Source of the DNA: a virus
Lineage: Duplodnaviria > Caudoviricetes
Strand: one strand, 5' to 3'
DNA: 58,948 bases
Virus record (IMG/VR): IMGVR_UViG_3300005512_000035
Span: 1 to 58,948 of that record
Part shown: positions 1 through 58,948 of the stretch, in pieces
How the letters are laid out: each line of letters starts with the position of its first letter
Position numbering within the stretch: position 1 is the stretch's first letter
Position numbers and translations under genes: made by a program
The notes under the pieces: model-generated
The model's database searches: none
Told to the model about the DNA's origin: nothing
Seen by the model: the letters and a program-made list of their open reading frames with translations, nothing else

Positions 1-172
1 CATGATGGCCTTACGAGCCGAACGCAACCAACGTCTCGCTAACACAGACTGGTGGGCATCATCTGACCTGACGATGACAGCGGCACAGACAGCCTACCGC
101 CAAGCACTGCGGGATATTACAGAGACATACACGAGCCTAGACGATGTGGTCTGGCCGGAGGAGCCAGTATGA
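1..172 (+). CDS. Tail fibre assembly chaperone, 5'-partial
   Basis: Frame from nt 2 reads MMALRAERNQRLANTDWW...YRQALRDITETY...VVWPEEPV*. R-x2-RN-x2-L-x2-TDW / YRQALRD / WP is the tail-assembly chaperone signature. Nearly identical to the C-terminus of 57519..57902. Confidence 0.8.
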   Translation, partial: MMALRAERNQRLANTDWWASSDLTMTAAQTAYRQALRDITETYTSLDDVVWPEEPV

Positions 173-185
173 CGATTAGCAAAAT
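14..185 (+). repeat. 172-bp direct repeat, copy 1 (copy 2 at 57744..57915)
   Basis: Identical by direct comparison except nt 80 (G) vs 57810 (A); both flanks diverge. Confidence 0.95.
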
Positions 186-1065
186 CAATACAAACTCCAT
201 CACAGACGGTGCAGTCGGCCTAGATGCTCTATCGTCCAGCATCAGTGAAGGGCTTGTACTACCTGTCGAAATTCTTGTAGTCGCTGGCGGCGGTGCAGGT
301 GGACACGACCAAGGTGGTGGTGGCGGTGCAGGGGGCCTAGTTTATTACAGCACAGCAGTCATCTCTAGAGGAGCGGCTTATGAAGTTTCAATCGGCGCTG
401 GTGGCTCCGCTAGTACAAGTGGTTCCGACGTTAATTCAGGGTCAAATTCTGTTTTTGGTGCAATCGTAGCTGTTGGTGGTGGCGGCGGAGCGGTGCAAGC
501 CGCAAATCCTGCAAGCGGAGGTTCTGGTGGTGGCGCAAGAAGACCGACAAATACTACATCAACTGGGGCTTCCGGCACACAATCAAACTCTGGCGGTGGA
601 ACAGGGTTTGGAAATAACGGCGGTGACGCAATTACTGGGCAATCTGGCGGTGGCGGCGGGGCTGGTGAAGCTGGTAATACCGATGGTCAATCCTACGGCG
701 GTGACGGCAGAGATTATTCTTCAGTGGTCGGGACAGGCGTTGGTGATTCAGGATTTTTTGCGGGCGGAGGCTCTGGGGGTAACAACACTGTTGTATCCGG
801 AGGTACTGGTGGCGGCGGTGATAATGGCGGCGATAGCGGTGGGACAAATGGACAAGACGGTACTTCAAACACCGGTGGTGGTGGTGGCGGCGCAGGAGAC
901 GGTGCAAAAAATGGCGGAGCCGGTGGTTCTGGGGTTGTTATCGTTCGCTACGCAACAGACTACGAAATCACGGTTGGCTCTGGATTGACTGCCTCCACTT
1001 CAGTTGTAAACGGTAAAAACCAGACAGTCATTACTGCTGGCTCTGACACAGTTAGTATTGGGTAA
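169..1065 (+). CDS. Glycine-rich tail/virion protein
   Basis: LVVAGGGAGG...GGGGAGG...GGSGVVIVRY glycine-rich domain typical of phage tail fibres; ATGA overlap with the upstream chaperone. Confidence 0.75.
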   Translation: MTISKINTNSITDGAVGLDALSSSISEGLVLPVEILVVAGGGAGGHDQGGGGGAGGLVYYSTAVISRGAAYEVSIGAGGSASTSGSDVNSGSNSVFGAIVAVGGGGGAVQAANPASGGSGGGARRPTNTTSTGASGTQSNSGGGTGFGNNGGDAITGQSGGGGGAGEAGNTDGQSYGGDGRDYSSVVGTGVGDSGFFAGGGSGGNNTVVSGGTGGGGDNGGDSGGTNGQDGTSNTGGGGGGAGDGAKNGGAGGSGVVIVRYATDYEITVGSGLTASTSVVNGKNQTVITAGSDTVSIG

Positions 1066-1075
1066 GGTTGAGACG

Positions 1076-1435
1076 ATGGCACATTACGCATTTTTAGATG
1101 AAAACAACGTGGTCACTCAAGTCATTGTAGGTAAGGACGAGACAGGTTTTGACTGGGAACAATACTACGCAATGAAGCGTGGACAGGTTTGTAAGCGCAC
1201 AAGCTACAATACTGTTGGCGGAACACACTCTAATGGCGGCACTCCATTCCGCAAGAACTATGCTGGTGTCGGCTACACTTACGATGCTGACCGTGACGCA
1301 TTTATTTCTCCTCAGCCATTCGCATCGTGGATATTGAACGAAACATCCTGTTTGTGGGAAGCACCTGTTGCATACCCTGATGACGGGCAATCTTATTACT
1401 GGGATGAAGACACAACCAACTGGGTAGCTGAGTAA
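1076..1435 (+). CDS. Conserved tail-associated protein
   Basis: MAHYAFLDENNVV...TSYNT...FRKNYAGVGYTYD...DAFISPQPF.SW family, usually next to glycine-rich fibre genes; ATG at 1076 preferred. Confidence 0.7.
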   Translation: MAHYAFLDENNVVTQVIVGKDETGFDWEQYYAMKRGQVCKRTSYNTVGGTHSNGGTPFRKNYAGVGYTYDADRDAFISPQPFASWILNETSCLWEAPVAYPDDGQSYYWDEDTTNWVAE

Positions 1436-3303
1436 TGCCTTTTACCAAGCTCCAATTCAAACCAGGAATCAACCGCGAGGGTACAAGTTACTCTAACGAA
1501 GGTGGTTGGTACGACGGCAACTATATCCGTTTTAGATACGGGTATGCGGAGCGTATGGGTGGGTGGTCAAAAACTGGTTCTACGCAATTTATAGGCACAG
1601 TCCGTAAGTTACATGATTTCACTACATTGGACAGCCAGAATCTTTTGTTCATGGCTAGTCAGGCTAAAATATACTTAGAAGACTCAGGTGCATTGAGCGA
1701 TATCACTCCGATTCGTGCAACTGTCAGCTTAGGTACAGACCCTATTGAAACAACGGGTGGTGCAGGTAGCGGCACAGTCACTGTAACCACTTCCTCTGCA
1801 CACGGGGCTTCGGTAGGCGACTACATCATACTCAGTGGTCTAACAGATACAGACGGTATTACGGCGGTTCAATTGAATGATGAGTTTGAAATACAGTCTG
1901 TACCAACCACAACAACCTTCACAATCACTACCACAGGCTCAGCTATCACAGGCAGTGTTTCTGGTGGTGGAGCCTCTGGGCAGTGTATATTCTTAATTTC
2001 TACAGGGCTGAACACTTCCATCCTTGGTCCCGGATGGGGCGCAGGCACTTGGGGTCGTTTTACTTGGGGTAGCGGCGCAGGTTCACTTTCTGGGCAAACA
2101 TTACGCCTATGGTTTGCGGATAATTTTGGTGAAGACCTTATATGTAACATTGCTGATGGCACTATTTATTACTGGGATGCAACAGGTGGTACTAGCACTC
2201 GTGCAGTAGCTCTTAGCTCCTTGTCTGGCGCGAGCGATGTTCCTACAGTAGCTCGTAAAGTGTTGGTGTCTGAAATTGATCGTCACGTTTTGTGTTTCGG
2301 CGCGAACGCAATAGACAGTGCAGACCAAGACCCACTGTTGATCCGTTGGTCAAGCCAAGAAAGCCTGACTGATTGGACACCTACCGCAGAAAACACAGCA
2401 GGTGATTTGCGGTTATCACAAGGCAGTGAGATTGTTACCGCAATCCGTACTACTCGGCAGATCCTTGTTTGGACAGACCACTCTTTGCACTCTGTTCAAT
2501 TTGTCGGCGCACCGTATACTTTCGGCACAGCACTACTTGCTGACAACGTCCGTATCGCAGGTCCGAATACCGCAATCGGTGTGAACGATCTTGTGTTTTG
2601 GATGGGGCAAGAAAACTTCTATCTGTACGACGGTCGTGTAACCCCTATCCCTTGTTCTGTACGGGATTATGTATTTAGCGACATGAACCGTAACCAGTCG
2701 TTCAAGTTTCATGCAGGTAGCCTAGCAAGCCAGAATGAGATCTGGTGGTATTACTGTAGTTCTGGTTCAGATGAGATTGATCGTTATGTTGTGTATAACT
2801 ATGCTGAACAAGTTTGGTATTACGGTACTCTACAACGCACCGCTTGGAATGATAGAGCAAGTGGTCAGCGCAGTTACCCACAAGCAACCAGTACAGACAA
2901 CTTTTTATATAACCACGAGTTTGGTTTAGATGACGGCAGTACAGATCCCCCCAGTGCGATTGATGCGTATATAGAATCTAGCGATTTTGACATAGGCGAA
3001 GGTTATCAGTTTATGTTGATCAGGCGCATATTGCCTGACCTTACCTTTAGTGGGTCTACTGCAAGTAGTCCTGTTGTGACGCTAACTATGAAAAGCCGCG
3101 ATTTTAGCGGGGGCTCATACAGTACCTCTGCTAGTGGCACAGTTACTCGGTCTGTTGCTACGCCTGTAGAGGAATATACAGAAGAAGTGTATGTTCGCGC
3201 TCGCGGCAGGCAAATGTCTTTCCGTGTTGAAAACGACACGACAGGTGTTAAATGGCGTGTTGGTGCGCCTCGTTTAGAAGTTCAGCAAGATGGTAGAAGA
3301 TGA
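1435..3303 (+). CDS. Tail tubular/DNA-stabilisation (nozzle) protein
   Basis: 622 aa, beta-propeller-like (IRWSSQE...W.P...NTAGDLRL); lies just before the ejection proteins, as P22 gp10-like genes do. Confidence 0.7.
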   Translation: MPFTKLQFKPGINREGTSYSNEGGWYDGNYIRFRYGYAERMGGWSKTGSTQFIGTVRKLHDFTTLDSQNLLFMASQAKIYLEDSGALSDITPIRATVSLGTDPIETTGGAGSGTVTVTTSSAHGASVGDYIILSGLTDTDGITAVQLNDEFEIQSVPTTTTFTITTTGSAITGSVSGGGASGQCIFLISTGLNTSILGPGWGAGTWGRFTWGSGAGSLSGQTLRLWFADNFGEDLICNIADGTIYYWDATGGTSTRAVALSSLSGASDVPTVARKVLVSEIDRHVLCFGANAIDSADQDPLLIRWSSQESLTDWTPTAENTAGDLRLSQGSEIVTAIRTTRQILVWTDHSLHSVQFVGAPYTFGTALLADNVRIAGPNTAIGVNDLVFWMGQENFYLYDGRVTPIPCSVRDYVFSDMNRNQSFKFHAGSLASQNEIWWYYCSSGSDEIDRYVVYNYAEQVWYYGTLQRTAWNDRASGQRSYPQATSTDNFLYNHEFGLDDGSTDPPSAIDAYIESSDFDIGEGYQFMLIRRILPDLTFSGSTASSPVVTLTMKSRDFSGGSYSTSASGTVTRSVATPVEEYTEEVYVRARGRQMSFRVENDTTGVKWRVGAPRLEVQQDGRR

Positions 3304-3584
3304 CAACCAAAGTTATTCGTACCATATTGCCCGTTGCTCCAAGGGCTTATGACTCTAACTACGTCAACCAATTAGCGCGTAACTTAGACCGTGTTATTGA
3401 TGAGCAACGCAACCCTGTACTGAATATTCAAGACATGCCGAGTGACGGGGTGGCAAACATACTAGAGCAAGGCGACCTGTTTGAAGCAAACGGGTTTGTC
3501 AAAATCAAACGCTTAGGAGATGTCCATTCGGGTAGCTTCTCCGCAACAACAGCCGTAGGAACGGTGACGGTGGAAATATCATGA
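3300..3584 (+). CDS. Hypothetical virion protein
   Basis: 94-aa ORF with ATGA overlaps on both sides. Confidence 0.6.
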   Translation: MTTKVIRTILPVAPRAYDSNYVNQLARNLDRVIDEQRNPVLNIQDMPSDGVANILEQGDLFEANGFVKIKRLGDVHSGSFSATTAVGTVTVEIS

Positions 3585-3820
3585 CAGACAGCACAGTATT
3601 GGTAATGAACGATGGTTCTCGGTGGTCGCCTAGTACAAGCCGAGACATTATTGCATGTGCCACAGAAGGTTGCGGCAACTTGGTAGATACGCCCGCAGAG
3701 GTACAGAGTTACCCGAATGGTAATTGCCCTGATTGTGGTAACCCATGGACAGGCAGTGAGTCTAAACATGTGGAAATAAAAGTAACCGTGCCTCATGCGC
3801 TCGGTGGTGGTGTAGGTTAA
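3581..3820 (+). CDS. Small Zn-ribbon protein
   Basis: C-x4-C...CPDCGNPW motifs. Confidence 0.6.
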   Translation: MTDSTVLVMNDGSRWSPSTSRDIIACATEGCGNLVDTPAEVQSYPNGNCPDCGNPWTGSESKHVEIKVTVPHALGGGVG

Positions 3821-3916
3821 GGTTGCGAGTTTTGACTGTTATGAGTACTATGAATACAGCGCAGATCAGGCTTCGCGACCCTGCATATCGCCCGATACAA
3901 CATTAAGGTGGATAGA

Positions 3917-5605
3917 ATGCAAGGTGTTGCCTCTTTAGGATATGAAGTTCAAGAACTCCCGATGGTTCCGGAAGGGGGTATTCAGCAGTACAGTGACGCC
4001 GCCGATATTCTGGCAGAGTTCGGGCGTAATGGCGACACTTACATTGTTCACGCCGCTGAAGGCGAAACAATGGTTCCCATGGAAGTTTTGGAAAACAATC
4101 CCCGCCTCAAAAGCATGTTGTGGGAACAGTTTGAAGAAATGGGTATTGAGCCAGAGCGTTACATTGTAGGTAACGAGCTCAACAGTCTTAACCCCGTTAC
4201 AGGTAAACCAGAGTTTTTCCTTAAAAAGATTTTCAAAGGCGTTAAGAAGGCTGTTAAAAAGGTCGCTAACGTCGTCAAGAAAGTTGCGCCAATTATCCTC
4301 CCGATTGCCGCTCCTTTCTTACTGCCTGCCATGCCTATCGCTTTTGCTACAGGAATCGGTAGTCTGGCAGGCAACCTCATTGCAGGAAACAGTTTTAAGG
4401 ACTCATTGAAGTCTGCTGTTATTTCTGGTGGTCTGGCAGGGCTTGGTAATGTCGCCTTTGGTGGTAGCGAAGGCTTTGGTTCAGGCAAGTTCTTTGGCTC
4501 TATGGCTAACCCAACCGCAGGGCTTGGTGAGTTCAGCTTGAAACAAGCATTCACACCTGTTAATCCATTTAGCGGGCAGTACAGTCAAACACTTGGAAAC
4601 ATCAAAGCCCAAGGCACAACAGCACAGAGCCAACTTGCTCCTGTGCAGACTGCTCCTGTGCCACCAACAGGGGCAGAACAATATCCCATTAGCCCAGATA
4701 CAGGTGGTGCAGGCATAGACCTCACACAAACACCCCCTACAGAACCGAAAACATTCTTTGGTGATGTTAAGAAAGCCGCGATACCTGGAGATAATTATGG
4801 TCCAGTAGAGTTTTACGGTGACTACATCAGTCCAAGTCGTCCAAGTATCCAACCAACACCTGATGCGATTGCAAACAAGGCCGTTGAAATTGCCAACGCA
4901 GATATCGTGGCGGCGACTAAAGTAAACGAGTCTCTTGTAAATGCAGGGTTGCAGGCCGCACCGATTGATACGGCGGCAATACAAACAGCCGCTATTGAAA
5001 AAGCCAAGGTTGCCTTAGCTCCTAGCATGACACAACAGTACCTCCCACTAGCGGCGGCGGGAACTGCGGCGGCAGTTGGTGCAGATTATGCGACTGATGG
5101 CGCAGTTTTAGGTGTGTTTGGCGAACAACCAGAAGATGGTTCTATTGCAGATATGCCTACAGGTGAAGATTACTACGCACAAGATCCTGGGAAATATGGT
5201 TTCGGATCCGACTTCTATGGTCGTAACCCATATTATCAAGATCCAACCTTTACGCCTCCTGCAGTAAGAACATCGGGAGGTAGTTCTGGGCAAACTATTG
5301 CACAAATGGTAGCTCAAAATACTGCTCCTGTAGCGGCTAACACACCCACTCCGGCAAACACTAGTCCATTTGATCTTGCTCTTGGTGGGTACAACAGAGC
5401 GATGTATCCGTATATCAGAGCGGCAAGTGGTGGTGAAATCGTTGGTCCTGGAACACCAACCAGTGATTCAATACCTGCACTGTTAAGTGACGGTGAGTTT
5501 GTGATGAACGCTCGGGCTGTACGCGGCGCGGGTGGCGGTGACAGAAGAAAAGGCGCACAGCGGATGTATTCAATGATGCGTGACTTTGAGCAGAGGGCTG
5601 TGTAA
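3917..5605 (+). CDS. Internal virion/DNA-ejection protein
   Basis: N-terminal DTYIVHAAEGE...NPVTGKPEF domain, hydrophobic Gly/Ala helices, C-terminal GPGTPTSDSIPALLSDGEFV motif. Confidence 0.65.
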   Translation: MQGVASLGYEVQELPMVPEGGIQQYSDAADILAEFGRNGDTYIVHAAEGETMVPMEVLENNPRLKSMLWEQFEEMGIEPERYIVGNELNSLNPVTGKPEFFLKKIFKGVKKAVKKVANVVKKVAPIILPIAAPFLLPAMPIAFATGIGSLAGNLIAGNSFKDSLKSAVISGGLAGLGNVAFGGSEGFGSGKFFGSMANPTAGLGEFSLKQAFTPVNPFSGQYSQTLGNIKAQGTTAQSQLAPVQTAPVPPTGAEQYPISPDTGGAGIDLTQTPPTEPKTFFGDVKKAAIPGDNYGPVEFYGDYISPSRPSIQPTPDAIANKAVEIANADIVAATKVNESLVNAGLQAAPIDTAAIQTAAIEKAKVALAPSMTQQYLPLAAAGTAAAVGADYATDGAVLGVFGEQPEDGSIADMPTGEDYYAQDPGKYGFGSDFYGRNPYYQDPTFTPPAVRTSGGSSGQTIAQMVAQNTAPVAANTPTPANTSPFDLALGGYNRAMYPYIRAASGGEIVGPGTPTSDSIPALLSDGEFVMNARAVRGAGGGDRRKGAQRMYSMMRDFEQRAV

Positions 5606-6549
5606 TGGCTGAAAAACAAGAGATAATCCAACGCGAAGCCCCCGGAATTGAGGCCTATAAAATTGGCCTCATGGAACAAGCCAAGGCTCTAACAGCAAGC
5701 GAGCCTACAGGTGGTCTACCTGCTATCCAAGCGGCAGGGCTCGACCCCATGCAAACGCGAGCGGCGAGTCTAGCAACGCAAGGGGTAGGTACTTACCAAC
5801 CGTACCTTCAAAGCGCACAGAGCGCGTTTACAAGCGGTATTGGTAGCCTCACCGCTACACAGCCACAGGCTATTGCTAATCTGCAAGGTTCTATGGGTCA
5901 ATACGATCCAAGCCAAGCGGCGGCGTTCATGAATCCGTATCAACAAGCGGTTGCAAACGAAATCAACCGTGCGTACAACATACAGCAGTCACAGTTGGGA
6001 CAAAGACAAGCCCAAGCGGGTGCGTTCGGTGGTAGTCGTGCGGCGATTGAACAATCTGAACTCAACCGCAACCGTGCCGATGCTTTGGCAAGAGCGCAAG
6101 CAGAAAACTTTATGCAAGCGCAACAAGCGGCGATGAGTGCTTACGAGCAAGGTCAGCAACGCGCTCAGCAAGCAGGTTTGGGTATCGGTCAGCTTGGTGT
6201 ACAGGCGGCAGGTCAGCTTGGTCAGCTCGGCGTACAGCAAGCGGCACTCGGTGAACTTGGTTCTAACCTCGGCCGTCAAGACATACAAACTCTTTCAACG
6301 CTTGGCGAACAACAACGTCAAGTTGCTCAACAAGGTCTGGAAGCGCAACGTCAAACCCAGATGCAAGATATTTACGAGCCATACCAACGTCTCGGCTTCT
6401 ACAGTGATATCTTGCGTGGTGCGCCTACGACGCAACAAACGCTCAGCGTTTCTACAGCACCTCAGCCTAGCCTGTTGAATCAGGTTGTTGGTGGTGCGGC
6501 AACAGGTCTTGGTCTTTACGGTGCGGCAAATAAAGCGGGGATTGTTTAA
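5605..6549 (+). CDS. Gln/Ala-rich DNA-transfer/ejection protein
   Basis: FMNPYQQAV and AGAFGGSR motifs; C-terminal hydrophobic Gly-rich helix. Confidence 0.7.
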   Translation: MAEKQEIIQREAPGIEAYKIGLMEQAKALTASEPTGGLPAIQAAGLDPMQTRAASLATQGVGTYQPYLQSAQSAFTSGIGSLTATQPQAIANLQGSMGQYDPSQAAAFMNPYQQAVANEINRAYNIQQSQLGQRQAQAGAFGGSRAAIEQSELNRNRADALARAQAENFMQAQQAAMSAYEQGQQRAQQAGLGIGQLGVQAAGQLGQLGVQQAALGELGSNLGRQDIQTLSTLGEQQRQVAQQGLEAQRQTQMQDIYEPYQRLGFYSDILRGAPTTQQTLSVSTAPQPSLLNQVVGGAATGLGLYGAANKAGIV

Positions 6550-9140
6550 TGGCTAATGGTGTAATGAACCGCCCAATGTTCGCAGGGGCTATGCCTGCTC
6601 CTAGTTCTGTAGGAACAGGTATTACTTCTGGTTTGGTTGATCCTGCTGTTGAGCAGGCAACAGCAGAACAAGGGTTCGCGCAACTTGCAGGTATGACCCA
6701 AAATACCATCGAAAAGTTGGACACAGCAGAAACGGTAGACGAAGCAATGAATGCTATTCGTGGTGACCAAGCTACTGAAAAAGAGCGTCGCCAAGAACTC
6801 GCGAGTTATGTTGGTAAAACAGATGCCAATAAAACACCGACCAGTGTTCTAGCTATGCTTCAGCCTACCTTTACTATTATGGACATGATCCAGAATAATG
6901 CCCCCGAAGGTGGAATCGCTAATGCTATGCCACAGGCGGGAGGTGGACAGCCCGCCGGAAATTTTAGCCAAGCCTCCGCTGTTCAAGCTCCAGGAATGGA
7001 GGAGGCAATGATGCGTATGATGGCAGGTGAACAGCCTGTTCGTCGTCAGGTAGGTAGTAGTCCTTATGGGGAAGTCATACCTAAAATACCGCAAATCAAT
7101 GTTGGTCCCCGACCTGCCGTACCCACCTTGAATCTACCGTATGTAGAAACAAACACTCGCCCTAGTCTGCAAAGCATTGACATGGGGAATGTTAGTGGCT
7201 ACGCGAACGAATACATGCAGTTGATGAAACCTTATTTAGAATCAGCTCAGTTTGGTGCAGGACCAAGTACAACGGAAGCACTTGATCAGCTTTCTCCGTA
7301 TATGCCTAAAACGCAAACACCTGAAGATTTGATTGCTCGTAACCGTGGGTTGCTAGAGCAATACCTACCTCAAAAACGAACTTCGGCTGAACTGCTTAAA
7401 GAGTATCAAGATATGCTCGGCGCAGGCGATGATGACCAAGCTCAACTGCAAGCGTACCTTGCACTTGCTCAAGCGGGTCAAGCTGTTGCACAGTCTGATA
7501 AGAACTTACTCGGCGCGGCAATCGAAGGCGGCGGTGTTCTTTCTGAAAAGTTAGCACCTATCGCGGCGGCTAAAGCACAGCAAGACCGTCAACTTAAATT
7601 AGCGGCACTTGCTGAGTCTAAAGAACAAGCAAGGGCGCGTGATGCGGCAGAAGCTAACATCGTTACAGGTGCGATTAGCCAGTCTGACCAGATGGCACAA
7701 GCCTTCCAAGGCGCACAGTTGAACGTCGCTCTGGATGCTATCAACCGTTCAGTCAATGCTAACTCTAAAGCAACCGATGCAGTATTGGGCGCGGCAAGTG
7801 ATGCAATTAAGAATGGTATTACATTAGATGCTAACCGTGCTGATGTACTCAACAAAGAGGTGTTAGCTCAATGGAACGCTAATAACCAGTATGGCACGAC
7901 AGCTACTGAATCATGGGGTAAATACAACCCAGAAACTAAATCATGGGATATTATCGGGGTACGTCGTACCGCCGATGGTCTCAAGATGGTCGATCCGGAC
8001 GGTGGTAGCTTCAAGCCTATACCCGAGGGGTACTCACTATGGACAAAAGATATTGCTGAAGCCAAGGGTGGCACATCAGCTGTTGACCTCAGCAAAGCCA
8101 AGCGGGAAGATATTTTGATTCCTGATCCTGCTTCACCAAGTGGTTATAGCCAAGTTCCTGGATTCTTTACGGGTGGTATCTACTTCGTCAGCCCAGATGG
8201 TAACCCTGCTAATGCTCAAGTGGCTCCGGCAGGATTCATTCGTGGTAACGAAAAAGATGTACTTACAGTGGCACAGCCTGATGGCGTGGGTCGTGTGTTC
8301 GTTACTGTTAAAACAGGACCAAAAGCAGGACAGACGTTCTTGTCTTCAGTGGCAGGTAAGCCTGTTGTGGGTGCGGCGTATGCTCTGGAAGCACCTGTGC
8401 GTGATGATGCAGGAGCATTGGTCAGTGGTAACCCGATGGTTTACACAGTACCGAATCCTGGGGTCGGTTTTGCTAATATGACAAGCCAACAAGTAGAGCA
8501 AGCTCAACGTAAGGTAATGGATATGACGCAGGCGATTACTGCGGCAAACGAAATCCTACCTAACATTGGCGATGCCATTGGTCCGCTGAACACTGTTAAA
8601 GCGTGGACTTCTAACGTGGTTGGCGCAGTTGCTCCTGATTCATGGGCAGGCTTGACAGAATACGCGGCAACCGAGCGTGGCAGACAACAAATGAACTTGT
8701 TTGCACGAAACTTGTCCCGAGCTCTTGCGCTTTCTGACCGTTACGCGGTTGCGGAACAGCAGTTGATTCGTGAGATGGCGGAAAACCCAGAAGGTTTCTG
8801 GAAGAACCCGAACATGTCAGAGGTCAAGTTCCAAGAAATGATGCGCGTGTTGCAGAACGAACTATCCTTTAACCGTGGTCTGCTTTCAGACAGCGATGAG
8901 ATCCCACAGTTGAACGCTATTCCTACGGGTAGCGTGAATGATCCATTCATGTACGGAGCTCCTGGACAGTTTGAATACTTGACCATCACTATGGCGAACG
9001 CAGGTAATCGTGACGCATTGAATGGTAGGGTTATCCGCATGACCGCAAGTGAAGCACAACGTAATGGCATTCCACAGAACTTGTGGAAGGGTAAAGACTT
9101 TGTTGATCTAGAAATCGGCAAAGACATCAATATTCGGTAA
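6549..9140 (+). CDS. Large internal virion protein
   Basis: 863 aa, N-terminal NRPMF...GITSGL motif, helical; lies in the ejection cluster. Confidence 0.6.
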   Translation: MANGVMNRPMFAGAMPAPSSVGTGITSGLVDPAVEQATAEQGFAQLAGMTQNTIEKLDTAETVDEAMNAIRGDQATEKERRQELASYVGKTDANKTPTSVLAMLQPTFTIMDMIQNNAPEGGIANAMPQAGGGQPAGNFSQASAVQAPGMEEAMMRMMAGEQPVRRQVGSSPYGEVIPKIPQINVGPRPAVPTLNLPYVETNTRPSLQSIDMGNVSGYANEYMQLMKPYLESAQFGAGPSTTEALDQLSPYMPKTQTPEDLIARNRGLLEQYLPQKRTSAELLKEYQDMLGAGDDDQAQLQAYLALAQAGQAVAQSDKNLLGAAIEGGGVLSEKLAPIAAAKAQQDRQLKLAALAESKEQARARDAAEANIVTGAISQSDQMAQAFQGAQLNVALDAINRSVNANSKATDAVLGAASDAIKNGITLDANRADVLNKEVLAQWNANNQYGTTATESWGKYNPETKSWDIIGVRRTADGLKMVDPDGGSFKPIPEGYSLWTKDIAEAKGGTSAVDLSKAKREDILIPDPASPSGYSQVPGFFTGGIYFVSPDGNPANAQVAPAGFIRGNEKDVLTVAQPDGVGRVFVTVKTGPKAGQTFLSSVAGKPVVGAAYALEAPVRDDAGALVSGNPMVYTVPNPGVGFANMTSQQVEQAQRKVMDMTQAITAANEILPNIGDAIGPLNTVKAWTSNVVGAVAPDSWAGLTEYAATERGRQQMNLFARNLSRALALSDRYAVAEQQLIREMAENPEGFWKNPNMSEVKFQEMMRVLQNELSFNRGLLSDSDEIPQLNAIPTGSVNDPFMYGAPGQFEYLTITMANAGNRDALNGRVIRMTASEAQRNGIPQNLWKGKDFVDLEIGKDINIR

Positions 9141-9151
9141 GAGGTGTAGTA

Positions 9152-10375
9152 ATGGCAGGACCAGTCACAATCGGACCTCCAACGGAAGAGGATGTACAGG
9201 CTTACCAAAACAGCCAGACATTCGTTAATCCAACGGATCCTCGTTTACCTAGTCAGCAGGGAGCAGTTACGCCTACCCAAGCTGAGATAGAAACAACTAC
9301 ACGGGTTTTGCCTAGCCGTATGACTGGTCAGGGTGAACTATCAGCGACCGCTCAAGCCTTGGGTATGGAAGAAGGCGATACCAGTGGTTTTGATATGGGC
9401 TTGCTTGGTGACTTCAGCCGTGGCTTTAACGACCTGATCCTATATTTACCAGATGCCGCTATCAACGCCGTTGCAGGTAGTCTTGAGTATGCGGGTGTTG
9501 TTGAGCCAGGAACCGTTGATCGTAACTTTCTCAGCCGTGTGTTTAACAGTAGTGATTACGAGTCACAAAAGGTTATTATCCCGCACCTTTTACACTACGG
9601 TACAGGTAGATATGCAGGTCTACAGCCAGAAGAAGGTAAAGCCGCAGAGTACACTCGTGCGGCAGGTCAAGGTACGGCAATGGCCGTGCCGTTTATCGGT
9701 ATGCAAAGTAGGGCGGCTCAAGCTACGGCGGCGGCTCCTAGCGCACTGAGAGCAACTACAGCACCGAGCCAACTAACTACTCGGGAACTGGTTGCTGAGT
9801 CAATGCTCAATCCATACCGTGTTGCTCCAGGATCTACTGCCGCTTTGGAAGCAGGATTCGGTGCGGCGTCTGCTACAGGCGGTGAAGTTGGTGAAGATAT
9901 CGGCGGGGAAACTGGTCGTGCGATTGGTAGCCTCATCCCACTTGCTCCTGCCGCGATTTACTACGGAGGTAAAAACCTTCCCGGAGCCAGACTTATTACA
10001 TGGACTAAAGATAAAATAGGTGGTGGGATAGACGAAGCTCAAGTTCGTGCAGGCAAAAAAGCTCCCGGAGAAGGAGAGCGTGGTCAAAAAGCACAGGGCG
10101 AACTGAACGCAGAAGTCCAAGCGGCGGCGGCAACACCAGAAGGTCAAGCAAACGTTCAACGCGCTATTGATATTGAAAACCGCTTGAACCCATACGCAGA
10201 TGAGCCGATTACGTTAAGTCCTGCAGAAACCACGATGGACGCACCTTTGTTGGCTACCCAAACCCGCCTAGAAACAACAGGTAGTCCTGAGTTTACCCGC
10301 GCCAACAGTCAGCGCAAGTTGAATGCAATTACGGCGGCTATTCGTTTCCGTGATGGAGAACTGACAGTTCATTGA
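9152..10375 (+). CDS. Large internal virion protein, N-terminal part (possibly split)
   Basis: RBS GAGGTG upstream; ends abruptly, with a second frame opening at 10365. Confidence 0.55.
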   Translation: MAGPVTIGPPTEEDVQAYQNSQTFVNPTDPRLPSQQGAVTPTQAEIETTTRVLPSRMTGQGELSATAQALGMEEGDTSGFDMGLLGDFSRGFNDLILYLPDAAINAVAGSLEYAGVVEPGTVDRNFLSRVFNSSDYESQKVIIPHLLHYGTGRYAGLQPEEGKAAEYTRAAGQGTAMAVPFIGMQSRAAQATAAAPSALRATTAPSQLTTRELVAESMLNPYRVAPGSTAALEAGFGAASATGGEVGEDIGGETGRAIGSLIPLAPAAIYYGGKNLPGARLITWTKDKIGGGIDEAQVRAGKKAPGEGERGQKAQGELNAEVQAAAATPEGQANVQRAIDIENRLNPYADEPITLSPAETTMDAPLLATQTRLETTGSPEFTRANSQRKLNAITAAIRFRDGELTVH

Positions 10376-10397
10376 GTTCGAGTTCAAAGATGGCAGG

Positions 10398-11966
10398 ATG
10401 TCTTTCCAAGACTGGAAAACGTTCCGTGACCAAGTTAGCTCAGAAATCGGTAAGAACATGGCAGTGGGTAACAAGACTGCTGTGCGTCAACTTGCTATTC
10501 TTGCAAAAGAATTAGACAACATGGGTACGGCGTATGGTCGTACCAATGAGAAGTTTGAAGAGTTCCGTGCATGGTACGACACAAACGTGATCCTGCCTTA
10601 CGAGCGTAGTGGTGTAATTAAACTCACTGCAAAAGCTCCTGGAGGAACAGCAGACCGTCCTGAGTATTACCTACCTGACGAGCGTGTAGCGGCTACTTTC
10701 TTGGAAAACTCCAACACAGCGCGGCAGTGGATGACATTGTTTGGTGAAACACCTGCTCGCATGGATAACATCAAGGCAACGGTACTAGATCAAATCCGCA
10801 ACCAAGCCTTTGTTCGTAGTAAAGGTACATTTGACCCAACGAAGGTAGATCAGTACATTAACAAGAACCGTGATGTGTTGACGGAGCTTGGCTTAATTGA
10901 CGATATCACCAATACGCAAACACTTGTTGATGACCTGGTCGGGCGTCAAGCTGACCTCACCGCACGGCGTAGGGTGATTAGCAGTAACCTACTGTTTAAA
11001 GCGATTGGTCGCGCACAGAATACAGACAGCCCAGAAAAACTGTTGAACGAAGCACTCAACAGTCCTGCGCTAATGCGCGAACTGAAAACAGCAGTGGTCA
11101 AAGATACAGACCAACTGAGCGCAACCGAAGCAGGGGAAGCGTTCCGTGCCGCAGTCACACAGCGTTTGTTAGCCAAAGCACCAGATGCAATGGAGAATCC
11201 TGCCAAGTTCAAGCAGTGGCTTTCTGACAACGAACGTGTGCTTGACGCCGCATTTGATAAATCTCATGTTGATAACATGTATCTCATTGCAGACCTTGCT
11301 GAGCGTATCCTCGCAACAGGTATGCCGAAGGGTACAGGGGTACAACAAGAAAACCTGATTACTCGCATTACAAATAGTTTGGGTACTACTCCTGCGGGTG
11401 TATCCAACCGTTTTATTGCGGTACAAGAAGGACGTCTTGGTCCACGGGCGGCGATCGGTTATGTACTTAGCCGTAGTATCAGCGCACAATCAAGCGCACG
11501 ATCAGATGCCTTGTTCCGTGAAATGATGTTCGATCCTAATCTTGCAAAAGCATTGGCAACGGAAGCTCCTGAGTCAACAGCCCCATTGCAGATATCGCCT
11601 GCTCAAAAGCGGGTGATCAATACTTACTTGTTCAACTTAGGTATTGACTACGGTGAAGATATAACAGGTCCAGGAGCAGAAGAAACAGTCATATTGACCC
11701 CTAATGTTCCAGAAAACCCTGTTACAACTCAACCACCAACTCCGGCTCCCCCGCCGCCACTTCCGCCAAGAAGTTATACGCCTCTTGGCGTCCCGCAAGG
11801 TAGCCAACCCGCTCCCCCTGCGCCGACTGTAACACCAACAAGCACAAGTGGTGGAATCACATCGCTTGCTCCCGGACAGCAAAAGGCTTCCGCATCAGAG
11901 TTATTTCCTTTTGACCCGACTCTAGCGGCAATCGAGCGTAGAGGCGGGGCTAACCGAATGACATAA
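10398..11966 (+). CDS. Large internal virion protein, C-terminal part
   Basis: Frame open from 10365; weak RBS; Pro-rich tail ending LFPFDPTLAAIERR. Confidence 0.55.
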   Translation: MSFQDWKTFRDQVSSEIGKNMAVGNKTAVRQLAILAKELDNMGTAYGRTNEKFEEFRAWYDTNVILPYERSGVIKLTAKAPGGTADRPEYYLPDERVAATFLENSNTARQWMTLFGETPARMDNIKATVLDQIRNQAFVRSKGTFDPTKVDQYINKNRDVLTELGLIDDITNTQTLVDDLVGRQADLTARRRVISSNLLFKAIGRAQNTDSPEKLLNEALNSPALMRELKTAVVKDTDQLSATEAGEAFRAAVTQRLLAKAPDAMENPAKFKQWLSDNERVLDAAFDKSHVDNMYLIADLAERILATGMPKGTGVQQENLITRITNSLGTTPAGVSNRFIAVQEGRLGPRAAIGYVLSRSISAQSSARSDALFREMMFDPNLAKALATEAPESTAPLQISPAQKRVINTYLFNLGIDYGEDITGPGAEETVILTPNVPENPVTTQPPTPAPPPPLPPRSYTPLGVPQGSQPAPPAPTVTPTSTSGGITSLAPGQQKASASELFPFDPTLAAIERRGGANRMT

Positions 11967-11978
11967 CTGGAGGTTGTC

Positions 11979-12470
11979 ATGGATCCCATATCCGCGTTAG
12001 CGGCGGCGACCACGGCCTTCAATGTTATCAAGAAAGGCTTTGAGGTCGGTAGGGATCTAGAGTCAATGGCGGGTGACATTGGTCGTTGGATGAGTGCCGT
12101 CAATACTGTCAAAGATGCTGAGCAAGCCGCTCGTAACCCACCTTTGTTCAAGAAACTTGTGTTCGCTAAGTCTGCTGAAGAAGAAGCCATGCAAATGTTC
12201 ATGGCTAAAAAGAAAACAGAAGATATGCGTAAACAACTGCGAGAAGTGATTATCTACACCCGTGGCATGGATGCGTGGAATGATTTGATAAAAATGGAAG
12301 GAGATATCCGTAAACAACGCCAAGAAGCTGTGGATAACCAAGCAAAAGCTCGTAAAGACTTTTTTGAAAAGATTGCCATATCAATTCTAATAGTTTGTGG
12401 AGTAGGGTTAACGATTTGGTTCTTCTGGTTTATTTCGGTTGCTGTAGAAAACAAACAGGCAGGACTTTAA
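11979..12470 (+). CDS. Conserved phage membrane-anchored protein
   Basis: GGAGG RBS; MDPISALAAA...IKKG N-terminus; C-terminal transmembrane helix. Confidence 0.7.
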   Translation: MDPISALAAATTAFNVIKKGFEVGRDLESMAGDIGRWMSAVNTVKDAEQAARNPPLFKKLVFAKSAEEEAMQMFMAKKKTEDMRKQLREVIIYTRGMDAWNDLIKMEGDIRKQRQEAVDNQAKARKDFFEKIAISILIVCGVGLTIWFFWFISVAVENKQAGL

Positions 12471-13906
12471 ATAATCCAGTCTTTGTGGCCTTCCGCTAAC
12501 ACTTGGCTACTGATGTCAATTTTGTTGCGGAGGGCTACCAGTACCTTTTCGTCCACTGTGCCTTCTGCCACGATATCTATGTAAGTAACCTTATTGGTTT
12601 GACCAATGCGGTGTGCGCGGTCTTCTGACTGCAAGCGCACCTCTAAGTCGTAGCCGTTACTGTAGTAAATCACGGTGTGTGCTTCTGTCAGAGTTAGCCC
12701 GTATCCGCCTGTGCGGGGTTGCCCAACAAAGAACCGAACAGGGTTTTGTGGGTCTTGGAATCGCTCGACAATTAACTGTCGTTCTTCCCCTGGAGTCTCG
12801 CCGTAGAACATTTCCACTGTTTCTTCGCCGTACTCTTTTACCAGTTCGTCGCGGATTAGTTGTAAGTCATGGGTAAAGTTACCCCAGATGATAACCTTGC
12901 CATCGACTTCTTCAAGGGCTGACATCATCTCCTTCAGCTTGTTGCTTGGTACGGTGACCATTCGCCCGTCTTCCAACTTAGCAAAGCCAGAGCAGACCTG
13001 TTGCAAGCGCAATATCTGTGTAAGCACTGTAGGTGCGGATATCAAGCCTTCACCTTCTATGATTGCGAGGGCATTGCGGCGCATCTGCTCGTACAGCTTC
13101 TTCTGCTCAGGTGTAAGCTCTACACTACGCTTGGTGTACACCTTGTCTGGCAGATCCAAACAATCTTCCTTACGGACACGGAAACTAAACGGTTCGATGA
13201 TATCGTTTAGCTCAGTCAGGTTTTGGTAACCAACAATCTGATTGAAACTATGCGCTCCCATCGTGCGGCGAACCATCTTGGCATACCTGTTCTGGAACGT
13301 CCAAAAGCTCGACTGCTTGAGTATGTAGTTTTCTAAGAACTCACACTGAGTAAACAGGTCTAGTGGGCTTTTAGTAACAGGTGAGCCTGTAAGTATCCTA
13401 CGGTACGGTGCTTTTTTGCCTAACTTGATAAGGTTCTTAGTCCGTTGTGCTGTACGGCTTTTAATCGTAGTGCTTTCGTCTACTGCAAGCATTGCACGGT
13501 GCGTGAACAAGAACTTATCTGCAAACTCTAGACCACGTTTCGTGGACAGAGCTTCTACATTCATGAGGAATATCTGCAAATCATCTGTTACTTGGCGCAG
13601 GGTATCAAGCTCTTTTTTCTTTTTCTGAGTTTGCTCTGGTGACCATGTAACGATGTTCGCAGTAATATGATCTGGCAGGTGTGTCGGTAGTTCTTTGCGT
13701 TCCCAGTTACGGTACACGCCTTTTGGCGCGATAATGAGCGCACTATCGATTTCACCTTTGTCATACAGCATGGCAATGGTGTCTATCAGAACCTTAGACT
13801 TGCCTGTACCCATATCCATGAACAGCGCAAAGTAGGGTTTATCCCATGATTTTTCTAGTGCCTTGAGCTGATGCTCGTAGGGCTTGAACTTAAATTTGTA
13901 TCGCAT
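12467..13906 (-). CDS. SNF2-family (SF2) helicase
   Basis: DMGTGKS Walker A, VDES Walker B, LTGSP motif III, GYGLTL and QSEDRAHRIGQ motif VI. Confidence 0.95.
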   Translation of the reverse strand: MRYKFKFKPYEHQLKALEKSWDKPYFALFMDMGTGKSKVLIDTIAMLYDKGEIDSALIIAPKGVYRNWERKELPTHLPDHITANIVTWSPEQTQKKKKELDTLRQVTDDLQIFLMNVEALSTKRGLEFADKFLFTHRAMLAVDESTTIKSRTAQRTKNLIKLGKKAPYRRILTGSPVTKSPLDLFTQCEFLENYILKQSSFWTFQNRYAKMVRRTMGAHSFNQIVGYQNLTELNDIIEPFSFRVRKEDCLDLPDKVYTKRSVELTPEQKKLYEQMRRNALAIIEGEGLISAPTVLTQILRLQQVCSGFAKLEDGRMVTVPSNKLKEMMSALEEVDGKVIIWGNFTHDLQLIRDELVKEYGEETVEMFYGETPGEERQLIVERFQDPQNPVRFFVGQPRTGGYGLTLTEAHTVIYYSNGYDLEVRLQSEDRAHRIGQTNKVTYIDIVAEGTVDEKVLVALRNKIDISSQVLAEGHKDWII

Positions 13907-14229
13907 GACAGCCTCTTTCTATTGGCGTTACTGTATTCTAATGTGGCACAACAGTTACGACAACAAAGAATTTATCGGGCTACTTTGCTATATAGGGGTA
14001 AAATAACAACAAGAGAAAAAAGTATTTTTAACTTTCTCCGATATACGATATACAATATCTCGTAACTTTCGGGGTCCGCGCGACCGTATTTGACAAAAAT
14101 TAACTTATCGTGCGTTTTGTTTTTTGGCCTAATAAGCAAAGTAGCTAGTGGCAAATGTCGCTGAGCAAACAAGACTTAGCATATTTCCAATATATGCTAT
14201 AAATGAACGTACAACATGTGGAGAAAGGC

Positions 14230-14559
14230 ATGACCGTATACATAACACAAGAGATGCGTGGGCGTGACATCACTGATGCCACTGCTTTCGGCGATGTCGA
14301 AATACTTATCCCCGCAGGTGAGCAGACTAGCTATTCAACCCAACCTACTATTAGGCGTATGGGGCGGAAGCTCAGTAAGTTCACTGACGATGATTACCTG
14401 TTACTTGCAGGTGATCCTGCAACCATTGCTCTGGCGGCGGCGTTAGCCGCACGGCACAACAGTGGCAGATTCAAGATGTTGAAGTGGGATAGGCAAGAGG
14501 AAAAATACTTCCCATTGCAAGCTGATCTTAACTACCGTCCAGGAGGAAATGATGGTTGA
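14230..14559 (+). CDS. Conserved phage hypothetical protein
   Basis: AGAAAGG RBS; DDYLLLAGDP...LKWDRQ motif. Confidence 0.7.
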   Translation: MTVYITQEMRGRDITDATAFGDVEILIPAGEQTSYSTQPTIRRMGRKLSKFTDDDYLLLAGDPATIALAAALAARHNSGRFKMLKWDRQEEKYFPLQADLNYRPGGNDG

Positions 14560-15109
14560 TTTTGAAAGTGCGGCGCAAGAACTAAGCACCGTTGATGAAT
14601 CTGGTCTTAGCCAAGTAAGTAAACTGGCACAGATTCAGCTCTCGCTAGAACAGCGGGTAGCAGACCTAGAAGAACAGCTCAAACAAGCCAAACGTGATCT
14701 GAAGGAGATAGCTGAAGATCAACTGCCTGCGGCTATGGCTGAGCATAACATCACCGAGCTAAAGCTAGAAGATGGTAGTAGCATCGGTGTTAGTAAGTTC
14801 TATAGTGCTTCAATACCGAAAGATCGGTCAGACGAAGCATTTAGATGGCTTGTAGATAACGACCACGGCGATCTGATCAAGAACCAAGTTGCTACAAACT
14901 TTGTTCGTGGGCAGGAAAAAGTGGCCGATGAATTTGCAAGCGAACTCGCTGAACGCGGAATGGCTGTGAACACTAAAAAGTGGGTAGAGCCAATGACGTT
15001 AAAGGCGTGGGCAAAAGACCAAACTGAACAGGGTAAAGCCATTCCTGCAGATTTGTTTGGGTTATTTATTGGCGAGAAAGCCAAGATCACAAAACCGAGA
15101 AAGGGGTAA
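14552..15109 (+). CDS. Conserved replication-module protein
   Basis: AGGAGG RBS; coiled-coil N-terminus; AFRWL...GDLIKN...VEPMTLKAW motif. Confidence 0.7.
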   Translation: MVDFESAAQELSTVDESGLSQVSKLAQIQLSLEQRVADLEEQLKQAKRDLKEIAEDQLPAAMAEHNITELKLEDGSSIGVSKFYSASIPKDRSDEAFRWLVDNDHGDLIKNQVATNFVRGQEKVADEFASELAERGMAVNTKKWVEPMTLKAWAKDQTEQGKAIPADLFGLFIGEKAKITKPRKG

Positions 15110-15112
15110 ATC

Positions 15113-15931
15113 ATGGCACAAGCAAAAGAAGTCGCTGTAAAAGAGAATACAGCAATCGCTATCCACCAAGGCTTTGAAGAAATTGGTGGTCTGGGGTTTG
15201 GTGAGGTCACACAAGAAGACCTAGCAATCCCATTTCTGCGAGTACTGGCACAGCTCAGTCCGCAAGTTAATAAGCGCGATGCCGCTTATGTAAATGGTGC
15301 AGAGGCAGGTATGATTTTTAATACCGTGCTGAACGAAGCCTACGACGGTGAGGAAGGTATCTTGGTTGTACCTTGCTACTACAATCGCCGCTTTGTAGAG
15401 TGGACGCCACGGGAAAAGGGCGGCGGCTATGTACAGTCGTACGACCCTACCGATCCAATCGTAGGCACAACTACCCGTAACGATATGGGACAAGATGTGT
15501 TGGCGAATGGCAACTATCTAGCAAACACTGCACAGTTTTTCGTGCTGATGCTTCACCCAACAATGGGAGCGCAACGCGCTCTGATTACCATGACTTCCAC
15601 TCAGCTTAAGAAAGCGCGTAAGTGGTTGACCCAAGCACAGTCGCTGACTGCCAAGGGCAAGAACGGTGTATATACATTGCCGTTGATGTCACAGGTGTAT
15701 CGTCTTTCTACCGTACAGGAGCAGAACGACAAAGGTACATGGTATGGTTGGGAAGTATCGCGTGAGCGTAGCCTAGACCTAGATAACGAAGATGATGTAA
15801 ACGTCTTCGAGATGGGTATCGGGTTTGCCAAGTCTGTTAAGGCAGGTGAGGTCGAGGTCAAGGAAGATAAGTCCGCCTCGTCCAACTTCGACGAAAACAC
15901 TGGCGAGGTCTTTGAAGACTCCGTCATGTAA
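15113..15931 (+). CDS. Putative single-stranded DNA-binding protein
   Basis: DLAIPFL...LSPQV, GTWYGW, acidic C-terminal tail; directly upstream of the primase. Confidence 0.55.
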   Translation: MAQAKEVAVKENTAIAIHQGFEEIGGLGFGEVTQEDLAIPFLRVLAQLSPQVNKRDAAYVNGAEAGMIFNTVLNEAYDGEEGILVVPCYYNRRFVEWTPREKGGGYVQSYDPTDPIVGTTTRNDMGQDVLANGNYLANTAQFFVLMLHPTMGAQRALITMTSTQLKKARKWLTQAQSLTAKGKNGVYTLPLMSQVYRLSTVQEQNDKGTWYGWEVSRERSLDLDNEDDVNVFEMGIGFAKSVKAGEVEVKEDKSASSNFDENTGEVFEDSVM

Positions 15932-15967
15932 CCAGACAGTGGAGGGGGTTGATCGCCCCACTACTGC

Positions 15968-16005
15968 GGGACGGTGTACTGCACCCTATTGTAGTACACC
16001 GTTCC
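15968..16005 (+). promoter_or_regulatory. 16-bp stem-loop upstream of the primase RBS
   Basis: GGGACGGTGTACTGCA-ccctat-TGTAGTACACCGTTCC, with two G-U pairs. Confidence 0.6.
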
Positions 16006-16027
16006 ACCCTTTTCGTTGGAGGAAAAT

Positions 16028-17551
16028 ATGTCACTCGCACAAAGTTTCTATGACTTGTTCAAGGGTAGCGACATCGCCCATGGAACATTTGTCGTTAAAG
16101 GAAGTCGCCAGAGTGATGGGAAAAAGCAAGGAACTGCAAAGGTTATTCGTGAGCCAACCACGGTTGCGATGTGGGAAGAACACATCAAAGGTGGTACAGG
16201 TCTTGGGATTATTCCCATTAAAAGCGACAACACATGTCAATGGGGTGCTATTGACATTGATGAATATGATGTCAACCACAAAGAGTTAGTTAAAACTCTG
16301 CGCGGTAACAAAATCCCTGCCGTGGTCGGCAGGACTAAAAGCGGCGGCGCACATGTATGGATGTTCCTAAGTGAGCCAATCGAAGCTGAAGAAATGCAAC
16401 GCAGAATGACAGAGCTGAGTGCCGCACTTGGGTACTCTGGAAGTGAGATCTTCCCCAAACAAACAACCATTTTGCTAGACCGTGGTGATACAGGTAACTT
16501 CCTGAATATGCCGTATCACGGCGGTGACAAGTCTACCCGCTATGCTTACGATGATCACGGGGAGGCTTTGGAACTAGAGTTGTTTATCCCATACGCAACA
16601 CAGTATGTGACTACTCCTGCCAAGTTTCGTAAACTCAACATGTCTTTTGGTACAAAGGAAGGCGTACTAGAAGAGGGACCACCGTGCTTACAGCATCTTT
16701 GTAGTAAAGGTTTTGGCGAGGGTTCGCGTAACAATGCTCTGTTCAACCTTGGTGTGTATGCAAGACTGTATGATGCTGATAACTGGGAAGTTTTAGTCCA
16801 ACGCTACAACATGGATTACTTACACCCACCACTCAGCCACAATGAAGTCGGCATGGTGATCCGCCAACTTAAGAAGAAAGACTACTTCTACAAGTGTGAA
16901 GACCAACCCATCAAGCCGTTCTGCGACAAAGATGTGTGCAAGCTCCGCAAGTATGGGGTCGGACCAAGTGGTGTTGGTAGCGATATGTCTAGCCTTACCA
17001 AGATCGATGGTGATCCACCGATTTGGATACTGAACGTAGATGGTGAACGGTTGGAGTTAAGTACAAACGGTTTGACTAGCCAAGCTCAGTTCCAAAAGGA
17101 ATGTGTGGGGCAGATAAACAAGTATCCTGTTACGGTCAACCAACGGACATGGCAGACGCGTATCCAAACGCTGTTGGATAACCTAACCGTTGTAGAAGTA
17201 CCACCCGATGCTACACTCAAGGGTGAGTTTGAAGACTTACTGCATGCGTTCTGCTGTGAAAGAGCCAAGGGCGAAGAGCGTGAGGACATCTTGCAAGGCG
17301 TAGCGGTATGGGCTGAGGGTAATGTTTACTTCCAAGTCAAAGACATTAAAAAGCACTTGTCGGTAAACGATTTCAACCACTACACTTCGAACAAGATCAC
17401 GCTAAGACTGCAAGACTTACAAGCAGAAAAAATGTTCTGGCGTGTACGAGGAAAGGGTGTCCATGTCTGGTACTTACCGCAAGAGTACTTCCAAACGGAT
17501 GAGTCTGAGATTCCGTTGCCAAACCTCCCCGCAGGTGAGGGTATTATCTAA
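16028..17551 (+). CDS. AEP-superfamily primase with PriCT-like domain
   Basis: GAIDID (DxD), RTKSGGAH (motif II), GNFLNMPY, PPCL...GEGSRNNALF; GGAGG RBS before ATG 16028. Confidence 0.85.
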   Translation: MSLAQSFYDLFKGSDIAHGTFVVKGSRQSDGKKQGTAKVIREPTTVAMWEEHIKGGTGLGIIPIKSDNTCQWGAIDIDEYDVNHKELVKTLRGNKIPAVVGRTKSGGAHVWMFLSEPIEAEEMQRRMTELSAALGYSGSEIFPKQTTILLDRGDTGNFLNMPYHGGDKSTRYAYDDHGEALELELFIPYATQYVTTPAKFRKLNMSFGTKEGVLEEGPPCLQHLCSKGFGEGSRNNALFNLGVYARLYDADNWEVLVQRYNMDYLHPPLSHNEVGMVIRQLKKKDYFYKCEDQPIKPFCDKDVCKLRKYGVGPSGVGSDMSSLTKIDGDPPIWILNVDGERLELSTNGLTSQAQFQKECVGQINKYPVTVNQRTWQTRIQTLLDNLTVVEVPPDATLKGEFEDLLHAFCCERAKGEEREDILQGVAVWAEGNVYFQVKDIKKHLSVNDFNHYTSNKITLRLQDLQAEKMFWRVRGKGVHVWYLPQEYFQTDESEIPLPNLPAGEGII

Positions 17552-19068
17552 TGCACATCGTTCTTGGTCCTCCAGGAACGGGTAAAACAACGAGGCTACT
17601 TGGCCTCGTTGAACAATACCTTCAGTCGGGCGTAGCACCTGATCGCATTGGATATTTTGCCTTCACCCGTAGGGCGGCAGACGAAGCCATTACTCGCGCC
17701 TGCCAGAAGTTTAACCTCACCAAAAAAGACCTACCATTCTTTAGAACACTGCACAGCCTAGCGTTTATGCAGACGGGCTTGTCACATTCACAGGTGATGA
17801 CAGGGGATAAGTACCAAGAAGTTGCCGACTGGCTGAAGATTGGCAAGTTCTACAGTGGCGGACCGATTGACCAAGGACCATACAAGGACTTTGGTTATGG
17901 CGATAAGTTCCTTGAAATAATAAACATGTCCCGTATTCTGCGCCAACCGTTGCGTAAGGTGTACAACGACAGCATCGTCCCATTGCGTACCGACTGGGCG
18001 CGTGTGGAATATGTAGCCCGAGGCTTAGAACACTGGAAAAAGAGTTTTGGTTTGCAGGATTATGCAGGCATGCTCGAGGAATTTATTGCCCGAGGTTTGT
18101 GTCCTAAGCTAGAGGTGGTGTTCATTGACGAAGCACAGGACTTATCTCCCATTCAATGGGAAATGGTTCACATGCTAGAAGCTAACTCGCAGATCTGTTA
18201 CATAGCCGGAGATGATGATCAGGCTATCTTCCGCTACGCGGGCGCAGACGTGAGCTATTTTGTAAACTTGGGTGGTGAAGTCACTTTGCTCGATCAGAGC
18301 TACCGCATTCCCGCCTTGCACCATACACTCAGCAATAAAGTAATTCAGCGCGTGGTTGGTCGAAGGAGGAAGACCTTCTTGCCAAAGGATAGTAACGGCA
18401 ATGTGTTCTGGCATCGGCACTCCGAAGAGGTAGACCTCACTGATGGTGAATGGTTGTTACTTAGTCGTACTACCCGAGGCGCACAGCAGATTGAGGAAGA
18501 AGTACGCCGCCGAGGACATTTGTACATTTACAATGGCTCAAAAAGCATTGATAGTAAAGTCCTCGAGGCAGTCAGGTTGTGGGAGCATGTGCGTGACGGT
18601 AACCGTTTGACTGCCGATCAAGTGAGGTTGGTTTACAAGCACATGCTCCTCAACTCGCAAATCGCTTACGGTTACAAAACAATGCCTGATGGTCAGGACG
18701 GTGTGTTTTACTCCCTGGATGATCTACAGCGCGACCACGGGCTTTTACACTCCCAGTCTTGGGAAGTAGGGCTAGGCAAGATTAGCGAAAGAGACCGCAC
18801 TTACATAAAGGCTTGCTTAAGAAAAGGCGAGAGCTTAACCGAAACACCACGCATACGGATATCCACTATTCATTCAGCCAAAGGCGCACAGGCCGACAAC
18901 GTCATGCTGTTGACTGATACCATGCGCCGCCCATATAGTATGTGGCGTAAACTTGATTCCCATGATGATGACGAAGCCCGCGTGTTCTATGTAGGACTGA
19001 CCCGTGCCAAGGAAAACTTGCATCTAGTTCACCCAATGTTTAGTCAGGGGTATGCGCTACCATACTGA
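17551..19068 (+). CDS. UvrD/Rep-like SF1 helicase
   Basis: GPPGTGKT, IDEAQD, GDDDQAIF, QSYR, STIHSAKG, YVGLTRA. Confidence 0.95.
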   Translation: MHIVLGPPGTGKTTRLLGLVEQYLQSGVAPDRIGYFAFTRRAADEAITRACQKFNLTKKDLPFFRTLHSLAFMQTGLSHSQVMTGDKYQEVADWLKIGKFYSGGPIDQGPYKDFGYGDKFLEIINMSRILRQPLRKVYNDSIVPLRTDWARVEYVARGLEHWKKSFGLQDYAGMLEEFIARGLCPKLEVVFIDEAQDLSPIQWEMVHMLEANSQICYIAGDDDQAIFRYAGADVSYFVNLGGEVTLLDQSYRIPALHHTLSNKVIQRVVGRRRKTFLPKDSNGNVFWHRHSEEVDLTDGEWLLLSRTTRGAQQIEEEVRRRGHLYIYNGSKSIDSKVLEAVRLWEHVRDGNRLTADQVRLVYKHMLLNSQIAYGYKTMPDGQDGVFYSLDDLQRDHGLLHSQSWEVGLGKISERDRTYIKACLRKGESLTETPRIRISTIHSAKGAQADNVMLLTDTMRRPYSMWRKLDSHDDDEARVFYVGLTRAKENLHLVHPMFSQGYALPY

Positions 19069-19108
19069 ACAAATAAGACTTATCAATGCAAACATCTTGC
19101 GCCATACT
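19067..19108 (+). promoter_or_regulatory. Phage promoter class GAACAAATAAGACTTATCA-N17-CATACT
   Basis: Exact 19-bp motif also at 28600 and 30187; -10-like hexamer 17 bp downstream. Confidence 0.75.
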
Positions 19109-19145
19109 ACAGGGGCAATAAGGCAAACACAGAAAGGAGTAGCCT

Positions 19146-19412
19146 ATGACAACAGTGAAGTATTTCGATAAGCGTTCTCTGCGAACTGCCAACAACGATG
19201 CGATCCACTACGGCTTCAACCGTAGCATTCGCGAAGATGTTATTGAACAGCTCGACGATGAAACGCTTTTCCCTGTGGTATTTACAATGCCACACAACGA
19301 CGGTGCAGAGATGCGGCTTAAACTGTTACTCTCACCAACCAAAGAAGCATGGCTCGATGTGATCCCCGAGGGTTATGAAAGCCTGCCTCATGTAGCTATC
19401 CCTAGCCACTAA
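19146..19412 (+). CDS. Hypothetical protein
   Basis: AGAAAGGAG RBS, downstream of the promoter motif. Confidence 0.7.
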   Translation: MTTVKYFDKRSLRTANNDAIHYGFNRSIREDVIEQLDDETLFPVVFTMPHNDGAEMRLKLLLSPTKEAWLDVIPEGYESLPHVAIPSH

Positions 19413-19432
19413 CTCGTAGAAAGGAGAGAACA

Positions 19433-20461
19433 ATGGCACATTTAGTTGAAACAATGGCGTATGCGGGGGAGACCCCTTGGCACGGACTAGGCACACAGGT
19501 TGACCACACTATGTCACCTGAAGAAATGCTGAAGGCCGCACAGATTGACTGGACAGTTAGTAAGCGTCCTGCTTACACAACGGACAGCCCAGACATCTGG
19601 AACTTGAACGACCCTACCAGTGAAGCAAACTTCCTGCGAGCACCAGACAACTACTTCTTGGTGCGGGACAGCGATAACAAAGTGCTGTCGCCCTGCGGTG
19701 AAAGTTATGTACCGTTCCAAAACTCTGAAGTGATGAACTTCTTCAAGAAGTTTACCGATGCAGGCCACATGACTATGGAAACAGCAGGTAGCCTGAAAGA
19801 TGGTAAGGACATCTGGGGGTTAGCCAAGCTGACCGACCAGTTCCGCCTAGCAGGTGACGACGAGGTGAAGGGTTACCTACTCCTGAACAATAGTCACCAA
19901 GTGGGTAAGGCAATGACCATTATGTTCACGCCTATCCGTGTGGTTTGTAACAACACACTCACGATGGCACTGAACACGCAAGGTCAACGCTTCCGCGTCT
20001 TACACCTACAAATGTTCGACGAGGAGATCCAACGGGCGGCTGAGGAAGCCTTGGGCTTGAGTGGCATGCAAATGAAACAGTTCCAAGAGCAGTCCGAGTT
20101 CTTGTCTAGCAAGAAAGCTAAGAAGTTCGATCTTGACAACTTCATTGCCGAGCTGTTCCAACCGAACCTGCTCATTGAGCGAGCCAAAGCACCTAACCCA
20201 GACGAGCTACCGCCTCTGCACGAGGAGTTCAAGCGCACAGCGGAACTTGTAAAAGAGGCTGTGGAAACCAGTCCTGGAGCTAACATGTCTTCCGCCAAGG
20301 GGACATGGTGGGGTGCGCTCAACGCTGTGACCTATGTGGTGGATCACCAGAAAAAGTCGCAGGCTGAGGGTAACGCTTTGCACTCTGCTTGGTTTGGCTC
20401 CGGCGCGAACACCAAGCGTAAGGCACTGACCAAGGCTATTGAGTATGCCGAAGTCGCATAA
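19433..20461 (+). CDS. DUF932-family (TIGR03299-like) phage/plasmid protein
   Basis: MAH.VETMAY...PWHGLG, FQN, ETAGSL..GK, TPIRVVCNNTL, GTWWGALNAVT.YVDH. Confidence 0.85.
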   Translation: MAHLVETMAYAGETPWHGLGTQVDHTMSPEEMLKAAQIDWTVSKRPAYTTDSPDIWNLNDPTSEANFLRAPDNYFLVRDSDNKVLSPCGESYVPFQNSEVMNFFKKFTDAGHMTMETAGSLKDGKDIWGLAKLTDQFRLAGDDEVKGYLLLNNSHQVGKAMTIMFTPIRVVCNNTLTMALNTQGQRFRVLHLQMFDEEIQRAAEEALGLSGMQMKQFQEQSEFLSSKKAKKFDLDNFIAELFQPNLLIERAKAPNPDELPPLHEEFKRTAELVKEAVETSPGANMSSAKGTWWGALNAVTYVVDHQKKSQAEGNALHSAWFGSGANTKRKALTKAIEYAEVA

Positions 20462-20482
20462 TTGACAAAGTAGTTCTTGTCG

Positions 20483-20520
20483 CGGTAGTGTTCATAAAGT
20501 AAAATGAACACTACCGTTTT
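20483..20520 (+). terminator. 13-bp inverted repeat plus T-run (terminator or operator)
   Basis: CGGTAGTGTTCAT-aaagtaaa-ATGAACACTACCG-TTTT; TTGACA at 20462. Confidence 0.55.
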
Positions 20521-20540
20521 CCATAGAAAGGGAGATAAAA

Positions 20541-29924: not shown

Positions 29925-30184
29925 TGACCCGCACCATGACAGGTTTGCGGAACATTGAGATTAATGTCCTGGACTTCAATTCACCTGTGTGCATTGACGT
30001 CCGGGTTCATTATAAGAAATGGACTGCAAGTGAAGATGAGCCAGAAGGTTGGGAGATCACAGGCATATTCCAAGAAGACGGATACTGTGCGTCTGTGGTG
30101 GAAAACTCAGGAATATGGAAAATGATTGAGCGCACCTTCGCTCCCGAAGTCACCGACAAAGATGATGATGAGATCCCGTTCTGA
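29924..30184 (+). CDS. Hypothetical protein with SSB-like acidic tail
   Basis: AGGAGG RBS; ends DDDEIPF. Confidence 0.6.
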   Translation: MTRTMTGLRNIEINVLDFNSPVCIDVRVHYKKWTASEDEPEGWEITGIFQEDGYCASVVENSGIWKMIERTFAPEVTDKDDDEIPF

Positions 30185-30186
30185 CC

Positions 30187-30228
30187 GAACAAATAAGACT
30201 TATCATTATTTTTGTCCGGCTATATACT
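30187..30228 (+). promoter_or_regulatory. Phage promoter class, copy 3
   Basis: GAACAAATAAGACTTATCA-N17-TATACT. Confidence 0.75.
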
Positions 30229-30283
30229 GGTAACAGTAGCAGGGGAATGGCCTCTGCTCAACCACTCTAGAAAGGAGTACATC

Positions 30284-30673
30284 ATGCAAGAAAGAGATGA
30301 TGCAAATGTGGATACTAATGTTCCTAGCAATTCTGCTGATAGCACTGCTAGTCAGCAAACGATGAAAGTCCTGTACGACGATGGCACTGGTCTGTGTGCA
30401 GATATTTCTGCCCGCGACGAAGTTCCTCGTGCAGTTCCCCGCGAAACTGATACCGAACTGTTCCGACTGCGAGGCCGCGTTGTTGCCGATGCAGAGAACT
30501 TAGGCACTAGCCTGAGCGCGATAGTGCGTTTGGTTGATGACCTCGACACTAAAGTGAAGGCTCTTGAAAAACAGCTCGAGGTAGCAACTGCCGATCGTGG
30601 CCTTACCTCCCGTGATTTGGTGAGCTCAACTGTAACCACATGGCACTCAGTAAGTCCGACCTTGAAGAACTGA
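30284..30673 (+). CDS. Hypothetical coiled-coil protein
   Basis: CTCTAGAAAGGAG RBS before ATG 30284; the 3' end may be a junction. Confidence 0.55.
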   Translation: MQERDDANVDTNVPSNSADSTASQQTMKVLYDDGTGLCADISARDEVPRAVPRETDTELFRLRGRVVADAENLGTSLSAIVRLVDDLDTKVKALEKQLEVATADRGLTSRDLVSSTVTTWHSVSPTLKN

Positions 30674-30849
30674 AGAAGACTATCGAGGATTCCTACCTCG
30701 ATTGTGAAAGTCCTGGTGGTTTCTTCTACGGACACCAATACCAACAAGAGCAGATGGAGGAGTACTACGAACACGATATGGAGTTCGTTAACCATGCGCT
30801 CAAAGCGGTGGAAAAAGGTGAAACAGTCCTTTACTCCTGTTGGTGGTAG
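30616..30849 (+). pseudogene. C-terminal fragment of a common phage protein
   Basis: FGELNC...LSKSDLEEL...GFFYG...Y...D..F...A...G..V.YSCWW; frame closed by TGA at 30613; no RBS. Confidence 0.5.
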
Positions 30850-30851
30850 AC

Positions 30852-31142
30852 ATGCAGGAGCGCAAGTTGGATAACTACGCTCTAGTGCGAGGGGCTGTAA
30901 CCGAGCTCCTCGCGCTCGCCGAGCGTGAGTTTGTTTTGGAACGCGACATTAGTCGTGGTTTCACTACCGAGGTGTTTGGCGATGACCGCAGATGCGGGGT
31001 ACTCGCCTTCACGTTAGCGACCATTTGTCACAGACACCCTGAGGCAAAGCGGTCGTTGGAGCAGGCAATCAATAACAAGGCCAGAGAAGTGGCTTTGATG
31101 CAAGAAAGGAGCAGGAAAAATGCCAAATCCAAACACAAGTAA
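30852..31142 (+). CDS. Hypothetical protein
   Basis: ORF in the operon. Confidence 0.55.
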   Translation: MQERKLDNYALVRGAVTELLALAEREFVLERDISRGFTTEVFGDDRRCGVLAFTLATICHRHPEAKRSLEQAINNKAREVALMQERSRKNAKSKHK

Positions 31143-31731
31143 ATCTATCGCCATTGACATAGAGACTTACGAGTTGCTCAAGAATATGGCGAACGAAGAG
31201 TTCCGCACGTTAGCGGGACAGATCCGTTGGTTGATGAAGCAGGCAGGTCGCCCAGTCCGCCCTGTTGATACCGAACCAAAAGAGATCCCCGTTCAGCTTG
31301 TCCGCCGTGGACCAGGACGCCCGCGCAAGAATCCGGAGCCATTGGCGCACATCATCCGCGACCAGATTAAAAAGCCCTTAGACCTCGGCTTGGATGTGTT
31401 GGATGTGCCGATTGCGCCTGTTGACCGCCATTCCGAGAGGCGTTCTGGTAAAGGCACTCGTCTCTTGCCTTGGTCGGCTAGTGCCGAGATCCTTGTACGG
31501 ATGCTCCGTAAGAGGGAGTGGATGCGCTCCTGTGACTTTTCTGATTTACCATTGCAGGATCCTGCCAAGCAGATCCATGCGATGTTAAAGAGTGGGTGGA
31601 TTGGAACTAATCCAGAACACCCGCGCCAAACTCCTAAGCTCTATGCGTTGACCCTTCAGGGCAAGCGGCGAGCTGAGAAAATCCAACAAATCCGATCGAC
31701 AGAGGAAAAAGCTCATGGCATCAGCGCGTAA
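31120..31731 (+). CDS. Putative DNA-binding regulator (RHH + AT-hook + winged-helix-like)
   Basis: KSIAIDIETYELLK.MA...RTLAGQIRWL (RHH-like), RRGPGRPRK (AT-hook), YALTLQGK (wing). Confidence 0.65.
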   Translation: MPNPNTSKSIAIDIETYELLKNMANEEFRTLAGQIRWLMKQAGRPVRPVDTEPKEIPVQLVRRGPGRPRKNPEPLAHIIRDQIKKPLDLGLDVLDVPIAPVDRHSERRSGKGTRLLPWSASAEILVRMLRKREWMRSCDFSDLPLQDPAKQIHAMLKSGWIGTNPEHPRQTPKLYALTLQGKRRAEKIQQIRSTEEKAHGISA

Positions 31732-32026
31732 AAAGTTCAGTGACCAACTTATTGCCGACGTCCACAGTGACGCGGTGATGAAGCTCGGTACACACAAAGA
31801 AATCGCCAAGCGATACAAGCTCACTAAGAGCCAAGTGGAATACATATTATATAAGAAGAGACCCAAACTGCTCATTCCAGTAGAGGCGTTCAATAACAAA
31901 GATGATAAGGATACTCGATCCAAAGCCGGAGACGCTTACAATTCCCTCCTTTCTCCTCCTGCACCACCTCAATCTTTCTTTGGAAAATTGTGGCAATCTG
32001 TCAAAGATATGTTAGGGTTGGCTTGA
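31715..32026 (+). CDS. Putative HTH protein
   Basis: THKEIAKRYKLTKSQVEYIL helix-turn-helix pattern. Confidence 0.6.
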   Translation: MASARKKFSDQLIADVHSDAVMKLGTHKEIAKRYKLTKSQVEYILYKKRPKLLIPVEAFNNKDDKDTRSKAGDAYNSLLSPPAPPQSFFGKLWQSVKDMLGLA

Positions 32027-32070
32027 GGTTCCCTTAATCTCGGACATTGATCAGTCACTCCTGACTGCTT

Positions 32071-32107
32071 GACCCCGATCCACGCTACATGGTTCGGGGT
32101 TCTTTTT
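32071..32107 (+). terminator. Rho-independent terminator
   Basis: GACCCCGA...TTCGGGGTT stem followed by CTTTTT. Confidence 0.6.
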
Positions 32108-32471
32108 GCACCTGCCATAGACCCCATTTGAGTACTTCTCGACGCCGCTCGACTATCAAAATAACAACTGGTAGGGGTAGGGTAGGCAGGGAACTTTGAC
32201 CGTCGAACGAGGTTCAATAGATACTTTGCTTAATAGTACCAAAAGATGGATAACAGATAATTTGTTTTTTAACATTGTCCGATATATCGATATCTTACTA
32301 TCAGTAGGTTTATCAAACACTTATCCAGTATCTGGGGTAGTTGAGTCCGATATATCAAGTAACTTTCTCAGTACGCGCGATCTCAAACGACCTTAAATTT
32401 GAATTTATCACGATTTGAATTCTGCCCTATTATGTAAAGTATCCCATCATAGAAGAGGAAGAGGTTTAGAA

Positions 32472-33017
32472 ATGGCTCTGCCAAAAGCAACTCACAAGCC
32501 CGCGATTGATGTCGTCGCTAATCCACGCACAGAAAAATCTATCACTCCAAAGCAAGAGGAGTTTTGTAGAATCTATGTCTGTGAAGACATCTCCCAGACG
32601 GAAGCCGCCATCCGTGCCGGATACAGTGAGAAGTCCGCCCATGCGATTGCGTCCCAGTTACTGAATGGTCAGCGATACCCCCATGTCGTAGAGAGGATCA
32701 GGGAGTTGAAGCAAGAACTCGCCCGTAAGTATGAGGTGAGCTTTGAAGGTCATGTAAAGAAACTCGCTGAGATTCGAGATCTGGCAATCCAGAACGGCAA
32801 CTATCCTGCCGCAGTCGCGGCTGAAAAGTCACGAGGCCAAGCCGCAGGGATCTACATTGATCGTAAAGAAATCCTTCATGGACGCATTGACCAGATGAAC
32901 CGTGATGAGGTCATGAAAGAAATCGCTAGACTTCAGCAAGAGTTTCCTGCTCTGCAAGCAGTCCAAGAGGGAAATCTGATAATTGATCATGACGAAGTAG
33001 ATCTGGAAATAGACTGA
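32472..33017 (+). CDS. terS: Terminase small subunit
   Basis: TPKQEEFCRIY...TEAAIRAGYSEKSA...ASQLL; AAVAAEKSRG.A.G.Y.DRKEI. Confidence 0.85.
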   Translation: MALPKATHKPAIDVVANPRTEKSITPKQEEFCRIYVCEDISQTEAAIRAGYSEKSAHAIASQLLNGQRYPHVVERIRELKQELARKYEVSFEGHVKKLAEIRDLAIQNGNYPAAVAAEKSRGQAAGIYIDRKEILHGRIDQMNRDEVMKEIARLQQEFPALQAVQEGNLIIDHDEVDLEID

Positions 33018-33057
33018 GAACAAAAGACTTATCGTTGTTTGCGTCTGGGTGCATACT
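33018..33057 (+). promoter_or_regulatory. Phage promoter class, variant copy
   Basis: GAACAAAAGACTTATCG-N17-CATACT; downstream ATACTGGTAACAGTAGCA is shared with copy 3. Confidence 0.65.
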
Positions 33058-33103
33058 GGTAACAGTAGCAAAAGAGCTACGTCTCGTAGAAAGGAGAACT
33101 AGA

Positions 33104-33352
33104 ATGATAGATGTACATTGTCCACATTGTGGTGAGCCGTGGGATAACGACAGCTTCCACGAAATGCAAGACTGGGGTCAAAACCTCACTTACATGGAGG
33201 CGGCTAAAAAGTTCAAGACCCTCGGGTGCAACCTCTTCCATGGCAAGGACACACCGTGTGATTCCAAGGTCGTTGATGAAAACGCTATGATACAGACTAA
33301 GGTCGGCATGCTGTTTAGTGATTACCCAGAGGAGTGGTGCTGTGACTACTAA
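33104..33352 (+). CDS. Small Cys-containing early protein
   Basis: CTCGTAGAAAGGAG RBS; DVHCPHCGEPWD. Confidence 0.7.
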   Translation: MIDVHCPHCGEPWDNDSFHEMQDWGQNLTYMEAAKKFKTLGCNLFHGKDTPCDSKVVDENAMIQTKVGMLFSDYPEEWCCDY

Positions 33353-33539
33353 GTTTAATGAGTGGACTAAGCGGCTCGGGCAACAGCACTTCTCAATGAG
33401 CGGTCAGCACGAGACACTTTGTGGGATGCCGATGCTCGGTAACAACTACGCATCTGTTTATGATCAAAGCGAAAAGGAGCCATGCGCTGATTGCAAGGCA
33501 CACCGTGAGCTGATTGAAGTAGGGGAGTCACACGACTAA
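33342..33539 (+). CDS. Small Zn-binding protein
   Basis: GAGGAG RBS before GTG; H...TLCG.PMLGNNY...CADC. Confidence 0.55.
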   Translation: MTTKFNEWTKRLGQQHFSMSGQHETLCGMPMLGNNYASVYDQSEKEPCADCKAHRELIEVGESHD

Positions 33540-34033
33540 TGGGAGCCAAACCTGAGTCAACACTCTGGAATAAACTCCGCGATGCAACCAAGGATCAGGG
33601 CGTGTTTTGGACACGCCTTGAGTCCTGGGCTAGTCCTGGAGTTCCCGATCTACACGGGATAAAAGACGGACATGCTTTTTGGATTGAAATGAAGGTTCAC
33701 AAGTTAAAGTCGCTAAAGAACATCGCGCTCCGTCCTCACCAAATTGCTTGGCAGATAAGATATAGCGGATATTCTGGAAACGTCTGGAACTTGGTTGGTC
33801 ATCCTTCCTCCCGAACTATAAATATATTTCACGGTTCACGAGCCATGGAGTTAGCGGGACAGACAGAGAATGACGGACCGTTGACCCCGGATTGGAGTTC
33901 AGGGATTCCGTACGATTGGACGGGTATGCTTGACTTCATTATCAATCATCCTCGTCCCATCATAAAGGAGGAAGAAATCTTTTCTTCTCCAACTTTGTCC
34001 AAGGACACCGGAGCGCGTCCTCAATCTTCATGA
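33539..34033 (+). CDS. PD-(D/E)XK nuclease (VRR-NUC / Holliday junction resolvase-like)
   Basis: ESTLW...PGVPDL...FWIEMK...LRPHQIAW. Confidence 0.8.
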   Translation: MGAKPESTLWNKLRDATKDQGVFWTRLESWASPGVPDLHGIKDGHAFWIEMKVHKLKSLKNIALRPHQIAWQIRYSGYSGNVWNLVGHPSSRTINIFHGSRAMELAGQTENDGPLTPDWSSGIPYDWTGMLDFIINHPRPIIKEEEIFSSPTLSKDTGARPQSS

Positions 34034-34228
34034 ATCATTGTCCATCGTCCTTGGTCCTCGCGTCCCATTCTAGAAGAGGAAGGAACAAGATTGATGATGA
34101 TTGATCTTGATATGTGGATCAGGGACTACGCGCGATCGCAAAAGATCCGCCGATGATGAATGATGATGACGCCTCTTCTTGACGCCGGAATCAAGGATAA
34201 TCAAAGAAACATAAAGACAAATAATGAC

Positions 34229-34257
34229 TTTACATTGACAAATAATGACCCTATACT
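34229..34257 (+). promoter_or_regulatory. Sigma70-like promoter
   Basis: TTTACA-N17-TATACT, overlapped by two GACAAATAATGAC direct repeats (34216, 34237). Confidence 0.75.
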
Positions 34258-34313
34258 GAACATAGTTAAGTAAACGCTTAACTATGACATAGACTCGTAG
34301 AAAGGAGAACAAA

Positions 34314-34736
34314 ATGTCAAACGTAAAAACTCAAAAGTCTGCGCCTCGCGCTAAAGCCACTGTCAAGTCCGCGGAACTCGTGGTCGGTGACAAGGAAATC
34401 TCTTACGAGGAAATCTGGGCATTTGTCCAGAACCACGCGGGAGGTAATGAGGCTAACGTGAAAATCGTGCCTCTTGACAATGTCGACCTAGACGACGCGG
34501 CTCCCGTACCATTTGGATACGGCGGCAAAACAGGAGGCGTCCGCCAAACCATACAGGACTGGATGCTCCGTGGCGTTGACGGCGACATGTCCCTAAAGGC
34601 TGTCTTAAATAAAGCCGCGCCTCTTGGACATTCGCGCAAGAAGCCTGTCTGCCTCCACGCTCTAATGCACGGCGGATACTCACCGTCATCCAAATACTGG
34701 ATGACTCCTTACATCAAGTTAGTCGTCCAAGGCTAA
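34314..34736 (+). CDS. Early protein, paralog A
   Basis: Own promoter and RBS; clearly paralogous to 35726..36151. Confidence 0.8.
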   Translation: MSNVKTQKSAPRAKATVKSAELVVGDKEISYEEIWAFVQNHAGGNEANVKIVPLDNVDLDDAAPVPFGYGGKTGGVRQTIQDWMLRGVDGDMSLKAVLNKAAPLGHSRKKPVCLHALMHGGYSPSSKYWMTPYIKLVVQG

Positions 34737-34747
34737 CCATCTCGGGG

Positions 34748-34772
34748 AGGGAGGCCACGGCCTCCCTTTCTT
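34748..34772 (+). terminator. Rho-independent terminator
   Basis: AGGGAGGC-cacg-GCCTCCCT-TTCTT. Confidence 0.6.
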
Positions 34773-34935
34773 CCCATCCCATTCCGAGAAGAAGAATGAT
34801 TTTGATTGCGAGATTCTCAATAGTATGTGTCTACATACTATTAGGCCTCTTTATCAATCATCCTCGTCAATCTTCCTCGGGCTTGTCGTTTGATGATGAA
34901 TGATGATGACGCCTCCCCCTCGGACAATTAAAGAG

Positions 34936-34963
34936 TTGCTCAATAACTGTGGTTTGTTACTAT
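34936..34963 (+). promoter_or_regulatory. Sigma70-like promoter (extended -10)
   Basis: TTGCTC-N16-TACTAT with TGn. Confidence 0.55.
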
Positions 34964-35004
34964 ATAGGTGCATTGTTAATAACTCGTAGAAAGGAGAGTT
35001 AATC

Positions 35005-35343
35005 ATGTTCTATGTAAACGTCTATCGCACAGCTCGTGAGTATGGTGGTCCTGAGGAAGGTGGTTGGTATTACTCAACCGGACAGTTCCTCGGTTCTGAG
35101 GGTGGCTACTCCAAGGTTGAAGATGCTTGGGCTAAACGTGACCGCGTTAATCGCTCCAAGTACAACGGCAATCTCAAAGGTTACAGCATGGGTCACGGTC
35201 CACACGATGGTGCGGATCCAGATGGTAACGGCGACGACGACTACCTAATGGTCGGCGGCGAATGGGGTGCGGACGACATCGAAATCTACATTGAAGAGCA
35301 CACGGGTCGCAGTTTCCCTACCGAGCGGCCTTACTATTCATGA
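35005..35343 (+). CDS. Small early protein (YGGPEEGGWY family)
   Basis: CTCGTAGAAAGGAG RBS; YVNVY...YGGPEEGGWYY...FP.ERPYY. Confidence 0.75.
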   Translation: MFYVNVYRTAREYGGPEEGGWYYSTGQFLGSEGGYSKVEDAWAKRDRVNRSKYNGNLKGYSMGHGPHDGADPDGNGDDDYLMVGGEWGADDIEIYIEEHTGRSFPTERPYYS

Positions 35344-35399
35344 GCCTGTTCATCGCGCTACTGGCTATTGCCTGTCTAATCTTTATGTTGGGGCGTTAA
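35340..35399 (+). CDS. Putative 19-aa hydrophobic peptide
   Basis: ATGA overlap; MSLFIALLAIACLIFMLGR*. Confidence 0.35.
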   Translation: MSLFIALLAIACLIFMLGR

Positions 35400-35414
35400 T
35401 CGCCCCTTCTTTTT
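35389..35414 (+). terminator. Rho-independent terminator
   Basis: GGGGCG-ttaat-CGCCCC-TTCTTTTT. Confidence 0.7.
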
Positions 35415-35645
35415 GTCCCCTGTTTATTATTATCAATCATCCTCGCGGCATCCCATTCCTTGGGAAACACCGTCCCATCCTAGAAGAGGAAGAGTCTGTG
35501 TCCGAGATCCTTCTCCTATATATTCGTACTAGGCGTTATAATAATTATCAATCATCCTCTCGTCTCGTCTCGTCGTTGTGCGACGCACCAAAAATGACGA
35601 CCTGGTCGTCATTAAAAATAGTTGATAAAAAAGTTCAAAAAGTGC

Positions 35646-35673
35646 TTGCACTAATTCACTATTGTGGTATTCT
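35646..35673 (+). promoter_or_regulatory. Sigma70-like promoter with A-rich UP region
   Basis: TTGCAC-N16-TATTCT with TGn; phased A-tracts upstream. Confidence 0.65.
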
Positions 35674-35725
35674 GAAATTGTTCCAAAGGGGAACAGCCAA
35701 ATAACTCGTAGAAAGGAGTATTAAA

Positions 35726-36151
35726 ATGGCAACAGTAAAGAAGTCAGCGGCAACTGCAAAAACTGCCACTCAGGTTGTTGAACTCAAGCGCACAGACGCA
35801 GAGGTCAGCTACGAAGACATCTGGGCATTCGTTCAGCAACATGCGGGCGGCAACCTGCACAATGTTGTTATTGAACCGCTTGCCAATGTTGAGTTGGACA
35901 GCGACGCGCCTGTACCGTTCGGTTATAACGGCAAGCGCGGCGGCGTCCGCGAAACCATCCAGAACTGGATGCTACACGGGGTGGAAGGTGACCGTCGCCT
36001 CAGCGTAGTTCTTAGCAAGGCGAAGCCTCTGGGTCACAGCAGTAAGAAGCCTGTCTGCTTACATGCACTCCTCAACGGGGGTTACAGCACTAGCTCCTCT
36101 GTGTGGGGTACAGGTTACGTTCGCCTCGTCGTCCAACCAACCGCCAAGTAA
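35726..36151 (+). CDS. Early protein, paralog B
   Basis: Shares SYE.IWAFVQ.HAGGN, APVPFGY.GK.GGVR.TIQ.WML.GV.GD and LGHS.KKPVCLHAL..GGYS with paralog A. Confidence 0.8.
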   Translation: MATVKKSAATAKTATQVVELKRTDAEVSYEDIWAFVQQHAGGNLHNVVIEPLANVELDSDAPVPFGYNGKRGGVRETIQNWMLHGVEGDRRLSVVLSKAKPLGHSSKKPVCLHALLNGGYSTSSSVWGTGYVRLVVQPTAK

Positions 36152-36192
36152 CTGGCACACAGCGGGGGGCTCGGGTCCCCCGCACCCCCCTA

Positions 36193-36218
36193 AGCCCGCC
36201 ACCGTGCGGGCTTTTTTC
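36193..36218 (+). terminator. Rho-independent terminator
   Basis: AGCCCGC-caccgt-GCGGGCT-TTTTT. Confidence 0.75.
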
Positions 36219-36413
36219 GTGCGTCCCCCGCGAGAGACCTCTCATAGTTAAATCGTTAGGTTTAACTAAGTTTTGCACAAATCTTCGAGTGACTTTTTAC
36301 ATTTTTCGATAGTGAACTGTACTCGATCAAAAGCCGAGACCCCCACCCCCCTAATACAGTAGAATGCTCATAGGTTCATTGCCCTAGAAAAATTTTCGAT
36401 ATATTGTGCAATT

Positions 36414-36602
36414 ATGACGATTGACCCTGATTCATTTGATCTTGTAACTGTGGACGAGTGGCGCGAGTTGTGGAAAGACGAACCACGTTCCATTGTTCCT
36501 GCGGAGTTACCCGATGATAAAGTCCCTTTTTTGATTGTGGGATTTTGTCCAGATTTGGGTGAGTGTGTTGTCATGGGTGTGGGCAATGTTACCTTGCACT
36601 AG
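36414..36602 (+). CDS. Hypothetical protein
   Basis: 62-aa ORF just upstream of terL. Confidence 0.4.
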   Translation: MTIDPDSFDLVTVDEWRELWKDEPRSIVPAELPDDKVPFLIVGFCPDLGECVVMGVGNVTLH

Positions 36603-36627
36603 AATGAAATAGACGGAGCGACGAACC

Positions 36628-38091
36628 GTGGATGTAGGGTTAATCCCAGAAGACCAGTTGCGTAAGTACGCGCATTTATTGGATAGAGCGCAAGAGATAC
36701 AGCAGGCTGAATCGAGTAAAGAGGACTTTATGGAGTTCTGTAAGACGGTTTGGCCTGAGTTCATTAGTGGACGCCACCATGCGATTATGGCGGAAAAGTT
36801 TAACCGGATAGCGCGAGGCGAGCTCAAGCGATTGATTGTGAATATGCCGCCGCGACATACAAAGAGTGAGTTTGGTAGTTACTTGTTACCTGCGTGGTTG
36901 ATGGGGCGACGCCCAACATTGAAGATTATGCAGACAACGCACACCGCTGAACTTGCATTCCGGTTCGGCCGTAAAGTGCGTAACTTGATGAACTCGTCTG
37001 AGTATACCAAGGTGTTTGAAAACGTGGAGCTCCGTGCGGATAGTCAGGCCGCAGGTCGATGGGAGACAAGTAAGGGCGGCGAATACTTTGCGGCGGGTGT
37101 CGGTGGTGCGGTGACCGGACGTGGTGCGGATTTGTTGATTATCGATGATCCGCATTCCGAGCAAGATGCGCTGAGTCCTACTGCGCTTGAGCATGCTTAC
37201 GAATGGTATACCTCGGGTCCCCGCCAACGCTTACAGCCAGGAGGCGCGATTGTCATTATCATGACGCGGTGGGCGGAGAATGATCTAACAGGGAAGTTGC
37301 TCCGCCAACAGGCTAGAGATGTACTGGCCGACCAGTGGGAAGTGGTCGAGTTTCCGGCGATCATGCCCGAAAGCGATGAACCACTATGGCCTGAGTTTTG
37401 GAACAAGAAAGATTTGCTTGCCGTTAAGGGTAGTTTGTCCGTCGGTAAGTGGGAAGCCCAATGGCAACAAAACCCAACCAGTGAACAGTCTGCTATACTC
37501 AAGCGTGATTGGTGGCAAACATGGGATAAAGATGATATCCCGCCGCTAGAATACATTATGCAGAGTTACGATACCGCTTACAGTAAAAAAGAGTCTGCCG
37601 ACTATAGCGCGATTACTACTTGGGGCGTGTTTTACCCTGAGGAGGGTGGTCCGCCGAACATTATTCTTGTTGATGCTAAACGCGGAAGGTGGGACTTTCC
37701 TGAACTGCGGCGCATTGCGCTAGATGAATACAAGTATTGGGATCCGGAATGCGTGTTGATAGAAGCTAAGGCTAGTGGTATGCCGCTCACGCAAGAACTC
37801 CGCAATATGGGTATACCAGTAACCAACTACAGCCCGTCTCGTGGCAACGACAAGTTCACTCGCGTAAATTCAATTGCGCCGATTATGGAATCTGGGTTAG
37901 TATGGGCTCCAGATACCCGATGGGCAGAAGAAGTTATCGAAGAGTGCGCGGCGTTTCCGGCAGGCGAAAATGACGACTTCGTAGATACGGTGACGCAAGC
38001 CCTTCGTAGATTTAGAGAGGGTGGTTTTATTCAGCATCCGGAAGACTACGAAGATGATGAAGCCGTACCTGTGCAAAGGATTTATTACTAA
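36628..38091 (+). CDS. terL: Terminase large subunit
   Basis: NMPPRHTKSE (Walker A), TGRGADLLIIDDPH (Walker B), MTRW, QSYDTA, IEAKASG, DDFVD nuclease motif. Confidence 0.95.
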   Translation: MDVGLIPEDQLRKYAHLLDRAQEIQQAESSKEDFMEFCKTVWPEFISGRHHAIMAEKFNRIARGELKRLIVNMPPRHTKSEFGSYLLPAWLMGRRPTLKIMQTTHTAELAFRFGRKVRNLMNSSEYTKVFENVELRADSQAAGRWETSKGGEYFAAGVGGAVTGRGADLLIIDDPHSEQDALSPTALEHAYEWYTSGPRQRLQPGGAIVIIMTRWAENDLTGKLLRQQARDVLADQWEVVEFPAIMPESDEPLWPEFWNKKDLLAVKGSLSVGKWEAQWQQNPTSEQSAILKRDWWQTWDKDDIPPLEYIMQSYDTAYSKKESADYSAITTWGVFYPEEGGPPNIILVDAKRGRWDFPELRRIALDEYKYWDPECVLIEAKASGMPLTQELRNMGIPVTNYSPSRGNDKFTRVNSIAPIMESGLVWAPDTRWAEEVIEECAAFPAGENDDFVDTVTQALRRFREGGFIQHPEDYEDDEAVPVQRIYY

Positions 38092-40478
38092 TGGCTATGC
38101 AACCCCGCCCAAGCAATGTAGATCGCAGTCTCCTGCAAGCTCCTAACGACACTTTCAGTCTTGAAGAAGAAATGCTCCGCGAACAAGAACAACAGTTTTT
38201 GGACGATGATATTTCGGTAGAGATAGAAGAAGATGGCGAAGGTGGGGCAGAAATCACCTTCGGTGAAGAAGAAACAGAGTTTGGTGTTGAGCCAGATGAT
38301 TTTTATGACAACCTTGCTGAGTATGTCAGTGATGATACGCTTGCGGGCGTAGCTACTTATGTCCTCGATAGCGTTGAAGAAGATAAGTCAAGCCGCGAAG
38401 ATTGGGTAGAAACCTACACTAAAGGTCTAGATTTGCTCGGTTTGAAGTACGAAGCCCGTACCGAACCGTTTGATGGCGCAACAGGCGTCATTCACCCCGT
38501 ATTGAATGAGGCTGTGACTCAATTCCAAGCGGGTGCGTACAAAGAGATGCTCCCTAGTAAGGGTCCAGTACGCGCAAATATCGTAGGGGTAGCGTCTCCA
38601 GAGCTCGAAAAACAGGCACAACGCGTCCAAGATTACATGAACTACATGATCATGTACCGCATGGAGGAGTACGAGCCTGAGTTTGACCAGATGTTGTACT
38701 ACTTGGGACTTGCAGGTAGCGCATTTAAGAAGGTTTACCGTGATGATACGCTCGCAAGACCTGTGAGCAAGTTCGTTCCTGCCGAAGATATTGTTGCACC
38801 GTACACTGCAACTGACCTAAAAAGCGCGGAACGCATCACTCACGTCCTTAAAATGTCAACAAACGAGCTCAGAAAGCTCCAAGTTAGCGGTTTTTACAAA
38901 GATGTTGACGTCCAAGCTGATGAAGAGTCGGCTGAGAGCGAAATCCAAGAGGCTTATGACAAGCTCGAGGGTCGTGAAAGCACAGGTAGTGACGAAGAAA
39001 CGACGTTATACGAGTGCCATTGCTATTTGGACTTGATGGAGTACCCAGATTTAGACGCAGAAGGCGAAGAAACAGGTATTAAGCTACCGTATATCGTCAC
39101 TGTCAGCTCTGAGAGCCAAGAAGTATTGTCAATCCGCCGTAATTTCCGTGCGGATGACCCATTAAAGAACAAAATACCTCATTTTGTCCACTACAAGTTC
39201 ACTCCAGGACTCGGTTTTTACGGTTTTGGACTTATCCACCTGCTTGGTAACCTCAGCCGGACTGCTACTGCCAACCTGCGTCAGCTAATTGACGCCGGAA
39301 CACTCAGTAACATGCCTGCGGGCTTCAAAGCGCGTGGTTTACGCATTGCAGATGACCAAAATCCTCTCCAACCAGGAGAGTTTAGGGATGTTGACGTTCC
39401 TGGTGGCGATTTACGAACTTCGTTGATGCCCCTGCCGTACAAAGAGCCTAGTGCAACGCTAATGCAGTTGATGGGCTTTGTTATTGAATCTGCTCAACGC
39501 TTTATTGGCACAACAGATATGGGCGTGGGCGATGGCAGACAGGAAATGCCAGTTGGAACAACTATTGCACTCCTTGAGCGCGGAGCTCGGATCGTCAGTG
39601 CAGTGCATAAACGGTTGCATGCGAGCCTCAAGCAAGAACTTAAGATGCTCGCAGAGCTGTTTGCTCAAGACCCTACACCTTACCCTTATCAGGTCGGAAC
39701 TGACCAACAGATTAAGCCGCAAGACTTTGACGATCGGGTGGACATTTTGCCCGTCAGTGACCCCAACATCTTCAGCATGTCGCAAAGGGTGGTGTTAGCC
39801 CAAGAGCAACTCAAACTCGCACAAGCCGCACCTGAGTTACACAACATTCACGAGGCGTATCGCCGCGTGTACGAAGCCTTGGGTGTGAACAATATTGAAG
39901 GGCTATTGAAACCTGCACCTGTACCACAGCCGATGGATCCCTCTTCTGAGAACCAGTTTGCAAGCCAAGCGGCGGCAGGTCAGGGCAAAATGCAGGCGTT
40001 CCCAGAGCAAGACCACGATGCTCACATGGCGGTACACCTTGCTTACATGCAGTCCAAAGTTGCACAGATGCAACCTGCGGTACTCATGACGCTAGAAAAA
40101 CACATCTATGAGCATATCGGTATGAAGGCTCAGGTATTGCACGATCAACAGATGGCGCAAAACCCACAAGCACAGCAACAACCACCAGAAGAACATGCCA
40201 AGATGATTGCTCAGCTACAGGCACAGTTGATTCAACAGTATCAACAGCAAATGCCACCACAGCCACAGCAAGACCCGCTTGTACAGATCAAGCAACAAGA
40301 GTTGGCACTGCGCGAGCAAGAAATGCAGATGGATCAACAAAGCGATCAGCAAAAACTTCAGTTGGATGCACAACGGGCGGCGCAAAACGCAGATATCGCC
40401 AGAGAGCGTATTCAGTCTACAGAAGATATTGCCAACATGCGGGCGCAGATTGCTCTGCAACGTCAGCAAGGTAGATAA
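38091..40478 (+). CDS. Portal protein (P22-like)
   Basis: Follows terL; HPVL.EAVTQFQA, GSAFKKVY, GFYGFGL, PVGTT.AL; Gln-rich coiled-coil tail. Confidence 0.9.
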   Translation: MAMQPRPSNVDRSLLQAPNDTFSLEEEMLREQEQQFLDDDISVEIEEDGEGGAEITFGEEETEFGVEPDDFYDNLAEYVSDDTLAGVATYVLDSVEEDKSSREDWVETYTKGLDLLGLKYEARTEPFDGATGVIHPVLNEAVTQFQAGAYKEMLPSKGPVRANIVGVASPELEKQAQRVQDYMNYMIMYRMEEYEPEFDQMLYYLGLAGSAFKKVYRDDTLARPVSKFVPAEDIVAPYTATDLKSAERITHVLKMSTNELRKLQVSGFYKDVDVQADEESAESEIQEAYDKLEGRESTGSDEETTLYECHCYLDLMEYPDLDAEGEETGIKLPYIVTVSSESQEVLSIRRNFRADDPLKNKIPHFVHYKFTPGLGFYGFGLIHLLGNLSRTATANLRQLIDAGTLSNMPAGFKARGLRIADDQNPLQPGEFRDVDVPGGDLRTSLMPLPYKEPSATLMQLMGFVIESAQRFIGTTDMGVGDGRQEMPVGTTIALLERGARIVSAVHKRLHASLKQELKMLAELFAQDPTPYPYQVGTDQQIKPQDFDDRVDILPVSDPNIFSMSQRVVLAQEQLKLAQAAPELHNIHEAYRRVYEALGVNNIEGLLKPAPVPQPMDPSSENQFASQAAAGQGKMQAFPEQDHDAHMAVHLAYMQSKVAQMQPAVLMTLEKHIYEHIGMKAQVLHDQQMAQNPQAQQQPPEEHAKMIAQLQAQLIQQYQQQMPPQPQQDPLVQIKQQELALREQEMQMDQQSDQQKLQLDAQRAAQNADIARERIQSTEDIANMRAQIALQRQQGR

Positions 40479-40480
40479 CT

Positions 40481-40885
40481 GTGCCTGATGGACGTGTGCT
40501 GATCGATGCGTTCCAAGTTTTATGTGACTCCGAATATCACGCTGAATGGGGAGAGCAGAAGATCGCTGATTACATCATCGGTCCTTGGCTCAATGACCGA
40601 TTACATGTAGTGTATGTAGAAGGCCAACCGGAGTGCATGATTACTTGGACATACTTGCCTCCAGACAGGGAGCGTAAGTACATAGATAATCCTTCAAGTC
40701 TAAATGCTTTAGATTTTGAGTATCAATACGGTAGGCTTTGGGTTATAGATTATGCCGCGCCCTATGGCTCGTGCAAACAGTGCGCTAAGGAGATCCGTAA
40801 AATGGCTCGTTCTTGGTGGGGTAGAGGAGTAAAAGCGCGGATCTTCCGCACTGAACAAAATAGATTAGGTTGGATGGTGACATGA
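40481..40885 (+). CDS. Toxin-activating acyltransferase (HlyC/TAAT family) homolog
   Basis: SEYH matches the catalytic SxxH; GQPECMITW; RLWVIDYAAPYG matches LWxxDxxAPFG. Confidence 0.75.
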   Translation: MPDGRVLIDAFQVLCDSEYHAEWGEQKIADYIIGPWLNDRLHVVYVEGQPECMITWTYLPPDRERKYIDNPSSLNALDFEYQYGRLWVIDYAAPYGSCKQCAKEIRKMARSWWGRGVKARIFRTEQNRLGWMVT

Positions 40886-41652
40886 GATTCTACAACAGAC
40901 GCAAGTTTAGAGACGATTTGTTTGGTTGGGAAGAGCAACCATGCGATTATGATCAGTTTGAAGAATTAAAGTATTGCTTTGGCGGCGGCGGCGGAGGCGG
41001 CGGTGGCGGTGGGTCGAATAAGCCACAAGTTGATTCAAAACCTAAAAACACATATAATTTCAATCAGTCTAAGTCTACTAACCGTCCTGACGATGCTCCT
41101 GCTCCTACTTCCTCCAATGTGGGGGTTGTTAGTAAGTCTCCTGCACCTAGTTATGGATACGATTATCCAGGGGCTGATGCGTTTGCCACTAAAGTAGGAC
41201 AATCGGCCGCGCCCACTGCTAGTTATACCATGGACGCAACCGGAGTAGGGATGCCTACCACTCTGTCTCAATCTGGTATTGGTGGGTTGGGTGCTACTAC
41301 CAGTTACGGGTCATTGGCTGATATCGAGGCGGCGAGAGACCCGATAGGATCTGCGATTGGCAATCTCAACTACAATGCCCCAACAGGCGCACTTGGGTTT
41401 GGGCAGTCTATGTATGATCAAGTAAAAGATCAGTACGCTGACATACGAGATAAAGTAGATGCGGCAAGGACTTTTAGTATTGGTCCAGGAGATCTCACAT
41501 TAGGCGGCAGTCTAAACCCAAATAACCCAAGTATTTCCGGTACATATTCTGTACAAGACCCATTTGGTCTAGGCGGTGAGCTTTCTGCTAAAGGGACGTA
41601 TGGGACTAAAAGTGGGATAGGTGGCTTGCTGTCCTACACCAAACTGTTTTAA
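40882..41652 (+). CDS. Poly-Gly protein with beta-rich, Phe-terminated C-terminus
   Basis: ATGA-coupled to the acyltransferase; KYCF followed by 11 Gly; ends GGLLSYTKLF. Confidence 0.7.
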   Translation: MRFYNRRKFRDDLFGWEEQPCDYDQFEELKYCFGGGGGGGGGGGSNKPQVDSKPKNTYNFNQSKSTNRPDDAPAPTSSNVGVVSKSPAPSYGYDYPGADAFATKVGQSAAPTASYTMDATGVGMPTTLSQSGIGGLGATTSYGSLADIEAARDPIGSAIGNLNYNAPTGALGFGQSMYDQVKDQYADIRDKVDAARTFSIGPGDLTLGGSLNPNNPSISGTYSVQDPFGLGGELSAKGTYGTKSGIGGLLSYTKLF

Positions 41653-41661
41653 GGAGTAGTC

Positions 41662-41820
41662 ATGAACGGTAAAAAAGGTCAAACCTGCCAAGCCTGCGAA
41701 GAAGGCTATAGAACGGTGCTGAATGCGCGTACTGATACGGCTACTCGTGAAGCCAAAGAAAAGATTTCTCGTGGGCGTGGTCAAGCTCTGACAGGCATTA
41801 AGTTCCGTGGGGTAAAATAA
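41662..41820 (+). CDS. Small basic protein
   Basis: AAGGAG RBS; 52 aa ending RGRGQALTGIKFRGVK; not in the ORF track. Confidence 0.6.
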   Translation: MNGKKGQTCQACEEGYRTVLNARTDTATREAKEKISRGRGQALTGIKFRGVK

Positions 41821-42137
41821 TGACGGAAGAAATGCAAAAGTACGACATGAATGGTAATGGGAAGTTAGACCCAGAAGAACGTGAAATCATGCTTGAAGAC
41901 CGTCGTCGTAGAATGATGGATGATGATGCACAGCGTGATGCTCAACGTCGTATGGCGTGGTTTGCTTTGTTTGGGCTCTTACTGTATCCGTTTGGTATTT
42001 TTATGGCCGATGTAATGTCTATGGGCAAAGCGGCTGAATTGATTGCAGATATCGCACCAACTTACTTTGTGTCGATTTCTGTTTTGGTGTCAGCGTTCTT
42101 CGGAGCTAGTGCGCTAAAGGCCAGAAAGGAGAGTTAG
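41820..42137 (+). CDS. Membrane protein with EF-hand-like loop (holin/antiholin candidate)
   Basis: DMNGNGKLDPEE plus two transmembrane helices. Confidence 0.6.
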   Translation: MTEEMQKYDMNGNGKLDPEEREIMLEDRRRRMMDDDAQRDAQRRMAWFALFGLLLYPFGIFMADVMSMGKAAELIADIAPTYFVSISVLVSAFFGASALKARKES

Positions 42138-42341
42138 TTGATTTTGGTGTTCGCGCTGATGGTTGTCTTGGATGGGAAACCACAGCCTCAAGACACTTCA
42201 TATTGGTACGACATCAATCGATGCAATTATTTTGCCGCTAGAGTAGGCAAATGGAGATACAACTATTGGACAAAGCGTAAAGTAGACGCTTACTGTGTGC
42301 CTAAGAAAGTAAAGGAAGGCTCAGTTGAAGTGTTCAGGTAA
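42138..42341 (+). CDS. Small hypothetical protein
   Basis: Hydrophobic N-terminus; CNYFA...AYCVP. Confidence 0.55.
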   Translation: MILVFALMVVLDGKPQPQDTSYWYDINRCNYFAARVGKWRYNYWTKRKVDAYCVPKKVKEGSVEVFR

Positions 42342-42434
42342 AGGAAAAGCAACATGTTAAAACCGATCGATTTGCAGTTGATACTTACAGTGTCATCATT
42401 GTCTTTCATTACAGCTTGGATTGTGGGGTAAGCT

Positions 42435-42830
42435 ATGCTACAGGCTTTAATAGGACCCGTAACTGGAATACTTGATAAGTTTATCGAGGACAAAGACGCT
42501 AAAAATGCAATGGCTCATGAGATTGCGACGATGGCCGAAAAAGCCGCTCATGAAGCGGCTATGGCACAGGTTGAAGTCAATAAAGCAGAAGCTCAACATC
42601 GGAGCATTTTTGTGGCGGGGTGGCGTCCATTTATTGGTTGGACTTGTGGTATTGCTCTCGCTTATCACTTTGTTGCCAATCCTCTTATTATGTTTGCTGT
42701 TACAGTTGCAGGAGTGGATATCCCTGCTCTACCGTCGTTTGACATGGACTCGCTGATGACAGTTCTATTGGGCATGCTCGGTTTAGGTGGTATGCGTAGC
42801 TTTGAGAAAATGAAAGGACTGACAAAATGA
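42435..42830 (+). CDS. Holin (3TM, GTA-holin-like)
   Basis: EVNKAEA.H.S.FVAGWRPFIGW...L.GMLGLGGMRSFEK. Confidence 0.8.
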   Translation: MLQALIGPVTGILDKFIEDKDAKNAMAHEIATMAEKAAHEAAMAQVEVNKAEAQHRSIFVAGWRPFIGWTCGIALAYHFVANPLIMFAVTVAGVDIPALPSFDMDSLMTVLLGMLGLGGMRSFEKMKGLTK

Positions 42831-43279
42831 GTTTTAAACTATCACAACGTAGCCTAGATAAGTTAGAAGGTGTAGACGAGCGTCTGGTAAACGTCGTCAA
42901 ACGCGCCATAGAGCTCACAGACACCGATTTCGGGGTAATCTGTGGGTTGCGTACCGAAGAAGAACAACGCGCTCTGGTGGAGAAGGGAGCGTCTAAGACG
43001 ATGAAGTCAAAGCACATTGAAGGCAGAGCGGTAGATTTGATGGCTTATGTCGGCGGTCGTGGTTGTTGGGAACTTAGTGTGTACGACAATATTGCTGAGG
43101 CTGTTCAACAAGCGGCCTCTGAGCAGGGCGTTGCTATCCGTTGGGGTGCGGCTTGGAACATAAATGATGTTCGTGAGTGGGAGGGAACCATGGAAGAAGC
43201 GATGAACTTCTATGTAGATACTCGCCGCGCTGAAGGGAAACGCCCTTTTATTGATGCACCACATTTTGAGTTAGTGTGA
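42827..43279 (+). CDS. Endolysin, peptidase M15 family
   Basis: S...L.GV...L, G.RT.EEQ, SKH..G.AVD, RWG, DAPHFEL. Confidence 0.9.
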   Translation: MSFKLSQRSLDKLEGVDERLVNVVKRAIELTDTDFGVICGLRTEEEQRALVEKGASKTMKSKHIEGRAVDLMAYVGGRGCWELSVYDNIAEAVQQAASEQGVAIRWGAAWNINDVREWEGTMEEAMNFYVDTRRAEGKRPFIDAPHFELV

Positions 43280-43476
43280 TGAATGACCTTTACATTTATG
43301 AAAACATGCTTAAGAATGTCAGGGAACGGCAAAAGTCAGTAACGGAAGCTATCTGTTATGGTCCTGTTGCAGACTTTACCGCCTTCAAGGAACTCCGAGC
43401 TAGACTCGGGGAGCTTGCTCAAACTGAACAGGATCTTAAAGACCTGCTAAACAAGGTGTCTGATACAGATGACTAA
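43279..43476 (+). CDS. Hypothetical protein
   Basis: Short helical ORF upstream of GroES. Confidence 0.6.
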   Translation: MNDLYIYENMLKNVRERQKSVTEAICYGPVADFTAFKELRARLGELAQTEQDLKDLLNKVSDTDD

Positions 43477-43960
43477 AACATTACTCGTACCTGATTATAT
43501 CGCCGAAGAACGGGCGAAAAAAGAACAACCAGAATCAAAGGGCAAAAAGGGTATCTTAGAAGAGGCGTATGTAGCCCCTGAAGAGCGTTACCTAGACCCA
43601 AGCAAATTACCAGAATCCGCTGTTGATCGATTACCGCAACCAACGGGATGGCGACTTTTATTGTTGCCGTTTCAAGGACGGAAAAAGACTGAAGGCGGAA
43701 TCTTACTACCAGACGAAGCCCGTGAGCGTGAGCAAGTGGCTACTGTCTGCGGATATGTATTACGGGTTGGTCCGCTTGCGTACCAAGACCCAAATAAATT
43801 CGGAGAAGATGCCGAGCCTTGGTGTAAAGAAGGCGATTGGGTTATCTTCGGCCGATATGCCGGAAGTCGTTTCAAGATTGAGGGTGGGGAAGTTCGGCTC
43901 CTCAACGATGACGAGGTACTTGCTCGCATCGGTAGCCCAGATGATATCTTGCATCTATAA
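43469..43960 (+). CDS. groES: Co-chaperonin GroES-like
   Basis: PTGWRLL...TEGGILLP...V.RVGP...GDWV.F.RYAG...RLLNDDEVLA. Confidence 0.9.
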   Translation: MTKTLLVPDYIAEERAKKEQPESKGKKGILEEAYVAPEERYLDPSKLPESAVDRLPQPTGWRLLLLPFQGRKKTEGGILLPDEAREREQVATVCGYVLRVGPLAYQDPNKFGEDAEPWCKEGDWVIFGRYAGSRFKIEGGEVRLLNDDEVLARIGSPDDILHL

Positions 43961-43975
43961 CATGGAGAGAGCACC

Positions 43976-44893
43976 ATGCCAGAAGAAGTAAAAAACCAAC
44001 TCGAGGATCAGGAAACTGAAAACGAGATCGAGGTTGAAGTCGAGGAAGACGGGGATACGGAATCACAGGAAGCATCAGCTTCCGGAGAATCCGACTCTCC
44101 AGAACCCGCCAAAGCCTCCGGAGACGACGAGCTAGAAAATTATGGCGAAGGCGTCCAGAAACGTATTAGTAAGCTCACTGCAAAAATGCGGGAAGCTGAA
44201 CGTCGTGAGCAAGCCGCGTTGGAATACGCTAAGTCCGTACACAGACAGCTCGAAGAAGCAAACACACGGACAACTACTCTAGACAACTCTTTTGTAACTG
44301 AGTTTGAAGGACGTATCACATACCAAGAGCAAGCATTGCGTAACCAGTTGCGTGACGCTATTGATCGTGGTGATGTTGATGGTCAGGTAGAAGCGCAACG
44401 TCAGCTCGCTCAGATCGCGACAGAAACACAGCGTCTTAACTACATCAAGTCTCAACGTGAACAGCAGGCACAACAGCCTGTACAGCCTCAGGTTCAACAG
44501 CAAGTCCAACAGCCACAACAACCGCAACCAGACCCGAAAGCTGAGGCTTGGGCAGAGCGGAATGAGTGGTTTGGGCAAAACGAGCCTATGACACTTACCG
44601 CGTTTAGTATCCATAAGCAGTTGGCAGAGAACGAAGGGTTCGACACAACTAGCGATGAATACTATGCCGAGCTAGACCGCAGAATGCGTGTTGAGTTTCC
44701 GCATAAGTTTGCTGATTCCTCAGCATCAAGGGCGACTAGAAGTGGTCCTGCCGTTGCCGGAGCAACTCGTAATTCGAGCAAAAATAGCTCAGGTAAGGTA
44801 AAATTATCAAAATCTCAAGTTGCTATTGCGAATAAACTTGGGGTAAGTTTAGAACAATATGCGAAGCAAGTCGCTCGCATGCAAAATTCGTGA
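43976..44893 (+). CDS. Capsid scaffolding-like protein
   Basis: Acidic N-terminus, coiled coil, C-terminal LSKSQVAIA.KLGV..EQYAK. Confidence 0.7.
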   Translation: MPEEVKNQLEDQETENEIEVEVEEDGDTESQEASASGESDSPEPAKASGDDELENYGEGVQKRISKLTAKMREAERREQAALEYAKSVHRQLEEANTRTTTLDNSFVTEFEGRITYQEQALRNQLRDAIDRGDVDGQVEAQRQLAQIATETQRLNYIKSQREQQAQQPVQPQVQQQVQQPQQPQPDPKAEAWAERNEWFGQNEPMTLTAFSIHKQLAENEGFDTTSDEYYAELDRRMRVEFPHKFADSSASRATRSGPAVAGATRNSSKNSSGKVKLSKSQVAIANKLGVSLEQYAKQVARMQNS

Positions 44894-44903
44894 GGAAGGT
44901 TAC

Positions 44904-45365
44904 ATGACCGATAGAAGCCCACGCTCTACCCAATCAAGGGAAAAAACAAGCCGCGCTAAACCGTGGCGACCACCGTCTACACTGGACGCTCCACCTGCTC
45001 CAGAGGGGTACGTTCATCGTTGGATCCGTGAATCTATCATGGGTGTTGACGATAAGAAAAACCTTTCTGCCCGCCTCCGCGAAGGCTTTGAACTTGTTCG
45101 CGCTGATGAGTACCCTGATTTTGAAGCCCCTACTGTTCAGGACGGCAAACATGCCGGAGTGATTGGGGTTGGAGGTCTGGTACTTGCTAGATTCCCTGAA
45201 GAGACTCGTTCTCAGCGCACATCACATTTCCGTCAGCAAACGGCTGACCAAATGACCGCTGTAGATAATGATCTCATGAGGGAGCAACATCCGTCTATGC
45301 CTATCAGCAAACCTGAAAGGCAGTCTCGTGTAACTTTCGGCGGAAATGGTTCCGGCGATAACTAA
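44904..45365 (+). CDS. Conserved head-module protein
   Basis: W.PPS.LDAP..PEGY.HRWIR...REG.E.V...GGLVLA. Confidence 0.7.
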   Translation: MTDRSPRSTQSREKTSRAKPWRPPSTLDAPPAPEGYVHRWIRESIMGVDDKKNLSARLREGFELVRADEYPDFEAPTVQDGKHAGVIGVGGLVLARFPEETRSQRTSHFRQQTADQMTAVDNDLMREQHPSMPISKPERQSRVTFGGNGSGDN

Positions 45366-45379
45366 AAAGGATCTGAGCT

Positions 45380-45997
45380 ATGGCAAATCTTGATGCCGCT
45401 TTTGGACTTCGTCCATACAAAATGCTCGGTGCAGGTGCAAACACTAATGGTGTCATGACCTTCAAAATCCAGACTAGCGCGACAGCGGGTACTTCCAGTG
45501 TTATTTACGAAGGTAGTCCTGTTATCCCTCTAGCCAATGGTATGGTTGACATCGTGGGAGCCGCCGCAGGCGGTACTGTACCTCTACTGGGTGCTTTCAT
45601 CGGTTGTAACTACATTGCACTTGATGGTACTCCAACGTTCACTAACAAGTGGCCTGGAACTTCAAGCGTAAAGTCAGGAACTGAGGCAACAGCCTTGGTT
45701 GCGGCACACCCTGATCAACTCTTCTTGATCAACTGTAACGCCGCCGCCGCTGATTCAGCGATTAACGCAAACGCTAACTTTGCAACTGCTACTTCTGGTG
45801 ATGCAACGACTGGTAAGTCATCTGCTGAACTGGCTGTATCAACTGTAAACACAACGAACACGCTAAACTTGCGTATTGTCGGTTATGAAGATTCTCCTTC
45901 TAACGATGACGCAACTGTGGCAGGTCGTTTGGCGATTGTTATGATTAACAACCACTTCTATCGTTACGGTGCTAACGGTACTGGTGCAGGTGTGTAA
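45380..45997 (+). CDS. Capsid decoration/cement protein
   Basis: MAN.DA.FGLRP start, beta-rich; directly upstream of the major capsid gene. Confidence 0.65.
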   Translation: MANLDAAFGLRPYKMLGAGANTNGVMTFKIQTSATAGTSSVIYEGSPVIPLANGMVDIVGAAAGGTVPLLGAFIGCNYIALDGTPTFTNKWPGTSSVKSGTEATALVAAHPDQLFLINCNAAAADSAINANANFATATSGDATTGKSSAELAVSTVNTTNTLNLRIVGYEDSPSNDDATVAGRLAIVMINNHFYRYGANGTGAGV

Positions 45998-46008
45998 GGA
46001 GATAGGAA

Positions 46009-46917
46009 ATGGCTATTACTCGCTCCCAACTCCTGAAAGAACTTGAGCCAGGACTCAACGCTCTCTTCGGTATGGAGTACGATCGGTATGACAATGAGCA
46101 TGCTGAAATCTTTGAGACTGAAACTTCGGATCGTGCATTCGAAGAGGAAGTAATGTTGGCAGGCTTCGGCCAAGCACCTGTTAAGGGTGAAGGCGCGGCA
46201 GTCACTTATGACTCTGCAAACGAAGCGTTCACCTCACGCTATACGCACGAAACTATTGCACTAGCGTTTGCGATTACTGAAGAGGCGGTAGAGGACAACC
46301 TTTACGACCGACTCAGCTCTCGCTACACTCGTGCATTGGCTCGTTCAATGGCGAACACTAAGCAAGTTAAGGCGGCATCTGTTCTTAACAACGCATTTGA
46401 TAGCAACTTTGCTATCGGCGATGGTAAAGAGCTGTGTGCTACTGACCACCCAACTGTGGGCGGCGGTAACTTCCGCAATGAGCTGTCAACTGCGGCAGAC
46501 TTGAACGAAACATCACTTGAGCAGTCGTTGATTGACATCGCGGCGTTCATTGATGAGCGTGGTCTGAAAATTGCTCTGCAAGGGCGTAAGCTGATTATCC
46601 CACCTGCGCTTCAGTTTGTTGCTGAACGTTTGATGGCTTCTAATCTGCGTCCGTCTACAGCAGACAATGATGTCAACGCACTACGCAACATGGGTATGCT
46701 TCCAGATGGTTACGTCGTTAACCACTTCTTGACAGACCCAGATGCGTTCTTCATCAAGACTGATGCGCCTAACGGCTTTAAGCATTTTGTTCGTAGCCCA
46801 ATCAAGACGTCTATGGAAGGCGACTTCGAAACAGGCAACGTTCGCTACAAAGCTCGTGAGCGTTACAGCTTCGGTGTGTCTGACCCACGTTGTGTGTTTG
46901 GCTCTCCAGGAGCATAA
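46009..46917 (+). CDS. Major capsid protein (Mu gpT-like HK97 fold)
   Basis: MAITRSQLLKELEPGLNALFG, K.EG, ITEEA.ED, DF.TGN.RYKARERYSFG.SD.R. Confidence 0.9.
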   Translation: MAITRSQLLKELEPGLNALFGMEYDRYDNEHAEIFETETSDRAFEEEVMLAGFGQAPVKGEGAAVTYDSANEAFTSRYTHETIALAFAITEEAVEDNLYDRLSSRYTRALARSMANTKQVKAASVLNNAFDSNFAIGDGKELCATDHPTVGGGNFRNELSTAADLNETSLEQSLIDIAAFIDERGLKIALQGRKLIIPPALQFVAERLMASNLRPSTADNDVNALRNMGMLPDGYVVNHFLTDPDAFFIKTDAPNGFKHFVRSPIKTSMEGDFETGNVRYKARERYSFGVSDPRCVFGSPGA

Positions 46918-46940
46918 TCGTTTCACGTGAAACGATGTGG

Positions 46941-46969
46941 AAGGGAGGCTTGTGCCTCCCTTCTTTTTT
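46941..46969 (+). terminator. Rho-independent terminator after the capsid gene
   Basis: AAGGGAGGC-ttgt-GCCTCCCTT-CTTTTTT. Confidence 0.85.
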
Positions 46970-47036
46970 GAGTACAGTAAAGCTGTCCCTGACAGTCGCA
47001 TGGTGCGGCTGACACTAGCCAAGACAGGAGATGCAA

Positions 47037-47507
47037 ATGGCTCGCACAACCTTTTCAGGTCCGATCGTATCCCAAGCGGGTATGTTCAATGCAGGATCAG
47101 GCTCTGTTGTAGACATTACAGCAGAAACTACCCTTACAGTTGCCGCTCACGCTGGTAAAGTCATTGAAATCAATGATGCAGACGGTGCAGTAACGCTTCC
47201 CACAATTAAATCAGATGAAATCGGTGCAACATACAGGTTCTTTATTGGAACTGATGCTACTGACCTAGACATCAAAACAGACGGCACAGATAAGTTTGTT
47301 GGCTCTGTTATTGTTGCTGTAAACGACGGTACACTGAAAGCCTTCCAACCAGCCGCCACTAATGATGTAATCAGCATGAATGGTAGCACTAAAGGCGGTG
47401 ATAAAAACTCTTACGTTGATGTCACAGCTATTGCTACTGCAGAGTACATGGTTCAAGGCGTCCTTATTGGTTCTGGAACGATTGCTACTCCGTTTGCTGA
47501 CGCTTAA
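47037..47507 (+). CDS. Virion structural protein
   Basis: MARTTFSGPI start; beta-rich. Confidence 0.65.
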   Translation: MARTTFSGPIVSQAGMFNAGSGSVVDITAETTLTVAAHAGKVIEINDADGAVTLPTIKSDEIGATYRFFIGTDATDLDIKTDGTDKFVGSVIVAVNDGTLKAFQPAATNDVISMNGSTKGGDKNSYVDVTAIATAEYMVQGVLIGSGTIATPFADA

Positions 47508-47519
47508 TAGGAGGTTGTA

Positions 47520-47792
47520 ATGGCCGGATCTGATGTTCGTTCTAAGCGTTTGACTGCCACTGGCTCTGCCGCTGTTGGTCCTGCGCGTATTCGTCAGATA
47601 CAGGTTCTAACCACGACAGGTTCACCTCGCCTTACTATCACAGATGGTAATGGCGGGGCTACTGTTTTGGATTTAGATTTCCTTGCATCCGACTCCCACT
47701 CTGTCAATATTCCCGCTGAAGGTATTCGTGTAGAAGACATTTATGTTTCTGCCTTTACTAACATTACGGCGATGACAGTGTTCTATAACTAA
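47520..47792 (+). CDS. Small virion protein
   Basis: GGAGG RBS; beta-rich. Confidence 0.65.
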   Translation: MAGSDVRSKRLTATGSAAVGPARIRQIQVLTTTGSPRLTITDGNGGATVLDLDFLASDSHSVNIPAEGIRVEDIYVSAFTNITAMTVFYN

Positions 47793-47804
47793 CAGGAGAC
47801 TCAA

Positions 47805-48551
47805 ATGGCTCGTGAAGTAAGTTCTATCTCAAGGGTAGGTACATCAGAGCCGTTTGAGCTTCAGGTTTCTCGTGGGCAGATTGCTTACCATACGCCTCTT
47901 TTTAAATACGGGTACAATCCCTTAATTATCAATGTGAATGAAACAATATGGGACGTAGGCGGTCTGTACTCGTACCCATCTTCTGCGGTTGCTATGACAG
48001 CGACAAGCGCAAGTGGTGCAACAGATTCTGGCGTAAAGGTTTTAATTAGCGGTTTAGATGCTAACTATGAAGAGCTAGAAGAAGAGGTCACACTTAATGC
48101 AAGTGGTACAGCCACTACGACAGGTTTGTTCCTAAGAGTTTTTAGGGCGTATGTCAGTGGCGCAACTGCTCCTGCAGGCAATGTAAACATTGCTAATGGC
48201 GGCACAACGTATGCTCGTGTTACAGCAGACGAAAACCAAACCCTTATGGCTGTGTATACGGTTCCCGTAGGTCAAACCTTGTACGTCACACAAGGTGTGG
48301 CAACACATGGTACAGACACTTCAGGCGCATACATAACAGTTCGTTTTATGGTTCGTCGTCCTGGGGGTGTTTTCCGCACCCAAGTTAAGGTCGATCTTGT
48401 CGGCTCAGAAATACTTTTCCCGTTCACACAACCTTTAAAAATCCCCGAAAAGTCAGATGTTGAAGTTCGTGCTATCTGTAGTAAAAACCAAAACAATGCG
48501 ATTTCGGCGGTGTTTGAGGGGATACTGATTAAAAACGGAGATGCTTTGTAA
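47805..48551 (+). CDS. Virion structural protein
   Basis: KYGYN...ETIWD.GG.Y...GLDANY...FLRVFR...QTLMAVYTVP...IPEKSD. Confidence 0.65.
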   Translation: MAREVSSISRVGTSEPFELQVSRGQIAYHTPLFKYGYNPLIINVNETIWDVGGLYSYPSSAVAMTATSASGATDSGVKVLISGLDANYEELEEEVTLNASGTATTTGLFLRVFRAYVSGATAPAGNVNIANGGTTYARVTADENQTLMAVYTVPVGQTLYVTQGVATHGTDTSGAYITVRFMVRRPGGVFRTQVKVDLVGSEILFPFTQPLKIPEKSDVEVRAICSKNQNNAISAVFEGILIKNGDAL

Positions 48552-48835
48552 TGGCTTCAACCAAAAACGTAAAGCGAACGCCTAGCGGGAGGTTACAGTA
48601 CAGGGGAGAAACTTTCAGTGGCTATAATAAACCCAAGCGTACTCCAAACGGTCCCAAAAAGTCAGCAGTCCTTGCTAAAAAAGGCGACCAAGTCAAGCTC
48701 GTTCGGTTTGGTGACCCTAATATGTCTATTAAAAAAGATCAGCCCGCGAGACGTAAGTCGTTTAGGGCTAGGCACAACTGCTCAACCGCTAAAGATAAGT
48801 TCAGTGCGCGGTACTGGTCTTGTAAGGCATGGTGA
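48551..48835 (+). CDS. Small basic conserved phage protein
   Basis: K.VRFGD.NM...RRKSFRARHNC...K.SARYWSCKAW. Confidence 0.75.
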   Translation: MASTKNVKRTPSGRLQYRGETFSGYNKPKRTPNGPKKSAVLAKKGDQVKLVRFGDPNMSIKKDQPARRKSFRARHNCSTAKDKFSARYWSCKAW

Positions 48836-48845
48836 GGTGAAATTC

Positions 48846-49067
48846 ATGGCCGATAAAGACTTACATGATCTGGAAATTGAGTTTACAGAGTGGAAAACAC
48901 AACAAAAGCACATCATGAGCAAAGTAGATGAGTTGCACAGTGATATGACAGATGTCAAAAAAGCTGTTTTCCAAGCTAAGTGGATGTTGGCGGGTGCGCT
49001 CGTGCTTGCAGGTGTTCTTAGTAGTGATAATTTAGTTGAAATTATTTCACATATTGGCAGTAAGTAA
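48846..49067 (+). CDS. Coiled-coil + transmembrane protein
   Basis: GAGGTG RBS; C-terminal hydrophobic helix. Confidence 0.55.
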   Translation: MADKDLHDLEIEFTEWKTQQKHIMSKVDELHSDMTDVKKAVFQAKWMLAGALVLAGVLSSDNLVEIISHIGSK

Positions 49068-49339
49068 TGGCGATTACTCGATCTCAAACACGCAAGCAGG
49101 TGACTAAAGCACCCTCTACTAAGAGGAAAAAAGCCAAAGTTCCTGCAAAATACCTAGCAGGATTAAGTCCTGCGGAAAAGGCCAAGCGTAAAAAAGAGAT
49201 TGAGCGTAACCGTAAGAAAAAAGATGACGACCCTTCGGCGTATAAGTTCAAAACAGACTTTACGGCGAGCGGAAAAAGACGCAAGACTAAAGAGTCTAAG
49301 TACACCAAGAAGTTTAAGAAAACGTATGGGAGAGCTTGA
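49067..49339 (+). CDS. Very basic small protein
   Basis: Lys/Arg-rich; VPAKYLAGLS...TKESKYT.KF...YG. Confidence 0.65.
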   Translation: MAITRSQTRKQVTKAPSTKRKKAKVPAKYLAGLSPAEKAKRKKEIERNRKKKDDDPSAYKFKTDFTASGKRRKTKESKYTKKFKKTYGRA

Positions 49340-49596
49340 TGGCACTAAGTGAAAGCGTAAAGAAAGCTCTAGCAAACAAGGCCGAAGCCGCTCGTAAAAA
49401 GGGCAAAAAGGTAACTGCGGGTCAATTGGCTCAGGTTTATCGTAAAGGGCTTGCGGCATACAAGACTGGGCATCGTCCAGGGACTACGCCAAACCAATGG
49501 GCAATGGCGCGAGTAAACAGTGTACTGACTGGTGGTAAAGCCGCTAAAGTTGATGCACATATCATGAAACCCAAAAAGCGGAGTGCAAAATCATGA
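49339..49596 (+). CDS. Basic small protein (DUF5824-like)
   Basis: L.QVY.KGLAAY.TGHRPG.T..QWAMARVNS. Confidence 0.7.
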   Translation: MALSESVKKALANKAEAARKKGKKVTAGQLAQVYRKGLAAYKTGHRPGTTPNQWAMARVNSVLTGGKAAKVDAHIMKPKKRSAKS

Positions 49597-49754
49597 AGAA
49601 TATGAAAGAAATGGACGAAATGAAAGAAAACAAAGGTCGCGCAAAGAAAATGGGCGGCGGTATGATGATGGGTCGTAAGAAAATGTCTTATGGTGGCTCA
49701 GCGCGTAAGAAAATGAAAAACGGTGGCAAAATGGTCAAAGGACCTTGCTCATAA
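49593..49754 (+). CDS. Met/Lys/Gly-rich peptide
   Basis: ATGA overlap; KKMGGG, KKMSYGG, KKMKNGG repeats; not in the ORF track. Confidence 0.55.
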   Translation: MKNMKEMDEMKENKGRAKKMGGGMMMGRKKMSYGGSARKKMKNGGKMVKGPCS

Positions 49755-49765
49755 GGGGTTAATTC

Positions 49766-50455
49766 ATGGCGACTTCTGGCTCTAAAGATTTTGAACTTGA
49801 TGTAGCTGACTACATCGAGGAAGCGTTTGAGCGTTGCGGCTCTGAGGTGCGTACTGGTTACGACCTTAAAACCGCAAAGAGGTCGCTTAACCTGCTTTTG
49901 GCAGACTGGGCTAACCGAGGTTTAAACCGTTGGACAATCGAGCAAACATCAACGGCACTCACTGCGGGTACAGCAAATTATGCCTTGGGTGCAGATACGA
50001 TTGATGTGTTGAGTGCGGTTATTCGTACAAATGCGGGACAGTCTAACCAGTCAGACATTATTTTGACTCGTGTGAGTAGGGACGCTTATATCAATATCCC
50101 TAGCAAAAACACACAGGCTCGTCCTACACAATATTATATGGATCGGCAGATTAACCCAGAAATCAAGTTATGGCCTACTCCAGACAGTGCGACGACGTAC
50201 ACTTTAGTGTACGACAGACTTGTGCGTATGGACGACGCTGATGTTCAAACTAACACCTTGGATCTGCCTTTTCGCTTTTATCCCTGTCTTGCGGCGGGGT
50301 TGGCGTATTATCTGGCGATGAAAAAAGCACCAGATCGTATCCAAATTTTGAAGGCGGTGTACGAAGAAGAGTTTGAGCGGGCGGCGGCAGAAGACCGTGA
50401 CCGTGCGAGCTTGAGCCTTACACCAAGTAGGGACTATTACACGTTTATCTCATGA
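49766..50455 (+). CDS. Head-tail adaptor / tail tubular protein A-like
   Basis: IEEAFERCG...A.RSLNL..ADWANRG.N.W...GLAYY. Confidence 0.7.
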   Translation: MATSGSKDFELDVADYIEEAFERCGSEVRTGYDLKTAKRSLNLLLADWANRGLNRWTIEQTSTALTAGTANYALGADTIDVLSAVIRTNAGQSNQSDIILTRVSRDAYINIPSKNTQARPTQYYMDRQINPEIKLWPTPDSATTYTLVYDRLVRMDDADVQTNTLDLPFRFYPCLAAGLAYYLAMKKAPDRIQILKAVYEEEFERAAAEDRDRASLSLTPSRDYYTFIS

Positions 50456-50748
50456 AGTATGCGATCGGGAAACATTCACTTGCGATATGCGACCGTTGCG
50501 GTTTTGAGTACCGCTACCTAGAACTACGCAAAGAATGGAACGGTTTAAGGGTTTGCCAAGAGTGCTACGAACCAAAGCACCCTCAGCTAGAGCCTAGCCC
50601 ACCACCGTTTGAGCCTCAGGCGTTGTATGACCCACGCCCTGCTAGAGTTGAGCCAATGGTTGTGGCTGTTGGCGAAAATGTGTTTAATGAAAGTAAGCCA
50701 TTACAAGCGATCACGCAGGTAGGGCTAGTTACAGTGGTGATCTCATGA
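50452..50748 (+). CDS. Small Zn-finger virion-module protein
   Basis: CDRCGF...EWNG..VC.EC.EPKHPQL. Confidence 0.7.
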   Translation: MKYAIGKHSLAICDRCGFEYRYLELRKEWNGLRVCQECYEPKHPQLEPSPPPFEPQALYDPRPARVEPMVVAVGENVFNESKPLQAITQVGLVTVVIS

Positions 50749-51392
50749 GCTATACCTTGACCGAATTAAAACAGGCGATACAAGACTACTGTGAGAATAC
50801 AGAGACCACGTTTGTAAACAACCTAAATAATTTTATTCAGTCTGCCGAACAACGTATTTTTACTACGGTTGATCTAGAGTATTTCCGCCGTAACCAGACA
50901 GCTACCATGACCACAGGTAATCAGTATCTTAACTGTCCTGCGGACTATCTGGCTTCTTTTAGTTTGTCTATTACGGTGTCTGGCGACAAGCAGTTCTTAT
51001 TGCAGAAAGACGTGAACTTTTGCCAAGAGTTTGCTCCTGATGCAACCGTCACAGGTGTACCTAGATACTATGCGCGGTTTGACACGACCAACTTTATTGT
51101 TGCACCTACACCAGATGCAGATTATGCGGTAGAGCTACACTACTATTATCGCCCATCTAGCTTGACTGCGGCAGGTGGTTCAGGTACTACATGGCTGAGT
51201 GAAAATGCTCCTAACGCTATGCTGTACGGAAGTCTTGTTGAAGCATATACTTTTATGAAAGGCGAAAAAGATCTGATGGATCTGTACAATGGTCGGTTTA
51301 TAGAGGCTATTGGTCGCATTAAAGACTTGGCGGAGGCGCGTGAAAACGCTGATGCTTACCGTCGTGGATTACCAGAAAGGCCAAGAACTTAA
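50745..51392 (+). CDS. Head-tail adaptor protein
   Basis: ELKQAIQDY.EN...AE.RI...G.PRYY...APTPD..Y...LYGSLVEAY. Confidence 0.7.
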   Translation: MSYTLTELKQAIQDYCENTETTFVNNLNNFIQSAEQRIFTTVDLEYFRRNQTATMTTGNQYLNCPADYLASFSLSITVSGDKQFLLQKDVNFCQEFAPDATVTGVPRYYARFDTTNFIVAPTPDADYAVELHYYYRPSSLTAAGGSGTTWLSENAPNAMLYGSLVEAYTFMKGEKDLMDLYNGRFIEAIGRIKDLAEARENADAYRRGLPERPRT

Positions 51393-51685
51393 TGTTTGAG
51401 TTAAAACTAGAAGTTCCACAAGAACCCTTTGTGGTTGTTGAAACAACAGAAGGGCGTGGTTTTACGCCTGAAGAAGTTGCTGAACGTTGTGTTCGCAAGA
51501 TTGTATCTGTCTCAGATTCTGCTCATCCAGGAATCCGAGATCAGGCAAACGCTTTCAAAGCTCACATTGAAAAAGTGGTTGCTTTTTATATGAGGGAGGC
51601 TATTCGTAGTGACAGAACTACTGTATATAACGCCCTCAAGGATGCAGGTCAACCAGAACTCGCCGAACTCATAAGGAGACTTTGA
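51392..51685 (+). CDS. Hypothetical protein
   Basis: TT.GRG.TPEE.A...I.DQA.AF motif. Confidence 0.65.
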   Translation: MFELKLEVPQEPFVVVETTEGRGFTPEEVAERCVRKIVSVSDSAHPGIRDQANAFKAHIEKVVAFYMREAIRSDRTTVYNALKDAGQPELAELIRRL

Positions 51686-51686
51686 T

Positions 51687-52127
51687 ATGGCAATTACACA
51701 AGCAATGTGTACTTCTTTCAAGCAAGAGTTGCTTGAAGGACAGCACGATTTCCGTACATCAGGCCACACTTTTAATGTCGCGTTGTATACAAGCTCCGCA
51801 ACTTTAGGTGCTTCTACAACCGATTATACAACTTCTAATGAAGTTAGTGGTACAGGTTACTCAGCAGGTGGTCAAGCACTGACCAACGTCAACCCGACTA
51901 CAAGTAGCACGACAGCGTTTACCGATTTTGCGGATGAGACATTTACCACGGCTACTATTACTGCTCGCGGTGCGTTGATCTATAACACCACAACAGGTGG
52001 TGGATCAGGCACTACAGATTCAGTGATTGTCCTCGACTTTGGCAGTGATAAAACATCAACAGCAGGTGATTTTACTATCCAGTTCCCAACTGCTGACGCT
52101 TCTAACGCTATTATTCGAATAGCTTAA
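51687..52127 (+). CDS. Virion/tail structural protein
   Basis: MAITQAMCTSFK.ELL...ALYTS.A...GY.AGG..L...ARGALIYN...LDFG.DK. Confidence 0.7.
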   Translation: MAITQAMCTSFKQELLEGQHDFRTSGHTFNVALYTSSATLGASTTDYTTSNEVSGTGYSAGGQALTNVNPTTSSTTAFTDFADETFTTATITARGALIYNTTTGGGSGTTDSVIVLDFGSDKTSTAGDFTIQFPTADASNAIIRIA

Positions 52128-52142
52128 CGGGAGTAACCCGTT

Positions 52143-53039
52143 ATGGCGAACATTACTGGATGGGGTAGAGGCACATGGAGTGAAGGTGCATGGAACGAAG
52201 GCGTTCCTGTTGTACTCACTGGTGTTTCAGCTACTGGTAATGTTGGCAGTGTCACTGTTGATGCCGCCGCTAATGTTCCTACAACGGGTATTGCCGCGAC
52301 AACAGGTGTTGGCTCAGTTACTGTCTCCGCTGATGCTAATACCTCTGTTACAGGACAAGTAGGCACAGGCGCGACAGGCTCCGTTTCCGTTACGGGAACA
52401 GCTAATGTTTCAGCTACTGGTTCTGCCGCAACAGGTTCTGCAGGCTCTGTTGATGTATCAGCAGATGCCAATGCTCCTGCTACAGGAATTACTGCCACAG
52501 GTAATGTAGGCAGTGTTCTCGTTTCTGCTGACGCGAATGTTAATGTTACTAGTCCCGCGCTTACAGCGTCGATCGGTTCTGTTGATATTATTGCCGATGC
52601 AAACGTCCCAGCCACAGGAATAGATGCCACTGGCTTAGTAGGCTCTGTTACAATCAATGCTGATGCCAATGTCAGCGTTACCGGTGAGTCTGCCACGGCT
52701 GACGTAGGCACTATCACTACAACGGCAGATGCCAATGTATTCCCAACAGGAGCGGTTGCAACTGGAGAAATAGGAACGGCAACGATTAGCGGTGATGCTA
52801 ATGTTCCAACAACGGGATTGTCAACAACAGGTCAAACTGGTACTGTGACGGTAGTTGCTGAGGCCACTGTTCTTCCAACAGGAGTTTCAGCCACGGGTCA
52901 AACTGGTACGGTGTTCGTTTGGAGTCAGATAGATCCAAACCAGAACCCTAACTGGTCTGGTATATCACCCGCGCAGAGTCCAGGTTGGTCTTCTGTAACA
53001 CCATCGCAAACACCTAATTGGGACGAAATTGCGGCGTAG
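52143..53039 (+). CDS. Repetitive tail-fibre shaft protein
   Basis: About 23-aa tandem repeats (ATG.VG.V.V.ADANV..TG); Trp-Gly N-terminus. Confidence 0.7.
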   Translation: MANITGWGRGTWSEGAWNEGVPVVLTGVSATGNVGSVTVDAAANVPTTGIAATTGVGSVTVSADANTSVTGQVGTGATGSVSVTGTANVSATGSAATGSAGSVDVSADANAPATGITATGNVGSVLVSADANVNVTSPALTASIGSVDIIADANVPATGIDATGLVGSVTINADANVSVTGESATADVGTITTTADANVFPTGAVATGEIGTATISGDANVPTTGLSTTGQTGTVTVVAEATVLPTGVSATGQTGTVFVWSQIDPNQNPNWSGISPAQSPGWSSVTPSQTPNWDEIAA

Positions 53040-53048
53040 GAGTGATAA

Positions 53049-53657
53049 ATGCCAAGTACCTTTACTACAAACTTAGCGATAGAAAAACCCGCCACGGGTG
53101 AACAGTCAGGTAGTTGGGGGGATACCACCAACTTTAACTTTGACATTTTTGATCGCTTGGCAGGCTATAAGTCTGTTACCCTTTCTAGCACTACTTCCAC
53201 ACTTGATGTACGCCCTAGCTCACCTAGTTCCGGTGCAAGCAATGTAGAAGATGGCATGTTCCGCGCCATTAAGTTTGTAGATGGCGGGGATTTAGGCGGC
53301 ACGGTTACTCTTACTGTTGGTCCTAACACTTCTTCTGTGTTTTTCTTGTTTGAAAACGGGTTGTCTGGTGGCCGTGATATTACAGTTACTCAAGGTAGTG
53401 GCAGTAATGTCACCGTAGTAAACGGGCAAACAGCGATTGTTTATTGTGATGGAGCAGGCTCTGGTGCGGCGGTTGTAAGTATTAGTGACAACTTATCTAT
53501 GAGTAATGCTAGTATTACAGGCGGTAGTGTAACGGGCATCACTGACTTGGCTGTTGCAGATGGTGGAACTGGTGCGTCTACTGCATCGGCGGCTTTAACA
53601 AATCTAGGTGCTGAACCTGCGGGAACGGCGGTCGCACTGGCAATCGCATTGGGGTAA
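53049..53657 (+). CDS. Tail fibre N-terminal/anchor protein
   Basis: TGEQSG.WG..TN.N; LAVADGGTGAS; ends ALAIALG. Confidence 0.7.
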   Translation: MPSTFTTNLAIEKPATGEQSGSWGDTTNFNFDIFDRLAGYKSVTLSSTTSTLDVRPSSPSSGASNVEDGMFRAIKFVDGGDLGGTVTLTVGPNTSSVFFLFENGLSGGRDITVTQGSGSNVTVVNGQTAIVYCDGAGSGAAVVSISDNLSMSNASITGGSVTGITDLAVADGGTGASTASAALTNLGAEPAGTAVALAIALG

Positions 53658-53660
53658 AAC

Positions 53661-53993
53661 ATGGCAAACACTTTTACTAGAAAACTTTCGCGGAGTATCG
53701 GCACTTCCCTCACATCAGTAGGGTCATATACGGTTGGTGCTTCTACACAGACAACGGTTATTGGCTTGACGCTTTCTAACCGCACAGCGTCACAGGTTCT
53801 TGCTGACGTTACACTCAACGATGGATCAAACGACACCTACATGGTAAAAGATGCCCCGATTCCTGCGGGTTCTTCTTTGGTGGTGGTTGGTGGAGACCAA
53901 AAGGTTGTGTTGGTCACCAATGATAGTATTAAGGTTAAGTCAGACACTGCATCATCAATTGATGCGATTATGTCAATCTTGGAGATCACCTAA
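53661..53993 (+). CDS. Small tail protein
   Basis: MANTF...S.LEIT family. Confidence 0.7.
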   Translation: MANTFTRKLSRSIGTSLTSVGSYTVGASTQTTVIGLTLSNRTASQVLADVTLNDGSNDTYMVKDAPIPAGSSLVVVGGDQKVVLVTNDSIKVKSDTASSIDAIMSILEIT

Positions 53994-55090
53994 TGTCCTT
54001 CATAGGTAACGTCCCCGCAGAAGCCTACTCACCGGTTGCTAAAGACACATTCTCTGGCAACGACTCGACTACGGACTTCACGCTGTCAATTCCTGCGACC
54101 ACTAACTCTGTGGAAGTCTTTGTTGAGAACGTGCAACAGGAACCCACAACTGCTTACACCATCTCAGGCACGACGCTGTCTTTCACAGCGGCTCCTGTCA
54201 CAGGAACCAACAACATCTACGTGATTCACCGTGGTCCTGCGGTACAGCAGATTGTGCCTCCGGCGGGGGTAGCCATTGATGCGTCCACGATCACCGGTAC
54301 TGGTGATATGAACATCGACAGCGGAACACTGTTTGTTGATGCGAGTGCTGATGCGGTGGGGATTGGGACAACGAGTCCAAATAGTCATTTGACAACACAA
54401 ACTGCATCTACTAGCACTAGTGCTTTTGATTTTGGCGTTCAAATCAATAATTCACACAGTTCTAATGACAGTATCGCCGCTCTTGGTTTTCACAATAGAG
54501 CAGATGTGAATGGCACTGGTGTTGGTGGCGCAATTGCTTTTGTTGGCGGTGGCGCAAGCGGTGGGTCTGGCAATATAACTTTTAATATCAAAGACGGAAC
54601 AAATATATCCAACGTGGTCGATGTTGCAGATGAAAAAATGCGCATCGACTCTGCAGGCCGTGTCACGATGCCGAATCAGCCTGCTTTCTTGGCGTATCTT
54701 ACAAGCAATGCCACTCAGCCAGGTGGCACAAATCTCATAGTAGGAACTTGGGGAACACTGCACAACAGAGGTGGATACTACAATACCTCTACTAAACGCT
54801 TTACTGCTCCGATTGACGGCTTATATGAGTTTACATTTAACTTAGGGAATACAGGAACAGGGGTAACTCTCTCATATGTTAGTGCCGAAATTGTGGTAAA
54901 TGGAAGTCGAAACGTATGTTGTTGGGGCGGTGGAACTTTTCCCGCTTACTTCAAAGTAAATACCAATCTAACCATAGAGTTATCAGCAAATGATTATGTA
55001 GAGGTTGGAACTGAAGTAAACACGAGCTTTGTGATGCAGGGTTCCGCTAGTGACCCGTACACTTATTTTACAGGTCGACTGGTAGGTTAA
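53993..55090 (+). CDS. Tail fibre with C1q-like tip
   Basis: MRIDSAGRVTMP.QPAF...N.G..YN....RFTAP..G.Y.F...L.ANDYV...F.G.L.G. Confidence 0.75.
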   Translation: MSFIGNVPAEAYSPVAKDTFSGNDSTTDFTLSIPATTNSVEVFVENVQQEPTTAYTISGTTLSFTAAPVTGTNNIYVIHRGPAVQQIVPPAGVAIDASTITGTGDMNIDSGTLFVDASADAVGIGTTSPNSHLTTQTASTSTSAFDFGVQINNSHSSNDSIAALGFHNRADVNGTGVGGAIAFVGGGASGGSGNITFNIKDGTNISNVVDVADEKMRIDSAGRVTMPNQPAFLAYLTSNATQPGGTNLIVGTWGTLHNRGGYYNTSTKRFTAPIDGLYEFTFNLGNTGTGVTLSYVSAEIVVNGSRNVCCWGGGTFPAYFKVNTNLTIELSANDYVEVGTEVNTSFVMQGSASDPYTYFTGRLVG

Positions 55091-55103
55091 GGAGAAAACA
55101 CAA

Positions 55104-55388
55104 ATGCCATCAATCACAGTACAACTCACAGATACACAACTTAAAGGTCTTGAGTATGCGGCAGTGTCTCCTCAAAACTGGGCAGACAATGCACTTACCA
55201 ACCGCGCAAGAATTGCCAATGATGAGATTGTAGACATTACAGTCAAACACTGCCTCGACAACGGTATCCAAGTTCCTGCAACTCGTGAAGAAGTTGTGGC
55301 ATATGCGTTTGACAACGACATCGTAAAGACTGCGGCTGTACGTCAAGCAGAGGCTGAAGCGGCTATGGCAGAACAACAAGGAAGCTAA
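55104..55388 (+). CDS. Tail-fibre-associated protein
   Basis: AAGGAG RBS; WADNA..NRAR.A.DEI. Confidence 0.65.
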   Translation: MPSITVQLTDTQLKGLEYAAVSPQNWADNALTNRARIANDEIVDITVKHCLDNGIQVPATREEVVAYAFDNDIVKTAAVRQAEAEAAMAEQQGS

Positions 55389-55389
55389 G

Positions 55390-56391
55390 ATGGCATACAT
55401 AGGCAAAGCACCGGGATTTGGCATTCGTAATCGGTATTACTATACCGCTACGGCAAGCCAGACATCGTTTAGTGGCGCAGATGACAATGGTCAGACGCTC
55501 GCCTATGCAGACTCCAAGTACCTTGATGTGTATTTGAATGGTGTGTTGCTCGTTGCAGGCACGGACTACACAGCCACGACCTTAACATCTGTCACGCTCA
55601 CCTCCGGTGCGGCGGCCGATGACATCATTGAGATTGTCGCCTATGACATCTTCTCGGTTGCGGATACGGTGTCAGCGGCGAATGGTGGTACATTCGCAGG
55701 TGTCGTTGCCTTCTCTGACGACATTAACGTAGACAGCGGCACACTGTTTGTTGATGCGAGTGAGAATCGTGTAGGGATTGGGACGGCTAGTCCATCTAAT
55801 CCACTCCACGTTTTGGCAACAGCCGCAGGGGAAACAACGGTCAAGATTGAATCAAACCAAGCAGGGGCGATGAATGTTGCGCTTGATGTTGACACGGATC
55901 GTGACTGTCTCCTTCAGTTCCAAGAGGCAGGGACAACCCGTTGGGACTTCCTGATGAACGGCTCTAGCGGAACAAACCCATTAAAGATTCGTGACGATGA
56001 CGGTACAACTCAGGGCGAGTTTGACCAGTCGGGTAACTTCAAGTTCAACTCCGGCTACGGCTCTGCCGTCACAGCGTATGGCTGTCGTGCGTGGGTGCAG
56101 ATTGACGGAGCGGCGGCCACACCTTCAATTTCGGGAAGCGGAAACGTGTCTAGCATTACCGATAACGGTACTGGACATTACACGGTGAACTTTACTACCT
56201 CAATGCCTGATAATAATTATTCTGCAACTGCTAATGCGACTAAAGGTGGTGGAACAGAAACTCAAAGTAATTCGTCAGGTGTTTTTTACAGGGAAGATAC
56301 AGTCCTTTCTGGATCAATTCAGATTTTTGTGATGACGTTTACTGGAACAAAAGTCGATAGAAACCGTGTCAGTGTTGCAGTATTCCGCTAG
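55390..56391 (+). CDS. Tail fibre protein
   Basis: MAYIG..P; DVYLNGV.L...DY; C-terminal RAWV...S.NVSSITDNGTG.Y.VNF...M...NY. Confidence 0.75.
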   Translation: MAYIGKAPGFGIRNRYYYTATASQTSFSGADDNGQTLAYADSKYLDVYLNGVLLVAGTDYTATTLTSVTLTSGAAADDIIEIVAYDIFSVADTVSAANGGTFAGVVAFSDDINVDSGTLFVDASENRVGIGTASPSNPLHVLATAAGETTVKIESNQAGAMNVALDVDTDRDCLLQFQEAGTTRWDFLMNGSSGTNPLKIRDDDGTTQGEFDQSGNFKFNSGYGSAVTAYGCRAWVQIDGAAATPSISGSGNVSSITDNGTGHYTVNFTTSMPDNNYSATANATKGGGTETQSNSSGVFYREDTVLSGSIQIFVMTFTGTKVDRNRVSVAVFR

Positions 56392-56400
56392 GAGAAAAAC

Positions 56401-56697
56401 ATGAACTGTATTATTTACAAAAACCAAGACAGTGAAATTGATAGTGAAGTTAGTATTCTGATTCCGACAGAGGAATGTTTGAAGTCTCACACCATCCAAG
56501 AAATCGCAGAGAAAGACGTACCGGCAGGAAAACCATACAAGATCGTCTCAGCCGATGACATTCCATCGGATCGCACATTCCGTAATGCGTGGGAAGTGGA
56601 CGAAGCTGACCTGACTGATGGCACTGGTGGCGAACACGATATGTTTATCACTGACCCACAGCATCCAGATTATGTAGCACCGGAGACAGCAGAATGA
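56401..56697 (+). CDS. Tail-fibre-associated protein
   Basis: IA.KDVPAG.PYKIV...DIPSDRTFRNAW. Confidence 0.7.
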   Translation: MNCIIYKNQDSEIDSEVSILIPTEECLKSHTIQEIAEKDVPAGKPYKIVSADDIPSDRTFRNAWEVDEADLTDGTGGEHDMFITDPQHPDYVAPETAE

Positions 56698-56951
56698 TTA
56701 CTGTCAATATGGACAAGGCACGAGACATAAAGAAAGACATGATCCGTGCAGAACGTAACCCTAAGCTAGCCGCACTGGACGTGGAGTTCATGCGAGCAGT
56801 TGAACAGGGCGACACAGAGTTACAGGCAACCATTGCGGCGAAGAAGCAAGCCTTGCGTGATGCGACAGATGATCCTGCAATTGCGGCGGCGACTACACCA
56901 GATGAATTGAAAGCTGTAGTGCCAACTGCATTACAAGGAGATGAGGCATGA
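56694..56951 (+). CDS. Tail fibre chaperone-like protein
   Basis: R.ER.P.L..LDV.F.RA.E...KQALRDA. Confidence 0.7.
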   Translation: MITVNMDKARDIKKDMIRAERNPKLAALDVEFMRAVEQGDTELQATIAAKKQALRDATDDPAIAAATTPDELKAVVPTALQGDEA

Positions 56952-57517
56952 CCCGAGCACGAGACATAGCGAACTTTGGTGATGGGATCGCCACTGCGGA
57001 CATTGATGACGGTGCAGTGACTGCGGCGAAGCTGTTCTCTGGTTTTGCGAATGGAATTACTGAAGCAGACGCTTGGCGACTGGCCGCAACCGCTACGGGC
57101 ATCACATCTTTCTTAGTTTTAGATGCAAACTGGGAAAGAGTGGATACAGCCGGATTTGGTAAAATTGGTACAGGAATGAGTGAAGCGTCAGGTGTGTTTA
57201 CTTTTCCTTCTACCGGACATTGGTTGATACAATGCCAAATTTATTATCGGGCAAGTGGCGGAACTAATGCTTTTTTTGAAGGTTATATACAAACCACAAC
57301 CGATAATTCAACATGGCTTACTGCTTCAGCTATCATCGACGGCGGGCAATCCTCAAATGATTATGGTGGTATGTACGGGTCAATTATTTTTGATGTCACA
57401 TCTACAACAACGCATAAATTTAGATTAGCGGCGGCTTCTCAAACTTCGGCTCAAGCTAATGGAGATACCGGAACTACATATACAGGCTTGACTTTTATTC
57501 GCCTAGGAGACACCTAA
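56948..57517 (+). CDS. Short tail fibre/tip protein
   Basis: MTRARDIA; GIT.AD.WR; G.GM...SG.FTFPSTG.W; FIRLGDT. Confidence 0.7.
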   Translation: MTRARDIANFGDGIATADIDDGAVTAAKLFSGFANGITEADAWRLAATATGITSFLVLDANWERVDTAGFGKIGTGMSEASGVFTFPSTGHWLIQCQIYYRASGGTNAFFEGYIQTTTDNSTWLTASAIIDGGQSSNDYGGMYGSIIFDVTSTTTHKFRLAAASQTSAQANGDTGTTYTGLTFIRLGDT

Positions 57518-57518
57518 G

Positions 57519-57902
57519 ATGCAACCAGATTTTGTACAACAGGCTCTGAAGGCACTGCGTCCTGACACTCCTAACTGGTATGGATGGGCAAAGGTTGATT
57601 CAGATGGAAACAAGATTCCAAACGATCAGCGTATGTGTTGGGAACACGCCATTGTCATTCAAGACGGTGTAACTAAGCCAACGAAAGAAGAATTTGACGC
57701 AAAGTACAACGAGTTGGTCAACGCCTATCCGATGCAACAACTCCGAGCCGAACGCAACCAACGTCTCGCTAACACAGACTGGTGGGCATCATCTGACCTG
57801 ACGATGACAACGGCACAGACAGCCTACCGCCAAGCACTGCGGGATATTACAGAGACATACACGAGCCTAGACGATGTGGTCTGGCCGGAGGAGCCAGTAT
57901 GA
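57519..57902 (+). CDS. Tail fibre assembly chaperone
   Basis: LRAERNQRLANTDWW...YRQALRDIT...WPEEP. Confidence 0.8.
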   Translation: MQPDFVQQALKALRPDTPNWYGWAKVDSDGNKIPNDQRMCWEHAIVIQDGVTKPTKEEFDAKYNELVNAYPMQQLRAERNQRLANTDWWASSDLTMTTAQTAYRQALRDITETYTSLDDVVWPEEPV

Positions 57903-57915
57903 CGATTAGCAAAAT
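57744..57915 (+). repeat. 172-bp direct repeat, copy 2
   Basis: Matches 14..185 with one mismatch. Confidence 0.95.
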
Positions 57916-58948
57916 TGATCCAGCAGGCTTGGACATCGGCCAGATCGGTGGCCGCAGGAATCTCATCATCAATGGTGCGATGCAGGTGGCACAGCGTGGT
58001 GCTGATAACTTGAATATCACATCGGCAAGCGGGGGTGCATTTGCTTGCGACAGATGGCAATTATTTTTAAGTCTTGGGGGAACATCTCAGTTTGATTTAC
58101 AGCAAGTATCTGACGCCCCTTCTGGATTTGCAAATAGCTTAAAAGTATCTTGCGATGTAGCTGACACAGTTACAGCAAATCATTACTTGTTTTTTGAGTA
58201 CGCTATGGAAGGACAAGATGTTCAACAACTTGGCAAAGGAACATCTGATGCCAAGCAATCAACATTATCATTCTGGGTTAAGTCTAACAAAACAACTTCT
58301 GGAACTGTTGGGTTTAGGGATCATGACAATACTAGATTAGTTGGCGGCACATACACTATTAACAGCGCAGATACTTGGGAATATAAAACTATTACATTCC
58401 CCGCAGATACGACAGGTTCCTTGGATAACGATAACGCTAAAAGTTTGGCGTTGGAGTTTTGGCTAGATGGCGGAACAACATTTACTAGCGGAACTGTACC
58501 GTCTGCGTGGGAAGCTCTTGATGGTGCAGACAGAAATGGAACAAACTTTGGATTGGTTTCTAGCACAGACAACTACTGGCAAATCACAGGCGTCCAACTA
58601 GAAGTCGGCACAGTCTCTACCCCGTTTGAGCATCGCAGTTACGGTGAAGAACTGGCGTTGTGTCAGAGGTACTATGAACATATTCAGTTACTAACCAGTA
58701 TGGCTTGTCCTGCTCAATGTTATACAACATCAGCGGCAAGAGGAGGTATTCGTTTTGTGACTACTAAAAGGGCAAGTCCTGATGTAACAGGTAGCGGTAC
58801 GTTTTGTCTTTCTAGAGCAGACGGCAGTAATTCATGCGGTGTTACGATGACGTTTGCCTCAAATGACCATACGTTATATTTCAATGCGGCAGGAGCAACT
58901 AGCTTAGTAGCAGGAAACGCTACTAATCTTAATGGTGGTCTTATAAAA
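57899..58948 (+). CDS. Tail fibre protein, 3'-partial
   Basis: Open to the window end (not in the ORF track): RNLIINGAMQVAQRG...DRW...LSFWVKS...QITGVQLEVG...TPFEHRSYGEELALCQRYY. Confidence 0.85.
   Translation, partial: MTISKIDPAGLDIGQIGGRRNLIINGAMQVAQRGADNLNITSASGGAFACDRWQLFLSLGGTSQFDLQQVSDAPSGFANSLKVSCDVADTVTANHYLFFEYAMEGQDVQQLGKGTSDAKQSTLSFWVKSNKTTSGTVGFRDHDNTRLVGGTYTINSADTWEYKTITFPADTTGSLDNDNAKSLALEFWLDGGTTFTSGTVPSAWEALDGADRNGTNFGLVSSTDNYWQITGVQLEVGTVSTPFEHRSYGEELALCQRYYEHIQLLTSMACPAQCYTTSAARGGIRFVTTKRASPDVTGSGTFCLSRADGSNSCGVTMTFASNDHTLYFNAAGATSLVAGNATNLNGGLIK

What the first reader, a model, noticed from the sequence alone, without database searches (positions are those of the whole stretch)
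1435..52600. CCGG and CCWGG survive almost only when flanked by T (TCC.. or ..GGA)
Hand count: all of roughly 45 CCGG sites in the core genome are TCCGG or CCGGA. The 7 exceptions (871, 919, 52680, 54031, 54293, 55410, 56520) are all in tail-fibre genes. About 40 of roughly 43 CCWGG sites are TCCWGG or CCWGGA (exceptions 10933, 35600, 54718). By chance only about 45% of sites would have such a flank. Inference: a bulky modified T directly 5' of the site may shield it from host restriction or methylation, so the bias could be a genomic footprint of the modification's sequence context (T in 5'-TC). Alternative: avoidance of degenerate VCCGGB and VCCWGGB sites.
Basis: partly seen in the sequence, partly recalled or inferred. 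Interest (0 to 1): 0.8.

Follow-up and report, generated by a model that had tools for sequence, protein, structure and literature searches.

The report
Thymine-flank rule at purged restriction sites
In this marine phage, which carries genes for chemically modifying its thymines, the restriction-type words CCNGG and CCGG survive only where a T sits directly in front of them, most likely because the modified T shields the neighbouring site from host enzymes.

Summary
All 48 of 48 CCGG sites in 1435-52600 are TCCGG or CCGGA, as are 60 of 67 in the whole window. So are 41 of 44 CCWGG and 8 of 8 CCSGG sites. In 300 synonymous-codon shuffles, unflanked CCGG is 7 against 74.5±7.1 and unflanked CCWGG 3 against 46.4±5.6. 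Flanked sites sit near expectation.

The window is a complete HTVC023P-type marine phage. It carries a 5-hmdU DNA kinase, a glycosyltransferase and a thymidylate-synthase-like gene.

New here:
- The CCNGG rule holds across the clade: 5 unflanked of 439 CCWGG contexts in 164 cassette-bearing loci.
- It is absent from 82 cassette-less relatives, which match expectation at 319/311/82.
- It is graded by the number of flanking T (0 < 1 < 2).
- It reaches protein level: Pro-Gly dipeptides have an O/E of 0.41, and the Gly is written GGA in 208 of 229.
- The CCGG half cannot be separated from ordinary RCCGGY avoidance plus the CCNGG rule.

Best reading (0.6): a hypermodified T next to the site shields it. 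No chemistry was tested, and both the host and the selecting enzyme are unknown.

This scan had already noted the same footprint in three other phage genomes. My four literature searches found no paper describing it.

The parts
1435..52600 (.). Core genome in which every CCGG (48 of 48) and 40 of 42 CCWGG sites have T directly 5' on at least one strand.
   Evidence: for the counts. Codon-shuffle nulls.
19433..20461 (+). DUF932 / TIGR03299 phage-plasmid-like protein at the head of the cassette. Function unknown.
   Evidence: PF06067, 3.4e-48. TIGR03299, 232.7 bits against a cut-off of 110.7. Present in 129 of 164 clade loci and 0 of 82 controls.
20541..21131 (+). 196-aa ORF with no family match, poorly conserved (26-50% identity in relatives).
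   Evidence: Searches gave no hit. One search gives the identities.
21135..22034 (+). 5-hmdU DNA kinase (HMUDK helical domain).
   Evidence: PF18723, 3.7e-51, 174.6 bits against a cut-off of 25; 33-37% identity to the M6/Yua/PaMx11-group homologues.
22058..23350 (+). Putative GT-B fold glycosyltransferase. Sequence support is weak.
   Evidence: Glyco_trans_1_4 at 26.5 bits against 27, Glycos_transf_1 at 23.7 against 26.4, Glyco_transf_4 at 22.3 against 28.5. All are just under the cut-offs. No PDB or NCBIfam match. Found in 71 of 164 clade loci.
23391..24362 (+). Thymidylate-synthase-superfamily enzyme. Inferred to be a pyrimidine (dUMP) hydroxymethylase.
   Evidence: PF00303, 71.3 bits; far below every TS equivalog cut-off; the best solved relative is CMP 5-hydroxymethylase (5b6d, 5.3e-14), ahead of canonical TS.
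24332..24739 (+). 135-aa ORF homologous to the stretch of Pam3 annotated gp54 'nucleotide modification'.
   Evidence: 44.6% identity over 101 aa to L120 41785-42087. Annotation.
24832..26748 (+). Family A DNA polymerase, used as the marker for relatives.
26703..27293 (+). HD-domain 5'-deoxynucleotidase-like protein. Inferred to clear canonical dTMP/dTTP.
   Evidence: YfbR-like 32.3 bits, HD_3 29.6 bits. Present in 144 of 164 clade loci and 0 of 82 controls.
10934..10938 (.). Core CCWGG exception 1, within GACCTGGTCG. The -1 pair is A:T, and the T on the other strand is followed by C.
35601..35605 (.). Core CCWGG exception 2, in the same 10-mer GACCTGGTCG.
52143..58948 (+). Tail-fibre end module. 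It holds 5 of the 7 unflanked CCGG sites and 1 unflanked CCWGG.
   Evidence: tail-fibre PHROGs for 53049-53657, 53993-55090, 55390-56391, 57519-57902 and 57899-58948. Site positions.
1..1435 (+). Other end of the record, next to the tail-fibre module if the genome is circularly permuted. It holds 2 unflanked CCGG sites. Together with 52600-58948 it holds 9 of the 11 GCTGG/CCAGC words, 7 of them in this stretch.
   Evidence: ORF 169-1065 matches phrog_2295, of unknown function.

Best explanation
**What the phage is.** A virulent HTVC023P-type marine phage. It probably replaces T by 5-hydroxymethyl-U and then decorates part of those bases after replication. The enzymes would be a 5-hmdU DNA kinase and a glycosyltransferase; in relatives the tailoring enzymes are other ones.

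**The proposed mechanism.**
- The bulky group in the major groove protects recognition sites that contain or touch a modified T.
- Sites made only of G and C stay exposed and are purged.
- CCNGG cannot always be purged, because every Pro-Gly codon pair spells it. There the phage keeps the site only with a T directly 5' of CC, on one strand or better on both. That T is by construction in a 5'-TC-3' step.
- This flanking modified T blocks the host enzyme that selects against CCNGG.
- That enzyme is either a CCNGG/CCWGG nuclease or a cytosine methyltransferase whose mark a methyl-dependent nuclease reads.
- The central T of CCTGG, which sits in a TG step, does not protect.

**What is shown.** The sequence law, its codon independence, its spread across the clade, its dose dependence, its effect on protein sequence, and the presence of the cassette.

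**What is inferred.** That T is modified, that the modified T lies in the TC step, that steric shielding is the cause, and what the selecting enzyme is.

**The CCGG rule** in this genome is either the same shield or ordinary RCCGGY avoidance added to the CCNGG rule.
For: 1. **Selection falls on unflanked sites only.**
   - CCWGG with 0/1/2 flanking T: 3/22/19 against 45.6/38.2/7.3.
   - CCGG: 7/52/8 against 73.7/59.8/10.5.
   - CCSGG: 0/4/4 against 20.1/20.6/3.9.
   - 0 of 300 shuffles go as low.
2. **Synonymous sites are recruited.**
   - 43 of 44 Pro-Gly pairs have at least one T flank.
   - Gly is GGA in 33 of 44, against 271 of 1510 overall.
   - The preceding codon ends in T in 32 of 44.
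3. **The rule is clade-wide.**
   - 164 cassette-bearing loci give CCWGG 5/145/289 of 439 unique contexts, against 254/160/25 expected.
   - Of 37 sequence clusters with at least 5 CCWGG sites, 31 have none unflanked and the other 6 have one each.
   - The rule holds with GT-B (3/80/150) and without it (3/68/133).
   - First-order Markov O/E is 0.01/0.24/2.59 for CCWGG and 0.03/0.14/1.02 for CCSGG.
   - All non-T subclasses are near zero: R..Y 4 against 308, mixed 0 against 263, C..G 0 against 57.
4. **Protein level.** Pro-Gly O/E is 0.41 in clade representatives (229 against 552.3) and 0.97 in controls. Gly-Pro is 0.90 in both.
5. **Cassette-less relatives.** In 82 loci, 0 of 82 have kinase, TS, GT, DUF932 or HD. 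Their CCWGG counts are 319/311/82 against 321/314/77.
6. **Independent kinase-bearing lineages show T-flank rules at other cores.** This argues that T, rather than one enzyme's taste, is the common factor.
   - G001: CCWGG 9/119/25 against 68/68/17, but no rule at CCSGG or CCGG.
   - G003: GCGC 17/161/34 against 101/90/20, with all non-T classes depleted.
7. **G/C-only palindromic hexamers are the most purged class in the clade.** They stand at 65 against 578, while T-containing classes have O/E of 0.50-0.77. In controls the G/C-only class is 162 against 89.
8. **No phage DNA methyltransferase explains the protection.** PF00145, PF01555 and PF02086 give 0 matches.
9. **Literature.**
   - Resistant sites in M6, ViI and phiW-14 DNA are rich in TG/TC. 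The kinase was proposed as the source of that specificity, and a flanking T (tGCCGGC) was proposed to add resistance (PMC6449724, section 10 read in full, passages of sections 9 and 19).
   - The TS + kinase cassette of HTVC023P-type clades V, VIII and IX is described in PMC9599517 (passages).
10. **Secondary hint for the TC step.** Where -1 is A, -2 is G in 49 of 101 CCWGG half-sites. Background is 0.16 and controls give 0.16.
Against: - No chemical or enzymatic evidence exists for this phage.
- The glycosyltransferase call rests on three Pfam matches that all fall just under their cut-offs.
- The cassette-less controls do not avoid these words at all. They also avoid palindromes far less (O/E 0.86 against 0.59). 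They probably face different hosts, so the association with the cassette is confounded with host.
- Distant kinase phages (M6, Pa-S, Ab19, Simon, Pam3) show no CCNGG/CCGG flank rule. M6, Pa-S and Pam3 even lack TCCGGA altogether, 0 against 34-39 expected.
- A TC-flanking T does not rescue other purged words in the window. TCCAGC is 2 against 32 and TCGCGA is 4 against 15.2.
- A TG-flanking T does not rescue GCWGC (0 sites), TGGCCA (0 against 14.6) or TGCGCA (1 against 12.6).
- ViI DNA is reported resistant to BstNI at CCTGG, attributed to the central T (PMC6449724, figure legend passage). That is the opposite of what I infer here for the central T.
- The CCNGG rule is constant over a clade whose other purged words vary (GCWGC, GGCC). 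That is unexpected for strain-specific restriction systems. It needs either a conserved host enzyme or a cause inside the lineage.
- The loci are related and cover mostly the replication module plus or minus 10 kb, so counts are not independent events.
Confidence: 0.6

Rival explanations
1. Intrinsic flank specificity. The host enzymes that select against these words simply do not accept T at -1. Their true sites would be VCCNGGB and VCCGGB, and the phage's modification would be irrelevant.
For: Descriptively this fits the counts equally well. The cassette-less controls are not under the same selection, so they cannot exclude it.
Against: - It needs the same 'not T' requirement in unrelated specificities: CCNGG in the clade, CCWGG only in G001, and GCGC and GGCC in G003. 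Each time it would have to occur in a phage carrying the T-modifying kinase.
- I recall no enzyme with such a V...B site. That is recall, not a test.
- The dose effect (0T 0.01, 1T 0.24, 2T 2.59) fits two independently blocked half-sites.
- G/C-only words are the most purged class.
Confidence: 0.12
2. Composite of ordinary degenerate sites. Several standard specificities together (RCCGGY, CCSGG, and others) mimic a T-flank rule.
For: - For CCGG this is exact: VCCGGB equals RCCGGY plus CCSGG-containing words.
- The same genome purges RGCGCY in the ordinary way, 1 against 52.6, while keeping CGCGCC and AGCGCG.
- In relatives that keep unflanked CCGG, 65 of 81 such sites are RCCGGY.
Against: - It cannot produce the CCWGG and CCSGG laws. 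R..Y, C..G and mixed subclasses of CCWGG are all near zero (4 against 308, 0 against 57, 0 against 263).
- CCCGGA/TCCGGG survive (7 against 15) while CCCGGB is 1 against 26.8.
Confidence: 0.08
3. Lineage-intrinsic agent. The phage lineage itself makes a nuclease that attacks CCNGG, for example to degrade host or competitor DNA. Its own genome is safe only where modified T flanks the site.
For: The CCNGG rule is constant over 48 clusters with G+C of 34-55%, whereas other purged words vary between them.
Against: - No nuclease candidate was found among the cassette ORFs.
- The only genes shared with the independent rule-bearing contig G001 (as locus L034) and with L033, another kinase-bearing locus that also lacks unflanked CCWGG (0/9/6) and CCGG (0/1/3), are helicase, Pam3 gp32-34-like genes, kinase, TS-like, HD and PolA. 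Pam3 has all of these and shows no rule.
- G001 follows the rule for CCWGG but not CCSGG. That fits host enzymes of differing specificity.
Confidence: 0.07
4. Codon-pair, dinucleotide or mutational bias with no link to defence.
For: Most CCWGG sites (34 of 42 in the core) lie in one frame, at Pro-Gly.
Against: - Synonymous shuffles preserve codon usage and never approach the observed values (0 of 300).
- The CCGG rule holds in all three frames.
- Related phages without the cassette show none of it.
- The Pro-Gly dipeptide itself is depleted.
Confidence: 0.02

Closest known systems
Restriction-site (short palindrome) avoidance in phage genomes
   Same: Short palindromic words are under-represented against a composition- and codon-corrected null. 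In the window the 64 palindromic hexamers stand at 361 against 804, and nine of them are absent. Degenerate sites such as RGCGCY are purged as a class.
   Different: Here the avoidance depends on one flanking base outside the word, and specifically on T. It is also graded by the number of flanking T. My four searches found no paper describing such a flank-conditional footprint. The general literature on palindrome avoidance is recalled, not read here.
5-hmdU-derived thymidine hypermodification (M6 5-NedU, ViI 5-NeOmdU, phiW-14) with proposed TG/TC preference
   Same: The window has the same kinase family (PF18723) next to a TS-like gene, an HD nucleotidase and PolA. PMC6449724 (section 10 read in full) reports that resistant restriction sites are rich in TG/TC. 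It also suggests that a flanking T can add resistance.
   Different: - The tailoring enzyme here is a putative GT-B glycosyltransferase rather than the aGPT-Pplase2/PLP/radical-SAM set. In relatives it is TAGT plus radical-SAM/SPASM.
- M6 and its relatives do not show the CCNGG/CCGG footprint.
- M6 DNA is reported to be fully methylatable by M.HpaII and M.MspI (PMC6449724, passage of section 11). Its CCGG sites are therefore accessible.
HTVC023P-type pelagiphage clades V, VIII and IX with a DNA-hypermodification gene pair
   Same: Same phage type and genome size (mean 58.8 kb). The cassette of TS plus 'aG/PT-PPlase1' (the kinase family), with a 5'-deoxynucleotidase and a putative glucosyltransferase, lies next to PolA (PMC9599517, passages).
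   Different: The passages I read describe gene content and phylogeny only. They do not mention word usage or flank effects. I did not place the window in their clade numbering.
Oligosaccharide-hypermodified thymidine phages (SP-15, YerA41, Carin-5)
   Same: Bulky sugar- and phosphate-bearing groups on thymidine, encoded beside the polymerase (PMC12686479, passages). G003, which shows a TG-type flank rule, has the UDG-fused PolA typical of that group.
   Different: Those are large myoviruses. The word 'kinase' does not occur in that paper's text. The window's PolA has no UDG domain.

Membership tests
Restriction-site avoidance footprint | Short palindromic words are under-represented against a codon-preserving null. 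| tested here: met
   Unflanked CCGG is 7 against 74.5, GCWGC is 0 against about 135, and palindromic hexamers are 361 against 804.
Restriction-site avoidance footprint | The avoided words match restriction-modification specificities of the host. | not testable with these tools
   The host is unknown. The window has no tRNA genes. Sequencing-run hits are marine, estuary and oyster metagenome contigs only.
5-hmdU-derived thymidine hypermodification system | A 5-hmdU DNA kinase (HMUDK) is present. | tested here: met
   PF18723, 174.6 bits against a cut-off of 25.
5-hmdU-derived thymidine hypermodification system | A TS-family dUMP hydroxymethylase supplies hmdU. | tested here: inconclusive
   A TS-superfamily protein is present. 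It falls below all TS equivalog cut-offs. Its nearest solved relative is a CMP 5-hydroxymethylase. The substrate was not determined.
5-hmdU-derived thymidine hypermodification system | Tailoring by aGPT-Pplase2, PLP or radical-SAM enzymes, as in M6 and ViI. | tested here: not met
   No such Pfam match was found in the seven cassette ORFs of the window that I scanned. A weak GT-B match occupies that position. Relatives carry TAGT plus radical-SAM/SPASM.
5-hmdU-derived thymidine hypermodification system | Modified thymidine is present in virion DNA. | not testable with these tools
   Only assembled contigs are available.
TG/TC (TS) dinucleotide-specific modification (PMC6449724) | Protection is tied to T followed by G or C. 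| tested here: inconclusive
   - The TC flank gives a strong effect at CCNGG and CCGG.
- The TG flank gives weaker effects at GGWCC (O/E 0.41/0.77/1.34) and at TGCGCA versus AGCGCT.
- There is no rescue at GCWGC, TGGCCA, TCCAGC or TCGCGA.
HTVC023P-type phages | Shared core genes and synteny with HTVC023P. | tested here: met
   23 window ORFs match HTVC023P, including TerL 56%, portal 53%, capsid 73% and PolA 51%, and 23 match 023Pt_psg01. Searches show the same gene order (primase, helicase, PolA).

The most novel reading that the evidence does not exclude
Genome sequence alone reads out where a phage's thymine hypermodification sits and how far its shield reaches. In this clade a modified T in a 5'-TC step protects the adjoining CC half-site. 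In another kinase-bearing phage (G003) a T in a 5'-TG step protects GCGC and GGCC. If so, the dinucleotide specificity of 5-hmdU DNA kinases could be predicted for uncultured phages from flank-conditional word usage. The arms race over one DNA word also reshapes proteins, through depletion of Pro-Gly.
Probability: 0.45. Interest if true: 0.75.

Novelty: new variant of a known kind. Interest (0 to 1): 0.62.

Why it matters
- **A cheap predictor.** If the reading holds, flank-conditional word usage would predict three things from sequence alone: that an uncultured phage's DNA is hypermodified, on which dinucleotide step, and which host enzymes still threaten it.
- **Bench prediction.** It tells which restriction enzymes will and will not cut such DNA. 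The prediction is resistance at TCCNGG and TCCGG.
- **Limits of the shield.** The shield would reach about one base pair, and two flanks work better than one.
- **Reach into proteins.** Defence evasion at the DNA level constrains protein sequence: Pro-Gly is depleted 2.4-fold across the clade.
- **Scope.** The phage type is abundant in the ocean, and near-identical DNA turns up in metagenome contigs from 15 studies.

Tried and rejected
**Searches that gave little.**
- A megablast of 8 kb against GenBank phages found nothing. Protein-level searches placed the phage instead.
- The script stopped with a division by zero at GCWGC, because the word has no sites. The CCWGG exceptions were printed later.
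- Alignment A1 contained a one-residue dummy row that I added by mistake. I discarded it and remade it as A2.
It did not reach distant kinase lineages.
- The search with the L034 kinase found only 3 short further loci. I did not analyse them. I fetched the whole contigs G001-G003 instead.

**Negative results.**
- DUF932: 13 papers mention it. None of the 13 titles or abstract starts in the listing points to a function; I opened none of them.
- Pfam scans of ten small ORFs at 28.9-36.2 kb gave only DUF6876 and a small terminase subunit.
- No DNA methyltransferase was found, and no tRNA.

**Sequencing runs.** All 23 runs listed are kept as assembled contigs. Contigs cannot show base modification, so I did not lay reads. 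Shares under 0.2 were not used.

**Papers.** The Carin-5 paper concerns a different phage type and serves only as chemical precedent. Supplementary Tables 1-3 of PMC6449724 give enzyme-by-enzyme results, including HpaII, MspI, BstNI and ScrFI-type enzymes. I could not open them, and they bear on how far flanking T protects in M6, ViI and phiW-14.

**Ideas considered and dropped.**
- McrBC-type R-mC targeting of MspI-type methylation: ACCGGA-type sites are common here.
- Very-short-patch repair or deamination bias: neither acts on the -1 position.

Full report
**What the window is.** The window is a complete 58,948-bp IMG/VR virus record, 48.2% G+C, with a CheckV completeness of 100%. Nearly all genes lie on the + strand. 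By protein similarity it is an HTVC023P-type marine phage.
- PolA is 57% identical to phage 023Pt_psg01 and 51% to Pelagibacter phages HTVC023P and HTVC027P.
- 23 window ORFs match HTVC023P, and gene order is shared.
- An insert lies between the helicase and PolA, and the two cultured or GenBank relatives lack it. The insert holds:
  - DUF932 (19433-20461);
  - an unknown ORF;
  - a 5-hmdU DNA kinase (21135-22034; PF18723, 174.6 bits against a cut-off of 25);
  - a putative GT-B glycosyltransferase (22058-23350; three Pfam matches, all just under their cut-offs);
  - a TS-superfamily protein (23391-24362), whose best solved relative is a CMP 5-hydroxymethylase and which lies far below the TS equivalog cut-offs;
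  - a small Pam3 gp54-like ORF.
- An HD nucleotidase follows PolA.
- A TS + kinase cassette of this kind has been described in HTVC023P-type clades V, VIII and IX (PMC9599517, passages read).

**The observation.**
- All 48 of 48 CCGG sites in 1435-52600 are TCCGG or CCGGA, as are 60 of 67 in the whole window. The seven exceptions lie in the end module, 52.1-58.9 kb plus 1-1.4 kb.
- 41 of 44 CCWGG, 8 of 8 CCSGG and 49 of 52 CCNGG sites are flanked.
Its counts are slightly low.
- For comparison, GGCC is flanked at 41 of 66 sites, GCGC at 125 of 196 and CGCG at 85 of 174.

**Is it chance or codon usage?** No. I shuffled synonymous codons within each of 87 ORFs 300 times.

| Word | Class | Observed | Shuffled |
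|---|---|---|---|
| CCGG | flanked | 60 | 70.5±7.1 |
| CCGG | unflanked | 7 | 74.5±7.1 |
| CCGG, core only | unflanked | 0 | 62.9 (minimum 44) |
| CCWGG | flanked | 41 | 44.7±5.7 |
| CCWGG | unflanked | 3 | 46.4±5.6 |

Split by the number of flanking T, as 0/1/2:
- CCWGG is 3/22/19 against 45.6/38.2/7.3.
- CCGG is 7/52/8 against 73.7/59.8/10.5.
- CCSGG is 0/4/4 against 20.1/20.6/3.9.

None of the 300 shuffles is as low in the 0T class. The CCGG rule holds in all three reading frames.

**Synonymous sites are visibly recruited.** Every Pro-Gly codon pair spells CCNGG. Of 44 Pro-Gly pairs:
- 43 have at least one T flank;
- the Gly codon is GGA in 33 of 44, although GGA is 271 of 1510 Gly codons overall;
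- the preceding codon ends in T in 32 of 44.

The one pair without a flank is in a tail-fibre gene.

**What exactly is avoided.** For CCGG, all six non-T flank classes are depleted (7 against 74.7), while the four T classes are near expectation (60 against 69.7). But VCCGGB is exactly RCCGGY plus the words that contain CCSGG. The same genome purges RGCGCY in the ordinary way (1 against 52.6) while keeping CGCGCC and AGCGCG. So an R..Y-type degenerate site is a live alternative for the CCGG half.

Relatives settle what can be settled. Where unflanked CCGG persists, 65 of 81 such sites are RCCGGY. For CCWGG no such decomposition exists. In 37 representative sequences, R..Y is 4 against 308, mixed classes are 0 against 263 and C..G is 0 against 57.

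The robust law is therefore 'CCNGG needs a flanking T'. The CCGG rule in this window is either the same law or RCCGGY avoidance added to it.

**Relatives with the cassette.**
- I fetched 33 loci through the kinase, 80 through PolA and further ones through a kinase alignment. After leaving out L001, L089 and the three distant loci L032-L034, this gave 164 loci.
- In those 164 loci, counting each 35-nt context once, CCWGG is 5/145/289 of 439 against 254/160/25 expected. CCSGG is 15/36/49 of 100 and CCGG is 111/324/53 of 488.
- With L089 put back, the 165 loci collapse to 48 clusters by shared 25-mers.
- Of 37 clusters with at least 5 CCWGG sites, 31 have no unflanked site and six have one. Only 11 of 27 clusters with at least 5 CCGG sites have none.
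- The rule holds whether the GT-B gene is present (3/80/150) or not (3/68/133).
- Where GT-B is absent, the slot is filled by TAGT plus radical-SAM/SPASM or by unknown 320-340-aa proteins.
- Other purged words differ between relatives. GCWGC is 0 in some and above expectation in others, and the same is true of GGCC and GGSCC.
- First-order Markov O/E across the representatives is 0.01/0.24/2.59 for CCWGG and 0.03/0.14/1.02 for CCSGG. It is 0.10/0.52/0.42 for CCGG and, more weakly, 0.41/0.77/1.34 for GGWCC. GCWGC and CGCG show no flank effect.

**Relatives without the cassette.** In 82 loci of 023Pt/HTVC023P-like phages, 0 of 82 have kinase, TS-like, GT, DUF932 or HD. Their CCWGG is 319/311/82 of 712 against 321/314/77, which is exactly neutral.

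The control is weaker than it looks, however. These phages do not avoid these words at all (O/E 1.3-1.5). They also avoid palindromic hexamers much less, at 0.86 against 0.59. G/C-only hexamers stand at 162 against 89 in the controls and 65 against 578 in the cassette clade. They probably meet different hosts, so cassette and host are confounded.

**Protein level.** Pro-Gly has an O/E of 0.41 in 36 clade representatives (229 against 552.3). It is 0.97 in controls, while Gly-Pro is 0.90 in both. Of the 229 remaining Pro-Gly pairs, 228 have a T flank, 164 have both, and 208 use GGA. Even flanked sites therefore carry a cost, and two flanks are preferred.

**Other kinase-bearing phages.**
- M6, Pa-S, Ab19, Simon and Pam3 (50 kb of each) show no CCNGG/CCGG flank rule. 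M6, Pa-S and Pam3 have 0 TCCGGA against 34-39 expected.
- Two independent IMG/VR lineages with Pam3-like replication modules do show the rule. G001 (77.6 kb, terminal repeats) has CCWGG 9/119/25 against 68/68/17, but its CCSGG (35/37/6) and CCGG follow no rule.
- G002 is a 23-kb fragment. It has CCWGG at 0/9/6 and CCGG at 0/1/3.
- G003 has a kinase 36% identical, a UDG-fused PolA and DUF1599. It shows a T-flank rule at different cores: GCGC 17/161/34 against 101/90/20, with every non-T class depleted and every T class enriched, and GGCC 32/127/28. Its TCCGGA is 0 and TCGCGN is depleted.

The flank effect is thus always about T. It appears at whichever G/C word is under selection, and in TC context in one lineage and TG in another. 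This is my main argument against an intrinsic 'not-T' taste of one enzyme family. The difference between CCWGG-only (G001) and CCNGG (the clade) points to host enzymes of differing specificity, and not to something built into the modification machinery.

**Which T protects.**
- The central T of CCTGG, in a TG step, does not protect, because unflanked sites vanish even though each has one.
- A T at -2 shows no clear effect.
- Both core CCWGG exceptions are the same word, GACCTGGTCG. There the -1 pair carries a T on the other strand, followed by C.
- Across the clade, half-sites with A at -1 have G at -2 in 49 of 101 cases. Background is 0.16, controls give 0.16, and there is no such effect for CCGG or CCSGG. 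This hints at the TC step, but Gly-Pro-Gly coding could contribute.
- Against a general TC shield: TCCAGC is 2 against 32 and TCGCGA is 4 against 15.2.
- In the window, TC-containing palindromic hexamers are less depleted (154 against 219) than the rest (207 against 585). Across the clade the difference is modest, 0.73 against 0.57.

**Published context.**
- PMC6449724 (section 10 read in full, passages of sections 9, 11, 17 and 19) reports that resistant sites in M6, ViI and phiW-14 DNA are rich in TG/TC. It proposes the kinase as the source of that preference and notes that a flanking T (tGCCGGC) may contribute.
- The same paper reports ViI DNA as resistant to BstNI at CCTGG. It also reports M6 DNA as fully methylatable by M.HpaII and M.MspI.
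- PMC8989533 (passages) shows the M6 kinase acting on fully hmU-substituted SP8 DNA.
- For PMC5889632 I saw only the search listing and the start of the abstract.
- My four searches found no paper describing a flank-conditional word-usage footprint. That is not proof that none exists.
- This scan had noted the same footprint in three other phage genomes: gut-type, freshwater and one more. Those are unchecked AI notes. I tested the idea only on this window and its relatives.

**Verdict.** The shield interpretation is the best available and fits all the comparative data I could gather. It remains an inference from sequence. The modification, its context and the selecting enzyme are untested, the host is unknown, and the CCGG half may be partly ordinary RCCGGY avoidance.

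Noticed in passing
window, whole; sites listed at 236-1262, 47151, 47349, 52608, 57920: GCWGC has no site at all (about 135 expected). The asymmetric word CCAGC/GCTGG is 11 against 120, whereas CCTGC/GCAGG is 208 against 135. The purged set is therefore SCAGC/GCTGS. A T in front does not rescue it (TCCAGC 2 against 32). 9 of the 11 survivors lie in the end module.
   Followed up: partly
window, whole: There is general purging of palindromic hexamers (361 against 804), and nine are absent: AAGCTT, TGGCCA, AGCGCT, GGTACC, TACGTA, GCGCGC, GGCGCC, GTGCAC, GCCGGC. RGCGCY is 1 against 52.6 and GGGCC about 1 against 50. Hexamers built on GATC or CATG, and TCCGGA, are spared.
   Followed up: partly
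window 52143-58948 and 1-1435: The tail-fibre end module breaks two genome-wide rules, holding 7 unflanked CCGG sites and 9 GCTGG/CCAGC words. It still has no GCWGC. This suggests recent acquisition from a phage under different selection.
   Followed up: partly
G003 = L267-L270 (contig of L032): A different kinase-bearing phage with a UDG-fused PolA and DUF1599 keeps GCGC and GGCC almost only as TGCGC and TGGCC. It purges TCCGGA, ACCGGT and TCGCGN, and has almost no GGWCC (1 site).
   Followed up: partly
L117 (M6), L121 (Pa-S), L120 (Pam3): TCCGGA is absent (0 against 34-39 expected) in three kinase-bearing phages of Pseudomonas and Pseudanabaena. In them a doubly T-flanked CCGG is the purged word, not the protected one.
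   Followed up: no
L119 (Pseudomonas phage Ab19): There are only 12 GGWCC sites in 50 kb, and none lacks a flanking T (0/5/7 against 6.7/4.5/0.8).
   Followed up: no
window, all ORFs: Gly-Pro dipeptides are also depleted in the window (40 against 68.2). They are not depleted in the clade as a whole (0.90). This fits this genome's own purge of GGNCC words.
   Followed up: no
L003, L028, L034, L015, L063 (between the kinase and the TS-like gene): The tailoring slot of the cassette is swapped between close relatives. It holds GT-B, or TAGT plus radical-SAM/SPASM, or radical-SAM plus an unknown protein, or a single unknown 320-340-aa protein. L034 adds an FkbM methyltransferase and a GT4-like protein.
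   Followed up: partly
G002 = L265 7567-8359 (contig of L033): The kinase match is split over two frames (7567-8079 and 8147-8359). That means a frameshift or two genes.
   Followed up: no
window 27913-28434: A T4 endonuclease V-like pyrimidine-dimer glycosylase (PF03013, 28.9 bits) lies just downstream of the cassette. It is conserved in most clade loci, and a homologue is annotated in 023Pt_psg01.
   Followed up: no
window 20000-29999: Near-identical DNA occurs in assembled contigs of 20 marine, estuary, oyster and viral metagenome runs from 15 studies. The two best runs hold 0.72 and 0.59 of the sampled words.
   Followed up: no

Follow-up and report, generated by a model that had tools for sequence, protein, structure and literature searches.

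Toxin-activating acyltransferases (TAATs), with which bacteria attach fatty acids to toxins, are known to acylate internal lysine residues in a Gly-Lys context. Their His/Asp dyad has been described (excerpted text of PMC8510554), and the same source describes a family member, CdiC of class IV contact-dependent inhibition systems, that lipidates a lysine in the receptor-binding domain of CdiA, with stronger binding to the target outer membrane as the result. The acceptor is Lys1467 of this very large, secreted protein, and the lipid is proposed to insert into the outer membrane of the target cell (PMC8510554, in excerpt).

A second system with a comparable gene layout is found in podoviruses, for which we drew on excerpts of PMC4819975 and PMC4992974 and on GenBank notes. 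Here an acetyltransferase-like gene, IVP-A, lies directly 5' of the gene for the ejection protein IVP-B (PMC4819975, in excerpt). In both T7 (gp13/gp14) and P22 (gp14/gp7), a gene for a protein of ~140-150 aa, described as acetyltransferase-like and non-structural, is followed by one for an ejection protein of 196-229 aa. P22 gp7 carries a 20-residue leader that is removed, and a Lys/Gly-rich stretch comes next.

In this study, we analyzed a 58,948-base marine tailed-phage genome (hereafter the window, meaning this whole stretch of DNA) in which a TAAT gene, ORF1, directly precedes the gene for a Gly-rich protein, ORF2. An earlier note had read this pair as a protein-lipidation system in which the partner, or an ejection protein, is cleaved and/or fatty-acylated for membrane targeting during entry or exclusion. 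The observation is confirmed at positions 40481..41652 and the interpretation is partly supported. The recurrence of the pair in many phage genomes suggests that such phages attach a lipid to a late protein of their own.

Results

ORF1 (134 aa; 40481..40885, + strand) is a compact member of the TAAT/HlyC family. It matched the Pfam HlyC profile PF02794 at 41.5 bits (E 1.4e-10), above the curated gathering cut-off of 25 bits, and scored 40.9 bits in a six-frame search of the genome with the same profile. HlyC was its only Pfam match, and its only match in PHROGs was a weak one to phrog_20210. At the sequence level, ORF1 also matched ApxC (PDB 4whn; phmmer, E 1.2e-5). The AF2 model of ORF1 (pLDDT 94, pTM 0.87) found ApxC as its best Foldseek match (4whn_A, E 3e-10, TMq 0.81, rmsd 2.1 A); the top three matches were all 4whn chains (E 3e-10 to 9.5e-10, TMq 0.76-0.81), and the fourth had an E of 0.017.

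Two TAAT motifs are present in ORF1, S17-x-x-H20 and L86-W-x-x-D90-x-x-A-P-x-G96. In the phmmer alignment with 4whn, His20 of the S-x-x-H motif (codon 40538..40540, + strand) aligned to the conserved catalytic His of ApxC, and Asp90 of W-x-I-D-x-x-A-P-x-G (codon 40748..40750, + strand) to the conserved catalytic Asp. Ser17 is kept in all 58 unique viral homologues that align there, as is His20 (a further 6 rows have a gap at that site), and Arg123 in 58 of 61. These three residues lie outside the scan pattern used to gather the homologues; the Asp90 motif is that pattern itself, so the invariance of Asp90 among those loci is partly by construction. A dN/dS of 0.15, taken from one relative pair only, indicates purifying selection on ORF1. 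The window holds no ACP gene (PF00550), and a putative acyl donor ACP would therefore have to be the host's.

ORF1 starts with a GTG codon 2 nt past the stop of the portal gene (38091..40478, + strand; phrog_1216, E 5.6e-50; Pfam SU10_portal), where its single close relative (protein 97% identical) has an ATG. Its TGA stop overlaps the ATG start of ORF2 in an ATGA (40882..40885, + strand), an arrangement of translational coupling that can be read directly from the DNA. ORF2 (256 aa; 40882..41652, + strand) is rich in Gly, Ser, Ala, Asp and Thr and gave no confident fold: an AF2 model from a 9-row alignment had a pLDDT of 34.9, and an ESM Atlas model had a pLDDT of 0.50 with look-alikes only at TM<0.3. 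ORF2 had no match in Pfam, PHROG, NCBIfam or PADLOC, tblastn against phage records found no relatives, and a PDB sequence search returned poly-Gly noise only. A word-based search, with which a metagenome scan agrees, found one relative, 89% identical and carried on a 31,462-base contig; against this single relative the dN/dS of ORF2 is 0.16, again indicating purifying selection.

The strongest constraint within ORF2 falls on its leader (residues 1-33; 40882..40980, + strand; dN 0.012, dS 0.37), which is charged and aromatic by sequence reading and ends K-Y-C-F. Next come 11 Gly codons in a row (40981..41013, + strand; 10 in the relative). Related phages have homologous leaders of the form M-R-L-N...L-L-[YF]-C-F; M1, D22, C32, F33, G35 and G36 are invariant in our leader alignment (A3), and the Gly/Asp/Ser-rich runs that follow the leader in related loci correspond to the Gly run of ORF2. 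Of the 102 ORFs in the window with 100 aa or more, ORF2 alone carries the strict Cys-aromatic plus Gly-rich N-terminal motif. ORF2 contains 13 Lys, including K30 two residues ahead of the Cys. Read against the familiar lipobox consensus, its sequence has neither a lipobox nor a hydrophobic signal peptide of the Sec/Lgt lipoprotein type. The layout described in the earlier note, with both TAAT motifs, a position directly after the portal gene, and ATGA coupling to a 256-aa ORF with a leader ending KYCF and 11 Gly, was thus found as described.

To place the pair in a wider context, we scanned viral sequences with the W-x-I-D-x-x-A-P-x-G motif. This yielded 101 viral stretches, from which 80 loci were kept; 4 of these end at a contig edge, leaving 76 assessable. 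The 80 loci include many near-duplicates and represent 58 unique leaders of about ten types. In 75 of the 76 assessable loci, the protein encoded by the next gene has a Gly/Asp/Ser-rich N-terminal stretch. A leader ending Cys-aromatic precedes this stretch in 53 loci, the leader is without Cys in 7, and the partner is leaderless in 15, where the enzyme is still present. A true RTX protein is encoded by the next gene in just one locus. As a control, among 613 other ORFs from the 80 loci the strict motif turned up twice, and one of the two was a mis-called partner. The rarity of this motif, together with the HlyC and ApxC matches of ORF1, exceeds what chance would give. Direct calls of a 4-nt overlap between TAAT and partner came from 23 related loci; many others have their earliest partner start codon a few codons before that point.

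Partner type follows TAAT clade: mapping partner types on the TAAT tree required 15 label changes, against a minimum of 13 and a mean of 50.2 after shuffling. Across the loci, partners are between 223 and 916 aa long. The pair always lies among late or structural genes (terminase, portal, internal virion, tail fibre, lysin), and in one locus (L055) it sits two genes after a gene for an internal virion protein of the T7 gp13 type (phrog_308). In total, the pair recurs in at least 101 viral stretches from about ten lineages, mostly marine podovirus-like phages.

These comparisons also bear on the acceptor residue. Lys is absent from positions -15 to +40 around the conserved boundary in 26 of 56 unique partner N-termini, which rules out a motif-adjacent Lys as universal acceptor, and the 7 Cys-less leadered and 15 leaderless loci do the same for Cys. 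No single acceptor residue near the motif is therefore universal.

A tblastn search of 50,697 GenBank phage records with ORF1 gave no match, and searches with other family members matched a single phage, the Roseobacter phage CRP-235, cultured on Rhodobacteraceae strain FZCC0040. This HMO-2011-type phage belongs to another phage group, and its enzyme is ~22% identical to ORF1. The enzyme, gp30 (MZ892989.1), is annotated 'putative toxin-activating lysine-acyltransferase' and matches Pfam HlyC at 57.5 bits. Its neighbor gp29 (491 aa) begins 1 nt after gp30, starts M-G-G-G-G-G, is leaderless and without Cys, and is followed by a lysozyme gene. In the paper reporting CRP-235, the word 'acyltransferase' occurs 0 times and the gene goes unmentioned. 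The closest cultured relatives of the phage studied here, HTVC023P, HTVC027P and 023Pt_psg01, gave no match to PF02794, which makes the pair accessory; six ORFs close to the portal and terminase genes of HTVC023P had no hit either. Separately, the HTVC023P preprint names 'HlyC' in the legend of a figure. The 151-154-aa genes that precede partner homologues in CRP-3 and CRP-738 are no more than candidate TAATs: they had no Pfam HlyC match, matched phrog_7642 only, and in hhalign gave a probability of <1.

We then compared the pair with the systems introduced above. ORF1 has its Pfam family, its fold and its His/Asp dyad with surrounding motifs in common with the bacterial TAATs HlyC, CyaC and ApxC, whose genes also adjoin those of their presumed substrates. 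However, the bacterial enzymes are 144-197 aa in the loci examined, whereas most phage copies are 133-145 aa, and their substrate is an RTX protoxin, whereas here the partner is a Gly-rich phage late protein with no conserved Lys near the motif. Of 65 loci with relatives in bacterial genomes, 34 were examined for this comparison, and they show the classical setting beside RTX proteins. An upstream ORF with 5-27 GG.G.D repeats was found in 11 of these 34, none had a Cys-Phe-Gly partner, and one, a MAG contig, carried a phage-type leaderless pair. The ORF1/ORF2 locus itself has no adjacent RTX protoxin or type I secretion system: the RTX repeat PF00353 had no match across the 58,948-base genome, and a PHROG scan of 58 window ORFs found no transporter and no C39-peptidase ABC exporter. 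The earlier note had said as much about RTX toxins and type I secretion. Two of the three outcomes that it named as refuting its reading were checked, and both checks favour that reading: a TAAT fold is predicted for ORF1 (ApxC, TM 0.81), and the pairing recurs beside TAAT genes in viromes (75/76). Its emphasis on the Cys should be toned down, as the enzyme is also kept in the 7 Cys-less and 15 leaderless loci.

For a phage entry protein, CdiC-CdiA offers the closest functional parallel, a TAAT acting on a non-RTX substrate. CdiA is very large and secreted, whereas ORF2 is small, made in the cytoplasm and unrelated in sequence; no cdiBAI-type family was found among 58 window ORFs (PHROGs) or 23 of them (Pfam).

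Resemblance to the podovirus IVP pair is one of layout. As in T7 and P22, a small acetyltransferase-fold gene lies directly before the gene for a protein of the ~200-aa class, and processing of ORF2 is putative. P22 gp7 and ORF2 also both have a Gly-rich, hydrophobic C-terminus with Phe as the last residue. However, the window pair follows the portal gene, whereas the podovirus IVP pair follows a tail-tube gene. Pairwise and profile comparisons found no detectable similarity and gave no support for homology to T7 gp13/gp14 or P22 gp14/gp7. ORF1 did not match the IVP-A families PF11090, PF11039, phrog_308 and phrog_651, nor ORF2 the IVP-B families PF24072, PF25688, phrog_805 and phrog_598; hhalign of the ORF1 alignment (A2) against T7 gp13 gave a probability of 0.1, BLASTP of ORF2 against P22 gp7 gave an E of 0.48, and IVP-A-like Foldseek matches to ORF1 were weak (E 0.06-0.7).

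Elsewhere in the window, a plausible ejection module spans 3908-11963 and includes phrog_4287, 'DNA ejection protein', so that ORF2 would be an additional component. ORF1, ORF2 and the three small ORFs after them had no defence-system match, and a promoter and terminator scan of 36000-46500 stayed at chance level.

Discussion

We propose that the phage TAAT fatty-acylates ORF2, most likely a minor ejection-type virion protein that aids engagement of the host envelope, and we put the probability of this reading at roughly 0.47. ORF1 would be a catalytically competent, phage-adapted TAAT that is produced together with its substrate late in infection and transfers a fatty acyl chain from host acyl-ACP to ORF2. 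The modified region would probably be the N-terminal module of ORF2, namely the leader ending hydrophobic-Cys-Phe and the flexible Gly-rich tether; candidate acceptors are the Cys or, should the leader be cut off between Phe and Gly, the new N-terminal amine. The lipidated protein would most likely be a minor, membrane-active virion component, and its acyl chain may help it enter or hold the host envelope during genome delivery. Since ORF2 and ORF1 show no similarity to P22 gp7, T7 gp14 or T7 gp13, the ejection-protein part of this proposal would draw on layout and gene context only. That context supports putative entry better than putative exclusion, the other role offered in the earlier note.

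One alternative is that the TAAT-like protein is a non-enzymatic assembly chaperone, which binds the leader of the partner and escorts it into the procapsid without lipid transfer. A chaperone role has been proposed for the non-structural IVP-A proteins T7 gp13 and P22 gp14, which are acetyltransferase-like by HHpred, needed for morphogenesis and not retained in virions (PMC4819975, in excerpt). A limited literature search found no enzymatic role for IVP-A, and tight gene coupling is compatible with stoichiometric binding. However, almost no viral homologue from the ten or so divergent lineages lacks the His of S-x-x-H, the Asp or the downstream Arg, which would be unexpected of a pseudo-enzyme, and the enzyme is retained beside leaderless partners, so leader binding cannot be its sole job. 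We therefore consider a pure chaperone unlikely.

The genes downstream of the pair raise another possibility, that the acylated partner is a lysis factor, a cytoplasmic protein freed via holin lesions whose lipid attacks the outer membrane in a spanin-like job. In the window, the pair lies just 5' of a holin gene (42435..42830, + strand; Pfam GTA_holin_3TM, 80 bits; phrog_3427) and an M15 endolysin gene (42827..43279, + strand; phrog_465), with three small ORFs between, and this position fits a lysis role equally well. No spanin was recognised in the window by eye or by PHROG, and an endolysin or lysozyme gene directly follows the partner in L065, L071, L078, L079, CRP-235, CRP-3 and CRP-738. 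In L039, L007, L012 and L055, however, the pair sits between portal and capsid genes, before terminase, or in an internal-virion operon, with no adjoining lysis gene. In addition, the 223- to 916-aa range of the partners is unlike that of spanins or disruptins, and in podoviruses a lysin encoded beside ejection proteins often serves in entry (PMC4819975, in excerpt). A lysis factor thus has, in our judgment, a small chance of being the right description.

The lack of an evident, universally conserved acceptor residue in the partner would also be compatible with a TAAT that modifies some other target, either in the host envelope or among the other phage proteins, adjacency reflecting co-regulation only. 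Against this, the two genes adjoin in 75 of 76 assessable loci at differing genome positions and partner type tracks enzyme clade, a combination difficult to account for unless the two are directly linked in function. The substrate of bacterial TAATs is likewise the product of the neighboring gene, both in excerpts of PMC8510554 and in the bacterial loci, and we regard a different target as quite improbable. Finally, with E-L at -8/-7 and G-G at -2/-1, the end of the leader looks like the familiar double-glycine consensus, but a secreted bacteriocin- or RiPP-like product whose leader is cleaved on export is highly improbable given the absence of a C39-peptidase ABC exporter or transporter among the 58 PHROG-scanned ORFs, partners of up to 916 aa, 15 leaderless loci and a location among virion genes.

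Returning to acylation of the partner, other membrane-engaging proteins are built in a similar way. In N-myristoylated entry proteins of non-enveloped eukaryotic viruses, a flexible Gly/Ser tether comes after a lipid located at the N-terminus or close to it, and bacterial Lgt/Lsp/Lnt lipoproteins likewise combine a lipid at or near the N-terminus, a flexible tether and a membrane-engaging protein; both systems use host enzymes of other families. The leaderless phage partners start M-G, as myristoylation substrates do. We tentatively extend our proposal in three steps that, taken jointly, are possible rather than probable. The leader may be cut at the aromatic|Gly boundary, or be absent, and the Gly-rich N-terminus or the adjacent Cys acylated from host acyl-ACP; such lipidation may be for bacterial viruses what myristoylation of membrane-penetration proteins is for non-enveloped animal viruses; and, by extension, the IVP-A proteins of T7 (gp13) and P22 (gp14) may acylate the ejection proteins encoded next to them.

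So far as our literature search shows, tailed phages have no previously described case of a phage enzyme covalently lipidating a phage protein. The pair occurs in many lineages and is not peculiar to one genome, and a cultured roseophage carries it, which makes the proposal testable at the bench now. Acylation of the partner would extend the substrate range of TAATs past RTX toxins and CdiA, and the leader, Cys-aromatic and Gly-rich tether form a short tag that may serve targeted protein lipidation. If the partner is an ejection protein, its lipidation would explain in chemical terms how ejection proteins come to engage the host envelope, and would provide a testable hypothesis for the IVP-A genes of T7 and P22, so far without a biochemical role.

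A toxin-activating acyltransferase is translationally coupled to a glycine-rich protein

The window genome of 58,948 bases is complete (IMG/VR; CheckV completeness estimate 100%). ORF1 (40481-40885, + strand; 134 aa from a GTG start) begins 2 nt past the portal gene directly upstream (38091-40478; phrog_1216, E 5.6e-50), and its stop overlaps the ATG of ORF2 at 40882 as ATGA, so the coordinates confirm the arrangement described in the earlier note. The sole close relative, a 31,462-base viral contig, has ATG at the same start position. ORF1 is a toxin-activating acyltransferase (TAAT) of the HlyC family. It scores 41.5 bits against Pfam HlyC (PF02794; curated cut-off 25), its sequence matches ApxC (PDB 4whn) with E 1.2e-5, and its His20 and Asp90 occupy the positions of the conserved ApxC His and Asp; such a His/Asp dyad is the basis of TAAT catalysis (PMC8510554). 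The two motifs reported earlier, S17-x-x-H20 and L-W-x-x-D90-x-x-A-P-x-G, are present in the sequence, and the TAAT fold proposed with them is predicted as well: an AlphaFold2 model (mean pLDDT 94; input, an 18-row alignment) matched ApxC best, with three ApxC chains at the top of a Foldseek search of the PDB (E 3e-10 to 9.5e-10, TMq ≤0.81) and the next-best match at E 0.017. Among 64 unique viral-contig homologues, Ser17 and His20 are each kept in 58 of the 58 rows aligned there and Arg123 in 58 of 61; Trp87, Ile89, Asp90, Ala93 and Pro94 are invariant, partly by construction because these positions belonged to the scan pattern. ORF1 is apparently an active enzyme.

ORF2 (40882-41652, 256 aa) carries the leader previously noted, 33 residues ending K-Y-C-F, followed by exactly 11 Gly. 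Pfam, PHROGs, NCBIfam and PADLOC contain no match to it, its relatives are confined to one contig, and predicted models gave no confident fold. Its composition includes 16% Gly, 13 Lys and 2 Cys. Compared with the 89% relative (one pair only), dN/dS is 0.16; constraint is strongest in the leader (dN 0.012, dS 0.37) and weakest in the C-terminal quarter.

The pairing is conserved across viral lineages

When 1.84 billion representative proteins were searched exhaustively with HMMER, 80 ORF1 relatives emerged at E ≤0.001, most of 110-200 aa. IMG/VR was scanned with an alignment of 18 ORF1 relatives; of 107 matching stretches, 101 code for a relative, and 80 loci were retained. We called the downstream ORF in each and inspected exceptions by hand; four loci stop at the contig edge. 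The remaining 76 downstream products comprise 42 with the strict motif of the earlier note (Cys followed by Phe/Tyr and then by a run rich in Gly, all in residues 1-70), 11 with a relaxed motif that retains the Cys, seven with a homologous leader whose Cys is replaced by Val, Tyr or Arg, 15 that are leaderless and Gly/Asp/Ser-rich from the start (M-G-G-G-G-G, M-S-G-D-P-E-G, M-G-S-D-S-S) and one true RTX protein (locus L082; Pfam HemolysinCabind, 153 bits). As a control, 613 other ORFs (≥100 aa) from the same loci were checked for the strict motif; two carry it, and one of these two is the actual partner of locus L077. The expectation that Cys-Phe-Gly partners recur beside virome TAAT genes thus holds, with a Cys-bearing motif in 53 of 76. 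Near-duplicates are frequent: the 74 called ORFs have 58 unique leaders of about ten types. The window leader is a lengthened form of the commonest type, M-R-L-N ... N-P-M-E-x-L-L-[YF]-C-F-G-G, and M1, D22, C32, F33, G35 and G36 are invariant in an alignment of nine sequences. Through about ten lineages and at several genome positions, a TAAT is coupled translationally to one particular kind of protein.

In other lineages, the partners range in length from 223 to 916 aa; the N-terminal module is their sole common part, and their C-termini are conserved lineage by lineage. The first ~90 residues of the partner at L006/L007 hold a direct repeat of a ~16-residue Asp/Gly/Thr-rich unit in an acidic post-leader stretch, and in partners of L010, L013, L020 and L059 this stretch bears the motif D-x-D-G-D-G-I-P-N-x-I-D, which we take to resemble calcium-binding thrombospondin type 3 repeats. 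The RTX protein of L082 (L082:3701-8227) follows the TAAT, is at least 1261 aa long and reaches the end of the stored locus. This TAAT groups with bacterial TAATs, and L082 may represent either a fragment of bacterial DNA or a phage with a classical RTX pair.

The leader is a separable module

In a maximum-likelihood tree of 79 TAATs (quick method), many forks are unresolved because only 149 alignment columns were kept. The window enzyme falls within the clade with M-R-L-N leaders (SH-aLRT 98), and partner types are strongly clustered, with 15 label changes (13 at minimum; mean of 50.2 after shuffling). The M-S-G-D type, which is leaderless, nests next to the leadered M-I-H-D type, and the two have almost identical enzymes; the leader has therefore disappeared with the enzyme retained. 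Another loss, independent of the first, distinguishes cultured roseophages: the partner leader of CRP-3 and CRP-738 ends I-V-F and is followed by G-G-G-G, whereas the CRP-235 partner starts M-G-G-G-G-G. In both losses the new start codon lies at the aromatic/Gly boundary, which indicates that the leader is a separable module.

The pair lies among late genes, and some bacterial kin lie beside RTX genes

PHROG annotation of 62 neighbouring proteins at 21 loci revealed late-gene contexts only. The order is TAAT, partner, large terminase, portal at L007, L012, L021, L030, L050 and L068; terminase, portal, TAAT, partner, major head protein at L039 and, with matching gene sizes, at L045 and L046; and portal or adaptor, TAAT, partner at L038. 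At L055, an internal virion protein gene of the T7 gp13 type (phrog_308, an identity verified with T7 itself) and one further gene precede the pair. Tail fibre and virion-associated amidase genes precede it at L061, an endolysin follows the partner at L065, L071, L078 and L079, and CRP-235 has tail fibre genes, gp30 (annotated as a TAAT; Pfam 57.5 bits), partner gp29 and lysozyme in that order. In CRP-3 and CRP-738, proteins of 151-154 aa (gp28, L089:2336-2800; gp29, L090:2823-3278) occupy the TAAT position before partner homologues. Neither matches Pfam HlyC, phrog_7642 being the sole match, and CRP-738 gp29 is annotated 'putative acyltransferase'; either they are TAATs that have diverged greatly, or another family of acyltransferases has been recruited to this partner. 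A family of unknown function, phrog_32327, closes the block of large structural proteins in the window (11979-12467, + strand) and lies directly 3' of the partner at L050 (L050:5877-6359), which hints that the position of the pair elsewhere corresponds to the end of an ejection-protein block.

Scanning one genome per prokaryote species yielded 82 relatives at 65 loci, mostly in Rhodobacteraceae and other Alphaproteobacteria. Among the 34 loci examined, 11 have an RTX protein upstream (5-27 GG.G.D repeats), two have downstream a 581-aa membrane protein gene overlapping the TAAT stop by 4 nt, which from its N-terminal sequence we take to be a putative type I exporter, and none has the Cys-Phe-Gly partner. 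In the tree, 21 of 22 bacterial-genome TAATs separate from most phage TAATs (support 91); a MAG contig, L107, bears a phage-type leaderless pair and clusters with the phage clade. The RTX context in bacteria and the distinct partner in phages therefore suggest that the phage clade switched substrate relative to its bacterial kin.

The pair is accessory in the window's phage group

The window portal is 50-56% identical to those of 023Pt_psg01, DSL-LC04 and the Pelagibacter phages HTVC027P and HTVC023P. In HTVC027P, 023Pt_psg01 and HTVC023P, other small ORFs fill the interval between portal and GroES and PF02794 was not found; therefore, the pair is accessory within this group. G+C is even across the region. 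The window genome contains no RTX repeat, in agreement with the earlier statement that it lacks an RTX toxin, and no acyl carrier protein gene; none of the 58 window ORFs scanned matched a transporter in PHROGs.

ORF2 is followed by a 52-aa ORF with a C-x-x-C pair (41662-41820), a 105-aa ORF (41820-42137), a 67-aa ORF with a hydrophobic N-terminus (42138-42341), holin, M15 endolysin, GroES (43469-43960; Pfam Cpn10, 46.7 bits) and head genes, the three small ORFs and GroES all on the + strand. The 52-aa and 67-aa ORFs have no NCBIfam or PADLOC match. The 105-aa protein, encoded between ORF2 and holin, has an N-terminal EF-hand-like Ca-binding loop (Pfam EF-hand_5, E 0.0017, below cut-off) and, on visual inspection, an apparently hydrophobic C-terminal half; possible roles are that of an antiholin or of a lysis regulator that senses calcium. 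Like that of HTVC023P-type phages, the GroES is extended at its N-terminus, here by 55 residues. Of the terminator-like hairpins in the region, the strongest (36192-36213, + strand; 8 pairs, 6 of them G-C, then a T run) lies just 5' of the terminase gene, and the region scan found no comparable site between portal, ORF1 and ORF2. A 298-aa protein (169-1062, + strand; Pfam Gly_rich_2, 58.5 bits) adjoins tail-fibre-like genes. Such genes occur at either end of the linear record, whose cut point appears to fall inside the tail module.

A proposed model for partner acylation

The TAAT would transfer an acyl group from host acyl-ACP to the partner. A motif-proximal Lys cannot be the acceptor in all lineages: Lys is scarce around the module, with none from -15 to +40 residues of the boundary in 26 of 56 unique N-termini. 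Nor can Cys be, given the Cys-less leaders (seven loci) and leaderless partners (15 loci). Two sub-models fit the pattern. Cys may be S-acylated wherever it is present; alternatively, the leader may be cut at the aromatic/Gly boundary and the new amino terminus N-acylated, in which case leaderless forms would expose the equivalent Gly or Ser after Met removal.

We favour the partner being a minor virion protein of the ejection type, because in five lineages it is encoded close to portal or terminase, because of the operon at L055 and the precedent of CdiC-CdiA, and because the layout is shared with the podovirus internal virion protein pairs (IVP-A/IVP-B). In CdiC-CdiA, a lipid added by a TAAT fixes a binding domain to the outer membrane of the target cell (PMC8510554). 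According to Hardies et al. (PMC4819975), T7 gp13 and equivalent proteins 'match as an acetyltransferase'; they are non-structural, and their genes come before that of the ejection protein IVP-B. In P22, the N-terminal 20 residues of gp7 (229 aa) are removed ahead of assembly (table note in PMC4992974; GenBank note); the mature end of gp7 opens with a Lys/Gly-rich stretch, and gp7 and ORF2 both finish in a Gly-rich hydrophobic tail with Phe as the last residue. All sequence tests for homology of ORF1/ORF2 to T7 gp13/gp14 or P22 gp14/gp7 were negative and IVP-A-like proteins appeared only among weak GNAT-like Foldseek matches of ORF1, so the resemblance is one of layout. A likely ejection module elsewhere in the window (3908-11963) counts against an ejection role for ORF2. 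A role in lysis is a live rival, since the pair lies near lysis genes in the window.

Neither the enzyme family nor the notion that it acts on non-RTX substrates is new. In the material searched (few subscription journals, no supplements), a phage TAAT was mentioned in two places, a figure-legend abbreviation in a pelagiphage preprint (bioRxiv 10.1101/2019.12.14.876532) and the GenBank annotation of CRP-235 gp30; the paper reporting CRP-235 does not contain the word 'acyltransferase'. Judged by titles, that literature held nothing on TAAT lipidation in bacteriophages, nothing relevant on fatty acylation of a virion protein by a phage-encoded acyltransferase and nothing related to an acyl link for T7 gp13/gp14. 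The conserved class of phage partners and its leader-Cys-aromatic-Gly module appear to be undescribed.
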